Sequence record: PX423614.1
From: a phage
Length of the DNA stretch: 64,000 nt
Reading direction: 5' to 3' (one strand)
Part shown: positions 1-64,000 of the stretch, one piece after another
How positions within the stretch are numbered: position 1 is the first letter of the stretch
Layout of the letters: the number at the start of each line of letters is the position of its first letter
Program-made: the position numbers and the translations under genes
The notes under the pieces: model-generated
Database searches by the model: none
What the model saw: only the letters and a program-made list of their open reading frames with translations
Told to the model about the DNA's origin: nothing

Positions 1-60
1 TTTTAAGAGCAGGTTATCCACAGATATTGGGTGATATCTATTTAATTGGCCTTAAAGCTT

Positions 61-86
61 GGCTCTCTTATGAGAGTCCTTTTTTA
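61..86 (+). terminator. hairpin plus T-tract, putative rho-independent terminator
   Basis: GGCTCTC-TTAT-GAGAGTCC imperfect stem-loop followed by TTTTTT. Confidence 0.3.
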
Positions 87-106
87 AGTTCAAAGAAGAG
101 GTTGTA

Positions 107-274
107 TGGATAATAAGTTGAAAGCTAAATTCTTATTGGCAGCAATCTTTATTTGCTTAGCCACTGTGGGGTTTGTCAGGATGTACTCTTTTGCATCTTG
201 CGAGTTAAGCAAGAATAACAGAGGGTCTTACAACTGGCTAACCAATCAATGTGACAAACAGGAGAAGTTATGAA
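107..274 (+). CDS. small hypothetical membrane/secreted protein (55 aa)
   Basis: ATG at 107 preceded by GAAGAGG; hydrophobic N-terminus KFLLAAIFICLATVGFV; stop overlaps next start (ATGA); below the 60-aa ORF track cutoff. Confidence 0.3.
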
Positions 275-632
275 CCTACGCCCCATTAAAGGCCATGTGA
301 ACCTGTCTACGCTTCATAAAGTAGCAAATGATTTAGGTGGTATGGATGAGGAAGATCTGAAACAGCAACTGCTTTGGATTTCTCATGGTATCAAGGCGGC
401 AAAGGCCAAAATGGCTCGTGCACAAGGTAAACTAAAAGCGAATAAATATCTTATTCGCCGTCGTAATACCTTACCTCAGGATGTGGTAAGTTTAGCTTTA
501 TCAGGATATAAAGCAGCAGAGGTAGAGCTTCAGGAAGCAGAGTTTGAAAAAATGCGCTTCCAAGAGAACTATCGAAACTTCCGTAGTATTGACTACATTC
601 GCAAATCTCTGAGCCTTTTGGTAGCAGAGTAA
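270..632 (+). CDS. hypothetical early protein (120 aa)
   Basis: ORF track; first long ORF of the + block, tightly followed by next gene. Confidence 0.55.
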   Translation: MNLRPIKGHVNLSTLHKVANDLGGMDEEDLKQQLLWISHGIKAAKAKMARAQGKLKANKYLIRRRNTLPQDVVSLALSGYKAAEVELQEAEFEKMRFQENYRNFRSIDYIRKSLSLLVAE

Positions 633-642
633 AGAGGTAAAA

Positions 643-1860
643 ATGTTCCCTGTAACACTTCAAAGCTGGAAAGAATCAGAAGACGTTGTAACTGTTTGGC
701 CTCCTTGTTATGGTTTCCTGAAAGCAGGTTACTATCAGGGTGGTGATTATGGTGAAGATGAAGACGGTGATCCTGACTACTACTGCACATACGACAGCAA
801 CTACGGCTGGAATATCCGCATTAAGGTGTGGAGTAAAAATATGATGGTTCGTCAAGGCACTGCCGAAGAGAACGTTCTCGAAAACATGATGCCTATGTCC
901 GAAATCAAGTACATCTGGAACTCTGGTACACACCTTCCCGCTTATGGTGTAAAACGCTATGGTGATAAAGAGCCTATTGCCACTCAATATTTCCGTGAAG
1001 GGGTGGAGAATGGAGACCCTCGTCCACCTTCCCACGTAGAAACATGGGCAGAAGAAAACAACCGTCCTGATATTACTGATCGCGCTGTAATGGAAGCTTT
1101 TGAAGCATTCATGGATAAAGATTCTGACTCATGTCTGGTGTGGCATGAAGCAGGATTCATGGGTGTTTGTACTGATGGTTGTCCTGCTGATCGCGCTCTG
1201 TTCTATCTGATGCTGAATCGCACATTCTATACAGATGATGAAAAATCTGCTGTGTATGAAATGTTGAACAAGATGTATAAGAAGGGCTGGTCTCCTTTAG
1301 CCTCTCTTGCATTCAGCCGACTGATCAACTCTTCAGTGGATGTGTTCGGTAACGAACGTGTTGCTTTAACAGGGAATGATTATGATTCCTGTATCTTCCA
1401 AGCATCTCTGTATACAGTGGGTGTTGGCAGTACAATGGTTGAACCTCGCCAGACCAAGTGGCGACAGTGTGAATACACCGAAGGTGAAGGGCATCTTCGT
1501 GATGAAGACTTCCCCAGTCTGCTCTACCGTAGTGAAGGTGTGCGAGACTGTCGAGTGAATAACTCAATGTTCTTACCAATCCTTCTTCCTCAGTATTGCA
1601 ATCTGCCGAATGGTGAACGTCCGGTCATCACAGAGAAGTCACTCTTGGTTGAATTTATCCGAGAAGTGGCTGAATCTGAAACATCTTTTGATAAAATTGT
1701 GTTCGGTTATAACTGGAACAATGAAACAGCTTCAGCTCGAAGCTACAACACGTATAACATTATCAGTAGTATGTCCAATGGACTGACAGGTAGTAATTAT
1801 ACAGTACGTCCCTCAGAAGAGTGGGAAACCATTATGGAAAAATTATTCTTTAATAAATAG
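643..1860 (+). CDS. hypothetical protein (405 aa), first gene of candidate modification cluster
   Basis: ORF track; RBS-like AAAGAGG upstream; no motif recognised by eye. Confidence 0.6.
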   Translation: MFPVTLQSWKESEDVVTVWPPCYGFLKAGYYQGGDYGEDEDGDPDYYCTYDSNYGWNIRIKVWSKNMMVRQGTAEENVLENMMPMSEIKYIWNSGTHLPAYGVKRYGDKEPIATQYFREGVENGDPRPPSHVETWAEENNRPDITDRAVMEAFEAFMDKDSDSCLVWHEAGFMGVCTDGCPADRALFYLMLNRTFYTDDEKSAVYEMLNKMYKKGWSPLASLAFSRLINSSVDVFGNERVALTGNDYDSCIFQASLYTVGVGSTMVEPRQTKWRQCEYTEGEGHLRDEDFPSLLYRSEGVRDCRVNNSMFLPILLPQYCNLPNGERPVITEKSLLVEFIREVAESETSFDKIVFGYNWNNETASARSYNTYNIISSMSNGLTGSNYTVRPSEEWETIMEKLFFNK

Positions 1861-1868
1861 AGGCGAAT

Positions 1869-2819
1869 ATGTCAATCTCCGCATCGATTGCTCCGGTAAC
1901 ACCGGCAGAGGATTTCGGTGAGTCAGTGTTCAAAGGAAGAGCTTGCTTTGGTACTTTTAACTGTATGCACATGTATTCTGTTACAGACATTAACGGTGAA
2001 AGTCGTAACCGAACAAGCCTTCGTGATAGAACTTCAGAAATTGAAGTTATTAACTTCTGGCCTCACAATTTTTATGGCGTACCAGCTAAAGATATCGAAA
2101 GAGCTTTGGTTGAAGCAACAGACATTTTTAACTCAATGTCTTGCTATAAAGATATGTTCTCTGTCACTTCGGTGAACTCTATTGCCGTGAACCTTCGAAA
2201 CCATCCAGCAGACAAGGTGTTTACTGGACTAATGACCATCCGTAGCTATTTGGATGGTGATTTTAATGGAATGGAGTTCCTTCAGGAAGGCGTACAAGAC
2301 AAGGAAGAGTTGCTTAAGCGACAACGAATCGGTTTAGCTCTACGCCTAGCTGGTTTAAGTCGTAACTTCTTTGGTCGCTGGTGTTATAGTAATGACGTAG
2401 ACTCAACTGATGAGTCAGCAGCGACTTATTTTGATGGTGACATGAGTGCAATTGCATTTCTGCCACTAATTTGCACCACTGATGAATTTTCTGAAAACGT
2501 ATGGGTTCAGAATGTGTTCGGTGTTGATGATAACCGAGATGGTTATGTACGAAACCATAATGATGGAGTTCTCCGTCGTATGGCACGTCGTCGTGACCAA
2601 GACCCTGACCATTACGAGAGTATGAGTGAATGGTTACGTCTCTGGTCAACTTGTGCAGGTCACAAGAGAGAAGTATTAGATCAGCGTATGGATAGAATTA
2701 CTGTTCGTAGTTTTATTGAACGTCTGATGCAAGCAGTACCTTCCTCAATGACACCAGAAGAAGCTGGTGCCCGTGTTGTTTCCCTTTTTGATGAACTCGT
2801 GGAGTATTACAATGACTAA
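1869..2819 (+). CDS. hypothetical protein (316 aa)
   Basis: ORF track; stop TAA overlaps the next ATG (ATGACTAA). Confidence 0.6.
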   Translation: MSISASIAPVTPAEDFGESVFKGRACFGTFNCMHMYSVTDINGESRNRTSLRDRTSEIEVINFWPHNFYGVPAKDIERALVEATDIFNSMSCYKDMFSVTSVNSIAVNLRNHPADKVFTGLMTIRSYLDGDFNGMEFLQEGVQDKEELLKRQRIGLALRLAGLSRNFFGRWCYSNDVDSTDESAATYFDGDMSAIAFLPLICTTDEFSENVWVQNVFGVDDNRDGYVRNHNDGVLRRMARRRDQDPDHYESMSEWLRLWSTCAGHKREVLDQRMDRITVRSFIERLMQAVPSSMTPEEAGARVVSLFDELVEYYND

Positions 2820-3618
2820 GCGCGCTTTCCTTATTGGCTCTGACCCTGAAATGTTTGTTCGTACTGCTTCCGGTATTATCACCTCTGTGGCTGGTAAGCT
2901 GGGCTGTTCTAAAGATAATAAAATTGATCTGGCTCCTGATGTTCGTCTTCAAGAAGACAACGTTCTGGCTGAGTTTGATATTAACCCACAGAAAGGGTTT
3001 GAAGCGTTTGATGATAATATTCAGCGTGGTATTGATCTGACTAACAAAGTTCTCAATGAACGTGGCATGGAGGCAGCACTTGGGATTAGCTCTCATGTGT
3101 TCACTTCAGAAGAACTTGAATCATTCCACCCGTCAGCTTTTGTATTTGGCTGTACTCCTGATTTCAATGCCTTCACTGGACAAAAGAACCCTTCACCAGT
3201 CGCAACTGATAAGGGTTTGCGTACTGCTGGGGGTCATGTGCACCTTGGTGTCTCCGGGACTTTAGAGATTACTCGACAAACTCAAATGATGTTGGGTGTG
3301 TTGTGTGATTACTTCCTGTCCTTGCCAGCTGTGATCATGGATAAAGACACTCGTCGTAAAGAGTTGTACGGAAAGGCTTCTGCCATTCGCTACAAAGATT
3401 ACGGTATTGAATATCGTTCTCTTTCTAACTTCTGGATTGGTGATAAGTCCACTCGCAAGTTTGTTTATGAGCAAGTGGATAAGGTTGTTCAGGGTTGTGA
3501 TATGGAAGTGTTGATGTCACTTCACTCTCGCCTTCCAATTGAAAAGCTTCACAACATCATCAACAGCAACGATGTTAAAGAAGCGGATAAATTCTCCTCT
3601 AAACTCCAGATTGTATAA
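2812..3618 (+). CDS. hypothetical protein, possibly divergent amidoligase-like
   Basis: ATG at 2812 (MTKRAFLIGSDPEMF) overlapping upstream stop; GSDPE and GGHVHLG motifs loosely reminiscent of carboxylate-amine ligases; product assignment weak. Confidence 0.55.
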   Translation: MTKRAFLIGSDPEMFVRTASGIITSVAGKLGCSKDNKIDLAPDVRLQEDNVLAEFDINPQKGFEAFDDNIQRGIDLTNKVLNERGMEAALGISSHVFTSEELESFHPSAFVFGCTPDFNAFTGQKNPSPVATDKGLRTAGGHVHLGVSGTLEITRQTQMMLGVLCDYFLSLPAVIMDKDTRRKELYGKASAIRYKDYGIEYRSLSNFWIGDKSTRKFVYEQVDKVVQGCDMEVLMSLHSRLPIEKLHNIINSNDVKEADKFSSKLQIV

Positions 3619-3627
3619 GGTGATATT

Positions 3628-4254
3628 GTGAGCTTGTTAAGAGATTTTCAACACTATTATTGTGGAACATGGATTGCTCAGCGATCACCTGATGGTAAAA
3701 ACCTCCCTCTATATGTGCTTGATGTTCGTCAGCAAGGTAACTTTGATATCGACGACTATTCACACGACGCTGAAATGTCTTTAGTGTTTGAGGCGGAACG
3801 CTGGACTAAAAACTCTGAAGGTCAGTTTGAACGTCAGGTTGTTAGTAATATCCCAGTGTTTGATCACAGCCTCATTCTGGAGTCTCCAGATGTAGGATAC
3901 CTTCAGCATGGTAATAACATGGTGAGCTGGACCCATATCAACCCTGTTCGTCAGCGAGCTAAAGGCTTGATGGGGAATAAACTTCGTGGTGCTCCGCCTT
4001 CTCTCGGACGTTCGATTCCGGGTGATTTGGTGTACAACCTGTTTAATCCAGAGTTTGAAGGGTTGGTTACTCGTTTCATCTATATCAATCCTGTCGATGG
4101 AAAAGTTTATTACAAAGGAGCTTACGTTGGAAACGTGCTTCTTGAAGCTGGTTATGGCGACAATGGTCGTCAATCTTTAAACCTTCTGGAGAAGTTCAAG
4201 CATATTTCTTCAGACCTGTCATCATATAATGTAGAGTTGGTGGAATCATTATGA
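3628..4254 (+). CDS. hypothetical protein (208 aa, GTG start)
   Basis: ORF track; stop overlaps next start (ATGA at 4251). Confidence 0.5.
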   Translation: MSLLRDFQHYYCGTWIAQRSPDGKNLPLYVLDVRQQGNFDIDDYSHDAEMSLVFEAERWTKNSEGQFERQVVSNIPVFDHSLILESPDVGYLQHGNNMVSWTHINPVRQRAKGLMGNKLRGAPPSLGRSIPGDLVYNLFNPEFEGLVTRFIYINPVDGKVYYKGAYVGNVLLEAGYGDNGRQSLNLLEKFKHISSDLSSYNVELVESL

Positions 4255-5351
4255 CAACCGTAGCACAAGTTTTTGGATACCGTAACCCTCGCTTATCTGA
4301 ACCGCATCCAAGTATTGCTTTTCAGTGTGGTGTTGGTATTGAGTTAGAAGTCGAAGGTACAACTGACATTGACGCTGATATGTGGGTTTGTACTGAAGAT
4401 GGCTCTCTTCGTGATGGTTGTGAATTAGTATGTGCACGACCTTACAACGGTGAAGAACTACTTCGTGCTATTAACAATCTGAGTGAAGCAGTACAGGATT
4501 CCGGAGCCGAGGGAACTTGGCGCTGCTCCACTCACGTTCATATGGATATGCGTGACGCTGATAGTAATATCCTTAAGAAAGTTATTCTTGGATGGACGTT
4601 CTATGAAAAGATGATGTTCAAATGTTCTGGATACCATCGCTATCGTAGCAACTTCTGTCCAGCTTTTGCTGTCGTTCAAGCACAAGTTATGAATGCTTCG
4701 TCAGCGTTCAACCGAGACGGGGAAGCTTTCTTCCACTCTCTTGTTAATAGCTGGGATAAATATACCTCCCTTAATCTTTTGCCTCTATCTCAATTTGGTT
4801 CTGTTGAGTTCCGTATCTCAGAGCCGAAGTGGAAAAAGAGCCAACTTCTGAATCTGGTCAACCGCTTCTTGGTTCTCAAGAAACTGGCTGTTGAATATGC
4901 AGATTTAGACAATGAAGCTTATGTTGAGAAGTTGAATGAGCTGCGCTTCGCTCCTATGATTCAACATCTACCCCTAGACTATACTCCAAGAGACAGCGAT
5001 CTCACTGAAGGGTATCGTCTTGCTCGTGATATTCTCTTCTGTCGTGAGCAATCTGTAACTTTGGTTGGTCGTGTTCGTGTGCAACAGACTGGCCCTGATG
5101 GTGAAGTCCTTATCAACTTACGTGATATGAATGACTTCTATGGTTTCTTGGGATATGTGCGCGGTAATGCCAACAGTGTCTACGAAGAGATCATGACCTA
5201 CTACACCCCTCAGATTGAAAGCACTCGAATCGCAACGGTTCGTGAAATTCGTCACATATTTGCATTGATGCGTGAATCAGGTAGCAGTGATGATAACGTC
5301 ACTGGTTATATTCCAGACCATCTGGAAATGCAATTAGAACGACTGCTGTAA
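4251..5351 (+). CDS. putative amidoligase (COOH-NH2 ligase, glutamine-synthetase-like superfamily)
   Basis: N-terminal GVGIELEVEG, EDGSLRDGCELV and CSTHVHMD motifs resemble the phage/bacterial amidoligase family; assignment from memory of family signatures. Confidence 0.5.
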   Translation: MTTVAQVFGYRNPRLSEPHPSIAFQCGVGIELEVEGTTDIDADMWVCTEDGSLRDGCELVCARPYNGEELLRAINNLSEAVQDSGAEGTWRCSTHVHMDMRDADSNILKKVILGWTFYEKMMFKCSGYHRYRSNFCPAFAVVQAQVMNASSAFNRDGEAFFHSLVNSWDKYTSLNLLPLSQFGSVEFRISEPKWKKSQLLNLVNRFLVLKKLAVEYADLDNEAYVEKLNELRFAPMIQHLPLDYTPRDSDLTEGYRLARDILFCREQSVTLVGRVRVQQTGPDGEVLINLRDMNDFYGFLGYVRGNANSVYEEIMTYYTPQIESTRIATVREIRHIFALMRESGSSDDNVTGYIPDHLEMQLERLL

Positions 5352-5428
5352 CACAACGGGCGCTCTTATACAGGGCGCATTTAAAGGTTAATTAGATGAA
5401 AGGGTTTACCCTTCAGGTGGATTAGAAA

Positions 5429-7462
5429 ATTTGTGGTATCGTATTAGCTGGCGGCAACATGACCTCAGCAGATTTGGACATTTTCAACCAACTTCTGTAT
5501 GCTGGTGTTTTCCGTGGACAGCACTCAACTGGTGTGTTTGGTCAGCGTAAAGGTGAAAAGCAAGTCTTCTCTTATAAAGAAGCTCTTCCTTCTTATGCTT
5601 TTATGCTCCAGACAGAATATACAAATATTACCAAAGGGCTTACGAACTACGTAGTTCCTCCTTCGTGGATTGTTGGTCACAGCCGACATGCCACTCGTGG
5701 GGCTGTCAATGCTCGAAATGCTCACCCATTTACTCACGGGGATATTACTCTGGTTCATAATGGAACCCTGTTAGATCAAGATCTCCTTCCTGACAGTAAG
5801 CGTTTCGAAGTTGATAGTGAAAACATCTGCCACTCAATTAACACCATTGGAGCAGCAGAGACTATCCAAAAACTGGATGGTGCATTCACTTTGATTTGGC
5901 ATGATGCTAAAGACAACACGCTTCACATTATCCGTAATGATGAGCGTCCTTTCCACCTAGCCCGCTGTGGTTTGGATTGGTTTGGAGCTTCTGAAGAAGC
6001 TATGCTTATGTGGATTTTAGAGCGTTCTAAGTCCCATAAGAACCGTATCAATGACCACTTCGAATGTAAAGTGGGAACTGAGTATATCTTTGATGTGTCT
6101 AACAGTCGTATGACTCTGGTTCAAGAGGTGGAGCACACGCTTCCGGTTTTTACGGTAACGAGTCGCTGGGGCGGCTATTACTCGAACTCCTCTCTTTATC
6201 AGAACCAACAGACAAACAAATCAAGCAGCAGCACAAGCGACATTTACGGAAACAAAGACGACAAGCCCGGCGTGACAAGCGGAGACATTCGTCGTCGTAA
6301 AGCGATTGAAGACCAGAACAAACTGGCTGCCGATCGTGGTCTTCCTTATCGTCGTGATGGTCGTGTGGATATTATTCCTCATGAGTTCCATGCTTATAAC
6401 AACACAGATCGTGGTAAGATGGTTGGTTACATCTACGATGATAAAGCTCAAGAGTATGTCGAAGGGGATGTTCACAACGTAGCCAAAGATGAATATCTTA
6501 AGGCTCTTGAAAACCCAAAGGTAGTATATCGCGGGACGATTGCTTGTATCTCCGAAGTGGACAGTATGATTCGCCTCGTACTAACTTCAGGGCTGTTTGT
6601 TGATGCTACAGATAAGGAGCCTCAAAGCACTACTGCTGATTTTGATGATGATATCCCTTTTGATGCAGAGGACTCCTTCATCACTAAGAATGGTGTAGAA
6701 GTCACTCGTAAGTTCTGGGAATCTCACTCTCATGGTGACTGTGGTGGTTGTGATAAGCACATTGACTGGAAAGATGCTCGTAAGGCTGTGTTTGCTTATC
6801 AGGCATACTGGCATCCAGAATGCTTCGAAGCGTTATCTAAAACCTCTGAAGAGGAAGAAGATGTGCCTTTGGGTGTATGTGCTATCTGTGGTGAAGTCAA
6901 GACTGATTTCGAGTTTGACAACGAAATGAGTAAACTTCGTGGTGAAGACGTTTGTTATATCTGCTCCAAAGAAATCAAAGATAAAGTAAAGAATGTTACT
7001 CTATCTGAAGGTTATATTTGGACTAAAGCAGTAGACACAACCAACCCACGTCGTCCTGAAGTAGCTGTTCGTGTTGATGAACGTATGCTTAGCCGTATGA
7101 TTGTAATGGTCAGCTCAGCAAAACGTTCAGGGGATATTACACTTGCAGATGTTCCTAATTCGTATTTGGAAAAACGTGGTGGTGATACTTATGCCATCTC
7201 TGTTTATGGTCCAAAGAATTCCCCAAAGGAGGTACCCGCTGAGAAAGCGGAGACATTTCCAGAAAAGTCAACCTCTCTCCGAAAAACAGTTGTCAGTTAT
7301 GATGGACAACGAACAGCTGAGTTTACAAAAGCCCTCTGGACTTCAATTGGGTTTTGTGCAGTCTGTTATAAACAAATTCCGTGGCGTGATGCAGAAACTT
7401 GCTCACTGAACAAAGAAAACAGGGTGATCTGTAATTCAGATTACTGTAAAGGTAAACACTAA
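5429..7462 (+). CDS. class II (Ntn) glutamine amidotransferase with C-terminal multi-CxxC zinc-ribbon extension; probable ATT start
   Basis: In-frame CGIV immediately upstream of the ATG at 5459 (TAG-AAA-ATT-TGT-GGT-ATC-GTA); AGGTGG RBS 8 nt before ATT 5429; HSRHATRG...NAHPF...HNGTL motifs typical of PurF/GlmS/AsnB-type GATase; C-terminal CGGC/CAIC/CYIC/CAVC pairs. Confidence 0.7.
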   Translation: MCGIVLAGGNMTSADLDIFNQLLYAGVFRGQHSTGVFGQRKGEKQVFSYKEALPSYAFMLQTEYTNITKGLTNYVVPPSWIVGHSRHATRGAVNARNAHPFTHGDITLVHNGTLLDQDLLPDSKRFEVDSENICHSINTIGAAETIQKLDGAFTLIWHDAKDNTLHIIRNDERPFHLARCGLDWFGASEEAMLMWILERSKSHKNRINDHFECKVGTEYIFDVSNSRMTLVQEVEHTLPVFTVTSRWGGYYSNSSLYQNQQTNKSSSSTSDIYGNKDDKPGVTSGDIRRRKAIEDQNKLAADRGLPYRRDGRVDIIPHEFHAYNNTDRGKMVGYIYDDKAQEYVEGDVHNVAKDEYLKALENPKVVYRGTIACISEVDSMIRLVLTSGLFVDATDKEPQSTTADFDDDIPFDAEDSFITKNGVEVTRKFWESHSHGDCGGCDKHIDWKDARKAVFAYQAYWHPECFEALSKTSEEEEDVPLGVCAICGEVKTDFEFDNEMSKLRGEDVCYICSKEIKDKVKNVTLSEGYIWTKAVDTTNPRRPEVAVRVDERMLSRMIVMVSSAKRSGDITLADVPNSYLEKRGGDTYAISVYGPKNSPKEVPAEKAETFPEKSTSLRKTVVSYDGQRTAEFTKALWTSIGFCAVCYKQIPWRDAETCSLNKENRVICNSDYCKGKH

Positions 7463-7473
7463 GAGGTATAGTT

Positions 7474-7707
7474 ATGGAAGTTCGTAAACTGATGTTGGAT
7501 AACGTGGTAACTACCCGCCGTATTCCGATGACAAGCACAGGATGTGATAACCTCCGAGCAATTCAGAAGTGGATGCAAGAAGGTATTGGGAAGCTGGTTG
7601 ACTCTCCAGTAGAAATCCCTTTTCCAACCGTTATCAATAACGTGTTGGCTGACTATGTTAAAATGAAGGGGATTAAAGTTGAGCCTCATGTCAAGCAAGG
7701 GAGCTAA
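7474..7707 (+). CDS. hypothetical small protein (77 aa)
   Basis: ORF track; RBS-like AAGAGG upstream. Confidence 0.4.
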   Translation: MEVRKLMLDNVVTTRRIPMTSTGCDNLRAIQKWMQEGIGKLVDSPVEIPFPTVINNVLADYVKMKGIKVEPHVKQGS

Positions 7708-7909
7708 GCCTCACCTGACAATGCTGGAGTATCAACAACTCCGACTTCAACAACTGGTAACGGAGCAGCGAAAGCTGTATCCGTTTGCTTTTAACTTAAT
7801 CGACTCTCCAAGCGATGCCCAAGAAGACGAAATGTTCGCTGAGTATTGGGCAATCGAAGCTAAAATTCAATCCTGTCGTAACGAAATTCTTAAACTAAAA
7901 GGTATCTAA
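7679..7909 (+). CDS. hypothetical small protein (76 aa or shorter)
   Basis: ORF track; overlaps previous ORF, true start may be internal. Confidence 0.35.
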   Translation: MSLMSSKGAKPHLTMLEYQQLRLQQLVTEQRKLYPFAFNLIDSPSDAQEDEMFAEYWAIEAKIQSCRNEILKLKGI

Positions 7910-7911
7910 AA

Positions 7912-9147
7912 ATGACTACTCGTATCCGTGTTCTTCCGTATGGCCCGTCTGATTCTGTTAACGCTCTGGTATCTGCTATCAGTGATACTATCCGTGATGA
8001 ACGCATCAATGCTAACGTGATGGGGCTTCTTTCAGAGAATAGCCGCTGGCGTTCTCGTGAAGGTGATGTGGTTGTTAACTACGGGAACCGTCGCTATCCT
8101 GAATCATTCTTTGGTTCTGCAACCGTCCTTAACCGTACCGCAGCCTTATATATGGCAGCGAACAAACGTCGTGCTTTCAGTGTGATGGACCAAGCAGGTG
8201 TTAAAACTGTGGAATACACAGATGTTCAAGAGACTGCTCAGGAGTGGTCAAACACTGGTAATATTGTGTATGAGCGCCATGAGCTGACTGGTCACTCTGG
8301 TTCGGGCATTGTTGTTGTAGAACCGGGTGATTCAATTGGTCAAGCTGAACTGTACACCAAAGGTATTCAAGGCCCACGTCGTGAATGGCGTGTCCATGTG
8401 TTCAAAGGTGTAATCACCTATGTTCAGAAGAAGATTCGTCGCAATGGTTATCGCGAAGACCCTAACTATCGTGAAGATATTCGTAATCACCACACTGGCT
8501 GGGTTTACTCAAGCTCCTTCACAGATGCTCCGAATGACGCCTCTCTGATCAATGCAGTGAAAGCTGTTGAATCAATGGGTCTGGATTTCGGTGCAGTTGA
8601 TATTATCACCAAAGGTCAAGAAGCGTGGGTACTGGAAGTTAATACAGCACCGGGCCTGACTGGTACAACTCTGGATACTTACCGTCATAACATTCTTGAG
8701 TTTGTTAAAGCTCAAAACCCTCTCTATACTCCTCAGTATAAAGTGGTTTACCAGACTCCGATTGAAGATGGAGACGGTGAGTTGGTGGATGATATTGAAA
8801 GTGCTGATGATGAAAACTTTGCACTGGAAGGACAAGTAGCACAGCCGATTGATTCAGTTGATGTGGTTCCTGAAGAAATGCAACTGGAAGGTCAGATGAA
8901 TACTCAAACTATTCGTAATGCACCTACTGGCTACACTTTGTCTCGTGGCTACTGGATTGCAAATATCCGTCATGTCCACAACAACCTGCAACCGAATGCA
9001 ATGTCTGCCAATGTCATCCTGTTCTGTGATGGTCGTAACTTCTACCGCAGTGGTTGGAACGTTCCGGTCAATCCAGTCCAGATTCATAACCCTCGCAAGT
9101 TAGAGTCTGTCAATGTTGAAGGTAGCGAAGTAGCAGTAACTCTGTAA
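7912..9147 (+). CDS. ATP-grasp family ligase (RimK/glutathione-synthetase-like)
   Basis: C-terminal half shows GxDxxxxxG...WVLEVNTAPGL, the characteristic ATP-grasp E-V-N-x-x-PG region, plus basic-loop region RREWRVHVFKG. Confidence 0.6.
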   Translation: MTTRIRVLPYGPSDSVNALVSAISDTIRDERINANVMGLLSENSRWRSREGDVVVNYGNRRYPESFFGSATVLNRTAALYMAANKRRAFSVMDQAGVKTVEYTDVQETAQEWSNTGNIVYERHELTGHSGSGIVVVEPGDSIGQAELYTKGIQGPRREWRVHVFKGVITYVQKKIRRNGYREDPNYREDIRNHHTGWVYSSSFTDAPNDASLINAVKAVESMGLDFGAVDIITKGQEAWVLEVNTAPGLTGTTLDTYRHNILEFVKAQNPLYTPQYKVVYQTPIEDGDGELVDDIESADDENFALEGQVAQPIDSVDVVPEEMQLEGQMNTQTIRNAPTGYTLSRGYWIANIRHVHNNLQPNAMSANVILFCDGRNFYRSGWNVPVNPVQIHNPRKLESVNVEGSEVAVTL

Positions 9148-9173
9148 TTAAATTAAACAAAAAGGAATTTGTA

Positions 9174-9416
9174 ATGTTGTCTATCGAAGATTTGATCAGC
9201 CGTGGAATGACCGAAGAAAAAGAGCCTCTGATTGTAGGCTCTCGTAAAGCTATCAACCAACTCTGTGAAGAGTTCGGTATCACAAATAAGAGAATGATTG
9301 GTAATCAGTTCTCTGCAATCATCACCTTCCTCAAACGAGGTGATAAATGTTCAATGGAATGTGCTGAGCGTATCATCGCAATTGCACAAGCAGATAAGGG
9401 AGTAACAAGTCTGTGA
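9174..9416 (+). CDS. hypothetical small protein (80 aa)
   Basis: ORF track. Confidence 0.4.
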   Translation: MLSIEDLISRGMTEEKEPLIVGSRKAINQLCEEFGITNKRMIGNQFSAIITFLKRGDKCSMECAERIIAIAQADKGVTSL

Positions 9417-9598
9417 ATAAATACACAATCATGTTTCGTACAATGTCAGCAGAAGGAAATATTCAATCTCTGGACATTCAAGCAGATCGCTTTGAATCAC
9501 TTGGAACAAGTGTTAACTTCTTCCGAGGTACAGAGCTAGTGGGTACATTCCAATCTGATGTGTTGACTGGTGTGATCAAACACTTCGAAGTAGAATAA
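9413..9598 (+). CDS. hypothetical small protein (61 aa)
   Basis: ORF track; start overlaps previous stop. Confidence 0.35.
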   Translation: MNKYTIMFRTMSAEGNIQSLDIQADRFESLGTSVNFFRGTELVGTFQSDVLTGVIKHFEVE

Positions 9599-9655
9599 TT
9601 TGCTTTAGCCTCTTCGAAAGAGGAGGCTAGTTCGAATTTAACTAGAGGTTGTAAA

Positions 9656-10072
9656 ATGGTTAATAATAAACTGGATATGTTTAAAAGTCGTATCTTAGAT
9701 GTAGAGTATTCCAAAAACCTCTTTGAGAAGCACAAGAAAGAGGCAAAGGAAGAGTTAGAAAGTCTTCTGAAAGATGAAGAGATTCCTCTCTTTGATCGTT
9801 GGTGCTTGTTTCTGGAACACGGTGACTTATTTCCTGTAGCTTCAAGTGTAATTAGTAGAGCTGTTACAAGTGCAGTGGAAGGTTTTTATGACTTGGAAAG
9901 ATACCGAACTTATATCTTCTCTGATATTTTTGAAGAATACTGGTTTGGTGAAAAAGAGTCAATTTCTGATGAAACCAAGAAAGCCATTAAGGGATGTTTT
10001 GAAGAATTCCCTGAAAAGCCAATCCGATCAATCATCTTCTCTGGATATTCTGGTTTCCAACATGATTGGTAA
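9656..10072 (+). CDS. hypothetical protein (138 aa)
   Basis: ORF track; RBS-like AGAGG upstream. Confidence 0.5.
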   Translation: MVNNKLDMFKSRILDVEYSKNLFEKHKKEAKEELESLLKDEEIPLFDRWCLFLEHGDLFPVASSVISRAVTSAVEGFYDLERYRTYIFSDIFEEYWFGEKESISDETKKAIKGCFEEFPEKPIRSIIFSGYSGFQHDW

Positions 10073-10078
10073 GCAGCC

Positions 10079-10276
10079 ATGAAAAAGATTCTATTTTTCC
10101 TCTCCTTATTCAGTGTGTCAGCGATCGCCGCTGATGAATGCATCTCTAAAGATTCAGGGAGAGGTCAAATCATAACTCAATGCGGCAGCCATGTAACAGT
10201 TGTCGATTCTATAACTCAAACAGTTCTCGTGTGTAACGGGACTTCTTGTACAAAAGAAATTTTAAACAAAAGGTAA
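10079..10276 (+). CDS. small secreted cysteine-rich protein (65 aa)
   Basis: N-terminal signal-like MKKILFFLSLFSVSAIAA; six Cys in mature part. Confidence 0.45.
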   Translation: MKKILFFLSLFSVSAIAADECISKDSGRGQIITQCGSHVTVVDSITQTVLVCNGTSCTKEILNKR

Positions 10277-10280
10277 TGTA

Positions 10281-10712
10281 ATGTCTGATAAAGTATTAGT
10301 TGCAACGTATGGTTCTCTTCGTAAAGGTCAACACAACCACGCTATCAATGCTCGTGCAGGTGGTGTGTCTATTGGTGAAGGGTGGACAGTAAACAACTGT
10401 AACCTGTATCAGTATTGCACAGCATACTTCCCAAGTGTATCTTTGGAGCATGACAGCAATGGTAAGCCTGTTCGTGTAGAAGTCTTTGAAACAACCCAAG
10501 CTGGTCTGGAAGGTCCGTATGACGGTCTGGAAGGTCATCGTGGTAATGATAACCCATACACCTTTTACAAGCGTACACTGATTCCAGTATTATTGGACAG
10601 CGGTGAAACTGTGGAAGCGTGGATTTATCACATCGACGAAGAACAAGATGTTCTGGTTGAATCTGGTGACTGGACAGCATATCTGGCAGGTGAGAAGGAT
10701 GACAGTAACTGA
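10281..10712 (+). CDS. gamma-glutamyl cyclotransferase-like (AIG2/GGCT fold) protein
   Basis: N-terminal YGSLRKGQHNH matches the YGSL-x-x-G-x-x-NH signature of GGCT/AIG2-like enzymes. Confidence 0.5.
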   Translation: MSDKVLVATYGSLRKGQHNHAINARAGGVSIGEGWTVNNCNLYQYCTAYFPSVSLEHDSNGKPVRVEVFETTQAGLEGPYDGLEGHRGNDNPYTFYKRTLIPVLLDSGETVEAWIYHIDEEQDVLVESGDWTAYLAGEKDDSN

Positions 10713-10905
10713 CAGGCAGAAGTTAAGAAAGCTGGAATCTGACTACTTGAAGATGCGGTGGAAGATTAATCGTTATGAAAAGTTTGTCAGTATGCTCACA
10801 CCTGATAAGCACTCTGAAGAATTTATTCACAGAACAAAGCAAACCTTGCAGGGTTTTAGAAACTTGCAAGATGATGTGTGGGAAGAAATACGATCGTTTT
10901 ACTAA
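10699..10905 (+). CDS. hypothetical small protein (68 aa)
   Basis: ATG at 10699 preceded by GAGAAGG; in frame with track ORF 10603..10905. Confidence 0.35.
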   Translation: MTVTDRQKLRKLESDYLKMRWKINRYEKFVSMLTPDKHSEEFIHRTKQTLQGFRNLQDDVWEEIRSFY

Positions 10906-10940
10906 GAAGATTGCTCAAGGAATTCCAAGGAGGATAGAGC

Positions 10941-12731
10941 ATGTCAAAGATCATTTTGGGAGACACAGGCTGTAAAGAGTGTATCTCTCATGGTCGTGAT
11001 AAGACCCGCAATCACATGATTCTCTTCCGAAATGAAGAGTCCGGTGAGGAGTGGGGTTCATGTAACAGATGTGGTGCGTATGAAATCTTCGAGAAAGGAA
11101 TGACGCCCACTCCTAATGAAAAGAAAGAGCTGTCCCCTGAAGAACTCCGAGAAGTCTTAGACGATTGCTTAGAGCTTCCTCAGGGAGAGTTGACCCGTCG
11201 CTTAATTCCTAAAGCTGTATCTGAACGCTATGGATGCCGTATTGGTTTAAGTCAAACAGACGGTCAAACTCCTGACAGCTACTTCTTCCCTCGCGAACGT
11301 GATGGGAATATTGTTGGATATGAAGTAAAACTTCTAGACAGCAAGAAATTCTATTATGTAGGTAATGTGAAAGAAGCCGACTTATTTGGTATGGCTCAAG
11401 CACAACGTGGCGATGTTTACAATAAGAAGCTCTTCATCTTTGAAGACCCACTCTCTTGTATGTCTGGATTCCACGTACTTACTGCGTTCACAAACGCAAC
11501 TAATATCAAACCTGCTTGTGTCTCTCTTCCGTTCGGTGCAGGTTCAATCTCTTCTGTGTTGTCAAGAAATCGTGATTTTATTAATGGTTTCGAGGAGATT
11601 GTACTCTGCATGGACAATGATGATGCAGGCGAGATTGCATTGACTAAAGGTCGTTCTCTGTACCCACATGTCAAGTTTGCAAGAATTCCAAAAGGTACGT
11701 TTACTTACAACGGACAGGAAAAGGAAATCAAAGATGCAAACGACATGTTACTGGCAGGGAGAGGTCAAGAGCTTTTCAATAATCTGAAGTATTCAGCTAA
11801 GCGGGAATCTCCTGCTGGAGCTGTTACAGTTTTTGATTGTCTTGAAGACGCTCTGAAGAAAGCGGAATGGGGTATCCCTTATCCGTGGAAAACTCTCAAT
11901 GACATGACCTTTGGTATTCGTTGGGGGGAGATGGTTGCAATCGGCGGTGGTGTTGGTTCAGGTAAAACCTTAATCGCACACGAACTGGTAGCATGGCTTT
12001 GCCTTGAGCATGGTTTTAATGGTGGTGGCTTCTTCTTGGAAGAGAAGGTAGGCATGTCTGTTAAGAACATTGCTGGCAAGTCTGCATCTGTTCCATTTCA
12101 CCGACCGGATGTTGAGTATGAAGAAAGTCAGCTACGAGATGAAGCACTTCGATACGCTGATAAGTTTTTCTTGTACGACAACTTTGGACAGAATGAGTGG
12201 GAAGACATTAAGCAGTGTATTCGCTTTTGGGTAGTTGAGAATCAATGTAAGTTTATCATCCTTGATAACATCACTGCATTGGTATCTCACTTAACTCCAT
12301 CCGAAGTGAATACAGAAATCAGTAAGATTGCTTCAGAGCTTGCTGGTATGTGTAAGGAATTAGACTTCACTGCTTTTGTGTTATCTCACTTGAATGCTCC
12401 GGCGGGCGGTGCCCCTCACGAAGAAGGTGGTCAGGTTAAAGAAGTACAGTTTACTGGCTCACGTTCATTAATGCGCTGGTGTCAATGTATTATCGGTTTC
12501 GAACGTAATAAACAAGCGGATGGGTTAGGTAAAAACTTGTCAATCATACGTCTGCTCAAAGAGCGTAACTATGGACAGACGGGGGTTTGCTATACCAAAT
12601 ATATTAACGAAACAGGTCGTCTTGTAGAACGAGAAGATCATGAAGTTGATGAAGATAATCCGTTTACAGTCACCAACGGAGAAGATGCAGCTTCCTTACT
12701 TTCACAAGAAGGGGAGGCACGTCCGTGGTAA
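10941..12731 (+). CDS. DNA primase/helicase (T7 gp4-like: zinc finger, TOPRIM, SF4 DnaB-like helicase)
   Basis: N-terminal CxxC...CxxC zinc finger; central TOPRIM-like acidic motifs (EDPLS, DND); Walker [10 protein letters not shown]; RBS AAGGAGG upstream. Confidence 0.85.
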
Positions 12732-13273
12732 AGAAACTGTATGCGTTTGATATTGAAGGTGATAACCTCTATGACGGTATTCAGAATGTCTGGTGTATAT
12801 GGATATTTGATGTACTGTCTGGAGAACGGTGGGGGTATCGCCCTCACCAAATTGAAGAAGCACTACACAAACTGAAAGAAGCTGATGTAGTAATAGGTCA
12901 CAATATTATTGATTTTGACCTTCCTGCTTTGTTTAAATTCTACTCTCATGTGATACCTTTTCGTTTTAATGTCTTTGATACCCTGTGCCTGAGTCGATAC
13001 CTCAAGCCTGACCGTATTGGTGACAGTCCAGAATACCCCAAAGGCGACCCTAGACATGGCCCTCGCGGTCATGGCCTCAAGCAATGGGGCGAATTTCTGG
13101 GAGAGCTGAAGGGTGATTATGGCGAACAGGAAGAAGCATGGGATGCATTCACTGAAGACATGTTCACATATTGTGAGCAAGACGTTAACTTGACAGTTAA
13201 GGTTTACATGTGTCTTTGCCAAATGGCAGGATTTGATTATAGAAATCCCCCATCTCTCAACTGGAAAATGTAG
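12725..13273 (+). CDS. family A DNA polymerase 3'-5' exonuclease domain, encoded as a separate gene
   Basis: Exo I FDIEGDNL, Exo [13 protein letters not shown], Exo III YCEQD motifs; 182 aa with its own stop. Confidence 0.7.
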
Positions 13274-13275
13274 AA

Positions 13276-14748
13276 ATGATTAAGATTCCATTGTCTGAAT
13301 TGAACCTTCAAGAAGGAGAAGCCCTCAGTGTAGGGCTTGACCTGATTCGTAATTTGATCAGAGATAACGTAGTCCCTGATGGCATCTATCCTGTTATTGC
13401 AGGTGGTGCTATCCGTGATACGTTCTTCCAAAATAGAACTCCGAATGATGTTGATATCTTCCTAGTTCAAGGAGGGTTTCGTTGGAACACTCGTCAGGAA
13501 AACAGCCCTGCTAACGTAGGTAATGCTGCACTTTTCCTTGACAACTTCTTATCTTGGACAGAAAGTAAGGGGCTTCAGGTTACATCTCGACTAATTCAGC
13601 CTGTTAACGGGACAACCTATGCTGAAGCGCTTTTCACTTTCCAAGAGATTCTGGAAATTGAGATTGATCAAGTTAAAATCCAGATGATGATTAATCTACC
13701 TTTGGATATGGATACTTTAAGCCGTCGCTTCCCTATGATCTGTCAAGGGTTTATGACTCTTGGTAATCTGTATGTGTCAAACGAAGGTTTGTTTGCAATG
13801 TCATACACTCGTGACATTCCTGTGGTATCTAGTCGTGAAATGAAGTACGTTCACAAGAAGTGGCCTGAAGCAACTGTTGCAGTTTATAGCAGTTCTACCG
13901 AATATATGCACCTTGCAATGGGAGCTTTCGGTGAGCCAGAAGTTCACCTGATTAGTGATTTAGTTGGACCTATGGCTGGTGTAAATTTATATCAGAATCA
14001 GCGTCGTCATTATACCCTGAAGATGATGGAAACTATATTAAACATTCCTCAGGAAAGGGGTCGTAGTTATCTGGACGAGGAAGTTAACCTACAGACAGAA
14101 TGGTCTAGTGGATTAACCACTATAGGTGCTGAAGCAATCACGCAGCCTTGGACTCCGGGAACTAACAGACGAGATCTTCAAGCTTTTAATGAAGAAACTT
14201 CTCGAACAGTTCGAGGAGGTGTTGTAGGGTATAACGTACAACCTCATGAAAGACCTCGTGACACTTTCACTGGCAGTTTTGGTAGTGCACGCTCTTCTGG
14301 AGTGGATACTCGTACATGGCATGTCCAAGGAGGAACTGCTCGTCCTATTCCCTCTCCGTCAATGGATGATTTGCAGCGTTCTCGTCGTTCATGGGAAACA
14401 GTAAGCTCTGTTGTTCAGGGTCTACGTGCTAGAGATATTGAACGTGTAGAAGTTGGTGATTTGCCAACCCCTACAGAAGATCGAGTATCAGCTATAGCGG
14501 CTCGTGAAGCTGCTCATATTGGTTTTGCATCATTAACTAATGACGCTAACGAAGCTCCTCGACCTGTTGGTCGTCGTAATGGTCTAGCTCACTCTGACAC
14601 TGCACTTGGTGCAGAACTACGAGCAGCAGCTCGTGAGCTATCTGGTGAGCTTCACAACAACCTAGCAGGTGTTACACTATCTCGTGAAACAGCTCGTAAT
14701 ATGATTAATAATTTGGCATCATCTGTACAAGGAAACAGAAACTCATGA
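13276..14748 (+). CDS. Pol-beta-superfamily nucleotidyltransferase (CCA-adding/poly(A)-polymerase-like head) with disordered R/S/G-rich C-terminus
   Basis: AGGAIRD-x13-DVDIF fits the G[GS]-x9-13-DxD nucleotidyltransferase motif; C-terminal ~200 aa low complexity. Confidence 0.5.
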   Translation: MIKIPLSELNLQEGEALSVGLDLIRNLIRDNVVPDGIYPVIAGGAIRDTFFQNRTPNDVDIFLVQGGFRWNTRQENSPANVGNAALFLDNFLSWTESKGLQVTSRLIQPVNGTTYAEALFTFQEILEIEIDQVKIQMMINLPLDMDTLSRRFPMICQGFMTLGNLYVSNEGLFAMSYTRDIPVVSSREMKYVHKKWPEATVAVYSSSTEYMHLAMGAFGEPEVHLISDLVGPMAGVNLYQNQRRHYTLKMMETILNIPQERGRSYLDEEVNLQTEWSSGLTTIGAEAITQPWTPGTNRRDLQAFNEETSRTVRGGVVGYNVQPHERPRDTFTGSFGSARSSGVDTRTWHVQGGTARPIPSPSMDDLQRSRRSWETVSSVVQGLRARDIERVEVGDLPTPTEDRVSAIAAREAAHIGFASLTNDANEAPRPVGRRNGLAHSDTALGAELRAAARELSGELHNNLAGVTLSRETARNMINNLASSVQGNRNS

Positions 14749-15278
14749 GTCTTTTAGGTTCTCAAGAATTACACAGCGTTATCGATAATGGCTTTTTAGA
14801 TGCGGAGCATAAATATGTTAACGCTGCTAGCGTGGATATCCGTATTGGTGATACTATCCTTGTTGAAGAACAGGCTGATGGTATTGTTGACATTGATGCT
14901 AAAGAAAACCTCAAGTGGAAAGAAGTGAAAATCCCTGAAGATGGCATTGTCATTACTCCGGGACAGTTCTTCTTAGCTCACTCTATGGAAGAATTTAACC
15001 TTCCAGACAATATTTCAAGTCTGTTTGTACTCCGCTCCTCAATGGCTCGTTGTGGTTTAAACCACTTACATGCTGGGTGGGCTGATGCAGGGTTTAACAG
15101 CAGTAAGCTAACCTTTGAGTTCCATAACGTTACCCACAATCACAGCTTACGAGTTCGTGCTGGGATGCGTGTTGGTCAAATGGTTATGTTTGAACACTCT
15201 CACGCTGGTGATGATTCCTATGCAGTGAAGGGTCGTTATAATAACTCTGATGGGGTTGTTGCTTCTAAAGGCGTATAA
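14745..15278 (+). CDS. dcd: dCTP deaminase / dUTPase-family protein
   Basis: SVDIRIGD, LRSSMARCGL, GWADAGFN and GMRVGQMV resemble Dcd motifs (VDVRLG, GRSSLARLGL). Confidence 0.7.
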   Translation: MSLLGSQELHSVIDNGFLDAEHKYVNAASVDIRIGDTILVEEQADGIVDIDAKENLKWKEVKIPEDGIVITPGQFFLAHSMEEFNLPDNISSLFVLRSSMARCGLNHLHAGWADAGFNSSKLTFEFHNVTHNHSLRVRAGMRVGQMVMFEHSHAGDDSYAVKGRYNNSDGVVASKGV

Positions 15279-15281
15279 TTG

Positions 15282-15494
15282 ATGGAGTTTGGAACAATGA
15301 AAAGACGTTGGGTAGTCCGCGTTCACTGGAGCAGTGGTACAGAATCAATGGGTATCAGAAACACTCGTCAAGAAGCTCGCGCTCATAAGAAGTTCTTATT
15401 AAGCTGCGAAAGTACTATTGACAAGATCACTATCCACAAAGCTCAGGACTTTAAATCAGGTCGTTTCTATATCAGCGGAAAGGTACATTACTAA
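15282..15494 (+). CDS. small basic protein, paralogue family A member 1
   Basis: W-x-V-x-V-x-W...TRQEAR...KITIHK...KVHY shared with three other ORFs. Confidence 0.5.
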   Translation: MEFGTMKRRWVVRVHWSSGTESMGIRNTRQEARAHKKFLLSCESTIDKITIHKAQDFKSGRFYISGKVHY

Positions 15495-15700
15495 TGGCTA
15501 AATTATGGGCAGTTCGTGTTAAATGGGCTAACAAAGATCTTGGTGGTGATTGTCTTAAACTGTTTGACACACGACAAGAAGCTCGTCTTGCTAAGAAAGC
15601 TACAAAAGCTTTAGGTCTCGCTGAAAAAGTAGAGATTCATCGTTGGTTTCAAAATGATAATAACAGTGCAGGATCCTTGACTAGCAAGGTTCATTACTAG
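15494..15700 (+). CDS. small basic protein, paralogue family A member 2
   Basis: Same pattern (WAVRVKW...TRQEAR...KVEIHR...KVHY); start overlaps upstream stop (TAATG). Confidence 0.5.
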   Translation: MAKLWAVRVKWANKDLGGDCLKLFDTRQEARLAKKATKALGLAEKVEIHRWFQNDNNSAGSLTSKVHY

Positions 15701-15770
15701 TTGGTAGTAGATATGATAACTCTCAAATGTATATACAGTATAAGAATATTGTATGAAACAGGAGAGAGTT

Positions 15771-16100
15771 ATGTTAGATTTGAGTAAAGTGGCCCCGCCA
15801 TCTGAAGAGATTAGCAAAGCTAAAGTTATGCAGCAGTTCTATCATCGTGATATGCTTGGTCGTTATATCAAGAATCGTGATGTTGTTGCATGGTCTATTG
15901 GAAATCAAGGTTATCTTCTCAAAGTGTTGCAAGTTACTGGCTCAACAGCCAAGCGAGTCAAAGTCTATGACCCTGAAATGGGGCGTTCTAAATCAGTAGA
16001 CCCTCAGAATTGCATTGTTATCACACAACAGGTCATGGATAACATTGCTCGTAATGTAGCTAATTCAACTAACTTAGAAGGGGATGCACCTAATGCATAA
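15771..16100 (+). CDS. hypothetical protein (109 aa)
   Basis: ATG at 15771 with RBS AGGAGAG; within track ORF 15753..16100. Confidence 0.5.
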   Translation: MLDLSKVAPPSEEISKAKVMQQFYHRDMLGRYIKNRDVVAWSIGNQGYLLKVLQVTGSTAKRVKVYDPEMGRSKSVDPQNCIVITQQVMDNIARNVANSTNLEGDAPNA

Positions 16101-16659
16101 TAATGTCTTCGACTTACCTGAACTAACACGAGTGGGTTCTAGCAACCCATTCTCTACTACTGACTCTTCTATCTCTCGTCTTGAGGGAATGAATAAACTG
16201 ATTAGCGGTAACAGCTTAGAACACATCTTGTGTGGTGTGCAAGCTAACCTTGAACTTCTACACATCAAAGCAAAGAACTACCACTGGAACGTCTCTGGAG
16301 CTGGTTTCCAAGGTGTTCATGGTATGTTCGATGAGTTAGAAGATTATGCTCGTGAGGCAGGCGACCGAATAGCAGAGCGTATGCGCTTTCACTGTGTTAA
16401 AGTGGATGCTACTGCTAGTAACTATTTAGGTCATGCTTGGTTCCGAGAAGGTAACGCTGATCTCGACATGGACGGTATGCTTTCCGACATGTGCATGACT
16501 CTGATGTGTATCATTGAAAAGATGGACGAGTTTGATTCAGACTTGTGCACTTATCCAGTTGACCAGAGTATGCTTCAAGAAATTAATGAAGGTCTTGGCA
16601 AGTTCTGCTACTTCGTCAAGAGCAACATGTCCCACTCCAGTGGTGACGTGTCTTACTAA
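16093..16659 (+). CDS. Dps-like ferritin-fold protein
   Basis: NLELLHIKAKNYHWNVSGAGFQGVHGMFDELEDYAREAGDRIAERM matches the Dps signature H-x-YHWNV-G-x-F-x-x-H...FEE...D-x-x-AERI. Confidence 0.6.
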   Translation: MHNNVFDLPELTRVGSSNPFSTTDSSISRLEGMNKLISGNSLEHILCGVQANLELLHIKAKNYHWNVSGAGFQGVHGMFDELEDYAREAGDRIAERMRFHCVKVDATASNYLGHAWFREGNADLDMDGMLSDMCMTLMCIIEKMDEFDSDLCTYPVDQSMLQEINEGLGKFCYFVKSNMSHSSGDVSY

Positions 16660-16722
16660 TCAAACCTCCGCCCTGTCTCTTTGTTTAAGAGGTGGGGCGA
16701 ACTTCTTTATAAGGATATGAGT

Positions 16723-16902
16723 ATGTTTTCAGCAATCGTATGGTCTGTATGGGCAATTCTTGTTGGTGGTATCGTTTATCTGGCTCAGAAGCAGATGCTT
16801 AAAGAGAATCCGAATGATGCTAAACCTATTAAACATGGCAGCATTGCTCTGGTAATTTTCTCTGTTGTTATTCCTTTCCTTCTCCACCTGTTGACTGCAT
16901 AA
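16723..16902 (+). CDS. small two-TM membrane protein (paralogue B1)
   Basis: ATG 16723 with AAGGA RBS; two hydrophobic segments flanking KENPNDAKPIKHG. Confidence 0.5.
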   Translation: MFSAIVWSVWAILVGGIVYLAQKQMLKENPNDAKPIKHGSIALVIFSVVIPFLLHLLTA

Positions 16903-16911
16903 GGGTTTGAT

Positions 16912-17100
16912 ATGATTTCACTGATTGTGTGGGCCGTGTGGTCGTTAATAGTTGGTACTGTTATATATATATAAAGCTCGAAATTTAGCAATTAAAGAAA
17001 ACCCAGCAGAAGAGGATGTTAAAGCTATCAAGCTAGGTAGTGTTGTTCTGGTACATTTTGCTATAACACTACCTCTTGTTATTATTCTTTGTATGCTATA
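16912..17100 (+). pseudogene. interrupted paralogue of the 16723 membrane protein; reading frame broken at a (TA)6 tract
   Basis: MISLIVWAVWSLIVGTVIYI then TAA inside TATATATATATA (16962-16973); downstream +1-shifted frame encodes KARNLAIKENPAEEDVKAIKLGSVVLVHFAITLPLVIILCML, homologous to the upstream gene. Confidence 0.45.
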
Positions 17101-17291
17101 AGGAATCCAAAGAGTGAAACTAAACCTACCTGAAGAATTACAAGCACATGCCATTATCGTTAGTGGCTGTGTGATGGGTCTTGGTCAGACAAAGAAGATT
17201 GCTCATGACTTAGCAAAAGGTCAGTATAAATCTTTTATTGTTGTTCCTGCTACCCAGCGTCATATCAACCTGTTTATTAACAAGGAATAGA

Positions 17292-17567
17292 ATGAGTAAA
17301 GTAATTAAGTTTTATAGTAATTCATGTGCTCCGTGTGCAGCTATGGCTCCTGTGTTTAAGAAGGTTGTGGCTGACTATAGTGTAGAAGTTGAAGAAGTAA
17401 ATATCTCTGAAGGTGATGGTCGAGAGCGAGCCGTTGAATATGGTGTTCGCAGTATCCCAGCCTTTGTCGTCCCTGATAAGAACAGTGGTGCTCATTATAG
17501 TTTATCAGGTATGCAAACTGAATCTAATCTCCGTGCATTTTTAGACACGGCTCTGAAAGGTATTTAA
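17292..17567 (+). CDS. thioredoxin-like protein
   Basis: CAPC active-site motif in thioredoxin context (KFYSNSCAPCAAMAPVF...IPAFVV); RBS AAGGAA upstream. Confidence 0.7.
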   Translation: MSKVIKFYSNSCAPCAAMAPVFKKVVADYSVEVEEVNISEGDGRERAVEYGVRSIPAFVVPDKNSGAHYSLSGMQTESNLRAFLDTALKGI

Positions 17568-17568
17568 T

Positions 17569-17784
17569 ATGGAAAAGAAACCTTGGATTACTTTTTGGGT
17601 AGTTAAGTGGTTTAATTTTGATAGCACAATCCCTAGCCTCTCCTCGTACACAACACGGAGAGAGGCTCGCCGCTTTAAGCGAGCTTTAAAAATTGCTAAC
17701 ACTGGTGCTTCTAAGATCACAATCCAGAAAGGGATTGAAACAGAAAGTGGAAGCAATCTGATTTATAAAAAGATTTACTATTAA
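17569..17784 (+). CDS. small basic protein, paralogue family A member 3
   Basis: WVVKW...TRREARRFKRALK...KITIQK...KIYY. Confidence 0.5.
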   Translation: MEKKPWITFWVVKWFNFDSTIPSLSSYTTRREARRFKRALKIANTGASKITIQKGIETESGSNLIYKKIYY

Positions 17785-17799
17785 AGAATAGGTGCTATT

Positions 17800-18012
17800 A
17801 TGACTCAAGGAAAAGATGTGTATTTTTGGGCTGTTGTTTCTGAATATCCAGAGATGGAGTATCCAAGGGTTAACACGTGTGCTACTCGTAAAACTGCACG
17901 ATGCACTAAACGTGCCCTCAAGAAGATGGGTCGTGATTCGAAGATTTCAATCCACCGTGCATATATGACAGCAGCGGGTTTCATTGTAGTAACACCAAAA
18001 GTTTATTATTAA
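17800..18012 (+). CDS. small basic protein, paralogue family A member 4
   Basis: FWAVV...TRKTARCTKRALK...KISIHR...KVYY. Confidence 0.5.
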   Translation: MTQGKDVYFWAVVSEYPEMEYPRVNTCATRKTARCTKRALKKMGRDSKISIHRAYMTAAGFIVVTPKVYY

Positions 18013-18026
18013 GGAAGAGTTCAAGG

Positions 18027-18677
18027 ATGAATGAACAATTACAAGCAACACTAATTGAAGCAATGGGAAATGACAAAACCGTTGTTAACGCAGCTCGGGT
18101 TTCTTTTGGAGTCACTCGTGAAGGAGAGTTAAATGAACGTGATGAACGCCTTATCAAATTCCTTGCCAGAGAAAAACACTGTACACCATTCCGTCATCCG
18201 ACAATTAGCTTCCGATGCAAAGCGCCAATCGCAATTGCGAGGCAGCTGGGCAAGCATCAAGTTGGATTCTCGTGGAACGAAATGTCCCGGCGGTATAAAG
18301 ATGGAGCAGTTGAACTCTTCATCCCTAAAGAGATTTTTGAAAGACCTTCGGACCTCCATGCAGGTGCGGGGAATCTCCTCACCACAGGAGCACAAAACTC
18401 TGCACTAGTCCTGATTAATCGGGCATATGAAACAGCTCTTGAGTCATATGATGAGTTGATTAAGTTCATCGCTCCAGAGCAAGCTCGATTCGTACTACCT
18501 CAGGGAATGATCACTGAGTGGGTGTGGACAGGCTCTTTATATGGTTGGTCAGAGTTGTGTCGTCAGCGACTGTCCGACCATGCTCAGTATGAAGTACGAG
18601 TGTTCGCATCAACGGTCGATGAAGAGCTTCGTAAACTTTTCCCAATCTCATGGGACGCACTACGTGAAGCCCACTAA
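18027..18677 (+). CDS. thyX: ThyX-like flavin-dependent thymidylate synthase family protein with variant signature
   Basis: HCTPFRHPTISF and KHQ-x8-S...RRY resemble the ThyX H-x-S-P-F-EH and RHR-x7-8-S motifs, but RHR is replaced by KHQ. Confidence 0.5.
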   Translation: MNEQLQATLIEAMGNDKTVVNAARVSFGVTREGELNERDERLIKFLAREKHCTPFRHPTISFRCKAPIAIARQLGKHQVGFSWNEMSRRYKDGAVELFIPKEIFERPSDLHAGAGNLLTTGAQNSALVLINRAYETALESYDELIKFIAPEQARFVLPQGMITEWVWTGSLYGWSELCRQRLSDHAQYEVRVFASTVDEELRKLFPISWDALREAH

Positions 18678-18849
18678 AGTGTGTAGCTTCTGTCAAAAGC
18701 AGAAGCTTCTTATCAATTTCAAGCTGAACGAGGAAACAGGTTTGGGTCATGCTTTTTGTCATGATTGCAGGTACTACCTTGAACAGAAGCAACACATAAA
18801 CTGGTTGCATTACTACAAACCTAACACCTACAAGCACAAGGTTATCTAA
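18664..18849 (+). CDS. small Cys-rich (zinc-ribbon-like) protein, possible GTG start
   Basis: In-frame GTG at 18664 after the ThyX-like stop; CSFCQK...CHDC pairs. Confidence 0.25.
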   Translation: MKPTKVCSFCQKQKLLINFKLNEETGLGHAFCHDCRYYLEQKQHINWLHYYKPNTYKHKVI

Positions 18850-19329
18850 ATGAAAGCTATTTTTGAAGGAAGAGAATATGATGTTCCTGAGTGGACCAAA
18901 TACATAGCCCGCGATTGTGATAATCAGGTTTGGGCATATGGAAATACACGACCTATGTTTAATGAAAACACTGGCAGTTGGTCTAATATGTCAAAACTAC
19001 CGGGATATATTCGGTTGCTTGGTTCTTCTAGGCGTCCTGTAGGTTTCGCTGCTGACTCTCTTGTTGAGGTCGGTGTTGAAAAAGGGGTAGACAAGCCAGA
19101 AACAATTTGGGTATTGTCTTCGAGTACTCCAATCAAAGGGAGTCGTGGGATTTCCTTCTACGTTGAGCCTGTCGCTTACTTCAAAAAGAAGCCAACCACC
19201 AACTCTCTGATGTTAAAGAACATTCCTTATTCCCAAGTTGCTACTCTGTTAGATAATGGAACAGTGCTTGTTGAGAATAATGGGACAAATCAAATCTTTT
19301 ATGATTTAGAAGAAAGGGTTTTGGAATGA
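18850..19329 (+). CDS. hypothetical protein (159 aa)
   Basis: ORF track. Confidence 0.5.
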   Translation: MKAIFEGREYDVPEWTKYIARDCDNQVWAYGNTRPMFNENTGSWSNMSKLPGYIRLLGSSRRPVGFAADSLVEVGVEKGVDKPETIWVLSSSTPIKGSRGISFYVEPVAYFKKKPTTNSLMLKNIPYSQVATLLDNGTVLVENNGTNQIFYDLEERVLE

Positions 19330-19646
19330 TCAACAATAATACATTTAGGACTGGTAACGGAAATGAAATCAGTCCTGCTGAAGTGATTAAACGACACAGA
19401 ACACAGATGCTTATCCACTCCTATTTGTATTATTGGTTGGATGACCCAATCTGGTCTGACGATAAGTGGCAACAAGTGGCTGATGACTTAACCACCTTGC
19501 AAGAGATGTATCCTGAGCCTATTGGATTCTTCGATTCAGAGTTCAATGGATGGAATGGCTCCACTGGTATGCATCTTCCTCATGACGAGCGTATAGCTTG
19601 TATGGCTACTGAAGTATACCGTTTACATAAGGACAAATCAATCTGA
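19326..19646 (+). CDS. hypothetical protein (106 aa)
   Basis: ORF track; ATGA overlap with upstream gene. Confidence 0.5.
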   Translation: MINNNTFRTGNGNEISPAEVIKRHRTQMLIHSYLYYWLDDPIWSDDKWQQVADDLTTLQEMYPEPIGFFDSEFNGWNGSTGMHLPHDERIACMATEVYRLHKDKSI

Positions 19647-19824
19647 AATGTTTTAAATGTGAATCAACTCTTCTCCATTTGGACTCGAAAGTAATACGGG
19701 AGCTTGCCAAAGGCTCCCCGACTAAAGGGAAGAATAAGAAGTTTGTCGAAATTAAGGTTATAGGTATCCATTGCTCAGAGTGTAAATCCTGTAGCTTCTT
19801 ATATGAAGAACACGGAGGTAGGAA

Positions 19825-20562
19825 ATGAGTCGTAGAGAATCTCGGAAAGCATCACGGAGAGAATTACGTCGTGAAGCTCTCGTCACCAAGAAAGGAAAGC
19901 GGGAATTTGAAGAAGTAGTTCTTGCTAAGCCGGTAGTACCTCAGAACCAATTCCAGAGTGAGCTGCTTGATGCAATTAAAACCAAACAGGTTGTATTCAC
20001 AGATGCTCCTGCTGGTTGTGGTAAGACCTTCGTAATTACTTCTACAGTAATTGATGCTCTGAAGAGTGGGAAGATTGAGAAGATTATCCTAAGCCGGCCT
20101 GCTGTTGGTATGGGTAATAGTCTTGGATTACTTCCCGGTGGGCTTCGTGAGAAGTTTGAACCATACCTAATGCCAATCGTTGATGTTATTACTCAGCGCT
20201 ACGGTAAAGGTTTCTACGAATGTCAAGTAGGTAATGGTAATATTGAGTTCGTACCTCTGGAATATCTACGTGGTCGCTCGTTCAACGATGCTGTCGTGAT
20301 TGTTGATGAGTTCCAGAACACTACTCCTGATGAAGCATATTCAATCATGACACGTCTTGGTGAAACCTCTCAGATGTTCTGCATGGGGGACACTAACCAG
20401 CACGACATGCGTGGTGAGAGCGGTCTTGATTGGGCTACTGATTTCATCTACCGTCACCAGTTATTTGAGTTTGCCGCTCTAGTAGATGGCGAATCAGATG
20501 ATATTGTTCGTTCAGGTTTCTGTAAAGCTATTGTTAAAGCAATGGAATCTGAAAAATCATAA
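19825..20562 (+). CDS. phoH: PhoH-like ATPase
   Basis: Walker A APAGCGKTF, Walker B VIVDEFQN, conserved PhoH region LSRPAVGMGNSLGLLPG; RBS GGAGGTAGG. Confidence 0.75.
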   Translation: MSRRESRKASRRELRREALVTKKGKREFEEVVLAKPVVPQNQFQSELLDAIKTKQVVFTDAPAGCGKTFVITSTVIDALKSGKIEKIILSRPAVGMGNSLGLLPGGLREKFEPYLMPIVDVITQRYGKGFYECQVGNGNIEFVPLEYLRGRSFNDAVVIVDEFQNTTPDEAYSIMTRLGETSQMFCMGDTNQHDMRGESGLDWATDFIYRHQLFEFAALVDGESDDIVRSGFCKAIVKAMESEKS

Positions 20563-20609
20563 ACATAATGTATACTCCTTAGTGTACACTGATATGTTAA
20601 GGAGTTGTG

Positions 20610-20924
20610 ATGACCGATAAGGCGAAACGTGATTATGCACAAGAACGAAGAACTGCAATCGCAAGGGGTGAGACCGGCGTTGGTAGCAAGAGCGGAGATG
20701 CTCAGCGCCACCGTGCACGTCGCATCGTTGAAAAGCGCGATGGAAAAGCTGCTGTCCGAGGTAAAGATGTTGGACACAAACGATCAATCAAGTCGGGAGG
20801 TTCTAATGCGTCAAGTAACTTACGTGTTGAATCAGTCTCTCGAAATCGCTCGAACGGCGGCAAAAGTGGAGATCGTGCTGGAAAATCAGCAGGCGGTCGC
20901 AAAGGAGCTTTAAGCTCAAGTTGA
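20610..20924 (+). CDS. small basic Gly/Ser/Arg-rich protein
   Basis: Strong RBS AAGGAG then GTGATG; followed directly by terminator; an alternative-frame ORF 20629..20913 overlaps. Confidence 0.4.
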   Translation: MTDKAKRDYAQERRTAIARGETGVGSKSGDAQRHRARRIVEKRDGKAAVRGKDVGHKRSIKSGGSNASSNLRVESVSRNRSNGGKSGDRAGKSAGGRKGALSSS

Positions 20925-20928
20925 TATA

Positions 20929-20960
20929 AGGCTACCCATTTCGGGTGGCCTTTTCTTTTA
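20929..20960 (+). terminator. rho-independent terminator
   Basis: AGGCTACCC / GGGTGGCCT stem (one G-U), 5-nt loop, then TTTTCTTTT. Confidence 0.6.
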
Positions 20961-20980
20961 TAGAACCTAAGGTAATAAAT

Positions 20981-21232
20981 ATGTCTAAAGTAACTTATAT
21001 CACTGTAACTGATTTCCTCCCTTCTCTGAACACAACTGAGAGCTATACTTTTCCTGTAGAAAATGTTACAAGCTCTGTTGAAATGATTAAGTTTAATCAA
21101 ACAACAGCTCGTACTAACGTGGCTCTTCGTGGTCCTGATGGCAAGTTCATCTCCTTCCGTGATAAGGTTGTTCCTAAGCGTATTGCTAAATCTATTGAAA
21201 ATCTGAAACCTTTCCCTAACTTTGGTGCATAA
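20981..21232 (+). CDS. small protein, paralogue family C member 1
   Basis: RBS AAGG then ATG 20981; C-terminal TTARTNVALRGPDGKFISFRD...NLKPFP shared with next ORF. Confidence 0.5.
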   Translation: MSKVTYITVTDFLPSLNTTESYTFPVENVTSSVEMIKFNQTTARTNVALRGPDGKFISFRDKVVPKRIAKSIENLKPFPNFGA

Positions 21233-21233
21233 T

Positions 21234-21491
21234 ATGAAGATTAGCTTAATCCAAATTCGTGATCATCTCTTTAATGGTGACGCTCAGACTCATGACTACA
21301 AGGTTAATCAAGGACAACACCCTACCAATCACCTGATTGGAGGGATTTCTTTATTACCTAATAAAACAGCACGGACTAATGTAATGATTCGTGGTAAGGA
21401 TGGTAAATTCCTCTCTTATCGTGACCCTGAAATCTGTGCTATTGTTCGTACAGCCATGAACAACCTAAAACCATTCCCGACAGTGGAGTAA
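21234..21491 (+). CDS. small protein, paralogue family C member 2
   Basis: KTARTNVMIRGKDGKFLSYRD...NLKPFP; start overlaps previous stop. Confidence 0.5.
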   Translation: MKISLIQIRDHLFNGDAQTHDYKVNQGQHPTNHLIGGISLLPNKTARTNVMIRGKDGKFLSYRDPEICAIVRTAMNNLKPFPTVE

Positions 21492-21494
21492 GTT

Positions 21495-21848
21495 ATGCCA
21501 GTACCTCAACGCCTAGAACGTCACTGCGTTCTCAAATGGGATAATATTCATGATAACCTCTCTATTCAAGAGTTTCGTCAGTTTATCGAATTGACAGCGA
21601 AGATTAACCGAAACCAACCAGCTCGAAACTTTGTGGTGGTTAGCGATAAGTATCCAGAGCTGTATGAGCAGGTGTGGGGGATGAAACTAGCACAGGTTCA
21701 GAGGAATAGTAATGAACGGAGAGAAGCTCGTAGACAGCGAGCAGAAGATGTTCCAGCAGTCTTTTATGTGGATGAATTGGCTGATTCATATGAAGCTTTA
21801 GATATTGTTGAAGACAACCAAGCATTCACAGATTTAATATACCAATAA
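21495..21848 (+). CDS. hypothetical protein (117 aa)
   Basis: ORF track. Confidence 0.5.
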   Translation: MPVPQRLERHCVLKWDNIHDNLSIQEFRQFIELTAKINRNQPARNFVVVSDKYPELYEQVWGMKLAQVQRNSNERREARRQRAEDVPAVFYVDELADSYEALDIVEDNQAFTDLIYQ

Positions 21849-21861
21849 CTATAAGGAGTGG

Positions 21862-23556
21862 GTGATGGATAACCCTGATAAGTTACCTTTCATAACGGAG
21901 ATGACAGTCGCTGATATAATCTCAAAACAGGCGAAGCATGGAGTCAACTTCAACAGAAGAAACGCTCGGTGGTTTGTTCACCTTCTCAAAGAGATTATTG
22001 TCAATATTGATAAAGAACTGATTCCTCTCCTCCCCAAAATGCGGGTGGATGGTTCAACTTATTCCAAACCTTTTAAGAAGTCCGGTGCTTTACAGAAGTG
22101 GCCTCAACTCTATTGTGATAGGGTTGGTCTTAAAAGAGAAGATATCGGTGGGGCGTTTACTTGCGTTGAGTATGTAGACTTTGACCCATCAAAAGATGCA
22201 CGTATCAAAGAAGCCTTGATGGATGAAGGTTTTATACCTCCAGAGTGGAATTATTCTAAGAAACCTTGGAATACTTTTGAAATTCGTAAAGCTATGAAGA
22301 AGTATGGTACATACTCTGCATGGTATTCTGCTTGGATTCGAGGTAACGCTAAAGAGAAACAGACAGCAGAGATGATAGATGCTGATATCCGAAGGTTTTT
22401 GGATAAACACTTCCGTTATCATACTGTCAATTATATGAAAGCCTATGTCAGCGGTTTAGGTCTTAACCCTAACAGGAAGAAGCCTGTAACCTTTGATGAA
22501 ATCAAAAAAGTTTTGGCTACATCAAACAAGTGGCCTACAGCCCCTACAAACCTTGAGGAGACTCTTGAAGAGGGGCTTGGGGGTGAGCTAGGGGGTGTAG
22601 GAAGTTTGCTTAAGAGACGCGTTGTAGCGGCTCACAGGCTAGGTTTGATTAGCGGGCTTATCGACAAGGAACGTAAAGATGGTAAGTTGTCCGCCGAAGC
22701 TAATAGCTGCGCTACTCCGACATTTCGTTTTAAACATCGCATTGTTGTTAATATTCCTTCTCGCGGTTTGTTTGGTCACGAGTGCCGCAGTCTTTTTCAA
22801 TCTGACTATTCCTCAGACGATAGTCATAACCATCCTTTCATCATTACCAACCATATCCCTGATGGGTGTTACGTACGAAAGGGTACTAACATTATCTATG
22901 AAATGGGAAAACCGGGCAAGAAAGACAAACCAATAGGTGCTTATAAATTTTATGTACCTGCTGGTCGTGAAGTCTTCTTAGGTTATGATGGCTCTGGTCT
23001 TGAGCTGAGGATGCTCGCTCACTACCTTATCAAAGAGTGTCGTGAGATGCTCGCTGAAGCAGAGCGGGAAAACAACCCAGCTAAGAAACGGGAAGCTGAA
23101 CGCGGTCTAGCTTCTGCTGTTATGTACAGAGATATTCTTTTAGAAGGAGATATTCACTCACATAACCAAAAACTTGCTGGCCTTCCTACTCGTGATAATG
23201 CTAAAACATTTATCTACGCATTCAACTACGGAGCTGGTGACGCTAAGTTAGGAAGCATCGTAGGTGGTGGCTCTGACGAAGGGGCTATCATGAGAGCAAG
23301 ATTCTTAGCAGAGAATCCTTGTATTGCAATCCTTATTGAACGTATGACAGAGAAAGCACAAAGTGGATATATCTACGGTGTGGATGGACGTCGTATTACA
23401 ATGAGAAGAGATGCAACTGGAAAGGTTATGGTCCATAAAGCCTTAAATACGCTCCTACAGAGCGCTGGGGCGATTGTTATGAAGTATGCAATGCTATTCC
23501 TCAATAAATGGATTGAGCGTGATGGTGTTCGTTGTGCGAAGGTTATCGACATGCAT
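21862..23556 (+). CDS. family A DNA polymerase, polymerase domain, exon 1 (ends within motif C)
   Basis: Motif A YDGSGLELR, motif B RDNAKTFIYAFNYGAG; track ORF continues to a stop at 23577, but reading stops being polymerase-like after ...AKVIDMH. Confidence 0.65.
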
Positions 23557-24164
23557 AAACTTTCATTGTGCATGTAAAAGTTGGTGAACTCGGTGAAACC
23601 CTACCATTAAGTTGGGGGCAATACCGAGCTAAGCTATTAGGAGATGATATGGCTAAGAAAACTCTTGTTTTGGAAACAACCGAAACAGGGTGTATCATCC
23701 CTATCTCACACAAACTTAACAAAGATGGTTATTTCAGAAAAGTAATAGATGGCAAATGGGTCATGTATCATAGATATGTTTGGGAAGAATCTTTTGGTTC
23801 TATTCCTGATGGTTATGAAATAAATCACAAATGCAAGAATAGGGCTTGTTCCAATCTTGAGCACTTAGAAATGATTGAAGGTTCAGAACATGCAATAGAA
23901 TCAAACACTGGAAGAAATGGAGATAGACAAGAAGCTGCAAGGCTTTATTGGCTAGAAACAGAATGCTCTGGTGTACATCTTGCAGAGAAGTTTGGTGTGA
24001 GCTTCGGAATCGGTTGTAGATGGATTCGGAAGTGGAAAGTGTAGAGACTATCCTAAGGGAGTAGGGGGTTAACAGGGAAACCCTCGAAGCGCCAACAACA
24101 GCAAATTAGCTATGCTGTTATGATATAGTCCGATACCCGAAGTAATTTGGGAATAACATAAATG
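23557..24164 (+). mobile_element. putative group I intron carrying an HNH homing endonuclease ORF, inserted at polymerase motif C
   Basis: Upstream exon ends with T (cat), insert ends with G, downstream codons GAT GAA restore ...VIDMH|DEGQF (HDE motif C); an HNH ORF lies inside. Confidence 0.5.
23649..24044 (+). CDS. HNH homing endonuclease
   Basis: RBS AGGAG before ATG 23649; YEINHKCKNRACSNLEHLE HNH motif. Confidence 0.65.
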   Translation: MAKKTLVLETTETGCIIPISHKLNKDGYFRKVIDGKWVMYHRYVWEESFGSIPDGYEINHKCKNRACSNLEHLEMIEGSEHAIESNTGRNGDRQEAARLYWLETECSGVHLAEKFGVSFGIGCRWIRKWKV

Positions 24165-24317
24165 GATGAAGGCCAGTTCACTGTACATCGTGATGATGTT
24201 AATATTCTGCGCACTCTCACTGAAGAGTGTGTCCGTAAAGCAGGGGAATACCTCAAGATGGAATGTCCTCTTGCATCAGATTGTAAGATTGGGCTTAACT
24301 GGAATCATACTCACTAA
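24165..24317 (+). CDS. DNA polymerase C-terminal exon (motif C to C-terminus)
   Basis: DEGQFTVHRDD...CPLASDCKIGLNWNHTH resembles the T7 DNA polymerase C-terminus (...LDTEGKMGPNWAICH) as recalled from memory; 51 codons, below the ORF track cutoff. Confidence 0.55.
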   Translation, partial: DEGQFTVHRDDVNILRTLTEECVRKAGEYLKMECPLASDCKIGLNWNHTH

Positions 24318-24628
24318 TGATTGATATCAAAACTGAAGTTAAATATAATCCCAAGCTCAATTTTGATGCTTGGGCAAAACTGATTCTTGATATACCTCTC
24401 CAAGATGTGGGTTACACACAAGTAACCTGCACAGCAGAAATTCCTACTCATGGGTTACGTCCGTGGAAAGGCGTATCAGTTGTAGATGTGATAAAAGAGA
24501 TGGTTAAAAGATGTGCCACTCAGTACGGAGGTGCATTAGAAGGTCGTCATTTCTACTACACCCGTAAGCAGGAGTCAACACAATACGAAACTTTCATTGA
24601 AGTTAACCTCTTTGTGGTGGAGAAGTAG
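24317..24628 (+). CDS. hypothetical protein (103 aa)
   Basis: ORF track; start overlaps polymerase stop. Confidence 0.45.
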   Translation: MIDIKTEVKYNPKLNFDAWAKLILDIPLQDVGYTQVTCTAEIPTHGLRPWKGVSVVDVIKEMVKRCATQYGGALEGRHFYYTRKQESTQYETFIEVNLFVVEK

Positions 24629-24709
24629 TGACTAGTTCAGTGGAAGAGTTGAATGGTATTACGAAATGAACTAGTCTTATTGATTAGTTCTTTTTAAGGA
24701 GACAAGGAA

Positions 24710-24844
24710 GTGGAAGAAGTAAAAAGTTCTGAATGGTGCTTGAAGCAACAAAAGCTCGCACAGGATGAAGGTCGTTTTGAAGACGCTAAAGCTTATGGTG
24801 AATTATTTCAAACATGGGTAGAACGAGAGGAGAAAGCTAAATGA
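24710..24844 (+). CDS. hypothetical small protein (44 aa, GTG start)
   Basis: RBS AAGGAG, GTG 24710; short ORF not in track. Confidence 0.2.
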   Translation: MEEVKSSEWCLKQQKLAQDEGRFEDAKAYGELFQTWVEREEKAK

Positions 24845-25008
24845 TGGACCTGATTCGTAAACCCGCCCCAAAGTGGAACATCTATTACCAAGATTCCACT
24901 GGTAAATTTCATAACCAACTGGTTTATACTGATGAAGAGCGCGATGAAGTCGTTGCTCAGATTGAAGCAGATGGTGGTACAGTTCTCAAAATCTACGAAA
25001 GGAATTAA
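24841..25008 (+). CDS. hypothetical small protein (55 aa)
   Basis: ATGA overlap with previous ORF; MMDLIRKPAPKWNIYYQD... Confidence 0.3.
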   Translation: MMDLIRKPAPKWNIYYQDSTGKFHNQLVYTDEERDEVVAQIEADGGTVLKIYERN

Positions 25009-25010
25009 TA

Positions 25011-25253
25011 GTGACTCTAACCTCTAAAGAATTAAAAGAAACTCTGGAAACAACCGAAGGTAAACAACATCTCCTTGCACAGATTCACTCTATGGGTAAG
25101 GATACCTTACGTCAAGCTTTGTATGAACTGACTACTGCTGTTATCCAGATTGAAGCTAACGCTGAAGAAAGTTTGATTAAGTTAGAAGCTGCTAATGCAG
25201 AAATCAATGGATTGAAGGTTCGTATTATCGAGCTGGAAACACAAAATAAATAA
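25011..25253 (+). CDS. hypothetical coiled-coil protein (80 aa)
   Basis: ORF track; followed by terminator. Confidence 0.4.
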   Translation: MTLTSKELKETLETTEGKQHLLAQIHSMGKDTLRQALYELTTAVIQIEANAEESLIKLEAANAEINGLKVRIIELETQNK

Positions 25254-25278
25254 GCTACCTTCGGGTGGCTTTTCTTGT
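25253..25278 (+). terminator. rho-independent terminator with UUCG tetraloop
   Basis: AGCTACC-TTCG-GGTGGCT followed by TTTCTTGT. Confidence 0.65.
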
Positions 25279-25291
25279 CTAAGGAGCTGGT

Positions 25292-25684
25292 ATGAAGATT
25301 GGCTTAGATTATGACGACACTTTTACAGCGGACAAAGAGATGTGGACACATATCATAGGACTTATGAAGTCCCGTGGTCATGATGTTCGTATCGTGACTT
25401 ACCGATTCGCTGAACCTAATGGGTATACAAATGAAGAACTACTGGCAGATGCAGCAAGTCTAGATATTCCTGTTATCTTTTGCAACGGTGTTCAGAAGGA
25501 TTCCGTCACTCAGAGCTTGGGTTTCTTTGTGGATGTTTGGATTGATGACTTCCCTGTAGGTATCCCTAAAATGGACCACCTAGATGGTATGCTGAAGGGC
25601 GTAAGGCTTAATGACCTTAGAGCAGCACCTCCGGTAGAAATAGCCTCTCCTGTATACTCTGAAGAGCCTCTGGTGATACGATGA
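25292..25684 (+). CDS. HAD-superfamily phosphatase-like protein (possible 5'-deoxynucleotidase)
   Basis: N-terminal IGLDYDDTF matches HAD motif I DxDx[TV]; RBS AAGGAG. Confidence 0.45.
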   Translation: MKIGLDYDDTFTADKEMWTHIIGLMKSRGHDVRIVTYRFAEPNGYTNEELLADAASLDIPVIFCNGVQKDSVTQSLGFFVDVWIDDFPVGIPKMDHLDGMLKGVRLNDLRAAPPVEIASPVYSEEPLVIR

Positions 25685-25860
25685 AGAAGTTTCTAATCTG
25701 GTCTATTGTAATTGCTCTGTTTCTTTGGGTGATGGATGCTCTTGGAGATTACAGTAAAGAAGATTGCGAGACTCGAATCTCAAAAGAGTTTAAATCAGAG
25801 ACCAAGTGGGTTGATGGTCGCTGTTATGTTGAAGGTTGGAGTCGTACTACAACTCGTTAA
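25682..25860 (+). CDS. small membrane protein (59 aa)
   Basis: ATGA overlap; hydrophobic segment LIWSIVIALFLWVM. Confidence 0.3.
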
Positions 25861-25871
25861 TAAGGATTAAA

Positions 25872-26096
25872 ATGATTTACGTTCACACCTATAAGATTGG
25901 AAAGAAAATAGTTGACCGAATTCACTATGATGAAGCGGAAGCTCAGGCTTCTCTAGCGGTTCTTGGTGGCAAGGTTAAGAATTACATAGAGGCTGATAAA
26001 CCGACTAAGGGCGTCCCTATTCTAGAGTATCTCGGGACAAACAACCCAGTAACAGCGATGACTGTTATCAACAGTAAACAAAGGGAGTTGCTATAA
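25872..26096 (+). CDS. hypothetical small protein
   Basis: ATG 25872 with AAGGA RBS; inside track ORF 25836..26096. Confidence 0.4.
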   Translation: MIYVHTYKIGKKIVDRIHYDEAEAQASLAVLGGKVKNYIEADKPTKGVPILEYLGTNNPVTAMTVINSKQRELL

Positions 26097-26299
26097 TGTC
26101 TAATGAATATATTATTAAAAATGATGCGACAGGTTTGTTTCAATTTATCACAGATGCGACAGATTATGGGCAACTTATCAACTTTGTAGAGCTTGCAAAG
26201 CTCAAGGAAGAAATTGATGCTTTATATGCCGATGAGCAATCTCGTCTCTTACAAGAATCCTTGAGTGGAGATTATATCTGCGATGGTTGCACTATCTAA
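26096..26299 (+). CDS. hypothetical small protein (67 aa)
   Basis: ORF track; start overlaps upstream stop. Confidence 0.4.
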   Translation: MSNEYIIKNDATGLFQFITDATDYGQLINFVELAKLKEEIDALYADEQSRLLQESLSGDYICDGCTI

Positions 26300-26450
26300 A
26301 CGGTATAAAGTCTGGCTAGACGAAGGGGCTGAGTATTCTGAGGGTTTTGGCTGGAGAGTTATTTTAGAAACAGACGATAGGGAGGAGGCTGAAACGAAAG
26401 CTGAATCCTTCAACTACTCATATTACGAGGACACATACGAGAATGGCTGA
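26265..26450 (+). CDS. hypothetical small acidic protein (61 aa)
   Basis: ORF track; overlaps neighbours. Confidence 0.3.
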   Translation: MEIISAMVALSKRYKVWLDEGAEYSEGFGWRVILETDDREEAETKAESFNYSYYEDTYENG

Positions 26451-27063
26451 AGTTTATTTTGCAGGTGATGGTCACCTAGGCCATCGTAACATCTGTAAAT
26501 TTAGGAAGAAGTTTAGTAGTATTGAAGAACATGATAAAGCTATCTTAGCAGCGTTTGATCATGTTACTAAACGCGATAAAACTTTCTTTACAGGTGACTG
26601 GGTGTTTGAGAAGTATGCACTTGATATTATCGCTGAAGTAAAGGGAGAGAAACATCTTGTCTTAGGGAACCATGACAGATTAGAACTTCTCCCTGATATG
26701 ATGAAAGTCTTTAGACACATCAGTGGTGATTATAAATACAAAGAATTTTGGGTAACTCATATTCCTATTCACTCTGATGAAATGAGAGGGAAGTATAATA
26801 TCTATGCTCATACTCATAATTCTACTATTAGAGATTGGAGATACTTTTGTACTTCAATGGAACAAATTGATTACAGAGCTGTGTCTCTGCAAGAAATTAG
26901 AAAAGAATTAGAAAGTAGGAAAGATTGGGTAGCTTCTTTATTACAAAAAGATTATCCAGTTACTGATAAAGTACAAGAGATGTTAAGCAAACAAGCAGAA
27001 TCTAACTTACCTTATCAGAGAACAGTAGAACAAACCAGTTTTAAAGGTCTTTTAGAATGGTAG
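26443..27063 (+). CDS. calcineurin-like metallophosphoesterase (Ser/Thr phosphatase-like)
   Basis: GDGHLGH, GDWV, GNHD and HTH motifs in canonical order. Confidence 0.65.
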   Translation: MAEVYFAGDGHLGHRNICKFRKKFSSIEEHDKAILAAFDHVTKRDKTFFTGDWVFEKYALDIIAEVKGEKHLVLGNHDRLELLPDMMKVFRHISGDYKYKEFWVTHIPIHSDEMRGKYNIYAHTHNSTIRDWRYFCTSMEQIDYRAVSLQEIRKELESRKDWVASLLQKDYPVTDKVQEMLSKQAESNLPYQRTVEQTSFKGLLEW

Positions 27064-27396
27064 AAGTTATTGTTTTAAGTTAAGTTTTCTTTTGATTTTA
27101 ATAGAGAATCAAAGTCCTAGGAGTCCTCAACCTAAATCAAGGATTTCCTTAATTCTCTATTTTTATCTCGCAGGTGTCTCCTGCCCTTCGGTACTTGCAA
27201 GGGTTACAATGATTGCCCAATATACAAGCCTGCAATAGCTTTACTAGCTATACCATATATACATTACTACTTGTCATTATCTACTACCAAAAAGGTTATA
27301 GTATAATAGAACCTTATCTGTATAAGTGTAATGTATATAGTATACAAACCGCTCAAAGAGAGCAACAATCTTAAATCTATATAAGGAAATATTAAT
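27064..27396. promoter_or_regulatory. long AT-rich noncoding region with inverted repeats and promoter-like elements (candidate promoter cluster / origin)
   Basis: 333-bp gap in otherwise tightly packed genome; TAGAGAAT...ATTCTCTA inverted repeat; perfect TATAAT at 27302-27307; two copies of the AATGTATATA-type motif in opposite orientation (27256-27266, 27328-27339). Confidence 0.4.
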
Positions 27397-28137
27397 ATGT
27401 CTATGATCCCTGAACTGTCTGTATCCCGTAAATCCAACTACGATGTAATCCCTGATGGTGAGTACGAAGCACGTATTGTTCGTGTTGTAGGTTTGGGTGT
27501 TCACAATCGTGACCCTTGGATTGACCCTAAAACCAAAGCAGTTACTCCTAAGAACCCAGCTTTCCGTATGGACTTAGCTTTTGAGCTGATTGGCGTAGAT
27601 GCAACAGGGACTGATAATGAAGGCAAACCTCTGGACCCTCGTCCTGCTTGCCAGTTTAAATCTTTTGATGTAAACCCACGAGCTAAGAACTCTGGTATTC
27701 TAAATCTGATTAAAATGATCGACCCAAGTGTTCAAGCACTGAAAGGTGATTTGGGTTGGTTTAAAGATATGCTGTTAGGTCAGCCTGTTAACATTCTGGT
27801 TAACTCTTACACCAATAAAGCTGGTGAGAAGAAAAACTCCATTAAAAGCATCACTCCAATCCCGACTAAATATCGTGACGCGGTAGGTGCTCCTCGTAGT
27901 GAGTTGATCTTCTTCGAACCATATGCTGAGACTGATGCTAACTTAGCTGCTTATCAAGCAATCTTCCCATTCCAACGTAACCTCTTGACTCAAGCTAATG
28001 ATGCTAAGAACATTCCTCTGGCTGGTCGTGAAGTTACCAAAGCTTCTGACACTGAACAGAAGGACGCAACTCCGAGTATCCCTACTATTAATGAAGAGCC
28101 GCAGTCTACCTTTGAAGAGGACGACTCTCCATTCTAA
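27397..28137 (+). CDS. putative single-stranded DNA-binding protein (T7 gp2.5-like)
   Basis: Acidic C-terminal tail ending in Phe (EEPQSTFEEDDSPF), as recalled for gp2.5; sits with replisome genes; fold not verified. Confidence 0.45.
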   Translation: MSMIPELSVSRKSNYDVIPDGEYEARIVRVVGLGVHNRDPWIDPKTKAVTPKNPAFRMDLAFELIGVDATGTDNEGKPLDPRPACQFKSFDVNPRAKNSGILNLIKMIDPSVQALKGDLGWFKDMLLGQPVNILVNSYTNKAGEKKNSIKSITPIPTKYRDAVGAPRSELIFFEPYAETDANLAAYQAIFPFQRNLLTQANDAKNIPLAGREVTKASDTEQKDATPSIPTINEEPQSTFEEDDSPF

Positions 28138-28159
28138 GAATCTCTCCTTGTAATAGCTT

Positions 28160-28182
28160 AGCCACCTTCGGGTGGCTTTTTT
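28160..28182 (+). terminator. rho-independent terminator with UUCG tetraloop
   Basis: AGCCACC-TTCG-GGTGGCT followed by TTTTTT. Confidence 0.7.
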
Positions 28183-28195
28183 CGTTGGAGTTAAA

Positions 28196-28543
28196 ATGGA
28201 AAACCTTAAACACACTATAGGTTTTATAGTCTTCATAGCTCTTGTTTTCTTTGGAGGTGTTAGGTTCGAGCAACTTCGAAATGACAGTAAAGCTCTTGAC
28301 CAAGAGAAGAAACAACAAGAGATAGAGATTGAGAGAGCTAAGGCTGCTGATGAAGTGGCTCAGAGAGTTCTGACTGGTTTATCAAACTGGAAGAAGAACA
28401 CGGAAACTATTTACAAAGAGATGCATTATGAAAAAACTAAGCCAGTTTTTTACAATGTGTGTGCTAGCGATGAGTATGTCAGCTTGTTCAACGAGCGACA
28501 ACAGCAGGCAGTTAGTGCCCTTACCAACAAACCTAAAAACTGA
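28196..28543 (+). CDS. putative i-spanin (Rz-like; N-terminal TM plus periplasmic coiled coil)
   Basis: RBS GGAG then ATG 28196; TM segment IGFIVFIALVFFGG; coiled-coil QEKKQQEIEIERAKAADE; overlapped by lipoprotein ORF. Confidence 0.45.
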   Translation: MENLKHTIGFIVFIALVFFGGVRFEQLRNDSKALDQEKKQQEIEIERAKAADEVAQRVLTGLSNWKKNTETIYKEMHYEKTKPVFYNVCASDEYVSLFNERQQQAVSALTNKPKN

Positions 28544-28688
28544 GTGTGATGTAGACCTCCCTTTACTTCAGAGTGGACAGGGAGTAGCACTTGCAACAAC
28601 ACTTGAGTGGTATCAGGATAATTATATAACCTGTGCTGCTAATCACAATGGTTTACTTAAAGCTCTCAAAGAGAGAGGGATACAATGA
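28428..28688 (+). CDS. putative o-spanin (Rz1-like lipoprotein) overlapping the i-spanin 3' end
   Basis: Signal sequence ending in lipobox-like MSAC; Pro-containing mature region; out-of-frame overlap with previous gene. Confidence 0.4.
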   Translation: MKKLSQFFTMCVLAMSMSACSTSDNSRQLVPLPTNLKTECDVDLPLLQSGQGVALATTLEWYQDNYITCAANHNGLLKALKERGIQ

Positions 28689-28909
28689 TAAGAGCAGAAC
28701 TTACAATACCAGAAGGCGTTACTCAACTTCATGCAGTATGGGAATACAACAATCAAGTTTGGGGACGAACCTTTAAGTTCTTTGTAGATGGAGATCAATC
28801 CTATTGGGCCTATTATGACTCTGAAGAAGATATGTGGATTAAGGTAAGTGGTATTCAGACAGCCATTCCTTGTCCTGACACAGCAATGTATCTATTCTGT
28901 GTAGCCTAA
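28685..28909 (+). CDS. hypothetical small protein (74 aa)
   Basis: ORF track; ATGA overlap. Confidence 0.4.
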   Translation: MIRAELTIPEGVTQLHAVWEYNNQVWGRTFKFFVDGDQSYWAYYDSEEDMWIKVSGIQTAIPCPDTAMYLFCVA

Positions 28910-28933
28910 CATAAAGTAAGTTAAGGACGACTT

Positions 28934-29584
28934 ATGAAGAAGAAGACAACACCCACACGCTATCGTATTCATGGCATTCCTATTAAATATTATCCAACCT
29001 TCGATGAATTTTATCGAGAGAACTGGAAAGTTGTGCATAAGTATTTTATGTATGACATTAAAGATTATCACGAGGCAGAGGATGTTGCTCAGGAAGTGTT
29101 ACTGAACGCTTGGCGTTTTGTATTTGCAAAGCAAGAAGAACTTCTGCTCACTGATGAAAAAGATATTGAGCACATGACTTATCGTGTCAAGAATATCATC
29201 TGGTCGATTCGTTCTAATCGTCAGACAGTTGGAGACCGACGTATCTACTCTATTCCAGAAGCTGATATGTTTAGACCTCCTGAGATGAATTCATGGGAAA
29301 GTCCTTTAGAGATTGCGATGGATAAGCATGATTCTACTGGAGACCCGTTCTTGGAATCTAGAATCTTTTTCTTCTTCCAAGACCTGAGTGACATTATGGA
29401 AAACCGTAAGATGGCAAGCATGTTCTCAATGCTCTTTCTCGGCATCCCACATGATCACATCCAGCAAGAGTTGGGAATTTCACACGGAACCTTCTATCGT
29501 CGTTATTCAGAGAATCGTGATCTGTATGAAGCGGTAGTAGAGAAGCACTTTGATAAAGAAGATCTTCAAGGGATGATTCAATAA
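28934..29584 (+). CDS. putative ECF-like sigma factor
   Basis: [17 protein letters not shown] resembles sigma-70 region 2; C-terminal [13 protein letters not shown] resembles region 4 HTH. Confidence 0.45.
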
Positions 29585-30180
29585 TGAGTAAACCATTAGT
29601 AGTAATTCTGAATGGACCACCGGGTTGTGGTAAAGATACAATCGCTAATTCTTGGTTAGAGAAAACACTTGGTAACACCGAGTTTAGGCCGCATGTAAAG
29701 GCTTTTAAGGAGCCTATGTATCGAGTGGCTGCTGCTGCATTAGGTCTACCTCTTTATGAGTTCATGGAGCTGTACAACGACCGTGAGTGGAAAGAACATA
29801 GCCGTCCTGAATGGGACGGTAAGTCAGTTCGAGACTTGATGATTGCAACTAGTGAGAACTATCTGAAGCCCATGTTTGGTGAGACCTGCATGGGTAAACT
29901 TGCTGTTAGCAGTATTCAACAACGCACCCCAACACAGAATGATGTTATTGTATTCTCTGACGGTGGGTTTAAAGCAGAAGTTGAAGAACTGGAAAAACAT
30001 TTCCATGTTCGAGTAGTTCAGATTCTCCGAGATGGATGCTCCTTTGAAGGGGACTCCCGTTCTTATATCGAAGGAATAAACCTACCAACCTACCTCCTCT
30101 TTAATGACCGTTCTGTAGAAGAGGCAGTGGAGGATTTGGAGTGGATTATTGAGGGGACACGGAGAGGTCTCTATGTCTGA
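29584..30180 (+). CDS. P-loop nucleotide/nucleoside kinase (dNMP kinase-like)
   Basis: Walker A ILNGPPGCGKDT near N-terminus; size and position like phage dNMP kinases. Confidence 0.6.
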   Translation: MSKPLVVILNGPPGCGKDTIANSWLEKTLGNTEFRPHVKAFKEPMYRVAAAALGLPLYEFMELYNDREWKEHSRPEWDGKSVRDLMIATSENYLKPMFGETCMGKLAVSSIQQRTPTQNDVIVFSDGGFKAEVEELEKHFHVRVVQILRDGCSFEGDSRSYIEGINLPTYLLFNDRSVEEAVEDLEWIIEGTRRGLYV

Positions 30181-30994
30181 TGTAGTCTATCCTGAAGTAG
30201 CAATTGTGGATGCAGATGTTCTACGGTATGAAGTTGGTGCTCTTACACAAGAGCATCCATTCCTAGATACAGGTCGTGTTCCGGTTGATTATGGATTCTT
30301 AATTGAACGTCTCCAACACAAAATTGATGTAATCATTGCAAGGTCAGGTTGTGAGAAAATAATCTTTTACTTCAGTGAAGGTGGTAATTTTCGGTTTGAT
30401 ATTGCTAAGCAGCAAGGTTATAAAGCTAATCGACCACCGGGAGAAAGACCTCACCACTGGCAAAATGTTAGTGACTACATTAAAGAGAATTACGAATACG
30501 TAGAAGTTTTTGGGAGAGAGGCAGATGATGCCTTAGCTGAAAGACAGAGACGTGATAAGAACACTATCATTTGCACCCGTGATAAAGACTTGTTAATCAC
30601 TCCCGGATGGCATTACCGTTGGGCTTGCGGGGAGAGACAGAAAGAGGTACCTCCTCATTATGTATCAGAGGAAGTAGCATGGCAGAACTTCTTCTACCAG
30701 ATGCTGATCGGGGATAGCACAGATAATATTCCCGGATGTGGTGAGAAGGTTGAAATGATGTGGGGTGGCAATCTAGTAATGCGTCGTAAAGGCATTGGTA
30801 GTAAGGCTGCAATCAAACTTATTGAGAAGGTATTCGATAAGTGGACTCTTTATCATATTATACGAATGGAATACTATAAAAGGTTCGAGGAAGAAGCAGA
30901 AGATAAGATGTTAGAAAACGCTCGATTGCTCTTCGTTGGACAAGCTGAAGGTGACCTCTTTGATTGGTCATGGTTAGATAAAACTTGGGAATAA
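30173..30994 (+). CDS. 5'-3' exonuclease / flap endonuclease (T7 gp6-like)
   Basis: ATG 30173 overlapping upstream stop; acidic clusters and YKANR motif typical of FEN-type 5' nucleases. Confidence 0.65.
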   Translation: MSDVVYPEVAIVDADVLRYEVGALTQEHPFLDTGRVPVDYGFLIERLQHKIDVIIARSGCEKIIFYFSEGGNFRFDIAKQQGYKANRPPGERPHHWQNVSDYIKENYEYVEVFGREADDALAERQRRDKNTIICTRDKDLLITPGWHYRWACGERQKEVPPHYVSEEVAWQNFFYQMLIGDSTDNIPGCGEKVEMMWGGNLVMRRKGIGSKAAIKLIEKVFDKWTLYHIIRMEYYKRFEEEAEDKMLENARLLFVGQAEGDLFDWSWLDKTWE

Positions 30995-31004
30995 GGATAT
31001 TATA

Positions 31005-31196
31005 ATGGGTAAATTTGACTATCGTTCGTATGATGAAAACTCCTCTACTCGTGAATCTCGTAAAGATCAAAAGATTAAGCACCAAGCATTTGATCGTCGC
31101 ACAGGTCGTATCCCTCGTGCTGATAAAGAATCACACCGAGTCAATAAACGCATTTGGGAAGACGCTGATATGGATGTAGGTTATGGCGAAAGCTGA
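31005..31196 (+). CDS. hypothetical small basic protein (63 aa)
   Basis: ORF track. Confidence 0.4.
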   Translation: MGKFDYRSYDENSSTRESRKDQKIKHQAFDRRTGRIPRADKESHRVNKRIWEDADMDVGYGES

Positions 31197-31587
31197 GAAG
31201 ACAAGATGCTCTGGTCAGTGGACTGAAGCACGTTATAACTCCTTCATTAAGTCAGGGATTCGTTCTCTGACTAGGAAATGGAAACCTATGTTTGATTCTC
31301 TCAAAGAAGCTCAGACAGAACGTAAAATCAACCCTAAAACTGGCAAACTGGCAATGCACTATAAGTGTGCTATGTGTGGTAATGATTCTCCTCTTAAAGA
31401 CGTAGCAGTAGACCATATAGAGCCTATTGTTCCAGTGGACCATGAAGCTACTTGGGATGAAATCATCGAGAGGGCTTTAGTTGAGAAAGATGGTTTTCAA
31501 GTCTTATGCAAAGAGCCTTGCCATAAGATAAAAACTAAGGAAGAGAATGATGCAAGACGCGAATTTAAAAAATCTAGAGACTCCTGA
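31183..31587 (+). CDS. HNH endonuclease
   Basis: CAMCGN...DHIEPIVPVDHEATWDE...LCKEPCHKIKT HNH-like zinc/His-Me finger. Confidence 0.55.
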   Translation: MAKAEKTRCSGQWTEARYNSFIKSGIRSLTRKWKPMFDSLKEAQTERKINPKTGKLAMHYKCAMCGNDSPLKDVAVDHIEPIVPVDHEATWDEIIERALVEKDGFQVLCKEPCHKIKTKEENDARREFKKSRDS

Positions 31588-31849
31588 AGAAAGAGAAGTC
31601 TTTGAATCTATGAACAAGGAAAACACACATGATCAAGTATCTACGAAACAAGTTCTTCGCTTTAGCTATCGTAATTGGAGAGGCGAAGTTGCAGACCGCT
31701 CCGTTATTCCTTTACGAACCTCAGTTGCTTCTTCCCGTTATCATAATGGGGGCAAACCTTGTTGGATAATGACCGCTTGGGACAACGACAAGAACGACAT
31801 TCGAGAGTTCAAACTCTCTGATATTATTAAGTATTATGATTTAATCTAG
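31547..31849 (+). CDS. hypothetical protein (100 aa)
   Basis: ORF track; last gene of + block. Confidence 0.4.
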   Translation: MMQDANLKNLETPEEREVFESMNKENTHDQVSTKQVLRFSYRNWRGEVADRSVIPLRTSVASSRYHNGGKPCWIMTAWDNDKNDIREFKLSDIIKYYDLI

Positions 31850-32029
31850 GAGATTTTATGATTGAAGAAGAAAATTGGGATGTATGACGAATTTGATGGA
31901 TTCTAGTAGCCTTGGGTTTTCTCTTTGTTCTAATAGTTCCTATTAAGAGTAAGGACACACCCCTACTGTACAGTAGATATGGCAAGAGAAGTGATAAAGG
32001 TTTGATATAAAACGTCGAACCTGTATCTA

Positions 32030-32079
32030 GAAATAAAGAAGCCCCCTTCCTTTTTACAGGTTGGGGGCTTTTCTTGTTT
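32030..32079. terminator. bidirectional rho-independent terminator between convergent gene blocks
   Basis: AAGCCCCC...GGGGGCTT stem with inner CCT/AGG pairs, T-rich runs on both sides; immediately 3' of the 1481-aa gene stop (32078-32080). Confidence 0.6.
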
Positions 32080-35000
32080 ACTCCTTAGCTCGAACTCTAA
32101 CACGAAGTTTAGCTTGACGCTTACTTCTCTCCAACTTGTCAGACAGAGAACCACGTTTGACTTTCAACTCTCCCTCGTCATTATACTTCTCCAAGAACTG
32201 TAAATACTCTTGTCGAGTAGTTGTCTTGTAAGAAGGAATCTTAGCATTAGGATTCGCTTCAATCACACGTCTAATCTTAGCTACATCATCCCTCCCTAAA
32301 AGTTTCCCTTTAGCTTGTTCTGCTGTAGAACCAAAGATTTTCTCAAGTGCTCGAGATTTGTTACCACCTGCTGAAGCAGCACCAAGTTTCGCAATAGCAG
32401 AATAATCATCAGCACTAAACCAAGCCACTGGATTATCTCCATAACGTTTCTTGTTCTCAGCAGCAGTCTGTAGAGCACGCACAAATCGACGGTTGTTACC
32501 AGCCTTATCTGCACCATGAACCCTATCTAGAACCTCTGCAACACTCGCCAACTCCTGCAAGTCTTTCCCTTCAATAAAAGCTTTCTCTGCTTTGTTAGCA
32601 AAGTCATCTTCCTGCTTCTTAATACTTTCAAGAATATCAGAGTTAGCCTGAGATCTTTCATCCTCAGGTAGAGCCGAACGAATCTTCTCCATTTCTTTCT
32701 CTTCATCTAAAAGTTTCTTAAAGTCAGAATCAACTTTACGAGCATCTTCGATAGCTTTTGATGTTTCTGCATCAAGGTCAGAAGCTTTCCCATCTGCATC
32801 ACCAGTTGCCTTAGCAATCTCTCTTTCGATTGGAGTAGCTGTTTCATACTTCTTAACAAACTTCTCTACGTCAGATTCGATACGAGCACGAGCATTCTGA
32901 TGTTCCACTGGAGTCATAGGTTTCTCTAACAAAGCATACCGATTGTCCATATAAGAACCAGCATACGCTTCAGCATCCTCCCTAGAAACCCCCTTCTCTT
33001 CCAGAGTATTGACTAAACGCTTATGAATGTCATCACGTTGACGTTGAACTGCCATTAGGTCATTCTCTCGTTCCTGAGCTTCTTTCAGAGCCTTATCTCT
33101 CTTCACTCTAGAATCAATATCAAACCTACGGTTCATTTCCTCAGCCTGTTCATACATCCTATTCCACTTAGCCTCACGAGCATCTTCCTCTGCTTCGGTC
33201 AAACGACGTTTGCGATCGAGATAATCACTCTCAGCGTTGTGAATACGTTCAATAATACTACGGAAACGCTCTGGTGGTACTGGAGAGTTTTTATCGTGGT
33301 GAGCAGCAAGCTGTTTCAAAGTACGACCTTCCTGAGCTTCTCTGACACTTTCAGGCAATTCTTTGAACATCTTCTCCATCTCGGATTTCTGAGCCGCTAT
33401 AGCTTCCAAGGACTGCTTTTCAGCTTCCATAGCTGCCTTGGCATCATTACGAGCCTTAGCTCTGTTACGGAGCGTCTCAAGACGTTCTTGACGTGCTTGC
33501 AAGTGTTTAGCCGCTGCTTCGTATTGAGAGTTCTTGTTAGCCTTGTTGAACATGTTAACTTCTCGGTTATAGGTATTAATAAACCCATCCCACACATCCT
33601 TCATTTGACCAACTTCCAAAGCCTCAACCCTTCCAGCTTTCTCTGAAGATTTAAACTTACTCTCCACAAAGTCTTCCATGATCTTACGCATAGCATCTTT
33701 CTGAGCAGGACGTAAAGGTTCTGCATCAAGCAGTGTACCAATTTCATCCTGAAGCTCTTTCTTCTGATCTACCAGTTTAGGAGCATCTTTCTTGTCAAAC
33801 GCTTTATTCTCTTCCAGAGCCTCTCGATAGAGACGGTCAAATTCATCATCTCTCTGTTTCTGATATAAACGTTCAGCTCTTCGTTTCAGTGAATCTAGGC
33901 TTGTGACGTTTCCACCCAAACCCTTCTCTTCAGCACGTAAAGCCTTAGTAGCAATATCAGAAGGCAATCCACGCTCTTTTACCCAATCAGCAAAAGAAGA
34001 ACGAACATGTTGAGACTTAGCAGAAGCAATACCTTGCTGTGAAGCTAGCTGGTTTCTAGCCATCTCTTCATGACGCTGTGTGTTGTTTGCTTGGTCTTCC
34101 TGACGGATACGACGCATAAGCTCTTTAGGGTCTCCTTTATAAGAAAGGAAGTTTTCCGCAGTAGCTTTAGCTTTAGCAGCAGCCGAATACAAAGAACGAG
34201 CAAATCGGTCAGCACGATCTTTTGTTGCCTGACGGGCAGCAGTTGACATGGAAGCCAGACGCTCTACACCGAGTGATGGTTTAACAGGCTCAGGAGCCTT
34301 CTCAGGAGCTTTAGGCGCACGAGCAGGTAATGGCTCAGGTTTCTCTTGAGGTTCCTCTACGGTCTTCTCAGGAGCTTCTTTGGCACGTTCTGCTTCCTCT
34401 GCTTCTTGACGTTTCTTCGCTTCTGCTACAGCCCTGCGCTGAGCTACTAGCTCTCTCGCTGTCAATGCTTCTTGCTGTGGTTCAGGTTCTGGAGTAGTGC
34501 TTTCTTGAGCCTGAGCAGCTTCCGCTTCTTGACGTCTAAGTTCTGCTTGTTGTAGAGCACGTCTTTGAGCAACTAAATCTCTTGCCGTAAGAGGTGTTTC
34601 AGTAGGAGCTGGAGAGGAAGGAATTTCTTCCGTCACAGTAGTAGCAGAAGGCTCCTCACGAACCGGTTCGGAAGGGGCATCATTTTGGGTACGGAATTTG
34701 ATGTCTTCTGTGGTTGGTTCTTCTTCCATTTTTGCTCTTGCTTCTTCGGCTTGAGTTCTAGCTCGTTGTACTTCTAAATCCGCTCTAGCCAAAGAACGAA
34801 TAGCTTCACTATTAGCTGACTGTTGTTTCTCTCGTTGAGCACGAGCACGGTCAGAAGTGAAACGATTAAGCACATACTTAGCCGCACCAAGAGGATTCTT
34901 AACCAAGACAGGAGCTGGAGCTTCACGGAAACCATCATCAGTCAGAGAGGTCCAACCGCGATCTTGGTTGCTCATGAACTTAGCCGTGTTATTTAAAGTG

Positions 35001-36523
35001 AAAGCATCTTGAATAGGATTAAACCCTTCAGGCATACCTTTCAGTTTCTTCAACCCACCAATAGCCTTCTTCATCTCTGGAGAAACATTCTCAGAGAGTT
35101 TTTGCAACTGAGTAGCTTTATCAATAAAGTTATTTAGATCTTCACCATCACGAGCTTTGAAACGATTTGCTTCACTGTAGAAGGTCTTGTAGGCATCAAT
35201 AAAGTCACGGTCAGCTTGTGTACGATTCTTAATGTCAATAGCACTACCGGTAAAGTCACCACTCGCTCGGAGAGCTACTAACTCTCGGTCTAGGTTGTCT
35301 AGAACATCAGTAAGAGCTTTGGTGTTGTCTTTAGTGTAGTCAGCCATCGCATCTTTCATTGCTACAGCTTGTTTCTGGTTATACTCATTGTCAGCAAAAG
35401 CTTTACCTTGAGTCTTCTTAGGAGAAGCTAAAGGATTGAGACCGGGAACGTTAGAACTGTCTTTCTGAACAGTAGCAGCCTTCTCTGCACGACTTTGGTC
35501 TGTATTTAAGATGCGCTGAACAGCAGGAGAATCCATAGCAACTGCATCAGTGATACGGAAACCGTTTTCATCTAGAAGATTTAAAGCAGAAGCAGCATTA
35601 GCATTCTCAGCTTTAGAGTAGGCTTCACGAAGTTCATCAGCATTAGCAGCTTTACGAATCACTTCATCTTCAGCAGCAATGTCAGTTTTAACATGCTCAG
35701 GAGTACGGTCAAATACTTGAGGGCTAGAACGACTTATCAATCCATGAACCCCACCAATTGCCCCACCATAAGCAGCACCAAGTGCACCCTCTTCAATAGC
35801 CCCTTCTAAGACATTAGCGAGAGTAGTATCATCCCCATGTTTGTTCTGAGCTTCAGCAGCACCTACAATAGCACCACCCTTAGCACCCGCAACTGCGTTG
35901 GAAGCTACGCTCTGTCCTACACGACCAAGAGTCGTAGAAGCTGTACCAGTCATACCCGGAAGGATTTTCTGAGCAGCGTAGTTAGCGCCACCAACAAGAG
36001 CAGCATCCAGAACTGATTTGTCTTCATCTTCTTTTGGAGTTTGGTCAGCATATGCACGACCTGTTTCACGAGCCGCAATAACAGCAGCAGCAACAGCAGG
36101 GTTTGCAACTGTCAAACCAATATCAGCAGCAACTCCAGCATACTGACCAGCTGTTTTACCAAAACCATCTTCTATCTTAGATAAGCGCTCTTCCAACAAT
36201 TGCTTGGAGTTCTCTTGAATACGCTTACCGTAGCTTGTTTCTGAACCAGTTAAGTTTTCACCAATCTCTACCAGCCCACCTATACCTCTAGCAGCACTAG
36301 CTGCAATGTTAGCACCACCAGATTGAAGAGCGTTAGACACACCTTGAGCAAACTCCCCAATAGCACCTCGTTCTTCTTGTTGTGGTTGCTCTTGTGGTTG
36401 AGTCTCAGGAATAGTGCCCCCTGCTGCCTTGTATTGTTCTCTCATTTGAGCCTGTTGCTCTGGAGAGGCATTCAGATACGCAGGAGCTTTGGAAGCTTCT
36501 TCCCACGATTTTAAATTAGCCAT
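32078..36523 (-). CDS. large alpha-helical virion protein (1481 aa), likely internal/ejection or tape-measure-like protein
   Basis: Very long ORF rich in Ala/Glu/Lys/Gln with coiled-coil character; last gene of structural block. Confidence 0.7.
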   Translation of the reverse strand: MANLKSWEEASKAPAYLNASPEQQAQMREQYKAAGGTIPETQPQEQPQQEERGAIGEFAQGVSNALQSGGANIAASAARGIGGLVEIGENLTGSETSYGKRIQENSKQLLEERLSKIEDGFGKTAGQYAGVAADIGLTVANPAVAAAVIAARETGRAYADQTPKEDEDKSVLDAALVGGANYAAQKILPGMTGTASTTLGRVGQSVASNAVAGAKGGAIVGAAEAQNKHGDDTTLANVLEGAIEEGALGAAYGGAIGGVHGLISRSSPQVFDRTPEHVKTDIAAEDEVIRKAANADELREAYSKAENANAASALNLLDENGFRITDAVAMDSPAVQRILNTDQSRAEKAATVQKDSSNVPGLNPLASPKKTQGKAFADNEYNQKQAVAMKDAMADYTKDNTKALTDVLDNLDRELVALRASGDFTGSAIDIKNRTQADRDFIDAYKTFYSEANRFKARDGEDLNNFIDKATQLQKLSENVSPEMKKAIGGLKKLKGMPEGFNPIQDAFTLNNTAKFMSNQDRGWTSLTDDGFREAPAPVLVKNPLGAAKYVLNRFTSDRARAQREKQQSANSEAIRSLARADLEVQRARTQAEEARAKMEEEPTTEDIKFRTQNDAPSEPVREEPSATTVTEEIPSSPAPTETPLTARDLVAQRRALQQAELRRQEAEAAQAQESTTPEPEPQQEALTARELVAQRRAVAEAKKRQEAEEAERAKEAPEKTVEEPQEKPEPLPARAPKAPEKAPEPVKPSLGVERLASMSTAARQATKDRADRFARSLYSAAAKAKATAENFLSYKGDPKELMRRIRQEDQANNTQRHEEMARNQLASQQGIASAKSQHVRSSFADWVKERGLPSDIATKALRAEEKGLGGNVTSLDSLKRRAERLYQKQRDDEFDRLYREALEENKAFDKKDAPKLVDQKKELQDEIGTLLDAEPLRPAQKDAMRKIMEDFVESKFKSSEKAGRVEALEVGQMKDVWDGFINTYNREVNMFNKANKNSQYEAAAKHLQARQERLETLRNRAKARNDAKAAMEAEKQSLEAIAAQKSEMEKMFKELPESVREAQEGRTLKQLAAHHDKNSPVPPERFRSIIERIHNAESDYLDRKRRLTEAEEDAREAKWNRMYEQAEEMNRRFDIDSRVKRDKALKEAQERENDLMAVQRQRDDIHKRLVNTLEEKGVSREDAEAYAGSYMDNRYALLEKPMTPVEHQNARARIESDVEKFVKKYETATPIEREIAKATGDADGKASDLDAETSKAIEDARKVDSDFKKLLDEEKEMEKIRSALPEDERSQANSDILESIKKQEDDFANKAEKAFIEGKDLQELASVAEVLDRVHGADKAGNNRRFVRALQTAAENKKRYGDNPVAWFSADDYSAIAKLGAASAGGNKSRALEKIFGSTAEQAKGKLLGRDDVAKIRRVIEANPNAKIPSYKTTTRQEYLQFLEKYNDEGELKVKRGSLSDKLERSKRQAKLRVRVRAKE

Positions 36524-36593
36524 AACGTCTCCTTATAAATAAAAATGTCCTACCTCCTATATACATTATAAGAGATAGGACTTAGGTCTTAGA

Positions 36594-38261
36594 TTACTGG
36601 AACATCCAACTCGTATCTGCCGCTGAAGAAGAAAGAGCACCTGTTAAGCGAGGATTTGTAGTATCTCCACCAACAGCTGCTTCGGCTTCATTCTCAAACG
36701 TACCGAATGGGTCATAGAAACCAGCAGAGGGGATAGCACGGTTGACAAGAGCTGTAGCTCTTTTCTTATCCATACCAGAACCGATATATGCCTCAATTGT
36801 TGCTTTCTTAGCATCCTTCACACCTTTCTCAGCGGAAGTAGCACCAACAGTTGCCTGCTTACGAGCATACGACAGAGCAGCATCAGAAGGACGATAGCCT
36901 GCTTTAAGGGACCAAGTATTACCAACCTTAACAAAGATTGACGGGTCTTCTGCAAAGTGAGCCAAGTCATCAGCTTGGAGAGAGCGGTTAGCACCAATTT
37001 CTGCCCTTGCGGAGTTCATGATAGCCTGCATGTAAGCAGAACGAGCAGTTTGATAATCCTTATCTTTAACAGCTTTGTCAGCTAAATCCAAGTCTTTATG
37101 AGACTGATTAAACAGACCCGCTTTTTCTGCCCACTGCTTAGCAACGGTACCTTCTGCTGTGTTCTGAGCCAGACGAACTTCTTTAGGGTTGAAAGTAAAG
37201 CTCTGAGCAGCTTTCTCTGCACGCTCTGCTTTAACTTGATCACGATATCCAATAAGTTCTTTCTGTTTCTCGAACTGAGCATTAGCACGTTCTTCAGCAG
37301 CACGACGAGTTTCAGCAGCACGTTCCCGCATCGAATTCTCTTGAATCTGTTGACGTCTATCCCACTCACGATTGGCACGTTCTTCATCCTGAGCAGCAAG
37401 AGCCATTTTCTCCTGAGGACTCATCTGACGCATCTTGAGAAGAGAAGGATCTCCCGAAGCAATTGCAGCAGCAACTGAATCTTGAGAGTAGCCTTGTTCT
37501 AACAGAGCATCACGGTTGGCTTCTAGTTGTTGTTTAGTTTCATCCTGAGCAGCTAAGCCAGAACCAATCTGGAAAGCTTCAATAGGGGATTTACCTGACA
37601 TAATAGAAAGACCAACACCCATTAAGCCAGTGTAGAAACTAGACTTCTGGTAGAACGGTTGCTTCTGAAGCTCATTCCAAGCTTGTGCTGGATCTTTAGC
37701 TTTAGCTACTTCCATAATATCATTATTAATACGTTCTTGGTCTTTAGCACGAGTTGCACCAGCCATACCTTCAGGAGCTGGATTACTATTAGCTAGAGTG
37801 TTAATAACATTCTGAGCCTGTTCCACTTGAACTGGAGAGAACTCTTTATCTGTTTCTTCCAGAGGTTTACGAGGAGGAGTAACAGGAAGCGGGTCACTAG
37901 GCATCAACCCAGCAGCTTGTAGACCCTCATCAGAGGATAGATCTGGGTTATTTATAGCAGGAGCTGGTTCGCCAATATCAATACCCTGAAGGCTTGTAGG
38001 AGTCCCTTGATTCTCTGCTTCCATAAGGCGCTGTCTAAATCCCGGATTTAACATAGCTTCTTGGTCTTCTTGAGCATTGGCAACAAGAGAAGACAAACCT
38101 ACAGGAGAAGCAGGAGGTCTCCGGTTATACATAGAAACATCAGCAGCTGGATAAGCAGGTCTTGCCATGTATGGAGAGGCCGAAGCGGCCCCTTGTTTAA
38201 CACCATAAATCTGATTTCTTGGGTCTTGACTGCGAAGATACGCATAAGAAGTTTGTTGCAT
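36594..38261 (-). CDS. virion structural protein (555 aa)
   Basis: ORF track; within structural operon. Confidence 0.6.
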   Translation of the reverse strand: MQQTSYAYLRSQDPRNQIYGVKQGAASASPYMARPAYPAADVSMYNRRPPASPVGLSSLVANAQEDQEAMLNPGFRQRLMEAENQGTPTSLQGIDIGEPAPAINNPDLSSDEGLQAAGLMPSDPLPVTPPRKPLEETDKEFSPVQVEQAQNVINTLANSNPAPEGMAGATRAKDQERINNDIMEVAKAKDPAQAWNELQKQPFYQKSSFYTGLMGVGLSIMSGKSPIEAFQIGSGLAAQDETKQQLEANRDALLEQGYSQDSVAAAIASGDPSLLKMRQMSPQEKMALAAQDEERANREWDRRQQIQENSMRERAAETRRAAEERANAQFEKQKELIGYRDQVKAERAEKAAQSFTFNPKEVRLAQNTAEGTVAKQWAEKAGLFNQSHKDLDLADKAVKDKDYQTARSAYMQAIMNSARAEIGANRSLQADDLAHFAEDPSIFVKVGNTWSLKAGYRPSDAALSYARKQATVGATSAEKGVKDAKKATIEAYIGSGMDKKRATALVNRAIPSAGFYDPFGTFENEAEAAVGGDTTNPRLTGALSSSAADTSWMFQ

Positions 38262-38275
38262 AATTATTCTCCTAA

Positions 38276-39244
38276 TTAAGAGCTAGCTAAGCCACCGATA
38301 ACACCGCCAGCTAAAGCACCCCAAGGGCCAAAAGCTGAACCAGCAGCAGCACCACTAGCAGCACCACCTAGGAAGCCTCCGCTACCACCAGATGTTTTAG
38401 TAGTTGTGGTTGTCCCTAAAGCTCCATTAAGAACCCCGGCAGCACCTAGTTGATTGTTAATATCCTGCCAACCCCAATTAGCAGCATTCTGAGCATTCTC
38501 ATAAGCATTGTTCAAATCAGACTGCTGTTGTTGCTGCTGTTGCAGTCCTGCATTCCACTGATTCATCATTTGCTGTTGTGATAACTGACCAGCTTGGTTT
38601 CCTAGATTAGCAAGATTGGAGCCAATGTTAGATAAACCACCCAAAGCAGATGCTTGTGTTTGTCTATTACCAGAAAGAATGTTCTGTGCTTGAGTTAGAG
38701 CGGAGTCATAAGCACTATTAGTAATATTGGTTGCTGTGTTCTGCATCTGGTTCAGAGCATCACCTTGAGCAAAAGATTTAGCCATACGTGCACCAGAACC
38801 TTGCTGACCAGCAAACTGCTGAGAAATTTGAGGAAGTGCATTCCTAGCCAAACTCTGTTGGGTTTGTTCATTATTCGCTGCAATAGCTGCTTGCACAGCC
38901 TCATCGTCATAGAGCTGGCCTGCAAGAGCACCAATCTGTTCTCCAGTGATTTGACCAGAGTTTGCAAGGTTGTTGTATCCAGAGTATGCGTTATCTAGAT
39001 ACCCTAAACCAGATTGGGCAGCATCCATGTATTGAGAAGAAAGTGCACCTAATGCACCAGATTGTGATAGATTGTTCAGAGCCTCTTGCTGGTTTTGATT
39101 AAGTCCAACATTTTCTCGATACACATAATCGCCTGAACTAGTGTTATTAACCTGATTGACCAACTGATCAATATAGGATTGAATGTAGTCAGGTCTTGTC
39201 ATTTTAGAAGTAGTCTTGCTACTCCCACCACCAAATAAAGCCAT
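38276..39244 (-). CDS. N/Q/G-rich virion protein, paralogue of 39254..40306
   Basis: Shared N-terminus M(A/S)LFG..., Asn/Gln/Gly-rich, poly-Q run, Gly/Ala-rich C-terminus. Confidence 0.6.
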   Translation of the reverse strand: MALFGGGSSKTTSKMTRPDYIQSYIDQLVNQVNNTSSGDYVYRENVGLNQNQQEALNNLSQSGALGALSSQYMDAAQSGLGYLDNAYSGYNNLANSGQITGEQIGALAGQLYDDEAVQAAIAANNEQTQQSLARNALPQISQQFAGQQGSGARMAKSFAQGDALNQMQNTATNITNSAYDSALTQAQNILSGNRQTQASALGGLSNIGSNLANLGNQAGQLSQQQMMNQWNAGLQQQQQQQSDLNNAYENAQNAANWGWQDINNQLGAAGVLNGALGTTTTTKTSGGSGGFLGGAASGAAAGSAFGPWGALAGGVIGGLASS

Positions 39245-39253
39245 AGCTCCTCC

Positions 39254-40306
39254 TTAATTTGCTCCAAAGGCTCCTAGAACACCACCTAAGATATTACTCC
39301 CTGCGGTAGATAACCAGTTGCTCTGACCGTTCTGTTGAGACAGGTTTGAGCCACCAATCATAGGACCAGCCATCCCAGCTTGACCTCCAGAAGCATTGTA
39401 CGAATTCCAAGCATTAGTAGTTTGCTGGTTAGGGGTAAAAGCACCTAGACGACCAGCAATACCAAGACCAGTAACCCCAGCACCAAGGATTTGTTGTGAA
39501 GCATTAGGGGCAGCACCTCTATTAGTAATAGTGTACCCAGCCATTGGACTTACTGAGTTTAATACATTAAGCTGATTGTTAAGCTGATTCCAACCATACT
39601 GCTGACTGCCAATATCATTCTCCCAATTGTTGTTAGCTTGGAGTTGATCTTGCTGCTGTTGAAGGTTTCCAGCAGTGAGCTGATTCTGTATTGCCTGTTG
39701 ACCAGCTTGCACCCCAGCAGCTCCTAGGTTCAGATTCTGATTTGCTAAACCAGACTGAGCATTGAGCAAACCTTGCTGATAAGAGTTGTTATTCAGAAGA
39801 TTACTAACACCCATATTTTTACCCTGAATAGAGCGAGAGAGGTTAGTATTCGCTGAAGAAAGAGCAGCACCTTGAGCAGCAGCGCGTCTCAGAGAGCCTG
39901 AGTCAGAGCCATTGCCAAGAGATACATTAGCAGCAGCTTTGCCTGTAGACTTAGCTAGTGCAGAGTTATTTAATCCAGAACTAAAGTTATTAACATCTTG
40001 AGCAGAGATACCACCTTTATTGACTAGGTTTTGGTATTTCTGAGCCAACTCATTCATCTGGTCTAGCCCTTGTTGAGTCCGAGGGGTATACATCTGACTG
40101 AGTTGGTTAAGTGTGTTAGAGTTTGCTAAATTAGAAAGAGCTGCCGTTTGGCCTTCATTGAAGCCCGCTATATTGCGACTGATGAACCCTTGGTCATTTT
40201 GATTCATAGCTTGGGCATTGGCTACAATCTGTTTCAGAAGAGCATCAACCTGAGAAGACGGAGCTACCGTAGTCTTAGATTTAGGAGCAGAACCGAAAAG
40301 AGACAT
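39254..40306 (-). CDS. N/Q/G-rich virion protein, paralogue of 38276..39244
   Basis: MSLFGSAPKSKTT... similar composition and N-terminus. Confidence 0.6.
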   Translation of the reverse strand: MSLFGSAPKSKTTVAPSSQVDALLKQIVANAQAMNQNDQGFISRNIAGFNEGQTAALSNLANSNTLNQLSQMYTPRTQQGLDQMNELAQKYQNLVNKGGISAQDVNNFSSGLNNSALAKSTGKAAANVSLGNGSDSGSLRRAAAQGAALSSANTNLSRSIQGKNMGVSNLLNNNSYQQGLLNAQSGLANQNLNLGAAGVQAGQQAIQNQLTAGNLQQQQDQLQANNNWENDIGSQQYGWNQLNNQLNVLNSVSPMAGYTITNRGAAPNASQQILGAGVTGLGIAGRLGAFTPNQQTTNAWNSYNASGGQAGMAGPMIGGSNLSQQNGQSNWLSTAGSNILGGVLGAFGAN

Positions 40307-40315
40307 ATGTCCTCC

Positions 40316-41113
40316 TTATCTGTAAATGTCAGTACCTATGCTAGACAGACGTCTCAGCACAGCTTGTGTTTGTGGACTATATCGAGAACCTGCTTGAGTA
40401 GGGGCATGTGCTCTCTGTACAGTTTGAGAGTTAGGCTGTTTTCCTGCAAGCATAGAAGCAGCTGCCAACACAGCATTACCAAAGTTCTGTTGAGGTTTTT
40501 GATCTTCTCCAGACTGTTGTTCATCAGAGTAAAACTCAACAGGACGACCACCCAAAGCCCCAGCCTTGCTTGCAGCCATCTCTGCTTGAGTGGGAGCATT
40601 TGCAGCACCTTCTCTGGCCAATGTGTTAGGGTCAAACTGGTCCACAGGTTGTACTGCTTTCAAAGCACCTACAGGATTAGCCACTTGTGCCGCTGCTGTG
40701 TTCTTATCAAAGAATGGTAGGAACAGCTTATTATTCATTGAATCTAAAGCTTGAGGTGTAAACCCTTTCTTACCAGCAAACATTTGCTTAGCACCACCAG
40801 TCCCTTCTGAATATCCCACCAAAGCCTTCCTCACATCACCGTCAAAAGCTTTCAGGTTATCTCTTAAATATCTAGCACCCATGTCAATATTCTTTGCAGG
40901 GTCTAACCTATCTTCAAGTTTATATCCATAATCTTTAGCCAACCCCTTACTGATTTGCATTAAACCTACTGGCCCTGTACCAGATTCAGCAGAAGGTCTT
41001 CCACTAGACTCTCTCTGAATAACTGCGTGAATGAGAGCAGCAGGAATGCCATATTTCTTAGAAGCTTGCTGAACCAAAGGGTCAAGCTCCGACACTCCTA
41101 GTATCTTTGTCAT
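40316..41113 (-). CDS. lytic transglycosylase (SLT domain) virion-associated peptidoglycan hydrolase
   Basis: IHAVIQRESSGRPSAESGTGPVGLMQI matches SLT catalytic E-S...GLMQ motif. Confidence 0.7.
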   Translation of the reverse strand: MTKILGVSELDPLVQQASKKYGIPAALIHAVIQRESSGRPSAESGTGPVGLMQISKGLAKDYGYKLEDRLDPAKNIDMGARYLRDNLKAFDGDVRKALVGYSEGTGGAKQMFAGKKGFTPQALDSMNNKLFLPFFDKNTAAAQVANPVGALKAVQPVDQFDPNTLAREGAANAPTQAEMAASKAGALGGRPVEFYSDEQQSGEDQKPQQNFGNAVLAAASMLAGKQPNSQTVQRAHAPTQAGSRYSPQTQAVLRRLSSIGTDIYR

Positions 41114-41125
41114 AAAAACTCCTTA

Positions 41126-42157
41126 TCATAAACCTGCAAAAATCTTAGCAGCGTTGATTACAGGGATGGAGATATTAACAGCAGCATTAGAACCTAAGTC
41201 ATAGCTGTTAGACCATTGGAACATATATCTACCATATCCAGTTCCTATTGAAGATCCTGACATGGTATGAGAACGCATTTGTTGATAATACCAACCACCC
41301 CCACTTCCTCTAATAGCTCCAACTCCAGAAGACAGAGGAATCATAGGATAAGCTAAGCCAGTATCTCCACCTGCTGAGCCTACGAAAGTGTCTACTGTAA
41401 AAGGAGACCTATAAGTAGAGAATACGCACTGAGTAGTTCCGGGAGAGTATATATTTAAACCGCCGTTGTGTTCAGGAACCCCAGCACCATTACAAAATAC
41501 AGCAACCCTAGCAAACACAGAACCACCTTCATTAGTGTTGCCGTTGTTATAAGACCTGTTTTGATAAACTCGAATCACCCTATCTCCTGATGTATAAGAT
41601 AAACCAACACCACCATCAGACCAGTTAGCAAAAACTACAGCATTAGGCATATAGAAACCACCAATATCAGGTATCTGTAGAGCGTTGTTTATAGTTCCTT
41701 GCCAAGCCCAGATACATTGACCCACAACCCCAGCATCTGAGATAGAGAAGTAGTCAGCTGTATTAGAGAAGGTTATTCCATAGTTCCTATCAGCTCTTGG
41801 GTAGATTTGATATATATTGAAACCACAGTCAAACAAGGGGTTGCTTCCCGGATTTTGATTTAATGTAACCCTGAACGATGTGTTATTCTCTACATAAATA
41901 TTGTTGACACAATATACATCAGGAATTAAGTTAGGAGGAACCTCCCATTGCCAACAAAGAGATCCTGTTGGTACAATCACTATCTGACCACTCCCATCCC
42001 ACCCGCTAATAGGAAAAGACCTTCCAGCCCCATTAAAGTTAAAACTCCCACTTATTGAATTTTTTATTTGAGGAAAAGTACTTCCGCTATCAATAAAGAG
42101 AGGAGCCGGGGAAGCTGGTCCCGGTCCTACAGGTTGACACCATATTCCATAAGCCAT
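41126..42157 (-). CDS. tail-associated structural protein (343 aa)
   Basis: ORF track; Gly/Ser/Asn-rich beta-type composition. Confidence 0.55.
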   Translation of the reverse strand: MAYGIWCQPVGPGPASPAPLFIDSGSTFPQIKNSISGSFNFNGAGRSFPISGWDGSGQIVIVPTGSLCWQWEVPPNLIPDVYCVNNIYVENNTSFRVTLNQNPGSNPLFDCGFNIYQIYPRADRNYGITFSNTADYFSISDAGVVGQCIWAWQGTINNALQIPDIGGFYMPNAVVFANWSDGGVGLSYTSGDRVIRVYQNRSYNNGNTNEGGSVFARVAVFCNGAGVPEHNGGLNIYSPGTTQCVFSTYRSPFTVDTFVGSAGGDTGLAYPMIPLSSGVGAIRGSGGGWYYQQMRSHTMSGSSIGTGYGRYMFQWSNSYDLGSNAAVNISIPVINAAKIFAGL

Positions 42158-42158
42158 A

Positions 42159-43139
42159 TTACCAACTCCCTATCCTGATTCTCAGTGCACCACTCCCGTC
42201 ATAGAAATCGATTCTGTTCCCATTCATCCAGAGCTGTGCTCCACCTGTACCACCCATCACAAAATCCCCACCAACAGTAAGTCTCCAGTTTGAACCACTC
42301 ATAGAGCCAGCAGTGATCTTGTTAGCTGTAAGATTGGCAATCTGACCATCAGTAATCCACACGTTATCTATCTGAGCAAACTGGATACGAGCATTAGCAA
42401 TCTGAGCAGTTGTGATATTGACGTTCTTAATATCAGCAAACTCTATCTTAGCTCGACCTCCTTCAAATACAAAAGGTGTATTACCCGAGTTACCATCACC
42501 TACAACAAACTTATCAGCTGTAACTTGGAACTGACTATTCGTGCCGTTGTTAGTTAGTTTGACACCAGCATACCTACCGTTGACATTTGAGTTAATTCCC
42601 CACGTAGCTTCGTAGTCAGATAGCTTCATATAAGAAGATAGACTGCTGTTAATGTTGGAGATCTCTGTTTGAACTAAGCCAATTTCCTCTCCCTGCTGGT
42701 TTACGATTCCCTCAACAGATTGTATCTTAACCTCATTACCTTCTATAGAAGTTTTAAACCCTGCCATAGAACTTTCTAGCTTAACTGGCGGTTGTACTGA
42801 ATTATCCCAAATATCTTCAGTGGACAGATTGCCCATCTGTGTTTGAATATCAGCAATAGCTGTTTCGATCTCTGTAGTAATTCTGTTTTCAAGTTCATCA
42901 AATTGAAGATTCATTGCATTAAGAGCTTTAATCCTAACATCAATTTCTTCATGTATTTCATCAATGGCTTGAAACATCTGATTAGTTGCTGTACTAACTT
43001 TTTGTAGTTCATCATAGACGGCAACGTTGTAAGTTTCTGTATCCTGCACATTGTTTAGAAAACCAACATTGTACGGAAGTGTGGTGTTGTTTCTACCAGT
43101 ATTCTTTCGAAAACCTCCAGCACCCATAAGTACCTCCAA
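42159..43139 (-). CDS. tail fibre/tail tip-like protein (326 aa)
   Basis: N-terminal coiled coil then Gly/Asn-rich repeats (IANARIQFAQIDNVWITDGQIANL). Confidence 0.55.
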   Translation of the reverse strand: MEVLMGAGGFRKNTGRNNTTLPYNVGFLNNVQDTETYNVAVYDELQKVSTATNQMFQAIDEIHEEIDVRIKALNAMNLQFDELENRITTEIETAIADIQTQMGNLSTEDIWDNSVQPPVKLESSMAGFKTSIEGNEVKIQSVEGIVNQQGEEIGLVQTEISNINSSLSSYMKLSDYEATWGINSNVNGRYAGVKLTNNGTNSQFQVTADKFVVGDGNSGNTPFVFEGGRAKIEFADIKNVNITTAQIANARIQFAQIDNVWITDGQIANLTANKITAGSMSGSNWRLTVGGDFVMGGTGGAQLWMNGNRIDFYDGSGALRIRIGSW

Positions 43140-43140
43140 T

Positions 43141-43168
43141 TAAAAACAATAAAAGGGGCCGAAGCCCC
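43141..43168 (-). terminator. hairpin with UUCG tetraloop (on - strand) followed by T-rich tract
   Basis: GGGGC-CGAA-GCCCC palindrome; - strand reads GGGGC-UUCG-GCCCC then UUUUAUUGUUUUUA. Confidence 0.45.
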
Positions 43169-43174
43169 TATTTG

Positions 43175-46100
43175 TTATCTTCGACCGCCAACACTAAACT
43201 CTATGGTTAAACCATTCATAGAAGCATTACTGTTAACATCATTATCTATAACATTATAGAATAGGTATGGATGGTTCAGTCTCACGGATACATGACGATC
43301 TGAGCCTACCCTAAACTCTTTAGTTGAGTGATTGTGTCCATACTCGTTTGAGAATTGACTTCCACCGACTTCAAAAGTATAAGTACCTGTACCAGTAACT
43401 TGAGGTCTAAATCTATTAATATGTTTTTGATTCCACTCATTAGTGACATTATCAAAATCAATACCAGTTCTTTCTAACCTCATTTCTAAAGGTTTTTCTA
43501 TAATCCTATCATTGGTTCTATCATAGATGTAGTCCAGAGCACCAACATCCACTTGATAGAATCCCTTCAGGAAAGAGCCAACTATTGTAATCCTTTGACG
43601 GAAGTTATTAGCATCCTTTCTCCAGACTAATTGGTTAATAGAGGGATCATCCCAAGTGATCTCTTGAAAATCTGCCCAGATTGGACCTCTCTCAAGAACT
43701 GGTGGATCGACTAACCCAATACACTGAGCATATGGTATTGTACGGAAAGACCAAGTGTCAAACTCATAATTCCAAACAGCGGCTTTATTACAAGCAAAAC
43801 TCTCTTTAGGCTCTCCCGGACCTACATATAAAACCCAAACCTCTTTCTTGTCTTGGTGTAGGTGAACTCTAGTAGCTAGAGGGTTTACTAGACAGATCTC
43901 ATTAATGAGAAGATTCTTGACTCGGTTAGATGCTATAGATTTTTTAGATGCACCATTATGTAAGATCACATCATTTTGAGTTACTACGAAGTGTCCACCT
44001 TCGACTTCAACTGCACACTCAGGAGCAAGTATGCCAGAGTCATTAAACAGTTTCTTAAACATAAGGGGCTGATATGTGTTATTGGTTGGAGAACCAATGT
44101 AGGTTTCGAACTCCGTGTAAACAAAAAGGTAATCTTTCAGAGGAAGTACATCAATCAAGCTTCCGTTAGAATCTGCTAAATCTATATACCCAGCGTACCC
44201 ATTTTCCAAAGCCTCAGTTTGACCAACAATGTTTGCTGATAGGTCTGAAGTTGTTAAACGATCATAAGCATAATCATCCCAAAGAGATGGAGCTTTGTTT
44301 TCGTTAGCGAAATTCGACCACCGAAGTCTTAGAGGGTAGTGAGTAGTTACACCAGATGCATTAGATTCCCTCATATTCAGAGCAAAAAGTCTGTTGTTGA
44401 ATGCACGAATACGCTCACACTTCCAGTTAAATTTCTTAACAGAAGGGTTGCCATCATTATCAACGACTGTTTGCTCACCCCATCCCGGAAGATCTACGAA
44501 ATACTCAGATTCAAACTCTTTGACCTGTGGTGTTTCATAATGAGTGGTAGCCACTGCACAGTTAGAGATTATGGTGTGATACCAAGGATAGTCGTCAAAA
44601 GCATCATAATCTTTCTGAGTCATTTGACTAGCAGTACAAGTAACTTTGATCTCACCTTTACGAATAGCTGTCAGTTTTAGAGATTTCCCGGTAGTAGATG
44701 TGGTTGAAACATATCCTGCTTTGTCCACTGTCCACTGATAGAAATACTCTCCCTCAGGCAAAGCATTGGCTGTAATTACAATATCTTCCCCAACATCAAG
44801 AGAGGCATCGATGATATCTAGTGATAAAGATTGCAACGGAGTATCGCTGGACATGAGTGCAGCTCGTGCAAAACCTTCCATATCATTGACGTTTGAGTAA
44901 TCATAGAAGTTGTTACCTTCATACATTCCTGAGGTATCAACTCCAGATGGCTCATTAACAAAATATAAAACCTCTTCTGATTCGATAGGAACATTATTGG
45001 TTTCTTCTCGTATAGAATCTACTACAGGTTCTGATAAGGTCATTGCAGAAGTTCGCATCATTCTCCCAGCTAAATCAACCCTCACTGTACAGGTTGCTGA
45101 TCTATCACCCTCTTGAGTAACAGCTGTGATTTCAGTAAACCCAGCTAGTAACCCTGTTATTACCGCTTCTGTACTATTTCCAGAAACTGTGGCAATGGTA
45201 GGATTAGAGGAAGTCCAAGTTATGCTTTTATTGGGAGCATCTGAAGGATTAACCGTAGCAGTTAAAACATACTGAGTACCTCTGCTCATTTGAACGCTTG
45301 TCTGACTCAGAGTGATACTGTCTATCTGAGGTATAACAGTAACTTGACAAGAAGCACTCTTAGTTCCGTTATCAGCAGTTATTGTTACAGTACCCTCACC
45401 ATTAGCAGACAAAGTAGCTGTCAGTGTATTAGCATTAGGTGTTACAGACACAACAGAAGCATTACTAGAGACCCAAGTTACAGGAGTTTTTCCAGTAACA
45501 GCAGTTAGCGTTGTGTTACCACCTTTGCGGACAGTTATTGTATCCTGACTTAAGAAGATACCAGAATCACCATCTATGATGTTTACTGCAATCTGAGTAC
45601 TAATAGATTTATCAGCTGTTGATACAGTAACTACTAAATTCCCTTCTTTTTCATAAGACGTCAAGGTTGCAGTTTTAGAGTTCTCGGTGTCAGCTTCTAC
45701 TTTACCATAAGAAGAATTACTAACCTCCCAAACTAAAGCTGTGTTATTAGCATCTTCAGGAAGAATAGAAACTTCCAAGGTTTTAGTTTGATTGAAATTC
45801 ATTGAAATAGAAGTTTCTTTAGGAACAATCTGAGAAACAACCGGATATATCTTAATAGAAGCGGAAGCTCTTTTTGTGACAGTAGCAACCTTTCGGCTAA
45901 TATCTGTCAAACTTTCATCTGTTAGCTTGTATAGCTTTTTGTCTGTACCAACAATCAGAAAGCTATTACCTGCACTATAGTAGTCAAAAGGCATTGATAT
46001 AAAAGAAAGTGGTGTAATCTCTTTATCTTCTTCTACATAAGAAAGAGGGGCATTGCCCCCCGTCTTAAAAACTCTTTGCTCTACAAAGCGGGCATTGATA

Positions 46101-46192
46101 GCATTAGTGAAAGCATTAGGTGCTAAATCAGTTGGAGCTTGGTCAGCAATAACCCCTACAGCCCCTAAAGATTTTATTGGATAAAGCGCCAT
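43175..46192 (-). CDS. large structural protein with Ig-like (Big_2-type) domains (1005 aa)
   Basis: Several ~80-aa segments with the T-x-T-A / V-T-V pattern typical of bacterial Ig-like domains. Confidence 0.65.
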   Translation of the reverse strand: MALYPIKSLGAVGVIADQAPTDLAPNAFTNAINARFVEQRVFKTGGNAPLSYVEEDKEITPLSFISMPFDYYSAGNSFLIVGTDKKLYKLTDESLTDISRKVATVTKRASASIKIYPVVSQIVPKETSISMNFNQTKTLEVSILPEDANNTALVWEVSNSSYGKVEADTENSKTATLTSYEKEGNLVVTVSTADKSISTQIAVNIIDGDSGIFLSQDTITVRKGGNTTLTAVTGKTPVTWVSSNASVVSVTPNANTLTATLSANGEGTVTITADNGTKSASCQVTVIPQIDSITLSQTSVQMSRGTQYVLTATVNPSDAPNKSITWTSSNPTIATVSGNSTEAVITGLLAGFTEITAVTQEGDRSATCTVRVDLAGRMMRTSAMTLSEPVVDSIREETNNVPIESEEVLYFVNEPSGVDTSGMYEGNNFYDYSNVNDMEGFARAALMSSDTPLQSLSLDIIDASLDVGEDIVITANALPEGEYFYQWTVDKAGYVSTTSTTGKSLKLTAIRKGEIKVTCTASQMTQKDYDAFDDYPWYHTIISNCAVATTHYETPQVKEFESEYFVDLPGWGEQTVVDNDGNPSVKKFNWKCERIRAFNNRLFALNMRESNASGVTTHYPLRLRWSNFANENKAPSLWDDYAYDRLTTSDLSANIVGQTEALENGYAGYIDLADSNGSLIDVLPLKDYLFVYTEFETYIGSPTNNTYQPLMFKKLFNDSGILAPECAVEVEGGHFVVTQNDVILHNGASKKSIASNRVKNLLINEICLVNPLATRVHLHQDKKEVWVLYVGPGEPKESFACNKAAVWNYEFDTWSFRTIPYAQCIGLVDPPVLERGPIWADFQEITWDDPSINQLVWRKDANNFRQRITIVGSFLKGFYQVDVGALDYIYDRTNDRIIEKPLEMRLERTGIDFDNVTNEWNQKHINRFRPQVTGTGTYTFEVGGSQFSNEYGHNHSTKEFRVGSDRHVSVRLNHPYLFYNVIDNDVNSNASMNGLTIEFSVGGRR

Positions 46193-46201
46193 AGTTCCTC
46201 C

Positions 46202-47005
46202 TTAGCTAATACGTCTCCAGATATGCGCTGCTCTGAAAGGCGGCAAAGTGTTGATAGGTTGTCTCGATACATCATCACGTCCAAAACTAACAGAACCTGT
46301 AATCGAGTGAGAGTGAGTGTTAGTATCAGTTACCTGAGTATAACCACCACCCGGACTATACCAATTAGGACTGCTGTTGTGACCGCTAGCATCCCCACGA
46401 CCCATCGTGATATTATGTGAGTGAGAATAAGAACTAACTTGAAAACTGGAACCATTGATTGTAGTAAGAGGCATATTGTCAGCACGGATTGTGTTGAATA
46501 CTCGACCTCCTGTGCCACCTGCTTGGAATTCCACACGCTGGGCGTTAGGAACCGAACCGTCAGGGTTAACAACACCAGTACCCATAACAACACCAGTTAC
46601 TTTAGCCCAAGAACCGAAGCCAAGAGAGCTGGAGTCTCCCGGATTAATATCTTCTTCAGTGATGTAATAAGAACCAATACGGTATAGTTTATTTTGCATC
46701 CAATTCAACATGAAAGCTTCCATCTGACCTTTGGTTACAGCATCTTTATCACCAGTTCCCGGAGTTAAGTTTTTGATCATCAAACCTCCAACATCCATAG
46801 AATCTCCAGTAAAGGAGACCTTGTTTGCTAGGATGTTGAAAGAATCTGAGTCAAGTTGAACCGGCTCTGTGATGTTAGGGAAAGTGTTAATTAAGACTTG
46901 TTTGACCAGTCGTATCTGGGCAGCCCCTTCATAAAGATAGTCCCTATCCCGTGGGTATAGGGGGTTTAAATCGGTAGTAACTACCGCAGTTGTTTCGATA
47001 GCCAA
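46202..47005 (-). CDS. tail fibre-like protein (267 aa)
   Basis: Gly/Ser/Thr-rich with His-rich C-terminal region (SYSHSHNITMG...THSHSITG). Confidence 0.55.
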   Translation of the reverse strand: MAIETTAVVTTDLNPLYPRDRDYLYEGAAQIRLVKQVLINTFPNITEPVQLDSDSFNILANKVSFTGDSMDVGGLMIKNLTPGTGDKDAVTKGQMEAFMLNWMQNKLYRIGSYYITEEDINPGDSSSLGFGSWAKVTGVVMGTGVVNPDGSVPNAQRVEFQAGGTGGRVFNTIRADNMPLTTINGSSFQVSSYSHSHNITMGRGDASGHNSSPNWYSPGGGYTQVTDTNTHSHSITGSVSFGRDDVSRQPINTLPPFRAAHIWRRIS

Positions 47006-47017
47006 AAGGCACCTCCA

Positions 47018-47509
47018 TTAATATTTTCCTGTAGTGTATAGATTTGCTTCTGCAACCCTGCGATTGTGAAGTCCCGGACTCCGCTGCTTTACACCTTTAA
47101 CAGTTATCTTATCCCAACGTAAGAACTCTGAGTAAACATCACCCTTCACATCTCCGTTGATCACTTTCCTAAGTTTTGAAGCTGACAAAGCACCACCACC
47201 AACATTAAAGTTGAAAGAAGTGACAGCATCAAATTCATGAGCTAGCATAGGAACTCTTATGTTTTTCTGAGTAGCACGAACAGAGTCTTGTGTGTCTCTA
47301 TCTAGCAGAGCTAGACAATCCTCTATAGAATACGTTAATCCCTGTCTAACTGGATACCCATTCATATCGCGCGTAGCCCCAACACATATCGTCCAGATAC
47401 CTGCGGAATCTTGGTAAGCACGAGTTCTCATACCTTCATGCTTCATGATGAATTCCATCCCTTCTGGGCTTAAGCTCAGTTGTATCGGTGGCAATGCGAC
47501 ATTATCCAT
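47018..47509 (-). CDS. phage lysozyme (T4 E-type muramidase) candidate endolysin
   Basis: HEGMRTRAYQDSAGIWTICVGAT fits the E-x8-D-x5-T catalytic pattern of T4-type lysozymes. Confidence 0.65.
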   Translation of the reverse strand: MDNVALPPIQLSLSPEGMEFIMKHEGMRTRAYQDSAGIWTICVGATRDMNGYPVRQGLTYSIEDCLALLDRDTQDSVRATQKNIRVPMLAHEFDAVTSFNFNVGGGALSASKLRKVINGDVKGDVYSEFLRWDKITVKGVKQRSPGLHNRRVAEANLYTTGKY

Positions 47510-47539
47510 TTTTCACCTCCCTTTCTAGTTAGCCCTAAG

Positions 47540-47758
47540 TTACTGAAGCATGTTTCTCAGAGCACTAGAATCAGAGTCCGGACAAATAACCACAAGATTA
47601 TTTTGAATTGTACGCTGCTTACATGATGCACTTAACTTCTCAATTGGTGCAGGTTGTGTTACCAGAGGATGCACTGCGTTAACAGGAACAGCCACTGACA
47701 CAGCAAAACCGGTAGCAACACAAGCTAACCCATAACTGATTTGTTTCATCATTTTCAT
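47540..47758 (-). CDS. small secreted protein (72 aa)
   Basis: Signal-peptide-like N-terminus MKMMKQISYGLACVATGFAVSVAVPVNA. Confidence 0.5.
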   Translation of the reverse strand: MKMMKQISYGLACVATGFAVSVAVPVNAVHPLVTQPAPIEKLSASCKQRTIQNNLVVICPDSDSSALRNMLQ

Positions 47759-47852
47759 CTTCGTATCTCCTATGTGTATTCCTTTTGTGATATAGTAGTT
47801 TCATTACTTCTTGAACATACTTACTACTAAAGCCCCCAAAGGGGCTATTAGA

Positions 47853-50042
47853 CTACTTACTAGACTTAAGCTCTGACACCTCTTTCTTAAGATCTTCAAC
47901 CTGCTTCATAAGTTCAAGAATAGCTTCATGGTGCAACGCAGCAGCAACGCCCGTGGTGTTAACTGACTTTACGTTATCCAACACAGATCCGTCTCGCAGA
48001 GTGACTGGTGAAGCCTTTGTTTCTGATACAGCTTCAGGAAAATCCTTCTCTACGTCCTGTGCGATGAATCCGTACCCTGTTGAGCCATTGGTTTCCAGAA
48101 CCCATGAAACCCCCTTGATATTCTTCATCTTAGAGAGTGGGTCACTGATGCGCTCAATATTGCTTTTAACTCGTTCATCAGATGTACTTCTCCATTCTTG
48201 GCATCTTGCTATACCATCAGATCCAAATAAGTATGAGGCACTGCTACCAAGCCCATCATAGACGTTAATCTGCACGCGGTCCAATGCTGTTGTGCCACTT
48301 CTGACTCCGCCAAGTAACCAATTCCCGTCATACCAGTCGCCGCCAACGGAGTTTATATAACCTCCTTCCGGCACATTCGCGTAGTTTATCATCCTGATGG
48401 CGTTTCTTTCTGAAGCTGCGACCCCAACAGAGTTTAATGGTTGTACAATGACATCATTCGGTCTGACGTATGCGTCAATATGTAATGCGCCATCAGGCCG
48501 TAGTGTGCCAATCTGAGTCTCTGCGCTTGGGAAGTACAAAGTACCAGCTTGGTTGAATGACCATTCTTGCACCCCATTGGATACCACAGCGCCTTGTTCA
48601 GATGCCAACCCACCAATTCTCCCATATGCCTGAAGATATGCTTGATACCTTAGGCTTGTACCAATCTTATATTCAGATTTGACACTACCACCCCTGACAA
48701 CCGTTCCGGATGCAGGTTCTGTCGAGTCACTATTAATAACAGACCAAGAAGTATTAGCAGCAGTAAATCCACCGTGTGCACGGATAGTCCAAACACCAAT
48801 AAAGTTACGAGGTATGGCATTTGCAGTAATACCGTATCTACCATATGTTAGATCAGATTGACTTGCATCAAATCTAATATTAGTATACAGCCCGGCACCA
48901 CCAGAAACAGGCCACACACCTTGAGTTGAAGTTGTAGAGGTAAAAGCTCCATCAGTAGCTACTTGACCTTGAGAACTAGCTGCGGTAAGAAGAGTATGGG
49001 CAGTGTAGGCAACAATGTTAGGCAGTGCAGCATCATAAGCCAACCCATTATTAACAGAGTATCCTCCATCACCACGAGCAAACAATTCTTTAAGAGAGCC
49101 AGCCTGAACACCATTTCGGTCAGGCACACGGAAGGTTGTCGTACCGTTCCCTGTAGAGTATTTCCCTCTTTGCTGAGCATCAGCCAACCAAGCAGAATCG
49201 CTAATAGGTGTTAGTAATTGAGCATAAGCCCATAGGTCTGGATAGTCAGCACGATTGAGAAGCTGCCCGTCTGAAGGTACTTCAAAAGCTGGGATGAAAG
49301 CACGACTGTCACGTAGGTGAAAATCACCAATACCAAAGTTAGAAATACCACTCATGGTAGGACCACCAGAACCACCACCACTATTACGAAGCTGTCTCAG
49401 TGTCACTGCATCATAATCACCAACTGCATCAGGGACAGTTACTGGTTGAGTGAAAGTAACTTTCTGTGTGAGCTGTTTGATATCAGAGTTAATACCAGTA
49501 CGAGTTACACCAATGGTACGCCCTTTGGAATCTTTGACGTAGGAACCAATTGAAGCGAAAGGTAAATCCTCAACTTCTGGGCGATATCTTTTGGAGTATA
49601 CCGGGTATTTAGTTTCGACTCCAGAATCGTTCTGATCAACAACCTGAAGACGACCAGCAGAATGAATCTCAACCCCCTGAACAGAAGAAGCATAACTTCC
49701 AAGTTTGATGGTGTTCTCAGGGGTGACTTTAATCATATCTACCGATTCAACACCATTACCACCGCCAGAGCGAATAGGTGTGTCATTATTAACAAAGGGG
49801 TCATCTTTAAAAAGAGCATTTGTCATAATGGGATTGATAGCGTCGGTTACATATTGCTTAGTAGCCCCTTCTGCTTTCGTTTGATAGGTTGCTTCAGCGT
49901 CAGACTTCTGAAGATATTTTTCTGTTAAGTTGATAGCACCAGCGGCCCCATCTACAGTAGATACACCCACAACTGCGGCATCTCTAGTAACTACCACGTG
50001 AGGCATCATTATCCCAGATTTGGGCATTAATTCTCTAGACAT
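47853..50042 (-). CDS. tail fibre/tailspike with C-terminal intramolecular chaperone (peptidase S74-like) domain
   Basis: C-terminal DERVKSNIERISDPLSKMKNIKGVSWVLE...GFIAQDVEKDFPEAV resembles the autoproteolytic chaperone domain of endosialidase-type fibres. Confidence 0.65.
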   Translation of the reverse strand: MSRELMPKSGIMMPHVVVTRDAAVVGVSTVDGAAGAINLTEKYLQKSDAEATYQTKAEGATKQYVTDAINPIMTNALFKDDPFVNNDTPIRSGGGNGVESVDMIKVTPENTIKLGSYASSVQGVEIHSAGRLQVVDQNDSGVETKYPVYSKRYRPEVEDLPFASIGSYVKDSKGRTIGVTRTGINSDIKQLTQKVTFTQPVTVPDAVGDYDAVTLRQLRNSGGGSGGPTMSGISNFGIGDFHLRDSRAFIPAFEVPSDGQLLNRADYPDLWAYAQLLTPISDSAWLADAQQRGKYSTGNGTTTFRVPDRNGVQAGSLKELFARGDGGYSVNNGLAYDAALPNIVAYTAHTLLTAASSQGQVATDGAFTSTTSTQGVWPVSGGAGLYTNIRFDASQSDLTYGRYGITANAIPRNFIGVWTIRAHGGFTAANTSWSVINSDSTEPASGTVVRGGSVKSEYKIGTSLRYQAYLQAYGRIGGLASEQGAVVSNGVQEWSFNQAGTLYFPSAETQIGTLRPDGALHIDAYVRPNDVIVQPLNSVGVAASERNAIRMINYANVPEGGYINSVGGDWYDGNWLLGGVRSGTTALDRVQINVYDGLGSSASYLFGSDGIARCQEWRSTSDERVKSNIERISDPLSKMKNIKGVSWVLETNGSTGYGFIAQDVEKDFPEAVSETKASPVTLRDGSVLDNVKSVNTTGVAAALHHEAILELMKQVEDLKKEVSELKSSK

Positions 50043-50082
50043 TTAAATCTCCTTAAAGCTCCCCGAAGGGAGCATTGTTAAA

Positions 50083-52641
50083 TTACTCAGAAGGCATTTC
50101 AACACGAACTGAAATAAAAGCATCACTCGGGATATCAATAGGATCGCCGTCAGAGAAACCTTCTATCTCATTTCTAGCAAAAACCGGAGAGGTTGGATGG
50201 GTTCTGTGATAGGTTTTAACTAAAATAGAACCATCTTCTTTAATCTCATAGTCCAACCAAATCCTAGGTTGTTTGTTGCGGTCAGTAGGAATTTCAAAGC
50301 CGCCGTCAATGCCTCCCCATTTTGCATCTGCGTTTAAGCCAAGGCAACCGGTAATCAAGTACTCACCAACACTTTGCCGAATGACATTAACCCCCTCAGA
50401 TTCCTCGTTCGTCTCATATCGACCGTTGGAGTAAATATGAACTACCGGAGATGCCGCTTTGATAAATCCGTTTACATCAACAGTGGTGTTTTTGTTTGTA
50501 AAACAATGGACATATTTTGTTGTTCCGTCTGCAATCCTTATTGCGTAAGTTATACGACCATAGTCTGAGGCTTCGCCATTAGACCCTGCATATGATACAC
50601 CGTGGGCAACCCAGAAGTTAGTATCCTCTGGCTGCATATACCAGTAGCAGTTAAACATGTCTAAAGTAAACAGTCCATTCCCGGAGGCATGTTGGACGCG
50701 ATTACCAGAACCACCCACACCTGTGTTTGATGGAGTGGTACTTAGCGCTCCAATATTGAACCTTGCACCAGCAGCATCCCCAGCACCTGTCCCACCGTTA
50801 GCAATAGGGACGTTATCTAGAGTAGAAACACTCCCGAGACCTAAGTTGGAACGAGCACCAGCAGCAGTAGTTGCTCCAGTACCTCCATTAGCTACGGGTA
50901 TATTGTTTAGCGTGGACACTGAACCCAAACCGAGATTGCTTCGTGCACCAGCAGCATCCTTAGCTCCCGTACCCCCTTGAGGAATACCAAGAGCAATAAA
51001 ACCGCCATCTGTTACGTTCTGGCACCCCCAAGAACCACCAGTGTTGTCAACATAAACACGACGGGCATAATCAGGAGAATATATCAAAGTCTGCGAATTG
51101 TCTTGTTGAAATCTTTCAAGATTCAGGTTTGCCCTAGCTTCAGATGGGGTTTTCCCTCCTGTACCGCCTTGAGCGATAGAGAGAGCTGTAGTGAGTCCTG
51201 TCAGGGATGTTATATCAGAGTTTGCACCAGAAGAAGCTGCTCCCAAGATAGATCTGGAGATGTTCACATTACCAGTAATATCATCAGGAGCTTGGTTATT
51301 TACAGTAACAACATAAGGTTTCTGAGCCTGTACAGACCCATTGTACTGAGAGTCTTTATCAGAATCTGGTGCTCTTATTGCCTCCCCTCCAGTCCAATCA
51401 GGGAGTCGAATGTTGATAAAATTAGTAGAATCCGCATCGGTAATACCGTCTGCTAACTTACCCCAAGAGAAGTACTGTTTAGCCCCCGCTTGCCATTCAG
51501 TTTCTGAAACAACAGGGAGCTGTCCGCTGACAAGGGATGGGCCTAAATCTGAAGCAGATTCTTTTGATACCAGACGACCATCAGCAGGAAGAACTCCTGG
51601 GTAGGAGATATTCTTAGATGGATCGTAAGGGAACATTACCATTTCACCAAGATACAAAGACGGGTTACCTGTTGGAATCGTGATATCGATATTACCGCTT
51701 GAGTCTGGAGAACGAGAGTTAACGGTAAGGATTCTACCTTCAGTTTTAACAGGAGTTAGTGTTTTATTAGCAGCAACAGTATAGAACTCATACTTAGTAG
51801 CTTCCCAAACCAAAACCTTCTCACCAACTTGACGGTATTGAGCATCAGCATCAGCTTCTGCTTTTGATTGGTAGGTCTTGGTAGTTTTGTCAAACTTGTC
51901 ATTAATCTCTTGACGGCTATATTGAGCAACGTTCAGAACATTTCCTAAACCTACCGTCTCTTTGTTAAGTGTTAGAGCAACCTCTCCATCAAGAGCTGGA
52001 CCACCGTTAACAGAAACAGAACGAACAGACGGAATCAAGTTAGCAATGTTCTCTAGGGTAGTTTTGTGGACGGTATTGTCATCTTTGTCAACATAGAAAC
52101 CTAAATCCCCAAGCTCTGGAGTCCCAGAAGATACAGTTGACAGATCTGTTACAGAGCCATCTGCACCTTTTTCACCCTCAGGAATTCCCAGCTTAATCTC
52201 ACCAGTTTGGTTATCAAAAGAGCCAGTAGCTTGAGAACCCGGAGGCAGAGTAGTGACAGTAACCTTCATATCCATTAGAATATCCAATTGCTTCTGGACT
52301 TCTACAATCTTTTGATCAATAAGTGCAACTGAGTTATTGGCATCTGCAACAGCAGCATTTGTTTGAGCAATCAAATTCATTAAGCGAATGTCTTGAGCAG
52401 CAAAATCCTGCTTCAGGTCTTCAATATCTTCTCGGAGTAAAACACCTTGTTGGTATAAACGCTCCACCTGTGCAATCAGGTCATCAATTGTCCCAAATTT
52501 AGATTCTGCTAAAAGTGCCCAATATTTAGAATCAGCAGCATATTCCGCTGCTTGTTTATAGGCTCCAATAGAACCTTCTGTAGCACCAAACTGACCAACA
52601 TTATTAGGATTAGCTGGTGCTTGGCTGTTATAAACGATCAT
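50083..52641 (-). CDS. tail fibre protein with internal tandem repeats (852 aa)
   Basis: Repeated ARSNLGLGSVSTL-N-P-ANGGTGA units; Gly/Thr/Asn-rich. Confidence 0.65.
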   Translation of the reverse strand: MIVYNSQAPANPNNVGQFGATEGSIGAYKQAAEYAADSKYWALLAESKFGTIDDLIAQVERLYQQGVLLREDIEDLKQDFAAQDIRLMNLIAQTNAAVADANNSVALIDQKIVEVQKQLDILMDMKVTVTTLPPGSQATGSFDNQTGEIKLGIPEGEKGADGSVTDLSTVSSGTPELGDLGFYVDKDDNTVHKTTLENIANLIPSVRSVSVNGGPALDGEVALTLNKETVGLGNVLNVAQYSRQEINDKFDKTTKTYQSKAEADADAQYRQVGEKVLVWEATKYEFYTVAANKTLTPVKTEGRILTVNSRSPDSSGNIDITIPTGNPSLYLGEMVMFPYDPSKNISYPGVLPADGRLVSKESASDLGPSLVSGQLPVVSETEWQAGAKQYFSWGKLADGITDADSTNFINIRLPDWTGGEAIRAPDSDKDSQYNGSVQAQKPYVVTVNNQAPDDITGNVNISRSILGAASSGANSDITSLTGLTTALSIAQGGTGGKTPSEARANLNLERFQQDNSQTLIYSPDYARRVYVDNTGGSWGCQNVTDGGFIALGIPQGGTGAKDAAGARSNLGLGSVSTLNNIPVANGGTGATTAAGARSNLGLGSVSTLDNVPIANGGTGAGDAAGARFNIGALSTTPSNTGVGGSGNRVQHASGNGLFTLDMFNCYWYMQPEDTNFWVAHGVSYAGSNGEASDYGRITYAIRIADGTTKYVHCFTNKNTTVDVNGFIKAASPVVHIYSNGRYETNEESEGVNVIRQSVGEYLITGCLGLNADAKWGGIDGGFEIPTDRNKQPRIWLDYEIKEDGSILVKTYHRTHPTSPVFARNEIEGFSDGDPIDIPSDAFISVRVEMPSE

Positions 52642-52650
52642 AATCTCTCC

Positions 52651-53394
52651 TTAACTGTAGTGTTTGATTCCATACAACTCACGAGAGCTGTGAAGACGGT
52701 CAATAGTTCTAGGAATAACTAGAGGAGAGCCTGAGTATTCAGCTTTCTTACTCTGTTCAACTACCTCATCTAGAATAGCTTTCCCTAAAGCAGACCATTT
52801 CTGAACCCCATTATCATCTTGGACAAATAAGCTTGCATGACGTAATGTGAAATATAGAAGAAGCTCTGGAGCTATTGTTAAAATTGCACTTGTATCAGAA
52901 TCCTCATGAAACTCCGGAGGGTCTGCATAATAGCTAAGAATTACCGAATTCTCCGCTGGAATAAGAGGGCTTCCATCATCAGGATAGACCGGAGTGTCAG
53001 CGTTGATAGCTGGGTAGAACAGGAACCGACTTCCCAACCTAGTAAAACTCACTTCTCCCTGATTCCAGTTAGTTGGGTTTACTGAGTTATTTCTTTTCAG
53101 CCAATCTAACTCTTCTGGAGAAGTCACTCGGAACATATGTCCATTGCTTGCTCTCATCATCCATTGAGCTTCTAAATAGTCTGGTGGAATAAAAGCCACA
53201 CCATCTTTAATATCTAAGTATACTTCTTTTTCCAGAGGAGGAATTCGTAAGTTACGATAGATTTCTTTCTCTGCAAAGTTAATAAAGTTTGGAATCTGAT
53301 TAACAAATTCATCATCATCCCTGTCAGCCCAGAGGGACACAGCTTTCTTGAGCCATCCGTAGGTATTGATGGGATATTGGACGTCAGGCATCAT
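52651..53394 (-). CDS. virion structural protein (247 aa)
   Basis: ORF track; between HNH gene and fibre. Confidence 0.5.
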   Translation of the reverse strand: MMPDVQYPINTYGWLKKAVSLWADRDDDEFVNQIPNFINFAEKEIYRNLRIPPLEKEVYLDIKDGVAFIPPDYLEAQWMMRASNGHMFRVTSPEELDWLKRNNSVNPTNWNQGEVSFTRLGSRFLFYPAINADTPVYPDDGSPLIPAENSVILSYYADPPEFHEDSDTSAILTIAPELLLYFTLRHASLFVQDDNGVQKWSALGKAILDEVVEQSKKAEYSGSPLVIPRTIDRLHSSRELYGIKHYS

Positions 53395-53896
53395 AATAAA
53401 CCTCCTTCCAGTTTACGCCTTTAGTAATGAGAGATATTGTGCTTTTAGAGACCCTAAATTTTCTAGCTAAGGCTCTAGCTCCAAACTCTCTATCTCTCGG
53501 TTTGTAGTTCTCCAAACAAAAGAGAACTTGCTCTTTAGTGAGTTTGGAATTAGGGTTATCCTCAAGATTCCTTGGTGTTGAGAGTTTTGTTTCATAAGCA
53601 TGTACACAGTTTTCTTGTTGAGTACACCACTCTAAATTCTCAATCCTGTTGTCATCTTTTATTCCATTCTTATGGTTGATATACTCCTTCCCTTCTACTT
53701 TAGGAAGAAAGAGTTCAGCTATGACTCTATGCTCTAGGTAAGATTTCTTCTTGAAGGTTAACACACGATACCCCTTACTGTTAATACATCCAGCACGTTG
53801 ACCTTTCTGTTTATTGAATATGTTACTCATAGACCAGAAAAGATACCCTGTATTTGGGTCATATGTAAAAGCTCCTCTGAAATCTGGCATTGCCAT
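53384..53896 (-). CDS. HNH homing endonuclease, free-standing in the late operon
   Basis: YINHKNGIKDDNRIENLEWCTQQEN HNH motif. Confidence 0.65.
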   Translation of the reverse strand: MAMPDFRGAFTYDPNTGYLFWSMSNIFNKQKGQRAGCINSKGYRVLTFKKKSYLEHRVIAELFLPKVEGKEYINHKNGIKDDNRIENLEWCTQQENCVHAYETKLSTPRNLEDNPNSKLTKEQVLFCLENYKPRDREFGARALARKFRVSKSTISLITKGVNWKEVYYDA

Positions 53897-53959
53897 AACT
53901 TGTCCTCCTAGTTGTGTATAGACAAAGAGAATACATTACATATCTCCTTATAAGGGTCT

Positions 53960-53990
53960 TAAAATGAGAAAAGGCCACCCGAAGGCAGCC
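53960..53990 (-). terminator. hairpin with UUCG tetraloop plus T-tract (on - strand)
   Basis: - strand GGCUGCC-UUCG-GGUGGCC (two wobble pairs) followed by UUUUCUCAUUUU; directly 3' of the Ig-like ORF stop. Confidence 0.5.
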
Positions 53991-53996
53991 TTAGTT

Positions 53997-55628
53997 TTAA
54001 GCACCAGATTTAACGGTGTAGGTTTTGAACACTGTAGAACCTGGGTCAGTTCTCAGGGTTACTTTAGTATCTTCACTAGTGATAGCACCAGAGAGCGTAA
54101 TTGTTAAAGCATCACCAGAAATGGTAATACTCAATTTGTCTGCATCTGTGCCTTCTACATCATATACGATAGTTCCTAGTGGAGCACCTTGAGGAACAGA
54201 AGCTATGTTAAAAACTCCTGGTTGGCTTGGGTCTGAGATTGTCAAAGTATCACCAGCTACTGACCCATCAGACACTGCTGAAACAACTAAACCAGTAAGT
54301 TTAGGTATTACGTCTTCTATGGTAGAAGTTGCAGTTACTGAAGTCTGGGTTTTATGAGTAGCCTTAACAGTTACATTGTCATTCGCTGTATCTGACAAGG
54401 TTAACAAGCCAGAGGTAGCATTAACAGAACCGGCAGCAGTTGGAGTTACTACGAAATTATAGTTAGTAGCTGCGGAGTTAGTAACAGTAAACATTTCAGC
54501 AAACGTTACTGTACCTCCTGCGGATTTACCACCTACTATCTTGCCTGTAATTGTAGCTTTTGGCGATACACCTGTCAAATTGAACGTAGCAGTGACAGTT
54601 GTTTTAATTTTATGAGTAGCTTTGATACTCACATCACCAGTAGCTGTATCAGCCAGAGTTAACAACCCAGAAGCATTAACGGAACCAGCAGCTGTCGGAG
54701 TAACAACGAAGTTGTAGTCAGATGCCGCAGAGTTGGTTACTGTAAACATGTCAGCAAACGCAACCGTATCACCGCCTATCTTACCAGCAACAGCAGCTTT
54801 AGCTACGACAGTTGGAAGAGGAGTTACACCATTAATACTAGCAGTTGCAGTAATAGAAGTTACCGTCTTGTGAGTAGCTTTAACAGTTACGTTACCACTA
54901 GCTGTACCAGCTAAAGTGAGCTGACCAGCAGCATTCACTGTACCGGCAGCAGTAGGGGTTACTACAAAATTATAGTCACTAGCAGCTGAGCGTTGAACAG
55001 TAAACATATCTGTAAAAGCGACACTGTCTCCACCAGATTTTCCAGTAATAGCAGCTTTAGCCGCGATAGTTGGAGGCTGAGGGTTGACAACAACGTTAAT
55101 CACTTTAGTGACAGAAGGTTTAGTAGAAGATTTAACTGTAAGAGTAGTACTACCTGCTGCAACAGCAGTTACACGACCAGCAGTTGTTACCGTAGCCTTA
55201 GTCGGATCTGCAATTTCCCAAGTAACACCTTGAGGTGCACCAGCAGGAGATACAGAAGCAGTCAGATTGGTAGCATCTGGAACAGTTATGGTAAGAGTAT
55301 CACCAGTTAGACCACCACCAGTTACAGCAATGGAAGCTGGGTCAGGGATTGGAGCTTTAATTTCCGAGATAACGGCAGTACCTGATACATCTTTAAGAGT
55401 AGCAGTCACTGTAATATCAGCGGTTTGAGGCGAACCCGGAGCAGTGAACAGTCCAGAAACAGAAATGGCCCCACCACCGGCTACTGACCAATCGAAGCCT
55501 GTAGTAGATGTGGAGCCATCGCTTAGTTCTGCTTCAGCTGTAAACTGTTGGGTAGCCCCGGTCAGCAGACTAGCCACTGACGCGGGACTAACAGTTACGC
55601 TGTCAACTGTTACGCCTCCACCTTTCCC
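53997..55628 (-). CDS. Ig-like (Big_2-type) repeat extension, predicted to be expressed as a -1 frameshift fusion to the major capsid protein
   Basis: ~540 codons open in the -1 frame relative to the capsid gene, no plausible own start/RBS; tandem repeats of VTPTAAGSVNA...VKATHKT; slippery G GGA AAG at capsid codons 346-348. Confidence 0.55.
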   Translation of the reverse strand, partial: GKGGGVTVDSVTVSPASVASLLTGATQQFTAEAELSDGSTSTTGFDWSVAGGGAISVSGLFTAPGSPQTADITVTATLKDVSGTAVISEIKAPIPDPASIAVTGGGLTGDTLTITVPDATNLTASVSPAGAPQGVTWEIADPTKATVTTAGRVTAVAAGSTTLTVKSSTKPSVTKVINVVVNPQPPTIAAKAAITGKSGGDSVAFTDMFTVQRSAASDYNFVVTPTAAGTVNAAGQLTLAGTASGNVTVKATHKTVTSITATASINGVTPLPTVVAKAAVAGKIGGDTVAFADMFTVTNSAASDYNFVVTPTAAGSVNASGLLTLADTATGDVSIKATHKIKTTVTATFNLTGVSPKATITGKIVGGKSAGGTVTFAEMFTVTNSAATNYNFVVTPTAAGSVNATSGLLTLSDTANDNVTVKATHKTQTSVTATSTIEDVIPKLTGLVVSAVSDGSVAGDTLTISDPSQPGVFNIASVPQGAPLGTIVYDVEGTDADKLSITISGDALTITLSGAITSEDTKVTLRTDPGSTVFKTYTVKSGA

Positions 55629-56665
55629 GCAGCGGTGAACAATACACCAGAAGCATATGGGTTGCGGTGACGCAGACCAACTTCCATTTCGATCATCCAT
55701 TTCTCGTAAGAACCATCTTTCGCCAGTTCAGTACGTTTCGGAGCACGAAGAACCATCTGAGTCCAGTCAGAGCTGCGGAAGAAGTAAACTGCATCAGCAG
55801 GCATCCAACGGTTAACGATGATTTTATAGCTCTGACCCAGCGGGTCAGTGATGCTGTTAACTTCATAGATGAACTGTTTGGTGTTCTCAAAGATACGCTG
55901 ACGAGAACCAACAGAGTTTTCCTGAAGCTTAGCAAAGATGCTAGCGTGAGCAGGGTTAATCATGATGATGTCTGCTTCAGAACCGGCGGTATACAGTTGC
56001 AGAGTCATATCAAAGATATCAGCTTCATCAAAACCGATGTTCGTAGTCGGGTTAGAAGCATTCTGTGCAACTTTAACAGTTACTGCACCAGTATCTGGGT
56101 CAGCAGGACCATCTTCTTTCTTAACAACACCACCAGCAACACCGTTGTGTGCACACAGGAACTGGAAAGCACCAGTCTTACGAGCAGCTGAGGTGTCATT
56201 CTGACCTACAACAGCAGGATCAGTTGCAGAGTTGGTCAGATACTGGTCTGCCAGAATATCGGTACGAGCCTGACCGGACAGCAAGATTTTCTCGAGGTCA
56301 CGTTTAATCTCTTTACCTTTCTTCTCCAGCTGATACATCAGTTCACGACCACGACCGTAGTTAGCGGTGGTGTTAGCAGTATCAGAAACACGAACAACTT
56401 TACGCAGGATCTGAGTAACGTTGGACTTGATTACAGTCGGTTTCATTTCGCCGTCTTCAGCACGAGAGCCTTCGACGTGGGCGTTGTTAGCATCTACGCT
56501 CGCCAGAGCATCGGTCTGCCAGCTGAAAATAGTCTGATTGATAGACTCTTTACCAGTCATAGACACAAACGGAGTGTCTTGCGGAGACAGGACAGAAATC
56601 CAGTTAGCAAAAGAAAGTTTTTTACCATTCTGGTCGTAAGATACAAATAAAGTTGGATTTGCCAT
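55610..56665 (-). CDS. major capsid protein (351 aa)
   Basis: Directly downstream of acidic scaffold gene; strong RBS; product assigned by operon position, not by recognised motif. Confidence 0.55.
   Translation of the reverse strand: MANPTLFVSYDQNGKKLSFANWISVLSPQDTPFVSMTGKESINQTIFSWQTDALASVDANNAHVEGSRAEDGEMKPTVIKSNVTQILRKVVRVSDTANTTANYGRGRELMYQLEKKGKEIKRDLEKILLSGQARTDILADQYLTNSATDPAVVGQNDTSAARKTGAFQFLCAHNGVAGGVVKKEDGPADPDTGAVTVKVAQNASNPTTNIGFDEADIFDMTLQLYTAGSEADIIMINPAHASIFAKLQENSVGSRQRIFENTKQFIYEVNSITDPLGQSYKIIVNRWMPADAVYFFRSSDWTQMVLRAPKRTELAKDGSYEKWMIEMEVGLRHRNPYASGVLFTAAGKVEA
55622..55628 (-). other. -1 programmed ribosomal frameshift slippery heptamer G GGA AAG
   Basis: On - strand mRNA, GCG GGA AAG GTG GAG GCG TAA in capsid frame; slipping to GGG AAA G enters the Ig-like ORF (…GKGGGVTVDS…). 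Confidence 0.5.
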
Positions 56666-56705
56666 GTTATATTAGCTCCTATACTATTAAAAATAAATTT
56701 GTCGA

Positions 56706-57788
56706 TTAATCTACGAGATACTTAAATGCGTCTTCGTGACGAATACGACCCTCTGAGAATGCCTTGGCAACCTTAGCGTTGTCTGGCGTATTGGAAGAAC
56801 GAGACTTAGAAGCATCGGACTTCACAACCTTGCGTGGAGAGCCGGGACGTTTAATCTTAGCCATCACCTGCTGCTTACCTTTATCAAACTGGTATGCTTT
56901 GTGTAGAGCTAGGAAGATTGACGGACGGTTCTCTTTCAGCACTTCTTCTTCTGTAGCACCTAAGTCGATTGCGTACTGCATCAGGTTCTGATACAAGTTG
57001 TCATCCCAATTAGGAATCTCACGTTTAAGTACGCTTACACACTCAGTACATTTAGCTTGGAAGAGCTGTTGTTCTTTTGCTAGTGCTTCTTGCTTGATTT
57101 TAAGCTGAGCTTGTTCAAGCTGTTGGCGACGAGCTGTATATTTTTCTAAGAAACGTTTGTTTTCTACATAAGCTTGAGGATCTTCTTGTGCAAGTTTGTC
57201 CCAATCAAAACCGTTGTAATCTTCAATTACTCGGTCTGCTTCTAGGGCAGCTAGTTCTAATACATCCCCCAAGCCAGCAACACGCTCTTCAAAAGCTTCA
57301 ACATGACGCTGCAAAGTAGTCTCACGTTCGGACATTTCTGCACCAGTCAAATAGCCATTAGACAACTCTTCAATAGTCATCTCACGACCGTCAGGAAGGG
57401 TGATAACAGTTTCATAATCTACGTCAAAGACTTCACCTTCTTCGCCATCTTCATCACTGTTAGCAGCTTCATCGTGACCTGCTTCACCGGAATCATCTTC
57501 TTCATCTTCTTCATCAGAGAACTCAGACTCTTCCTCTTCTTCTTCGCCTTCCTCTTCACGATCTTCCCAACCATCTTCATCTTCGAACGCTAACGTATCG
57601 TCATCACCGAGAAGGTCGGAAGCATCAAGATCAAAAGTCTCAGACTGTTCTGGGAATTCATCATCGATGTTCACTTCTGGTTCACGTTCTGATTCTAATT
57701 GACTAAGCTCTTCTTTGAAGGAGCCTTTTAAGTCGTCTAGTTGGAGGAAAGATTTAAAATCGTTCGGGTCAATATAATCATTTGCCAT
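56706..57788 (-). CDS. scaffolding protein (acidic, 360 aa)
   Basis: Highly acidic with poly-Glu/Asp runs (EEGEEEEEESEFSDEEDEEDD); located between portal and capsid. Confidence 0.5.
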   Translation of the reverse strand: MANDYIDPNDFKSFLQLDDLKGSFKEELSQLESEREPEVNIDDEFPEQSETFDLDASDLLGDDDTLAFEDEDGWEDREEEGEEEEEESEFSDEEDEEDDSGEAGHDEAANSDEDGEEGEVFDVDYETVITLPDGREMTIEELSNGYLTGAEMSERETTLQRHVEAFEERVAGLGDVLELAALEADRVIEDYNGFDWDKLAQEDPQAYVENKRFLEKYTARRQQLEQAQLKIKQEALAKEQQLFQAKCTECVSVLKREIPNWDDNLYQNLMQYAIDLGATEEEVLKENRPSIFLALHKAYQFDKGKQQVMAKIKRPGSPRKVVKSDASKSRSSNTPDNAKVAKAFSEGRIRHEDAFKYLVD

Positions 57789-58024
57789 TAGGAATTATCT
57801 CCTGCATTATTGATAGCAGCTTTTATGACCTCTTTTAAGCTACCAACCATTTTATACTTTTGATAACATTCTTCGCGTTTCTTATTCTCATGAGCCTCGG
57901 TTAATACGATATCTCTCATGAGGGTTTCTTTTAATGCCTCTAATGCTGCGTCAAGAATGCCGTTGTGATTGAGAGCCGCCAAAGCGGCGGCGTGCTCTTT
58001 ATTGAATTGCTGTCTTGTATTCAT
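57788..58024 (-). CDS. hypothetical small protein (78 aa)
   Basis: ORF track. Confidence 0.4.
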   Translation of the reverse strand: MNTRQQFNKEHAAALAALNHNGILDAALEALKETLMRDIVLTEAHENKKREECYQKYKMVGSLKEVIKAAINNAGDNS

Positions 58025-58033
58025 TCAGTATCC

Positions 58034-60277
58034 TTATTTTCTACTACCAAGACGACGGTTAGGAATCCGTGAATCTTTGATTGAACTTTGCTGTTCTTTC
58101 TTAGTTTCATTTGCTTCTTTCTTTTGGAGTTCCAAAGTCTTATCTTGAATTTTAGCCTGATTTGCAACTTTCTCAACATCGACCTGATGATTAAGAGTCA
58201 TCTGCAACTCTTTAAGTACAGATTCATACTGACGGACCTGTTGCTGGAGCAGAGCCAACTTATGCTTGGCTTGTTCAAGTGTAGCACTGTTATCTTCTTT
58301 ACGGTTCTCCAAAGTCATCTGATCAGCAGCATTCTCTTGCTTAAATTGCAGTTCTTCTTGACGTAAGCTGAACTCATCCGCAGCTTTCTGCTGTTCAAAC
58401 GTAGTACGTTCACGCTGGTCGAATGCATCAGCAATCATCTTCTGAGAAGAAGCCTGTACGTTCTCAACCTGTGCTTTAGTCATCTCAAGCTGGAGGATTT
58501 CCATCGGAGTTGGCTCAGGAGGTTGATACTGTTCCAGAGGCATTAAGTATTTGTGGGTGTCTTTAATTCCCATCAACTCGAAGATCTGTGCAGTCATATA
58601 ACGATCTTGCTCCAGAGTAAACAGAGGTGCTAACTGAGCATCAGCAGCAATCAATTGCTTCAGGCTGATTAGTTTCTGGGCACGTTCTGATTTCTCGCTA
58701 GGAGAGATAGCTACAACAACTTGTAGATTATGACGAGCAGGTAGTTGTTTAGGATGAACCTGAACCATACCACGAGGGGTTTGTACTTGTAAAGGAACCT
58801 CACCATTTTCTCGGACTAAATTATAAATACCACGCATCAATTCAACCATACCGTTGTGAGCAATATTACGACAGACCATACGGAGACGGTTCTGAGCAGC
58901 ATTCATCATCAATCCAACAGTTGCATACGCGTTATCATTCTTAAACACATCAGGGTTAATGCCCATACCAAGTTTAGTAACACCAGTACGAGTTTCTTTC
59001 AACTCATCAGACATTCCCAGCAAGCCATCGATACCTTGAGGTAGGTTATGATACGGGAAGAGATCAATCGCATCCTGACGCTCCATTTCTACTACACCAC
59101 CCGGACGGTTGTCTAGCAAAGAACGACGGTCATATGCGCCTACGAGCGCCTTGTATCGACCATAGTTAGCGTTATTTACGTTATCAATATAACCTCGGAC
59201 CAAAGCGGTACGTAAATCCTGAATATCTTTAGTAATATCATAAACCGACTGTCCGTAGAATGAACCCGGGATAGGATAAGGGCAGAAAGTTACAAAAGGA
59301 ATGCTAGTTACTTCCTCACAAGAGAGAATATGCTCACCTGCTTGAATAACTTGGTAAAGTTTTGATTCTTTATTCTTATCAAGTACACCAGTACGGATAT
59401 AATGTTCATAAACCCATACCATACATGCAATGTCATCAGTGTCAACACCGATATCAGCATCAGTGTCCTGTCTCCAGTCAGTACGTGACCATGCAACGGT
59501 AGACTGAGTGGTGTCCATTGTGTCAGTCCAGTCATTAAAAGCTTCAATTTCATCTTTAGGGAAGCCCATAGCAACCAGATCTTCTTTAGATTTACGTGTG
59601 CGATGACAAAAATACTGAGCATCTGAAAAAGAGGTAGCATGTTCGTCAACAAAAATCTGTTCTGAAGGAACATATTCTACTTTAACACGTTTTACTGTTT
59701 GTTTGTAAGTTACTTTAACGTCCACTGTACCATCTTCATTGTCAGTGGTAAAAATTTCTAAATCTTGAAGCCCACCAGCTTCTAAACCTTGGACATATGC
59801 AGCCAAAGCTTCCGGAGGAACACCCTCTGCTTCTTCTGTTTGAGTAGAAGTTTGTTCATCCCAATAGTATTTAATAAAAGAGTTACGTGTAACCAGACAC
59901 TCTTGTGCCGCTGAAGAGATAATATTGTATCCCGGATTATCACGTAACAAAATTTGGTTGACAAGTTTAGTGGCTACGTCAGCAGCATCACTATCTTCTT
60001 GGTTATCGGCTACGAAAGTTACCGCTTCGTCACCAGAACAGAACACGTTAATGATATCTTGGAGTGTACCATTCACTGATTCCCATACTGTACGGTCTAC
60101 CCAACTAGAACTACCAGCAGTAACTGGAGCAGGAAGGTTCCCATAGAAGTATTCCCAAGCTTCACGAGCATAGCCTTTTACAGCTAAGTCTACATAACCC
60201 TGAGCATAGTTGAATCGACGTTGAAGGTCAACGCGTAATTCATCCAAAACATCTTCACTAAATTTCTTCTTAGCCAT
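58034..60277 (-). CDS. portal protein (747 aa)
   Basis: Large ORF immediately downstream of terminase large subunit and upstream of scaffold; assignment by position and size. Confidence 0.55.
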   Translation of the reverse strand: MAKKKFSEDVLDELRVDLQRRFNYAQGYVDLAVKGYAREAWEYFYGNLPAPVTAGSSSWVDRTVWESVNGTLQDIINVFCSGDEAVTFVADNQEDSDAADVATKLVNQILLRDNPGYNIISSAAQECLVTRNSFIKYYWDEQTSTQTEEAEGVPPEALAAYVQGLEAGGLQDLEIFTTDNEDGTVDVKVTYKQTVKRVKVEYVPSEQIFVDEHATSFSDAQYFCHRTRKSKEDLVAMGFPKDEIEAFNDWTDTMDTTQSTVAWSRTDWRQDTDADIGVDTDDIACMVWVYEHYIRTGVLDKNKESKLYQVIQAGEHILSCEEVTSIPFVTFCPYPIPGSFYGQSVYDITKDIQDLRTALVRGYIDNVNNANYGRYKALVGAYDRRSLLDNRPGGVVEMERQDAIDLFPYHNLPQGIDGLLGMSDELKETRTGVTKLGMGINPDVFKNDNAYATVGLMMNAAQNRLRMVCRNIAHNGMVELMRGIYNLVRENGEVPLQVQTPRGMVQVHPKQLPARHNLQVVVAISPSEKSERAQKLISLKQLIAADAQLAPLFTLEQDRYMTAQIFELMGIKDTHKYLMPLEQYQPPEPTPMEILQLEMTKAQVENVQASSQKMIADAFDQRERTTFEQQKAADEFSLRQEELQFKQENAADQMTLENRKEDNSATLEQAKHKLALLQQQVRQYESVLKELQMTLNHQVDVEKVANQAKIQDKTLELQKKEANETKKEQQSSIKDSRIPNRRLGSRK

Positions 60278-60342
60278 CTAATCTCTCCCTCGGTGATAGC
60301 TTGGAAGGAACTACTAAAGGGAGGACAAAGCCTCCCCTATTT

Positions 60343-61896
60343 TTAGTAGGTCTGATTCCATCTGTTAATATTGTCTTGATAAAGCGATGAACTACCATAA
60401 CTAGCATCATGCTTACTACGTCCACGATGTGTTACAGAACAAGCTGAATATCGCATAGCATCCATCAAGTCATCGTGTTCCTTAACAATCTTGCCAACCT
60501 TACGGTGATAGCGAGCTTTCTCTTCAAAGAGTTTAGCACACGAAGCAATGTTAAAGATTTTGAAACGACCTGACATCATACGTTCACGAATATCAGTAAT
60601 TCCTGGCTCTACAAAGAAGTTCTTCTTACCATCCATTCCAATCTTGTTGTAGAAGGTCTCACTCTGTACGTTAACTCCTGCATTCTTATAGAATTGAGCA
60701 ACAGATGAACCACTTCCCTTCTCAATGTTATCGGCATCATGAGGAAGAATAACTGGAATCCACTGACCACGACCATTAATAGCTGGTGCATGATACACCG
60801 GAGTAAATCCACCTTCTTTATAGCAGTCATAAACATAAATCGTATCAGTGTTAGCATCATATGCTGTCCAAACAGCGGCTGTCGGGTGATCGATACCAAT
60901 ATCAATAGCACAAACACGTTTCCACGTATCAGGTATCTCAAAGGGATCACACTTAATCATGTCATCTGATACATCATAAATTAAACCAGAACCAAGCAAC
61001 GGCATACCTTTTGAACGCATCTCTAACTGCCATGCTGGAATACCTTCAGTCATATCTTTAATATCTTGGTCAGTGATGTGTCCACCTAAATCTACGTGAG
61101 CATCCCACCAAGAAGCGTTCTGGAAATATAGAGAACCTGTGTTCTCGTCCCCTTCACCTTTCATAAACTTATCCACCAGCTCTGTTAAACCGTTCTCTGG
61201 TGTAGCTGTAATAGTAACTAAACCTTTAGTTGTAAGTGTACGTGTTACACACTGAGAGAAGATTGCCATAGATTCGTATGGATCTTCTTCGTCCAGCCAA
61301 ATGTAATCAACCGTAGCACCCATCAATGTATGTTCACCCTGTTGGGTAGAACGGAACTCCAGCGTACTTAGACCATCAAACTCGCCTCTCGCGTTTTGAT
61401 GTTTAATCTGTACAATCTGTAATTTGTTCCCATCTCGTTCTATTGTATCAATGACAATAGCATCACGAGGAATAACACCTGTTCCTATTAGATTCATATC
61501 TTTTCCGATAGGTGTTCCAAACAATTCCTTTTGCAATACCTTTCTTGTAGAGTCCCCTGTAATCCCTACTGCCCAAGCCAATATGGGTCGATTAAATCTA
61601 TATCCTGTCCACCAAGTTGGGTAGCGACCTGTGACATGACAAGCAAACTCGTATGCCTCGCTGTAAGATTTACCAACACGGTTAGCTGCACACAGGAATC
61701 GGAAGCGATGCTTCAACCCTGCTGCATAGAATTTCTTCTGAAAGTCGTAAGCTTTAAAAGCTAACATCTTATTATATTTTCTCCACTGGTCCCTTTCTTT
61801 TAACATATTGAGCAAAGCTTTCTTCTCCTCTACACTCAACTTGTCTCCAGTTAGAGCTTCATAAATTTCTTTATCTAACGACATATATTCCTCCAA
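60343..61896 (-). CDS. terL: terminase large subunit
   Basis: Walker A-like LCAANRVGKS in N-terminal ATPase region; acidic residues in C-terminal nuclease region; size ~517 aa. Confidence 0.7.
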   Translation of the reverse strand: MEEYMSLDKEIYEALTGDKLSVEEKKALLNMLKERDQWRKYNKMLAFKAYDFQKKFYAAGLKHRFRFLCAANRVGKSYSEAYEFACHVTGRYPTWWTGYRFNRPILAWAVGITGDSTRKVLQKELFGTPIGKDMNLIGTGVIPRDAIVIDTIERDGNKLQIVQIKHQNARGEFDGLSTLEFRSTQQGEHTLMGATVDYIWLDEEDPYESMAIFSQCVTRTLTTKGLVTITATPENGLTELVDKFMKGEGDENTGSLYFQNASWWDAHVDLGGHITDQDIKDMTEGIPAWQLEMRSKGMPLLGSGLIYDVSDDMIKCDPFEIPDTWKRVCAIDIGIDHPTAAVWTAYDANTDTIYVYDCYKEGGFTPVYHAPAINGRGQWIPVILPHDADNIEKGSGSSVAQFYKNAGVNVQSETFYNKIGMDGKKNFFVEPGITDIRERMMSGRFKIFNIASCAKLFEEKARYHRKVGKIVKEHDDLMDAMRYSACSVTHRGRSKHDASYGSSSLYQDNINRWNQTY

Positions 61897-61950
61897 TAAA
61901 ATAAAAAAGGGAGAGATCCCTCGCGAAAAGAACCTTCCCCTCTATTCCTA

Positions 61951-62418
61951 TTAACTCTCGTCCGCTTCCTCCTCCTTTTCAGCGTCCTCAGAGTCCTCTG
62001 GAGGTAGCACATCCACTTTCAGTGCACCAGTCAAGAAGTCTCGAATCTGTGCGTTCAGTGATTCTTCATTGATTACATTCTCTTCCTCAATCTTAACCTC
62101 AACAGAAGCTGCCTTAGGATATACCAGATCAGCGACTTTACTTGCAGCCTTGAATCTAAGATCAGGTGGAATATTTGGATCTTCATAAATCTGAATCAAC
62201 ACTTCATCAGGAGACAAATGACTAGCAGCAACACGATCGAGCATGAGCTGTGTCAATTTACCTCTACTACCTTTGGGACGTCCAAATTTATTACCTTTAG
62301 TGAACTTCCCTGTGCTTGGTTCCATGCCCTTGGATTCAAGTTCTTCCGTTACTCCGGGCAGTCTTCCTGTAATCTCAGCTACCTGTGCAGGCGTGAGTTC
62401 TCCTTTTTCTCCAAACAT
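61951..62418 (-). CDS. putative terminase small subunit
   Basis: Immediately upstream of terL; basic N-terminal GNKFGRPKGSRGK DNA-binding-like segment, acidic C-terminus. Confidence 0.35.
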   Translation of the reverse strand: MFGEKGELTPAQVAEITGRLPGVTEELESKGMEPSTGKFTKGNKFGRPKGSRGKLTQLMLDRVAASHLSPDEVLIQIYEDPNIPPDLRFKAASKVADLVYPKAASVEVKIEEENVINEESLNAQIRDFLTGALKVDVLPPEDSEDAEKEEEADES

Positions 62419-62483
62419 CTTATACTCCTTCTACATTATCGTTATAACAAAAAGCCTCCCACGAGAGGAGGCAACACCTTTTA

Positions 62484-63158
62484 TTAATCTACATCACCTA
62501 TGTGTAGGTTGAACAAAGTCTGGAGAGCTACAGTTTCACCTTCCCAGCTAACTGGAACAGATTTGTCATTCTCTACCTCAAAAGAAGAGGACGCCAAAAA
62601 TTTTTTGTATTCTTCAAGCTCGGGGTCCAGAGCTTGTTCACTAACATGCACCCACGTAACTACTTCATTACCTTCTTCATCAATTACTACATTACGAGAC
62701 CATTGCTCTTTTGAATTTAAATAGTTATTCAGAGCTTCATACTCGGCTTCTTCAATCATCTCAATCATCTCGCGGGCATAGTCCGGTAGGTGTGCATGTT
62801 TGTCGGATACATACGGAACAACTTCTAAATTGGAAGGAAGCTTACGTTTAACCTCTTTCGCTACAGTGAAATAATCTTTCACGTCTTTAGCTTCTGTACG
62901 AGGAATCAAACCTTCCCATAATTCACGGGTTGAAGGAGCATAACCATACACAGAATCATGAGCCAGTTGTTTTGCCATCTCAACTCGGGACTTACCTCCA
63001 GTAGTTTCATGAATACGGTTCAGATAGAAAGTGTCCTCTGATAAAGGACGGAGATTGCCATTATACGTAACTTCGCCTTTACATCCCATGTTCTCATAGA
63101 TTGCATTCAGTGTATTAGTTCCTGTCATATTATTCATCATTCTCTCCTTCAGCGCCAT
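62484..63158 (-). CDS. hypothetical protein (224 aa)
   Basis: ORF track. Confidence 0.5.
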   Translation of the reverse strand: MALKERMMNNMTGTNTLNAIYENMGCKGEVTYNGNLRPLSEDTFYLNRIHETTGGKSRVEMAKQLAHDSVYGYAPSTRELWEGLIPRTEAKDVKDYFTVAKEVKRKLPSNLEVVPYVSDKHAHLPDYAREMIEMIEEAEYEALNNYLNSKEQWSRNVVIDEEGNEVVTWVHVSEQALDPELEEYKKFLASSSFEVENDKSVPVSWEGETVALQTLFNLHIGDVD

Positions 63159-63393
63159 AGCGATAATCTTTATAAGTTTCAGCCTTGTAGGTTACAAAGC
63201 AACGCATGTACAACCAACCCAATGAACTCAGATCTATTGTCACATCAAAATCTTCATCGTCATCTAGGTCTACTAATCTACCCAAACAAGTTATTACTTC
63301 AGTGTCTCCAACTTCTTCAACTTTAAATGCACATTTCTCAGTGCGGAAGTAAGGAATCAACTCTGATAAAAAGTCTAGAAACATTTTATATCT
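63130..63393 (-). CDS. hypothetical protein (first gene of - block)
   Basis: Internal ATG at 63393 with RBS GAGGAG 8 nt upstream; track ORF extends to 63453. Confidence 0.45.
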   Translation of the reverse strand, partial: RYKMFLDFLSELIPYFRTEKCAFKVEEVGDTEVITCLGRLVDLDDDEDFDVTIDLSSLGWLYMRCFVTYKAETYKDYRYGAEGENDE

Positions 63394-63526
63394 CCTCTGA
63401 TAAAGGGAGGGGTCTTCACCCATAAAGGCGTACTCATCTAAAGGCCCACCCATCTAATCTCTGAAGTAAAGGGGACTCCATAAAGGCTACCCCACATTAA
63501 GGCATACCCATAAAGGCCATGTCATG

Positions 63527-63691
63527 TTAAGGCTTATCCACCCATTTACTATTCCTAACCTTACCACAGTCTGCGCATCTCCATGTACTCTTGTAATAAG
63601 CGTGTAACCGTTCATCACCTCTTGATATCCGGATTGGATAGTACTCGTGATTACATTTGAATTGCTTAATTAGTAACTTAATCTTCCACAT
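63527..63691 (-). CDS. small zinc-ribbon-like protein (54 aa)
   Basis: ATG at 63691 (- strand) with AAGGA upstream; C-x-H...C-x2-C arrangement; below ORF track cutoff. Confidence 0.2.
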   Translation of the reverse strand: MWKIKLLIKQFKCNHEYYPIRISRGDERLHAYYKSTWRCADCGKVRNSKWVDKP

Positions 63692-64000
63692 AAAATAGTT
63701 CCTTATTCTTATATATAAGAGTTTAAAATTTCAATTTGACCGAGTGGACCTAGCCTCTCCGAGCGCGTTTCCTAAAAAGGGGGAGTCCTCATTTAAATTG
63801 TGGATATTACCAATGCAATTGCCTTTAGGAAATCAACCAGCCTTTAAGCCCTAAGCCCTAGCTCCCTTGCTACCAGTGGCATACCTGCCCATAAATACCC
63901 TACCCATTAATATAAGCCATCTATTTAATACCCATGTATATCTAACCAGTATTCTCCCACCCGTATTTCTCTTACTCATGTTGAGAAGGGATGAAAGGCT

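Follow-up and report, generated by a model that had tools for sequence, protein, structure and literature searches.

The short motif that recurs upstream of genes on both strands of this phage DNA is very probably (about 0.93) the -10-like core that a phiEco32-like phage has in its middle and late promoters: tAATGTAtA, in which AATGTA occupies -14 to -9. Promoter elements of this type are already known and described. In phiEco32 this sequence is the consensus of six promoters, those of genes 6, 13, 26, 40, 58 and 68, which are read by E. coli RNA polymerase equipped with the phage sigma factor gp36 (the gp36 holoenzyme) and start transcription 6-8 nt downstream (PMC8948821, PMC4331800, PMC4281155). 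The phiEco32 protein gp79, an inhibitor of the sigma-70 holoenzyme and a co-activator of the gp36 holoenzyme, activates all six. The primary account of the gp36-dependent promoters is reportedly that of Pavlova et al. 2012 (J Mol Biol 416:389).

Phage identity and transcription proteins

The window, which is the whole stretch of 64,000 nt analysed here, is ~95% identical to the phiEco32-like phages Bas86, Bas87 and NC-B and related to 99 records of the phiEco32-like group. Judged by these matches, it is a phiEco32-like podophage of the subfamily Gordonclarkvirinae. The genome is laid out as in phiEco32, where one strand carries the early and middle genes and the opposite strand the late ones, and orthologues of both transcription proteins are encoded:

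28934-29584, + strand: phage sigma factor, gp36 orthologue (E = 1e-117 to PDB 9m7y chain F, full length)
9174-9416, + strand: gp79 orthologue (E = 8e-36 to 9m7y chain G; 75% identity)

The template, PDB 9m7y, is the gp36/gp79 structure of Xu et al. 2025. In the cryo-EM open complex on P68, bases A-14, A-13, T-12 and G-11 of AATGTA are recognised by the N-terminal domain of gp36, and the -35 contacts made by the C-terminal domain (G-37, A-34) are essential (PMC12276001). The sigma factor of the window is 80% identical to phiEco32 gp36 and keeps every DNA-contact residue (E79, H80, Y83, R84, W90, S91, S94, N95); the FYRRY segment (Y186/R187 of gp36) is conserved too, and the co-activator gp79 is common to both phages.

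Occurrence of the motif

The recurrence noticed in the initial annotation is real. Exact copies of AATGTATATA lie at 15726-15735 (+), 27256-27265 (-), 27330-27339 (+) and 36558-36567 (-), each in non-coding DNA; the expectation from dinucleotide shuffles is 0.14 +/- 0.40, and none of 100 shuffles reached four. The variant TAATGTATAC lies at 20566-20575 (+), as given in the initial annotation. The motif said to occupy 27328-27339 is indeed there, but its 12-mer TAATGTATATAG runs from 27329 to 27340, base 27328 being a G. A spacing of 30-60 bp upstream of start codons, if the count begins at the T of TAATG (in P68 an A) and ends at the probable start codon, holds at three of four sites (45 nt at 15725, 20566 and 36568) but not at 27329, where it is 68 nt.

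Looser patterns give 9 matches against 5.0 expected (AATGTATATA with one mismatch) and 8 against 3.2 ([TA]AATGTA[TG]A), and for these the count alone is weak: it is the position of the sites, not the number of loose matches, that decides whether the motif is real. Six of the 14 copies of AATGTAT fall in the 6% of the window that is free of ORFs of 60 aa or longer on the transcribed strand (binomial P ~1e-4). When a weight matrix built solely from the six mapped phiEco32 promoters is scanned over the window, its top seven matches are seven intergenic sites, comprising six orthologues of those promoters and a divergent copy, here called Pdiv. The core reads T or A followed by AATGTATA at five of the seven, TAATGTATT at one and TAATGTAGA at one. 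Enumeration of the motif relative to ORF starts, the check proposed when it was first noticed, thus finds the exact motif enriched and the sites intergenic; shuffle enrichment, intergenic placement and weight-matrix ranking together rule out a chance origin.

Several other matches were set aside. Those to [TA]AATGTA[TG]A at 4227 and 13266 (+), both within coding sequence, are taken as chance because the predicted starts would be too near or past the next start codon. The AATGTA copies at 17052 (-) and 63652 (-) both lie within small ORFs (<60 aa). The sequence cAATGTATc at 28885 (+), 49 nt 5' of the sigma gene, lies within the 3'-terminal part of an ORF, ranks below the top 16 in the weight matrix and has no phiEco32 counterpart at that position.

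Six orthologous promoters

The six orthologues comprise three middle promoters on the + strand and three late promoters on the - strand:

15703-15735, + strand: P68 orthologue, middle; -35 box GGTAGTAGATA (15703-15713), 11-nt spacer, -10-like AAATGTATATA (15725-15735)
20566-20575, + strand: P58 orthologue, middle; TAATGTATAC, weight-matrix score 17.3
27329-27339, + strand: P40 orthologue, middle; TAATGTATATA, ahead of the gene 40 homologue (27397-28137)
36557-36591, - strand: P26 orthologue, late; TAAGACC (36591-36585), 16-nt spacer, TAATGTATATAG (36568-36557)
53930-53961, - strand: P13 orthologue, late; TAAGACC (53961-53955), 16-nt spacer, TAATGTATT (53938-53930)
62430-62438, - strand: P6 orthologue, late; TAATGTAGA, gene 6 homologue from 62418

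In a site-by-site alignment with phiEco32 all six match, flanks included, and the genes downstream are 80-93% identical to gp6, gp13, gp26, gp40, gp58 and gp68; the core tAATGTAtA and the six genomic positions at orthologous genes are alike in the two phages. The earlier suggestion that the motif marks transcription-unit starts on both strands is supported, the sites being positional orthologues of mapped phiEco32 promoters. Four of the six had been found initially; P13 and P6, outside the range covered, had been missed. That the motif is a phage promoter element, as was also proposed, agrees with this orthology, with the top-seven weight-matrix sites and with the gp36 and gp79 orthologues encoded. 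What is observed in this phage itself is the identity in sequence, the orthology in position, the enrichment of the motif, and that gp36 and gp79 are both present and conserved.

At P68, transcription is predicted to start at ~15740, ahead of the gene 68 homologue from 15771 (gp68 91.7% identical), and its G-37 and A-34 agree with the gp36 C-terminal-domain contacts of PMC12276001. Across the sites, A-34 is present at 7/7 (read from the phiEco32 alignment), in agreement with the Y186 contact in the same paper. G-37 is found at P68, Pdiv, P58 and P6 (4/7), the base being T at P40 and A at P26 and P13; the literature contacts were tested on P68 alone. The gene 58 homologue starts near 20610 and has a terminator-like hairpin (20928-20952) just 3' of it. 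An invariant 5' leader, CCGCTCAAAGAGAGCAACAATC, comes after P40, and the gene upstream of its intergenic region differs between the window and phiEco32.

On the late strand, the gene 26 homologue (1481 aa) starts at 36523, downstream of P26. Sequence differences from the phiEco32 promoters are minor: P13 reads TAATGTATT in the window and TAATGTATA in phiEco32. The first ORF downstream of P13 is an HNH-endonuclease-like gene (53896-53384) inserted between the promoter and the gene 13 homologue, unlike the arrangement in phiEco32. The P6 element TAATGTAGA is identical to the P6 listed in the literature for phiEco32-subgroup phages. Terminator-like hairpins directly upstream of P13 (53992-53971) and P6 (62472-62454) would mark transcription-unit boundaries.

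The upstream box TAAGACC is common to the late promoters P26 and P13. A scan for it in IMG/VR and metagenomes returned the same phiEco32-like contigs and ~40 contigs taken as chance.

Could the motifs instead be host sigma-70 promoters, for instance of the extended -10 type, with no need for a phage sigma? The motif is AT-rich and has a TG ahead of TATATA, the SU10 genome paper gives the P68 equivalent sigma-70-like -35 and -10 regions too, and a weak 9/12 match overlaps P58 (20549-20576). Nonetheless, a scan for the sigma-70 consensus (TTGACA/TATAAT-like, 16-18 nt apart) finds nothing above 9/12 at the seven sites and a region-wide count near the shuffle expectation, and the invariant bases are AATGTA rather than TATAAT. 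For phiEco32, the literature attributes these promoters to the gp36 holoenzyme, with gp79 blocking sigma-70 transcription, and in vitro they are reported to give a specific transcript with the gp36 holoenzyme but none with the sigma-70 holoenzyme alone. In the structure, gp36 makes base-specific contacts with A-14, A-13, T-12 and G-11 (PMC12276001). Promoters for sigma-70 in place of gp36 are thus very improbable. The SU10 genome authors suggest that some middle sites may serve sigma-70 as well, and gp36 may therefore not be exclusive at every site.

A divergent seventh copy

The inverted copy beside P40 is organised as a promoter-like unit of its own:

27256-27289, - strand: Pdiv; -35 box TGGTAGTAGATA (27289-27278), 11-nt spacer, TAATGTATATA (27266-27256)

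Pdiv is most likely also a gp36 promoter, one that would make a structured non-coding RNA. Transcription from its predicted start, ~27251, would run to the left, with gene 40 behind it, and enter a non-coding stretch of ~160 nt. The unit is kept in 16 of 17 distinct relatives, and phiEco32 has a counterpart at 36705 (+). Across 12 distinct promoter-region sequences the -35 TGGTAGTA and the -10 TAATGTATA are invariant, with a spacer that varies in sequence and is fixed at 11 nt in length; invariant boxes around a variable spacer of fixed length are the signature of a bipartite promoter. A search of IMG/VR and metagenomes for the -35/-10 pattern recovered isolates already known, a single metagenomic contig of phiEco32-like type and, in unrelated coding sequence, three chance matches, and a metagenome scan for relatives found seven. 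No divergent copy was found in the distant relatives 7-11, Crifsvirus and Privateervirus, in which the intergenic region is just ~75-100 bp.

The initial annotation had offered an operator as the alternative to a promoter: a site for a phage DNA-binding regulator, with the inverted pair (27256-27267 and 27328-27339) forming one dimeric site. The pair is a perfect 12-nt inverted repeat with arms 60 nt apart, and copies of the motif recur beside transcription-unit starts. Such a distance between half-sites is, however, atypical of a dimer operator, each of the remaining five copies stands alone and points the same way as its downstream gene, and the protein known to read the motif is a sigma factor (PMC12276001). 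In ES17-type relatives an ORF of ~130 nt is inserted between the two copies and both are intact, so they are independent units, not halves of one dimer site. The operator is the least probable of the readings, with hardly any weight left to it.

The product that a promoter at Pdiv would give is the following:

27090-27251, - strand: putative non-coding transcript of Pdiv (MFE -45.1 kcal/mol, z = -3.0)

A 5' hairpin (27251-27235, ATAGCT-AGTAA-AGCTAT) begins exactly at the predicted +1. It is 97.9% paired, two of its pairs have compensatory changes, and three G-U cells pair on the - strand only. Beyond it lie a variable middle module and an invariant GCAGG/CCTGC hairpin. The putative transcript also spans the antisense of a long hairpin (27100-27161) that, with its T-run, resembles a + strand terminator; in the Pdiv direction no terminator with a T-run is evident. 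With Rfam 15, nothing reached the gathering thresholds anywhere in the window and nothing matched at E <= 1 within 26900-27500, and no tRNA or tmRNA was found for the putative transcript. Its trans-complementarity to other phage mRNAs is limited to 10-12-mers, roughly the chance level, and a literature search on antisense transcription in phiEco32 returned nothing relevant.

Pdiv could alternatively be no working promoter and instead a conserved by-product, such as a site where the gp36 holoenzyme is decoyed or parked, a component of a replication origin or an element with a + strand function. The copy, present in both the window and phiEco32, is missing from the published list of six promoters as the citing papers give it; it has no ORF in its direction and no evident T-run terminator, and one metagenomic relative (L022) carries A in place of G-11. 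The 26-28 kb stretch is also the lowest in G+C of the window (0.379); no iterons or direct repeats were found near 27.3 kb. Against this stand the invariant boxes and constant spacer length, a -35 box TGGTAGTAGATA shared with P68, whose -35 contacts are essential (PMC12276001), and a hairpin with compensatory changes and strand-specific G-U pairs that starts at the predicted +1. A non-promoter role at this one site is accordingly given appreciable weight, at somewhat under an even chance.

In the parts of the gp36 literature that deal with the system, no explanation of the distinction between middle and late promoters was found. A combined proposal is tentative, the odds being against all of its parts holding together: Pdiv would be an uncatalogued seventh gp36 promoter giving a non-coding RNA of ~100-160 nt with a covarying 5' hairpin, and the TGGTAGTAGATA box (P68, Pdiv) as opposed to the TAAGACC box (P26, P13) may aid middle versus late timing. 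If Pdiv does fire, its RNA might brake, as antisense, read-through from the early and middle operon; it could alternatively prime or activate replication in the manner of a T7-style transcript.

Proposed mechanism and known systems

The biochemistry and start sites proposed for this phage follow experiments on phiEco32, and gp36 dependence is carried over likewise because the transcription evidence belongs to phiEco32 rather than to this phage. Early in infection, the host sigma-70 holoenzyme would transcribe the early region on the + strand. The phage would next make gp36, an ECF-like sigma factor, and gp79, which is expected to displace sigma-70 region 4, shutting off host and early transcription, and also to stabilise gp36 on the core enzyme. 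The gp36 N-terminal domain would then read A-14, A-13, T-12 and G-11, with the DNA melted from -11, the C-terminal domain would make its contacts in the -35 region, A-34 among them, and transcription would start 6-8 nt downstream of the 9-mer. Three middle units would be expressed in this way from the + strand, ahead of the homologues of genes 68, 58 and 40, and three late units from the - strand: gene 6 onwards (terminase, portal, head), gene 13 onwards (tail, lysis) and the 1481-aa gene 26.

Salmonella phage 7-11 has gp47-dependent late promoters with the consensus GTAAtg-N16-aCTA (Lavysh et al. 2022). There too, a phage ECF-like sigma on the host core polymerase drives late genes, from promoters at comparable genome positions that include one upstream of the gene 40 homologue. 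In contrast, its consensus is bipartite and unlike tAATGTAtA, its sigma resembles gp36 over only ~50-60 N-terminal residues, it has neither a gp79 homologue nor a middle class, and the region ahead of its gene 40 homologue is ~100 bp with no divergent copy.

The middle promoters of T4 (MotA/AsiA), an analogy drawn by Xu et al., are similar in that one factor disables sigma-70 region 4 and a second supplies specificity in an early-to-middle switch. However, T4 remodels the host sigma-70, whereas a phiEco32-type phage replaces it with its own sigma, and neither the proteins nor the DNA motifs are related. Bacterial ECF (group 4) sigma factors share with gp36 the two domains (sigma-2-like and sigma-4-like), the reading of -10 and -35 elements, and bases flipped or stacked at the upstream edge of the bubble. 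They differ in that gp36 has AATGTA as its -10 where ECF factors usually have a CGT-type motif, in the compact and atypical sigma-4 that forms the gp36 C-terminal domain, and in the -35 sequence of gp36 promoters, which is just loosely conserved from one promoter to the next.

Significance

A blind reading of raw sequence recovered a real, experimentally defined class of promoter. The transcription map of the phage can now be annotated with six promoters, two junctions of terminator and promoter, and the genes of the sigma and its co-activator. Promoters of the gp36/gp79 type attract interest both in synthetic biology, as orthogonal parts, and in the placement of payloads in therapeutic Kuravirus-type phages, which is why exact coordinates are useful. 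To the gp36 system itself, the analysis contributes modest, testable additions: a conserved divergent promoter-like unit with a putative structured non-coding product, and the TAAGACC box of two late promoters.

Motif recurrence and the phiEco32 promoter class

Over positions 26000-37000 the window shares 95% identity with Escherichia phages Bas86, Bas87 and NC-B, and 99 records of phiEco32-group phages (subfamily Gordonclarkvirinae) match this region. Early and middle genes lie on the + strand as far as about 31.8 kb, late, structural genes follow on the - strand from 32.1 kb, and the sign of the GC skew changes with this strand switch at ∼31.8-32.1 kb. The accessible parts of the literature on phiEco32 describe six promoters that are read by E. 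coli core RNA polymerase with the phage sigma gp36 and precede genes 6, 13, 26, 40, 58 and 68; their single conserved element is tAATGTAtA, with transcription starting 6-8 nt downstream (PMC8948821; PMC4331800; PMC4281155). A 2025 cryo-EM open complex on the promoter of gene 68 (PDB 9m7y) gives the mechanism of promoter reading: within AATGTA, bases A-14, A-13, T-12 and G-11 are read by the N-terminal domain of gp36, whose C-terminal domain touches G-37 and A-34, and gp79, the sigma-70 inhibitor and gp36 co-activator, displaces sigma-70 region 4 and stabilises gp36 (PMC12276001).

The initial annotation had described a motif recurring upstream of genes on both strands, with coordinates that are right to within one base. 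The recurrence is borne out: the window has four exact copies of the 10-mer AATGTATATA, at 15726 (+), 27256 (-), 27330 (+) and 36558 (-), against 0.14 ± 0.40 in dinucleotide shuffles, 0 of 100 of which reach four, and a variant, TAATGTATAC, lies at 20566-20575. For looser patterns the counts by themselves are unconvincing (one-mismatch copies, nine in the window against 5.0 expected; [TA]AATGTA[TG]A, eight against 3.2), and it is position that carries the argument. Of the 14 AATGTAT copies, six fall within the 6% of the window that is free of ORFs of 60 aa or more on the transcribed strand (P about 1e-4). Position and orthology together exclude chance as the explanation.

The phiEco32 genome was scanned for sites, which were then aligned with those of the window. 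Each of the six published promoters has a positional orthologue, named here by its downstream gene, and these genes are 80-93% identical to gp68, gp58, gp40, gp26, gp13 and gp6.

Positional orthologues of the phiEco32 promoters in the window (position of the first A of AATGTA)
15726, + strand, P68
20567, + strand, P58
27330, + strand, P40
36567, - strand, P26
53937, - strand, P13, TAATGTATT
62437, - strand, P6, TAATGTAGA, the variant listed for P6

With a weight matrix derived from the six phiEco32 sites only, these orthologues and one divergent unit upstream of gene 40 are the top seven matches in 64 kb, and every match ranked below them lacks the AATGTA core. The window also encodes the regulators: a sigma gene at 28934-29584 (E = 1e-117 to 9m7y chain F), with 10 of 10 published DNA-contact residues of gp36 conserved, and gp79 at 9174-9416 (E = 8e-36). 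P13 and P6 are each immediately preceded by a terminator-like hairpin (53992-53971 and 62472-62454), in keeping with transcription-unit boundaries. Against a reading as sigma-70 promoters, none of the sites matches the sigma-70 consensus better than 9/12, and the invariant bases of the motif are those contacted by gp36. By homology, it is the phage sigma, not sigma-70, that would recognise the motif.

The promoter reading offered initially was thus right, since the sites are orthologous to gp36 promoters and both sigma and gp79 are encoded. Four of the six known promoters had been rediscovered; the two degenerate late ones, P13 and P6, had been missed. The motif is real and, judged by strong homology, functional; it corresponds to the known gp36 promoter element of the phiEco32 type.

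Upstream boxes

In P26 and P13, TAAGACC stands exactly 16 nt upstream of TAATGTAT (boxes at 36585-36591 (-) and 53955-53961 (-)), in unrelated contexts, one following a stop codon and the other a terminator. This arrangement has two matches in the window against 0.00 expected. phiEco32, KBNP1711, ECBP2 and one metagenomic phage have the same pair, two matches each, with varying spacers. P68 and the divergent unit carry TGGTAGTAGATA instead, and in our reading of the alignment A is found at -34 in 7/7 sites. TAAGACC may be a -35 element of the late class; no discussion of upstream boxes as the basis of middle versus late timing was found in the accessible literature.

The divergent unit and its predicted transcript

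The divergent unit, at 27256-27289 (-), contains the inverted copy of the initial annotation (27256-27266). It faces away from gene 40 and is a complete bipartite unit of TGGTAGTAGATA, an 11-nt spacer and TAATGTATATA, its upstream box and spacing identical to those of P68 in the alignment. Its phiEco32 counterpart, at 36705 (+), is not among the six published promoters, a list known via citing papers. Among 17 distinct versions of the P40 intergenic region gathered from phage records and metagenomes, 16 have the unit intact and one metagenomic sequence (L022) has G-11 changed to A. Across a set of 12 distinct promoter-region sequences, neither TGGTAGTA (-38 to -31) nor TAATGTATA (-15 to -7) changes, and the spacer varies in sequence but keeps its length. 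The unit is absent from more distantly related phages (7-11, Crifsvirus, Privateervirus), in which this intergenic region is only short.

The motif had alternatively been proposed as an operator, which the inverted pair formed by this unit and P40 might suggest. ES17-type phages have a small inserted ORF between the two, both of which are intact, so they are independent. An operator is not borne out, because an insertion can split the inverted pair and the remaining copies are single and oriented.

As a promoter, the unit faces left into about 160 nt without a plausible ORF, with a predicted transcript at 27090-27251 (-). The predicted +1 (27251) is also the first base of a 6-bp hairpin, 27251-27235. 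In eight variants, 97.9% of the hairpin cells are paired, with compensatory double changes at two positions (C-G/U-A/A-U at one, U-A/G-C at the other) and three G-U cells that would be C-A mismatches on the opposite strand. For the predicted 162-nt transcript the folding energy is -45.1 kcal/mol (z = -3.0). The middle of the transcript is one of two alternative modules in different relatives, and its 3' portion runs antisense to a long hairpin and T-run that looks like a + strand terminator ahead of P40. Searches returned no Rfam family, tRNA or convincing trans-target for the transcript and no iterons in the region. The unit is probably an additional gp36 promoter making a putative structured non-coding RNA.

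Genes and leaders near the promoters

An inserted 170-aa HNH-endonuclease-like ORF, 53384-53896 (-), with the motif ...INHKNGIKDDNRIENLEWCTQQEN..., separates P13 from the gene 13 homologue (52651-53394); phiEco32 has no such insert. The first five codons of gene 13 (MAMPD) and its ribosome-binding site now belong to this ORF, and the homologue restarts as MMPDVQ... Further upstream, a 567-aa ORF, 53997-55700 (-), and a 351-aa ORF, 55610-56665 (-), overlap by about 90 nt at the 3' end of the latter, which is a putative major head protein homologue from position and gene order only. Programmed frameshifts or extended capsid isoforms are reported for Kuravirus-like phages, and the overlap would fit either.

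The P58 leader, 20575-20606 (+), has a potential hairpin, ACTCCTTA...TAAGGAGT, that takes in the Shine-Dalgarno of the gene 58 homologue and is shared by phiEco32. Past this single gene there is a terminator-like hairpin (20928-20952). P40 appears to drive a single-gene unit, because a terminator-like hairpin (28160-28177) follows the gene 40 homologue. In the 5' leader of the latter, 27349-27370 (+), the 22-nt CCGCTCAAAGAGAGCAACAATC is invariant in eight aligned relatives, and the exact 24-mer AACCGCTCAAAGAGAGCAACAATC recovered seven metagenomic contigs.

Crifsvirus phages ECO319P1 (L030:1360-1460) and A24 (L031:1360-1460) have cacTAATGTATAgtg ahead of the gene 40 homologue. These phages encode a sigma of the 7-11 type (78% identity to gp47) that has only an N-terminal stretch in common with gp36; cacTAATGTATAgtg may overlap the 'aCTA' element found in promoters of the 7-11 type, or may be an ancestral motif that was retained. 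In the window, cAATGTATCT at 28885-28894 (+) lies 49 nt upstream of the sigma gene, within the 3'-terminal part of the ORF before it, and has both G at -37 and A at -34. As a site for autoregulation of the sigma gene it is a weak candidate, and phiEco32 has no counterpart at that position.

Significance

As stated, the main motif finding adds little that is new, since the promoter element is known. The divergent unit and the TAAGACC box of the late promoters are modest leads.

Follow-up and report, generated by a model that had tools for sequence, protein, structure and literature searches.

A probable four-nucleotide TA expansion splits the second of two tandem membrane-hairpin genes in a phiEco32-like coliphage

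Class II holins are phage proteins with two transmembrane domains, and Imm of phage T4 is a small membrane protein that acts in superinfection exclusion. Closer in sequence to the locus described here is phi32_66 of phiEco32, a member of the phrog_9296 family, whose members are uncharacterised; phiEco32 carries one copy, whereas the clade studied here carries two. Two further systems concern the way in which short repeats break or switch genes. In frameshift pseudogenes that arise by slippage at simple sequence repeats (SSRs), a coding dinucleotide repeat gains or loses whole units in a number of bases that is not a multiple of three, a premature stop results, and the broken allele is a singleton against a conserved intact background (PMC3315296). 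In the contingency genes of Neisseria, Haemophilus and Campylobacter, the ORF of a membrane or surface protein holds a tract in its 5' portion and the frame toggles with the number of units; these tracts are long and polymorphic between and within strains (PMC11868660, PMC5084427). Here, we analysed a pair of tandem membrane-protein genes, the second of which (G2) is interrupted at a (TA)6 tract. With SSR-slippage pseudogenes it shares every feature named above and shows no difference in kind; its particulars are that the affected gene is an accessory gene of a lytic phage and that the tract made a two-unit jump from four units. With contingency genes it shares the position of the tract in a membrane-protein ORF and the dependence of the frame on repeat number, but its tract is fixed at four units elsewhere, with one variant. 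The G2 allele is an ordinary frameshift, possibly an error, in a known phage group, and no new kind of feature.

The window, by which we mean the whole 64,000-nucleotide stretch of record PX423614.1 that was analysed, comes from a phiEco32-like podovirus, a coliphage of the Gordonclarkvirinae. The region matches 87-99 phage records, all of which are phiEco32-like podoviruses with Escherichia and Shigella as hosts (Kuravirus, Suseptimavirus). The best local matches were Bas88 and ECBP2, at 98%. As the nearest genomes are ~95-96% identical over 25 kb (the locally best ~96%), the window phage is a distinct member of this group. A sister genome near-identical to the window was not found, the closest being at ~96%.

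The first gene of the pair (G1; 16723-16902, + strand) is intact, with ORF and ribosome-binding site (RBS) read directly from the DNA: it begins at ATG 16723, has AAGGA 7 nt upstream, and ends at TAA 16900-16902. Its 59-aa product, MFSAIVWSVWAILVGGIVYLAQKQMLKENPNDAKPIKHGSIALVIFSVVIPFLLHLLTA, belongs to phrog_9296 and is modelled as a two-helix membrane hairpin at a pLDDT of 92, which bears out the original prediction of a protein of ~60 aa with two transmembrane helices. At least 24 public contigs encode exactly this protein. G1 lies between a Dps-like gene and a thioredoxin gene and is the positional orthologue of phi32_66, with 52.5% amino acid identity to the phiEco32 protein. Two sequences with a damaged G1 were also encountered. 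In HC-25922 (L009, about 1657-1663), where the gene is unannotated, a T5 run in G1 has one T too many, and this break may be real or may stem from sequencing. A 673-nt contig of ERZ794978 (L021) at 1.3x coverage carries G1 with a 10-nt deletion in the second helix, which may likewise be genuine or erroneous. As this contig is too unreliable, P0012, a G1-like protein that originates from it and whose C-terminus is aberrant, was discarded.

G2 starts at ATG 16912, nine bases past G1, and has its own Shine-Dalgarno sequence (AAGGG, 16901-16905). Its opening frame reads MISLIVWAVWSLIVGTVIYI and then meets the stop TAA 16972-16974 within TATATATATATA (16962-16973, + strand), the (TA)6 tract that shifts the frame. 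The N-terminal remnant (16912-16974, + strand) comprises 20 codons that encode the first transmembrane helix behind an intact RBS, and matches the intact 61-aa protein of relatives over residues 1-19 with 100% identity. The remainder, with a loop containing the KENP motif and the second transmembrane helix, was located by tblastn and in the ORF list in the +1 frame (16973-17101, + strand). It reads KARNLAIKENPAEEDVKAIKLGSVVLVHFAITLPLVIILCML, beginning with YKARNLAIKENP and ending with LCML before TAA 17099-17101. When the protein of phage 101114UKE3 (UKE3) was searched against the window with tblastn, residues 18-61 aligned at 16967-17098 in frame 2 with 100% identity. The homologous N-terminus, the TAA inside the TA tract and the +1-frame remainder that had been predicted are therefore all seen in the DNA, and the two genes are tandem paralogues as proposed: G1 and the rejoined G2 are 43% identical in BLASTP (E 6e-16), and both belong to phrog_9296. 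The similarity is far above chance, and at this level of identity the duplication is old. As TTG 16952, the sole candidate for a restart, has no Shine-Dalgarno sequence, the C-terminal part of G2 is probably untranslated in the window phage. The tract itself occurs once in the 64 kb and in 0 of 100 dinucleotide-preserving shuffles. No dinucleotide repeat in the window is longer; the other six have 4 units each.

The same gene is unbroken in related phages. In Bas88 and SU7, G2 is annotated as an intact gene of 186 nt that encodes 61 aa, and alignment of their DNA with the window across G2 showed one 4-nt gap, (TA)4 vs (TA)6, and no other difference. A search with G2 alone returned 45 GenBank records from ~33 distinct phages, with identity down to 90%, and every matched stretch was exactly 4 nt shorter than the query. 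Direct reading of the tract at 12 loci, among them the divergent NJ01 type and three SRA/metagenome assemblies, gave GGTACTGT(TA)4AAGCTC each time. A flank-anchored pattern scan of IMG/VR and of JGI/ENA metagenomes, which allowed a free gap of 2-24 nt, matched four contigs (two of them new), all with an 8-nt tract. At every one of the 16 other loci where it was read, the tract is thus (TA)4. The 61-aa protein was found by tblastn at 100% amino acid identity in 35 records, and ten of the ten homologous clusters in a collection of 5.8 billion proteins have 61 aa. The full-length ORF that the original prediction had suggested looking for in related genomes is therefore present as an intact gene in 45 records, two further contigs and 10 clusters. 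No (TA)5 or (TA)7 allele was found, either in the 45 records or among the protein clusters and the contigs matched in IMG/VR and the metagenomes, and an exact search for the window's 49-aa C-terminal ORF retrieved it from no public assembly. The two-frame arrangement is absent from the relatives, all of which encode the protein in a single frame.

The ancestral state of the tract is (TA)4, the window's change is a 4-nt insertion, and its (TA)6 allele is a singleton. The earlier proposal that one extra TA unit would restore the ORF is arithmetically right, as (TA)7 returns the two parts to one frame. However, as all relatives have (TA)4, the window holds two units too many, not one too few.

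Next, we considered the age of the break. Apart from the four extra bases, no base of the window's G2 differs from that of Bas88, SU7, KBNP1711, ECBP2 or UKE3, and the adjoining G1 has a dS of 0.13-0.24 relative to Bas88, UKE3, SU7 and KBNP1711. No additional decay has come after the frameshift, and the break is very recent or else an artefact. In the ~33 distinct relatives, G1 and G2 are intact and under purifying selection, with dN/dS of 0.29-0.34 for G2 and about 0.1-0.5 for G1; G2 is the better conserved of the two (88-100% amino acid identity across relatives, vs 49-100% for G1). The copies are not distributed evenly. The window's clade has G1, G2 and a third gene (G3), whereas phiEco32 and the UViG locus L007 have G1 without G2, and in E20-1-type phages G3 directly follows G1. 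As G2 is absent from phiEco32, L007 and E20-1, it is an accessory and dispensable paralogue of G1.

We consider it probable that these observations reflect a real, recent and lineage-specific expansion by slippage, from (TA)4 to (TA)6, that knocked out a dispensable G2. Replication slippage would have expanded the short coding tract in one phage lineage. Ribosomes would still start at the intact RBS and ATG of G2, make a hydrophobic peptide of 20 residues and stop at TAA 16972-16974, and the loop and second helix would no longer be translated. The loss would be tolerated because G2 is dispensable, several relatives being without it, and perhaps because G1 is still intact, where we assume that G2 is redundant with G1. 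The allele would then be a one-off loss of function, either neutral or selected on the host used for isolation or propagation, and not an evolved switch. We infer both that slippage was the mechanism and that the phage itself, not merely its assembly, carries the change. Two points speak against this reading: a jump of two units from a four-unit tract is an uncommon slippage event that may need two steps, and there is no near-identical sister genome (the best is at about 96%) that would place the change on a short branch. In annotation, G2 should be treated as a frameshifted pseudogene, or as a sequence that needs re-checking, rather than as two small ORFs. A natural knockout would mean that plaques form on the isolation host without the second phrog_9296 paralogue, and the (TA)6 phage and its (TA)4 relatives would provide a ready-made isogenic contrast for the function of this kuravirus membrane-protein family.

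An assembly or polishing artefact is possible, although we regard it as unlikely. The phage would then really have (TA)4 and an intact G2, and the two extra TA units would stem from read errors. This would fit an allele that occurs in no other genome or assembly and a G2 that is otherwise identical to that of intact relatives, as an artefact would look; the extra T in G1 of HC-25922, if it is a sequencing error and not real, would be a case of the same kind. However, when the 99 annotated CDSs of UKE3 were translated and searched against the window, yielding ~68 orthologues over ~41 kb, G2 was the only CDS divided over two neighbouring frames with no DNA inserted. Long homopolymers are absent from the window, as are other dinucleotide repeats of more than 4 units, and together with the lack of another adjacent-frame split this means that the assembly does not look generally indel-prone. 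In addition, assemblies from short reads or polished long reads do not typically err by +4 nt in a dinucleotide tract of 12 bp.

Selection for the expanded tract would be a further variant of a real change. Either loss of G2 would let the phage escape a host defence or exclusion system that senses G2, or the longer tract would be a nascent reversible switch that yields mixed ON/OFF virions of this strictly lytic phage; we consider this improbable. Very improbable, too, is a contingency locus, in which the TA tract would be a selected reversible switch for a membrane protein (e.g., in exclusion or lysis timing) and the window would show the OFF state. Such a switch would agree with an indel of exact repeat units in a coding repeat near the 5' third of G2, with a frame that can be restored by +1 or -2 units, and with a repeat whose length is unmatched in the window and absent from shuffles. 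However, known dinucleotide switches use longer tracts, such as the ~9-11 TA units of the Haemophilus hif promoter. The indel variability of SSRs is 0.006 for dimeric repeats of 9 bp and rises steeply and non-linearly with tract length (PMC3315296). By these classes, the window's 12-bp allele is more mutable and would be less stable than the ancestral one, as a switch would have it, but the conserved 8-bp tract is in the low-variability range. Moreover, tract length does not vary among the phages (~33 distinct ones), the protein clusters or the metagenome contigs, and a single OFF allele stands against them. As repeat length does not vary elsewhere, with (TA)4 at the 16 other loci, the slipped-strand on/off switch offered in the original prediction is not supported. 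If the tract were polymorphic within stocks, this would be a rare case of SSR phase variation in a lytic phage, and nothing here points that way.

The other origin that had been offered, a decaying duplicate, fares slightly worse. An old redundant copy that is being lost from the genome would explain why one of two tandem paralogues is missing from part of the subfamily (phiEco32, E20-1), but in all other carriers both copies are intact and under purifying selection, G2 is more conserved than G1, and the window's G2 differs by its 4 nt and has acquired no substitutions, deletions or loss of the RBS. Production of the full-length protein from the (TA)6 allele, whether the ribosome makes a programmed +1 shift at ATA-TAA or transcription slips on the TA tract, is scarcely credible: the stop directly after the repetitive rare-codon stretch ATA TAT ATA TAA superficially resembles +1 shift sites such as that of prfB, but the two-frame arrangement is not conserved and the single frame in all relatives contradicts recoding, there is no upstream stimulator resembling a Shine-Dalgarno sequence, re-pairing of the tRNA from AUA to UAU is unfavourable, and to our knowledge (TA)6 is no slippage motif of RNA polymerase.

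To characterise the protein that the expansion would remove, we examined the family. The phrog_9296 profile matches both proteins end to end, G1 with E 3.3e-32 (residues 1-59 of 59) and the restored G2 with E 2.3e-30 (residues 1-61 onto positions 1-59). AlphaFold2, run on the family alignment, predicts a two-helix hairpin (H2-28/H30-58) with a mean pLDDT of 92, and K27, E28, N29 and P30, which form the KENP turn, are invariant in that alignment. Hydropathy is maximal (2.7-2.8) at both ends of the protein, and all charges lie within the loop. With confidence, then, G1 and G2 are predicted to be two-helix transmembrane hairpins of the inner membrane, and the positive-inside rule suggests that both termini face out (N-out/C-out) and that the basic loop is cytoplasmic. 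Any role of the two proteins would accordingly be expected at the host membrane. Homology searches revealed little beyond the family itself. There was no Pfam family at E<=0.1, no PADLOC (defence) match and, in profile searches, no PDB sequence match below E 0.04; Foldseek against BFVD and PDB retrieved the protein's own family and otherwise, at E>0.8, hairpins of a generic kind (e.g., c subunits of ATP synthase). In these Pfam, PADLOC, PDB and fold searches, G1 and G2 had no profile match to described families of superinfection exclusion or anti-defence. An exhaustive profile search of 1.84 billion representatives recovered the small phrog_9296 family and three long repetitive proteins, which look spurious. 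A function in superinfection exclusion or in the modulation of a host membrane protein is a guess, and we hold it at best as doubtful.

With class II holins and T4 Imm, G1 and G2 have in common a size of ~60 aa and two transmembrane helices, and plausibly also an action in the host inner membrane. Unlike them, they have no charged C-terminal tail: their C-termini lie inside the second hydrophobic helix (G1 ...IPFLLHLLTA, G2 ...LVIILCML), with no charged residues after it. They also differ in that they are not beside an endolysin gene, probably belong to the middle rather than the late operon, show no sequence or profile similarity to these proteins, and belong to a phage that has a holin of its own. 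The holin activity suggested earlier is contradicted by the lysis genes, as orthologues of the annotated UKE3 holin (47546-47758, - strand) and endolysin (47021-47509, - strand) lie ~30 kb away in the late module. In kuraviruses, holin gp12 and endolysin gp13 belong to the late morphogenesis module (PMC9965538). Neither G1 nor G2 had a BLASTP match to the UKE3 holin at E<=10. The distance from the endolysin gene, the missing charged tail and the lack of similarity to the annotated holin together rule out G1 and G2 as the holin. A 'holin' label in E20-1 (ORF63, L008 1982-2257) was also considered and was found to belong to the thioredoxin orthologue. Elsewhere in the window, two overlapping genes at 28172-28543 and 28428-28688 form a spanin pair, an i-spanin-like ORF with an N-terminal transmembrane segment and an o-spanin-like ORF with a lipoprotein signal (…AMSMSAC). 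They are far from the holin and endolysin genes at 47021-47758, so that the lysis genes are dispersed.

The genes around the pair offer further context. G3 (17114-17290, + strand) encodes 58 aa and matches phrog_19504 (E 1.5e-45); it is missing from phiEco32 and found in E20-1. The block of G2 and G3 (16912-17290) has 89-100% DNA identity to relatives, including L002, L003 and L005, whereas its flanks are less conserved, at 72-97% for G1 and 72-98% for the thioredoxin gene; where G2 and G3 are at 89-100%, the G1 and thioredoxin genes of relatives are at 72-91%. Either an unusual constraint on the block or its recent spread by horizontal transfer may account for this, and such a pattern of conservation is typical of phage mosaicism. 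G2 is identical even in phages whose G1 has a dS of up to 0.48. If translation of G3 is coupled to that of G2, the premature stop may abolish this coupling.

A motif search placed AATGTATA, which is the core of tAATGTATAtA, the middle/late promoter motif of phiEco32, at 15726-15733 (+ strand), with orf115, the Dps-like gene, G1-G3 and the thioredoxin gene downstream of it. With five matches in the window vs 2.2 expected, this core is weak evidence when taken alone; the SU7 annotators placed a promoter at the site equivalent to 15726. Both the promoter motif and the designation of CDS 25-68, which include this locus, as middle genes have been described (PMC4281155). G1 and G2 are thus probably expressed in a middle-gene operon. 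A general scan for promoter-like sequences performed at chance level (8 found vs 8.0 expected). In the gap between the Dps-like gene and G1, a GC-rich hairpin with a 13-bp stem and a weak T tail (16669-16699, + strand) resembles a terminator. It is a match to the consensus only, one such site being found vs 1.9 expected in shuffles, and it is 84-98% conserved in relatives; an attenuator or an RNA-processing site upstream of G1-G2-G3 is possible.

Several other observations were made in the window. The gene upstream of this hairpin (16084-16659) encodes a Dps/ferritin-like protein (PF00210) that is labelled 'integrase' in several records (L011 23272-23838 and equivalents). With this label and the 'holin' of E20-1, public annotations at this locus are unreliable. 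Four dispersed paralogues of 65-71 aa surround the locus (15297-15491, 15494-15700, 17569-17784 and 17800-18012); they are 31-37% identical and all end in HY or YY. Most of the fourth copy (17789-17996) had no megablast match in most of the relatives fetched. The orthologue of the DNA polymerase is split, with residues 1-564 at 21865-23556 (frame 1) and residues 565-614 at 24165-24314 (frame 3), by an insertion of ~608 nt (about 23557-24164) that is absent from UKE3. Candidate explanations are an intron, a homing-endonuclease insertion and a split without an intein; several relatives are annotated with 'DNA polymerase (x2)'. Tandem paralogues are found at two more places. Those at 20981-21229 and 21234-21488 encode small proteins (83 and 85 aa) that share 53-55% identity over their C-terminal ~38 residues, and those in the structural module, on the minus strand at 38279-39244 and 39257-40306, encode proteins of ~322 and ~350 aa with ~30% identity.

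Follow-up and report, generated by a model that had tools for sequence, protein, structure and literature searches.

A predicted mobile group IA2 intron, encoding an HNH endonuclease, interrupts the polymerase gene of a phiEco32-like coliphage

The T7-like coliphages PhiI and W31 reportedly carry a group I intron in gene 5, the splicing of which is said to have been shown by Bonocora and Shub in 2004, together with the endonuclease I-TslI. The T4 introns of td, nrdB and sunY (nrdD) belong to subgroup IA2, interrupt genes of nucleotide and DNA metabolism and hold endonuclease ORFs in peripheral helices. In PMC3428280, which cites Bonocora and Shub (2004), the PhiI and W31 introns are presented as IA2 structural models inserted at Pol I site 881, the His of the HDE motif, with an HNH ORF in P6a. 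The same paper describes homing by HNH nicking enzymes for the introns of SPO1, SP82, phi-e and Bastille (I-HmuI, I-HmuII, I-BasI) and of cyanophage Pf-WMP3 (I-PfoP3I). In addition, the insert of phage K1F has been called a putative group I intron (PMC4925675). An earlier note on the DNA studied here had stated that group I introns were reported in the polymerase genes of some T7-like phages, which agrees with PMC3428280 and its citation of Bonocora and Shub (2004).

The DNA analysed here, hereafter the window, is a stretch of 64,000 nt (record PX423614.1) from an Escherichia coli podophage of the Gordonclarkvirinae (phiEco32-like, C3 morphotype), whose nearest records over 23000-24700 are ECBP2 and vB_EcoP_SU7 (SU7) at 96.6-96.8% identity. 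Positions 23557-24164 are best explained, at a probability that we put near 93%, as a mobile group IA2 intron with an HNH endonuclease gene, which would splice the polymerase mRNA and would home into intron-less alleles. The exact boundaries, the complete covarying core, the homology to introns of T7-like phages, the intact ORF and the patchy presence of the element are directly established, and splicing, DNA cleavage and homing are predicted from the sequence.

The interrupted polymerase gene

The locus comprises the following parts.

21862-23556, plus strand: exon 1 of the family A DNA polymerase gene, with the final codon CAT for the His of motif C (HDE)
23557-24164, plus strand: the insert of 608 nt, assigned as a group IA2 intron, with A23557 as first base and G24164 as terminal (omega) G; an exact indel relative to HC-25922
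23649-24044, plus strand: ORF of a putative HNH (HNH_3) homing endonuclease of 131 aa in the P6a loop, with ATG at 23649 and TAG at 24044
24165-24317, plus strand: exon 2 of the DNA polymerase gene, DEGQF...NHTH, with the stop at 24315-24317; continuous with exon 1 in HC-25922

Exon 1 matched Pfam DNA_pol_A (E 4.9e-14) and ends in ...AKVIDMH, where the reading frame leaves the conserved sequence and then stops, just as the earlier note had described; it runs on for 7 codons inside the insert (KLSLCM) to a TAA at 23575-23577. As judged from this reading frame, unspliced RNA would yield a polymerase truncated ahead of the catalytic Asp and Glu. Joining T23556 to G24165 recreates the HDE motif, as had been proposed, in the form ...VIDMH|DEGQF..., and the joined product aligned to ...WVHDEIQ... 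of T7 gp5 without gaps to the C-terminus (E 3.6e-33), in line with the resemblance, pointed out in the earlier note, of the downstream 51-codon ORF to the end of the T7 enzyme. This ORF was described as beginning with DEGQF; it is present downstream (24162-24317), and it reads MDEGQF..., with an ATG (24162-24164) supplied by the final three bases of the insert. The 51-codon ORF is therefore an artefact of an intron that ends in AUG. No GGAG-like Shine-Dalgarno (SD) element is found in the sequence ahead of 24162. The homologous introns of T7-like phages end in ...GAAAG|GAUGAG without an in-frame ATG, so that the family does not conserve a C-terminal ORF of its own.

The comparison with intron-less homologues, which the earlier note had recommended, gave the exact indel. 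The polymerase gene of the relative HC-25922 is continuous across the junction, reading ...GACATGCAT|GATGAAGG... in a single CDS of 614 aa with the HDE motif naturally joined, and the intron-less target in HC-25922 and EK010 is ...ATTGACATGCATGATGAAGGACAG.... The approximate 600 bp of the earlier estimate thus became 608 nt, with the proposed ends 23557 and 24164 fixed by HC-25922, and the insertion point lies between the His and Asp codons of motif C. These boundaries cannot be shifted, because the last bases of exon 1 (T) and of the insert (G) differ, as do the first bases of the insert (A) and of exon 2 (G). Between SU7, which has the insert, and HC-25922, which does not, 624 nt upstream are identical and 497 nt downstream hold one difference (+9). 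Near the locus, neither a second family A polymerase nor a second copy of the intron was observed.

A covarying group I core

The absence of a group I core had been named by the earlier note as a finding against an intron; this point was examined, and a complete core was found. Its elements are as follows.

23549-23575, plus strand: P1 of 8 bp, exon ACAUGCAU (23549-23556) paired with guide GUGCAUGU (23568-23575), with L1 at 23557-23567
23560-23567, plus strand: guide strand of P10, CUUUCAUU, paired with exon 2 GAUGAAGG (24165-24172) over 8 bp
23580-23586, plus strand: 5' strand of P3, GUUGGUG, paired with CGCCAAC (24090-24096) in a pseudoknot with P7
23589-23628, plus strand: P4-P5, with P4 CUCGGU (23589-23594) and ACCGAG (23623-23628), and P5 at 23599-23602 and 23615-23618
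23629-23637, plus strand: 5' strands of P6, CU (23629-23630) paired with AG (24038-24039), and of P6a, CUAU (23634-23637) paired with GUGG (24032-24035)
24044-24050, plus strand: 5' strand of P7, G(A)GACUA, paired with UAGUCC (24126-24131), with A24045 bulged
24051-24085, plus strand: P7.1-GUA-P7.2 between P7 and P3', with P7.1 UCC-UAAG-GGA (24051-24060), GUA (24061-24063) and P7.2 (24064-24085)
24097-24131, plus strand: P8 AACAGCA (24097-24103) and UGCUGUU (24113-24119), J8/7 AUGAUA (24120-24125) and P7' (24126-24131)
24136-24164, plus strand: P9 CCCGAA-GUAA-UUUGGG (24136-24151) and the 3' tail ending in omega G24164

P2 is absent from the intron. The earlier remark that the junction nucleotides fit group I splicing is backed by an 8-bp P1 that places a U·G pair at the 5' splice site, by the terminal G and by the 8-bp P10. 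Unconstrained minimum free energy (MFE) folding of the two halves recovered P1, P4 and P5 (z -2.97) in one and P7, P7.2, P8 and P9 (z -2.39) in the other.

The covariance-model search proposed in the earlier note was run with Rfam RF00028. Both halves of the insert were matched on the correct, plus strand (24045-24152 at 26.7 bits, E ~1e-4; 23590-23654 at 14.3 bits), each below the gathering score of 50; the whole-window Rfam scan at the gathering threshold gave no match, and narrower scans by e-value gave none spanning the ORF. The 396-nt ORF, which interrupts the core, accounts for the sub-threshold scores of the window. The P4-P5 core sequence, scanned against IMG/VR, was found at 107 loci, and this conserved sequence is common to the window intron and many IMG/VR introns. 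An ORF-less member of 225 nt (L082), at the same H|DE site of a 39-kb T7-like contig in IMG/VR, scored 61.2 bits against RF00028 (E 3.5e-15), above the gathering score of 50, and its Rfam alignment gives the same P3, P4, P5, P6/P6a, P7, P8 and P9 as assigned here. The PT2 copy, which has an ORF, matched RF00028 over its whole length at 39 bits. Two other pairings were dropped on the evidence of ORF-less relatives and the Rfam alignment of L082: P6 as GCU/AGU, for which these give a CY/RG P6 and a P6a, and P3 as UUAGGA/UCCUAA or CCCUAC/GUAGGG, which gave way to the covarying GUUGGUG/CGCCAAC.

Covariation was assessed in an alignment of 16 homologues (A3), which were cut at invariant anchors, with the ORF replaced by NNNN and the variable loops padded with N, and which came gapless from MAFFT; it replaced a plain MAFFT alignment (A2) that misaligned P5, P7.2 and P8. 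The structure was scored with P7 and P10 written as pseudoknots, and the columns of P3, P9, P1 and P10 were set by fixed distance from invariant motifs or splice sites, not by pairing. Standard pairs made up 96.5% of 993 cells, compared with 34-47% when the partners were slid by 1-3 columns, and compensatory double changes occurred in 27 of the 63 pairs, counts that lean towards the proposed structure because the alignment was anchored by hand with that structure in mind. The covariation score was 0.349 against 0.05-0.10 in the slid controls, and none of 500 shuffles reached any observed measure.

The individual helices displayed the same pattern to varying degrees. P3 was paired in 100% of cells, with compensatory changes in 6 of 7 pairs, and P9 likewise in 100%, with such changes in 4 of 6 pairs and a retained GNRA loop; the MFE fold agrees with P9. 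In P4 and P5, 100% and 90.6% of cells were paired, the MFE fold agrees, and the Rfam alignment there covers model positions 60-139; J4/5 is GAAA, J5/4 is CAAU, and L5 has a lineage-specific extension of 9 nt. The second pair of P6 is C-G in eight homologues and U-A in eight, and P6a, the layout of which agrees with the Rfam alignment of the ORF-less L082, has double changes in 3 of 4 pairs. For P8, compensatory changes were seen in 4 of 5 pairs tested, 96.3% of cells were paired, and both the MFE fold and the Rfam alignment agree. P7 is invariant in 16/16 homologues and is reproduced by the MFE fold; its G24046-C24130 is presumed to be the guanosine-binding pair, and J8/7 with P7' (AUGAUAUAGUCC) agrees with GAUAUAGUC, the consensus in Rfam. 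P7.1 combines an invariant stem with a variable tetraloop (UAAG, UUUG, UGCG, GAAA, GUAA), and the outer pairs of P7.2 are 100% paired. According to PMC3428280, P7.1 and P7.2 linked by GUA are an IA2 signature.

The splice-site helices vary together with the exons. The pair at the 5' splice site, U23556·G23568, is U·G in 16/16 homologues, and exon position -6 forms G-C with the internal guide sequence (IGS) in 9/16 and A-U in 7/16. P10 has changes on both sides in 4 of its 8 pairs, with 89.8% of cells paired among the 16 homologues. P1 and P10 thus covary with the exon codons (-6 G/A opposite guide C/U; +6 A/G opposite U/C), from which it follows that the guide was re-tuned to every host gene. 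The candidate group I intron of the earlier note is supported by the covarying P3-P9 core and by homology to polymerase introns of T7-like phages; that the insert splices is what we infer from these features.

These features suggest the following pathway. The polymerase gene would be transcribed as a single pre-mRNA, in which the intron RNA is predicted to fold into a P1-P10 ribozyme. An external guanosine would attack after U23556, and the freed exon 1 would then attack after G24164. Ligation of the exons across a CAU|GAU junction would give an mRNA for a polymerase of 614/615 aa with HDE restored, with the predicted spliced RNA junction ...GACAUGCAU|GAUGAAGG... and the predicted junction peptide VIDMHDEGQFTVHR. 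By analogy with HNH enzymes of other phage introns, the endonuclease may nick or cut intron-less polymerase alleles of co-infecting relatives, and repair would copy the intron in.

The endonuclease gene, mobility and alternative readings

That the insert carries an HNH endonuclease was upheld: the ORF at 23649-24044 matched Pfam HNH_3 (E 2.3e-12) and PHROG 6254 'HNH endonuclease' (E 2.2e-43). It is preceded by an SD element, GGAG (23640-23643), five bases upstream of the ATG, and its last 13 nt double as P6a', P6', J6/7 and the first base of P7; no promoter-like site was found upstream of it inside the intron. The HNH motif EINHKCKNRACSNLEHL...SEH aligns across the family, with the catalytic His...Asn...His in place, and the protein is collinear with the intron ORFs of 13a, K1F, Vp_R1 and PT2. 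Relative to PAS59 and 1-6af, dN/dS was 0.10-0.15 at a dS of about 1; the ORF is intact and, as these ratios show, under purifying selection. The enzymes of the window, SU7 and ECBP2 have Ser at a position that is Cys in every other family member (RACSN versus RACCN), and those of the Gordonclarkvirinae have N-H where the T7-like and other copies have D-H, at the residue preceding the catalytic His. Endonuclease activity is uncertain because of these C-to-S and D-to-N substitutions. A large protein search with the endonuclease gave 106 homologue clusters, a few of them with helix-turn-helix Pfam matches, and a sequence comparison with the PDB gave no meaningful match and did not reach I-HmuI.

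In a blastn search of phage genomes, about nine Gordonclarkvirinae had the insert, at 85-100% identity; about 15 related Gordonclarkvirinae genomes lack it. It is 65-69% identical to the polymerase inserts of T7-like phages (65-68% over 83-98% of the intron for 13a, K1F, HZP2, VSG32 and others), and core identity to family members is 62-69%; in the GenBank records of 13a and K1F, gene 5 is given as a join of two pieces. The many T7-like carriers also include phages of Yersinia, Salmonella and Klebsiella, and the insert is likewise present in an Aeromonas phage and in Vp_R1, a Vibrio phage of 112 kb (Grimontviridae). Within the Gordonclarkvirinae, the ribozyme arms are 96-100% identical, the endonuclease gene 65-89% and the flanking exons 78-100%. 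Judged by this patchy presence, by near-isogenic alleles with and without the intron, by arms more conserved than the exons and by the low dN/dS of the endonuclease gene, the element looks mobile, in keeping with homing. Moreover, we tentatively propose, as a possibility that we rate below even, that one ribozyme scaffold spread over Autographiviridae, Gordonclarkvirinae and Grimontviridae, always at H|DE and with P1/P10 re-tuned, and that the endonuclease gene and the exons assort independently. If so, the conserved RNA arms would serve as recombination handles for swapping endonuclease alleles, and the intron and its endonuclease gene would evolve as separable modules.

The records of ECBP2, SU7 and PE006 list two 'DNA polymerase' CDS plus an endonuclease, and the SU7 annotators placed a ribosome-binding site ahead of the small ORF, whose in-frame ATG (24162-24164) precedes exon 2. 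Such records would suit genes in pieces, in which the endonuclease gene split the polymerase and fragments of 571 aa (N-terminal) and 51 aa (C-terminal, MDEGQF...) assemble non-covalently without splicing. This arrangement is improbable. It would part His from Asp and Glu within one catalytic motif, and it leaves unexplained both the covarying group I core with its guide-exon covariation and the roughly 210 nt of non-coding sequence, in which the ribozyme segments keep 96-100% identity even where the polymerase exons of the same phages agree at only about 78%. The small ORF also lacks a GGAG-like SD before 24162, and T7-like homologues lack its ATG. Ordinary group I splicing is the best-supported reading, because the unspliced product is truncated, the exon 2 ORF has no SD, its ATG is not conserved and the carriers are viable: SU7 and ECBP2, with essentially the same intron, are propagated isolates.

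The viability of carriers also bears on a decayed, non-splicing remnant, in which the ribozyme or the endonuclease is dead and the polymerase is a pseudogene or otherwise rescued. The sub-threshold Rfam score of the window itself, a P7.2 shorter and an L5 longer than in T7-like copies, and the Cys-to-Ser and Asp-to-Asn changes of the endonuclease point that way; against it, all core helices and junctions are intact, the ribozyme segments are extremely conserved, the ORF is full length with dN/dS of 0.10-0.15, the phages are propagated, and neither a further family A polymerase nor another intron copy was observed close to the locus. We regard decay as very unlikely. An intein would share the interruption of a gene at a conserved catalytic site, a position that inteins likewise favour, but the insert is out of frame and stops after 7 codons, Pfam gave HNH_3 with neither intein nor reverse-transcriptase domains, no group II Rfam match was obtained, and a group I core was positively identified. 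The reading frame, together with the searches for protein domains and RNA families, thus excludes an intein and a group II intron, with a residual chance that is negligible. A tRNA explanation for the insert was likewise considered and rejected.

Annotation and relation to known phage introns

The insert is very probably a genuine group IA2 intron that adds to the PhiI/W31 family of polymerase introns a member from a lineage whose public records carry no intron annotation. It is an element of a well-understood kind and reveals no new mechanism. The SU7 genome paper makes no mention of the polymerase, an endonuclease or an intron, and a literature search for Kuravirus or Gordonclarkvirinae together with introns found no linking paper. 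In ECBP2, SU7, PAS59, PE006, 1-6af and the window phage, the polymerase would be better treated as a single spliced gene than as two 'DNA polymerase' CDS plus hypothetical proteins. The finding extends the PhiI/W31 family beyond T7-like phages and supplies a clear case of guide sequences co-adapted to new exons, and SU7 and HC-25922 form a natural intron-plus/intron-minus allele pair for homing work.

The T4 introns resemble the window intron in their subgroup, IA2, and in a looped-out endonuclease ORF. They differ in lying at other sites in other genes, in encoding endonucleases mostly of the GIY-YIG type (I-TevI, I-TevII) and in providing their ORFs with promoters of their own, whereas the ORF of the window has no promoter-like site inside the intron.

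The introns of SPO1, Bastille and Pf-WMP3 are closer in context: they are group I (IA2 in Pf-WMP3), lie in family A polymerase genes and encode HNH endonucleases. Their insertion point, as given in PMC3428280, is Pol I site 674 in the fingers subdomain, in contrast to site 881 (motif C) in the window, and no nucleotide homology of the insert to introns of the SPO1 or Pf-WMP3 type was detectable in the phage blastn search.

The introns of the PhiI/W31 type are the closest counterparts, in a family present also in 13a, K1F, HZP2 and others. They share with the window intron the insertion point at Pol I site 881 (...DMH|DEGQF aligned to ...WVH|DEIQ of T7), subgroup IA2 with P7.1 and P7.2 joined by GUA and without P2, and an HNH ORF in P6a for a collinear endonuclease of 131 aa, the 3' end of which overlaps P6a', P6' and J6/7. 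The link to PhiI and W31 themselves (AY769989/AY769990) rests on the shared site, subgroup and layout together with the homology to 13a and K1F. In contrast to this type, the window intron resides in a member of the Gordonclarkvirinae, in a polymerase only distantly related to T7 gp5; its L5 is 9 nt longer, its P7.2 about 8 nt shorter and its P8 longer than in the T7-like copies; its endonuclease has N-H for D-H and, within its clade, Ser for Cys; and its P1 and P10 guides are re-adapted to other exon codons.

Conservation of the ribozyme, the endonuclease gene and the exons

The group IA2 intron that splits the family A DNA polymerase gene at motif C (H|DE) is unevenly conserved among the window and the Gordonclarkvirinae phages PAS59 (L003) and 1-6af (L004). 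The ribozyme arms (23562-23661 and 24062-24161) share 96-100% identity among the three, whereas the middle of the HNH endonuclease ORF (23762-23961) shares only 65-76%. For polymerase exon 1, the identity between the window and PAS59 is 98-100%, and that between the window and 1-6af is about 78%. These discordant identities suggest that exons, ribozyme and endonuclease gene are exchanged independently of one another by recombination, each as its own module, or else that an unusually strong constraint acts on the RNA.

Two substitutions lie in the endonuclease.
within 23649-24044, codons for ...EINHKCKNRACSNLEHL...: endonuclease segment with both substitutions
A serine in the window, SU7 and ECBP2 copies replaces the cysteine of all other family members (RACSN versus RACCN), and the Asp-His of the T7-like, Vibrio and Aeromonas copies is Asn-His in the Gordonclarkvirinae copies. 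These changes may alter metal binding or activity.

Comparison of the intron-plus phage SU7 with its intron-less relative HC-25922 revealed a single difference within about 500 nt on each side of the insertion point, located at exon 2 position +9 (24173), directly 3' of the P10 pairing. This position is the third base of a Gly codon, being T in SU7, C in the window and A in HC-25922, and it probably falls inside the endonuclease target.

Structural variation within the intron family

Two copies of the heptamer AAGUUGG are present towards the 5' end of the intron.
23578-23584: AAGUUGG copy 1, in J2/3 and the P3 5' strand
23609-23615: AAGUUGG copy 2, in the lineage-specific L5 extension
Copy 2, which is confined to the Gordonclarkvirinae introns, is a potential competitor for pairing with the P3 3' strand (CCAAC), so that an alternative fold is possible.

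Peripheral elements also vary between family members in other phages. Klebsiella phage RCIP0053 (locus L010) contains an additional P2-like hairpin, ACGUC-GAGUAAUU-GACGU, between the guide sequence and P3 (about 880-905), and in Vibrio phage Vp_R1 (locus L007) the 3' tail after P9 is longer by 14 nt (about 1262-1307). In the polymerase region of Aeromonas phage vB_AhaP_PT2 (locus L008), the H|DE intron is preceded, at a distance of about 450 nt, by a second group I-like core (27-249). Since this core matches Rfam RF00028 (27.1 bits, E 2e-4) and bears the GACUAUCC...AGAUAUAGUC motifs, the PT2 polymerase gene may hold two introns.

The polymerase and its neighbouring genes

The spliced polymerase, whose exon 1 occupies 21862-23556, comprises only 614/615 aa. 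Neither the T7 gp5 alignment nor Pfam detected in this ORF the N-terminal 3'-5' exonuclease region that T7-type enzymes have, because the aligned part begins near T7 residue 289 and the Pfam match is limited to residues 362-565.

The following features flank the polymerase gene.
20945-21232 and 21222-21491, + strand: two adjacent small ORFs directly upstream
24317-24628: ORF after the polymerase, PHROG 35057, function unknown
24321-24349, + strand: predicted near-consensus sigma-70-type promoter, TTGATA-17-TATAAT, 11/12 matches

The two upstream ORFs are paralogous (35% identity, E 7e-15) and share the motif ...TARTNV.(L/I)RG.DGKF.S.RD...NLKPFP; on this sequence evidence they are tandem duplicates of one gene, whose function is unknown. 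The predicted promoter is situated directly 3' of the polymerase stop codon, within the start of the next ORF, and the SU7 annotation likewise marks a promoter at the equivalent place.

Follow-up and report, generated by a model that had tools for sequence, protein, structure and literature searches.

The closest described system is that of phage phiEco32, whose gp36 associates with E. coli core RNAP into a holoenzyme that transcribes the middle and late promoters of the phage (PMC12276001; PMC8948821). Gp36 and a second phage protein, gp79, co-purify with the host RNAP out of infected cells, and a cryo-EM open complex of E. coli RNAP with gp36, gp79 and promoter P68 was published in 2025 (PDB 9M7Y; PMC12276001). 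In this complex the N-terminal domain of gp36 (residues 1-103) lies on the clamp helices like sigma2, via D44, E47, E49, D50 and E54, while recognition and melting of the -10 element fall to E79, H80, Y83, R84, W90, S91, S94 and N95 (PMC12276001). The linker threads the active-centre cleft along the sigma3.2 path, and the C-terminal domain (138-214) is bound to the flap-tip helix, with Y186 and R187 (phiEco32 numbering) as its contacts to the -35 region (PMC12276001). Gp79 binds the clamp, displaces region 4 of sigma70 or sigmaS and clamps the C-terminal domain of gp36, stimulating gp36 transcription 4-fold at P26 and 3-fold at P68 (PMC12276001). Six gp36-dependent phiEco32 promoters were mapped, belonging to late genes 6, 13 and 26 and to middle genes 40, 58 and 68, and all six share the element tAATGTAtA, 6-8 bp 5' of the start site (PMC8948821).

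Two further phages use related strategies. The related prolate podovirus 7-11 of Salmonella encodes a phage sigma factor, gp47, at a syntenic position, which also forms a holoenzyme with the host core RNAP and transcribes late genes (PMC8948821). However, gp47 is only about 15% identical to gp36 and recognizes the bipartite promoter GTAAtg-N16-aCTA, and phage 7-11 has neither gp79 nor host shut-off nor a middle gene class (PMC8948821). In T4 a small protein, AsiA, likewise disables region 4 of the host sigma factor, while a second phage protein, MotA, provides new promoter specificity; this functional analogy at the early-to-middle switch comes from the paper on the gp36/gp79 structure (PMC12276001). 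While T4 keeps and remodels sigma70, the gp36 system displaces and replaces it.

The window studied here, a stretch of 64,000 nucleotides, comes from a Suseptimavirus coliphage (SU7-like, Gordonclarkvirinae) and covers about 64 of the about 76 kb of its genome. In a megablast search the 3 kb around the ORF at 28934-29584 (+) matched 89 phage records, with Phage NC-B as the best match (95.7% identity), followed by Bas87, IME267 and SU7; SU7 and ECBP2 are classified in the genus Suseptimavirus of the Gordonclarkvirinae. The ORF runs from ATG to stop (216 aa plus stop), with a Shine-Dalgarno-like AAGGA about 8 nt 5' of the ATG. We conclude with high confidence, from sequence comparison with the characterized protein, that it encodes the Suseptimavirus ortholog of phiEco32 gp36, a predicted two-domain phage sigma factor that would replace the host sigma factor.

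This conclusion is based on several lines of evidence, which uphold the proposal of the earlier note that a phage sigma factor is encoded here. In the PHROGs search PHROG 1740 ('RNA polymerase sigma factor') matches the protein over its full length (residues 1-215, E=1e-43), and a pairwise alignment to phi32_36 of phiEco32 gives 80% identity over 215 aa. Among solved structures the only significant match is chain 9m7y_F (E=1e-117). By tblastn the gene is found in 99 phage records, among them 93 named Escherichia phages and 3 Shigella phages; this distribution and the full-length match to PHROG 1740 exclude a chance reading frame. Identical proteins (100%) are encoded by four GenBank phages, HC-25922, 101114UKE3, IME267 and Bas87, and the copies of the Suseptimavirus phages IME267, Bas87, HC-25922, 101114UKE3, SU7 and ECBP2 are 98-100% identical to the window protein. 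A search of 5.8 billion proteins recovered a small family of 20 clusters that are 45-97% identical and, one fragment excepted, about 215 aa long, one member of which carries a precomputed Sigma70_r2 (PF04542) match.

The finding itself is already known in the sense that protein, partner, promoters and RNAP structure have been published for the phiEco32 ortholog. Phi32_36 (ABY52837.1) is annotated as 'RNA polymerase ECF sigma factor', and the Bas86-88 records and the ECBP2 RefSeq record carry the label 'RNA polymerase sigma factor', while SU7_29 and several other Suseptimavirus copies are still called hypothetical protein. The authors of the SU7 genome paper did not find the expected sigma factor and reported no phage RNA polymerase. 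These labels reflect a gap in annotation and no biological difference; the practical value of the present assignment lies in the annotation of Suseptimavirus records, including the type phage SU7. In agreement with the SU7 paper, none of the ten largest ORFs of the window has an RNAP Pfam domain, so that the statement of the earlier note that no phage RNA polymerase is present holds.

Window and phiEco32 protein share length class, gene neighbourhood, the gp79 partner and promoter elements at the same genome positions, although phiEco32 is a Kuravirus and the Suseptimavirus protein differs by a 2-residue insertion in the linker, which shifts the numbering by 2 after residue 118, and by Leu in place of M138. 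By alignment to gp36, residues 1-103 (28934..29242, +) form the N-terminal sigma2-like domain with the predicted clamp-binding helix and -10-recognition residues. The linker comprises residues 104-139 (29243..29350, +), and residues 140-216 (29351..29581, +) form the C-terminal sigma4-like domain with a helix-turn-helix, in which Y188 and R189 correspond to the -35 contacts and which also carries the grooves for the beta flap-tip helix and for the N-terminal helix of gp79. The segment that had been singled out as region-2-like is an acidic helix (residues 48-61; 29075-29116, +), whose counterpart binds the RNAP clamp helices in the ortholog; it falls inside the only stretch that sigma-70 models align (residues 22-63), which bears out the original assignment.

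In the pairwise alignment all published contact residues of gp36, whether for the clamp, the -10 or -35 elements or gp79, are identical in the window protein, except M138, which is replaced by Leu and sits in the flap-tip groove. D44, E47, E49, D50, E54, E79, H80, Y83, R84, W90, S91, S94, N95, Y188 and R189 are all present, and most published functional residues are invariant in the alignment of 19 family members. We infer from the ortholog that the window protein binds core RNAP and resembles gp36 in promoter use and timing.

Generic sigma models are less informative. Pfam Sigma70_r2 aligns to residues 26-61 with 19.1 bits, below its gathering cut-off of 24 (E=0.0011), while the Pfam scan gave no match of Sigma70_r4 or Sigma70_r4_2 to the protein. 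A check with region 2 and region 4 models, as suggested by the earlier note, thus yields a sub-threshold signal for region 2 and none for region 4. Among the NCBIfam models, TIGR02937 (sigma70-ECF) reaches 20.6 bits against a cut-off of 42.9, although residues 23-191 are aligned, and many ECF models align to residues 22-63, every one far under its cut-off. When relatives were scanned individually, Sigma70_r2 was detected at E<=0.01 in 14 of 19 (best 1.9e-5), and Sigma70_r4_2 in only one of the 19 (E=0.0036). Pfam and NCBIfam alone would therefore leave the question open; it was PHROGs, the PDB and the phage collection that decided the identity of the protein.

Compared with the PDB, the family profile gives weak matches that include the ECF sigma factors SigW, SigK, SigL, SigE and RpoE, all of them on residues 7-65 and nearly all within 21-65. 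An AlphaFold2 model built on the family alignment (mean pLDDT 74.8) consists of two helical domains joined by a linker of low confidence, with pLDDT below 50 at residues 99-115. Helices 173-180 and 184-205 of this model form a C-terminal helix-turn-helix, consistent with the HTH-like segment noticed earlier. With the predicted model as query, Foldseek ranked 9m7y_F first among PDB entries (2.2e-18), and ranks 2-21 are mostly ECF sigma factors, the matches to which take in both domains.

In principle, an ordinary HTH regulator, TetR-like or similar, could act as repressor or activator without replacing the sigma factor, and the sub-threshold generic sigma models together with weak hits that link the C-terminal HTH to TetR_N (E=0.064) and to TetR-family PDB chains (E=0.02-1.3) could be taken in its favour. 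However, the protein is 80% identical over its full length to one that occupies the sigma position on RNAP by cryo-EM, its N-terminal matches are solely to ECF sigma region 2, and its fold resembles mainly ECF sigma factors, with both domains included. We consider a regulator of this type extremely improbable. The TetR-like candidate was rejected, since its matches are weak, confined to the HTH and contradicted by the full-length match to 9M7Y.

The protein is thus a phage sigma factor distantly related to sigma-70 and ECF sigma factors. Its predicted fold, in which sigma2 and sigma4 are joined by a linker and neither sigma1.1 nor sigma3 domains are present, corresponds to the ECF architecture, and the term 'ECF-like' from the earlier note appears fair for the fold, though the thresholds of the curated ECF and sigma-70 HMMs are not reached. 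The closest bacterial systems are ECF (group 4) sigma factors such as SigE, SigL and SigK of M. tuberculosis, SigW of B. subtilis and sigmaE of E. coli. The window protein differs from these in scoring under every curated HMM cut-off and in a region 4 that is barely detectable by sequence; for gp36 a rotated first helix and a shorter helix 4 of the recognition domain were described in comparison to ECF factors (PMC12276001). No gene for a cognate anti-sigma factor, which is usual next to ECF sigma genes but not universal, is present among the neighbours of the sigma gene. The predicted promoters of the phage sigma factor are centred on AATGTA and its control would be exerted by a co-activator, without an adjacent anti-sigma gene, unlike the situation for ECF factors. 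Bacterial ECF promoters are of the AAC/CGT type.

The sigma gene lies within a long plus-strand cluster, extending from 270 to about 31849, which converges at about 31850-32078 with the minus-strand structural cluster (63453 down to 32078) encoding portal, tail proteins and terminase. Its neighbours are spanin genes, a 74-aa ORF of no assigned function, a dNMP kinase gene and an exonuclease gene. The order gp40, gp39, gp38, sigma factor, dNMP kinase, exonuclease, small ORF and HNH is conserved, even in relatives whose sigma factor is only 47-64% identical. The gene had been placed at the end of the early block; this is imprecise, as five more recognized plus-strand genes follow over about 2.3 kb before the clusters converge. 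By homology it is moreover a middle gene and not an early one (PMC8948821).

Several of these neighbours show features of their own. The gp40 homolog (27397-28137, +; phrog_6599) ends in an acidic EEDDSPF tail that resembles those of bacterial SSB proteins, and it is labelled ssDNA-binding protein in one phage record. The middle cluster also contains, just 5' of the sigma gene (28172-28688, +), an Rz-like spanin gene that is overlapped by an ORF annotated as O-spanin in SU7. Both lie about 19 kb from the late-cluster gene for the lysis protein, a homolog of phiEco32 gene 17. The window encodes no homolog of phiEco32 gene 37 (macro / Appr-1-p domain) or gene 35 (GTP-binding), and the 74-aa ORF (phrog_30479; 28685-28909, +) stands in place of gene 37. 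The alignment of the 198-aa dNMP kinase (29584-30180, +) to phiEco32 gp34 is limited to residues 102-294 of the latter.

The partner of the sigma factor is encoded far upstream. An 80-aa ORF at 9174..9416 (+) is 75% identical to phiEco32 gp79 (tblastn, E=5e-39) and, by this homology, is predicted to be an inhibitor of the host sigma70 and sigmaS holoenzymes and a co-activator of the phage sigma factor. It keeps the contact residues R26, L32, M43, F48, I51, R68, I70, L9 and M14, and carries the conservative changes L6I, V10I, L29I and W36F. The earlier picture of a sigma factor that redirects host RNAP has to be corrected in that the phage factor would work with gp79 as co-factor.

The promoter elements of phiEco32 can be recognized at the corresponding positions. 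The 9-mer TAATGTATA occurs in four exact copies in the window, compared to 0.46 expected, and none of 100 shuffles reached four; all four copies are intergenic and three of them are at positions orthologous to published promoters. In total, gp36-type elements are found at the positions of P6, P13, P26, P40, P58 and P68, corresponding to three middle (+) and three late (-) promoters. If one mismatch is allowed, the 9-mer is not enriched over the window (19 matches vs 17.7 expected), and the three one-mismatch sites therefore rest on their position and on identity to the phiEco32 promoters.

Among the predicted middle promoters, the P68 equivalent (15702..15733, +) has the structure TGGTAGTAGATA-N11-AAATGTATA, with AAATGTATA at 15725, and the gp68 homolog downstream is 92% identical to phiEco32. 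The putative P58 equivalent, TAATGTATA at 20566..20574 (+), is located 5' of the gp58 homolog (20607-20924), which is 90% identical. The putative P40 equivalent, TAATGTATA at 27329..27337 (+), precedes the gp40 homolog by 60 nt and the sigma gene, which is encoded on the same strand, by 1.6 kb. On the minus strand, the predicted late P26 equivalent (36560..36568) is an exact TAATGTATA 5' of the 1481-aa gp26 homolog. The candidate element at the P13 position (53930..53938, -) reads TAATGTATT, with one mismatch at the last base, and an extra 170-aa ORF (53384-53896) lies between it and the gp13 homolog. The predicted P6 equivalent (62430..62438, -), TAATGTAGA, is identical to phiEco32 P6, is immediately preceded by a terminator hairpin and stands 5' of the gp6 homolog. 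The convergent late operon had been suggested as the target of the sigma factor, which agrees with the P26, P13 and P6 equivalents; the middle promoters on the plus strand would be driven as well.

Following the model established for phiEco32, host RNAP with sigma70 would transcribe the plus-strand cluster first, and the phage sigma factor would initially be made from such transcripts. The gp79 homolog would then bind the clamp and push region 4 of sigma70 or sigmaS out of the RNA exit channel, a displacement expected to shut off host and early transcription. With its acidic helix (D44, E47, E49, D50, E54) the sigma2-like domain of the phage factor would dock on the beta' clamp helices, and it would read and melt the -10-like AATGTA via E79, H80, Y83, R84, W90, S91, S94 and N95, while the linker would pass through the active-site cleft like sigma3.2. 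The sigma4-like domain is predicted to bind the beta flap-tip helix and to contact the -35 region by Y188 and R189, and the N-terminal helix of gp79 would hold this domain, stimulating promoters 3- to 4-fold. Having taken the core enzyme, the phage sigma factor would fire the three middle (+) and the three convergent late (-) promoters.

Since the sigma gene is located 3' of the P40 equivalent, the phage factor probably reinforces its own expression; self-sustained sigma synthesis was also proposed in the published literature. We did not find a strong sigma70 promoter directly 5' of the sigma gene, where the best site matches 9/12 positions (28789-28816); such a promoter directly 5' of the gene was proposed for SU10. 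A GC-rich terminator-like hairpin with a T-run (28160..28177, +) follows the gp40 homolog and precedes the genes that lead up to the sigma gene. It may attenuate P40-driven transcription and thereby damp the loop, and because of its position between P40 and the sigma gene the self-reinforcement is uncertain.

A functional sigma factor could still differ from gp36 in promoter specificity or in its dependence on gp79. The two proteins differ in 20% of residues, including the 2-residue insertion in the linker and the M138 to Leu change in the flap-tip groove, the gp79 homolog is changed at L6I, V10I, L29I and W36F, and specificity drifts within the family, as 55% identical members have H80N and R84Q and their corresponding intergenic regions contain no TAATGTATA. 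However, all DNA-contact residues are identical to those of gp36 and the promoter elements are as in phiEco32, including the P68-type -35 block TGGTAGTAGATA and the 11-nt spacing; moreover, ECBP2, another phage of the genus Suseptimavirus, already has the same six elements as predictions in the published 2022 promoter table. A change in specificity or gp79 dependence therefore appears very unlikely to us, and we favour a window sigma factor that acts at gp36-type promoters together with gp79.

The divergent case is illustrated by a Logan contig (L012, from SRR32369621) with a 55% identical sigma factor at 10001-10648, in which TAATGTATA is absent 5' of the gp40-like and gp26-like genes. The L012 protein has H80N and R84Q at -10-contact positions. 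Judging from these sequences, the promoters of L012 probably differ from the TAATGTATA type, which hints that sigma residues and promoter sequence may co-vary within the family.

The fourth exact copy of TAATGTATA is part of a leftward gp36-type promoter-like site (27258-27289, -) in the spacer (27064-27396) that separates the phosphoesterase gene from the gp40 homolog. This site reads TGGTAGTAGATA-N11-TAATGTATA, with TAATGTATA at 27258-27266 and TGGTAGTAGATA at 27278-27289, separated by an 11-nt gap, and it is arranged back-to-back with the P40 equivalent at a distance of 62 bp. Block and spacing of the -35 region are the same as in phiEco32 P68, the promoter of the cryo-EM complex, and the -10 element is better than that of the structurally validated P68. 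The window has just two copies of the 32-nt bipartite pattern, the P68 equivalent and the leftward site, and four phiEco32-like IMG/VR contigs also carry two per genome. A comparison of ten phages from three genera shows no variation in the -10 block and the same -35 block in nine phages, with one substitution in ES17, while the sequence between the blocks varies. The later phiEco32 papers and the 2022 table, with which the site was compared, name only six promoters, none of them leftward.

The sequence downstream of the site is also conserved. The 160 nt 3' of it (27096-27257, -) are 91% identical to phiEco32, a value above those of gene 40 (81%) and the sigma gene (76%), and runs of 30, 18 and 18 nt in the spacer are invariant in 10 of 10 phages. 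Predicted folding of the spacer RNA gives z=-3.3 for the minus strand vs -2.3 for the plus strand. In the first hairpin after the predicted leftward start, pairing is kept through two-sided changes (UA/GC; CG/UA/AU), in ten spacer sequences that are closely related and in which most pairs never vary; the same hairpin also keeps G-U pairs, which are mismatches on the opposite strand. Rfam and tRNA searches of the conserved spacer gave no match, and no plausible minus-strand ORF was found downstream of the leftward promoter.

On the plus strand, the same spacer contains a long compound hairpin (27101-27164), ATAGAGAAT...ATTCTCTAT followed by TTTTT, just 3' of the phosphoesterase gene. The hairpin, whose paired part spans 27101-27160 (+), is nearly invariant in ten phages, and the terminator consensus scan missed it owing to the long loop. 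This hairpin likely closes the upstream operon as a terminator ahead of P40.

We tentatively propose, as a possibility that we regard as rather less probable than its alternative, that a seventh promoter of the phage sigma factor transcribes a non-coding RNA about 150-190 nt long (27096-27251, -), conserved and structured, that would be complementary to the terminator region of the upstream operon. Literature searches for antisense RNA in phiEco32 and for transcriptomics of Kuravirus or Gordonclarkvirinae revealed nothing relevant. The leftward promoter and the conserved spacer are a lead rather than a result. A leftward RNA could possibly regulate early read-through, in an antisense or insulating role, or it might provide the primer or R-loop RNA of a replication origin beside the SSB-like gene, by analogy to the middle-promoter origins of T4. 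If true, the leftward transcript would add one non-coding RNA to a well-studied phage transcription programme.

Two further observations concern the late cluster. An Ig-like-domain protein encoded after the major head gene (53997-55700, -) is about 3 times as long as phiEco32 gp12 (170 aa), which aligns twice to it. At the boundary of the gp25 and gp26 homologs, a 15-bp terminator-like hairpin with ATTTTTATTT behind it (36581-36547, -) carries the P26-equivalent element in its apex. Five of its stem pairs differ from those of phiEco32, and all five retain Watson-Crick or wobble pairing. This arrangement suggests a combined terminator-promoter at 36547-36581 (-) between both genes.
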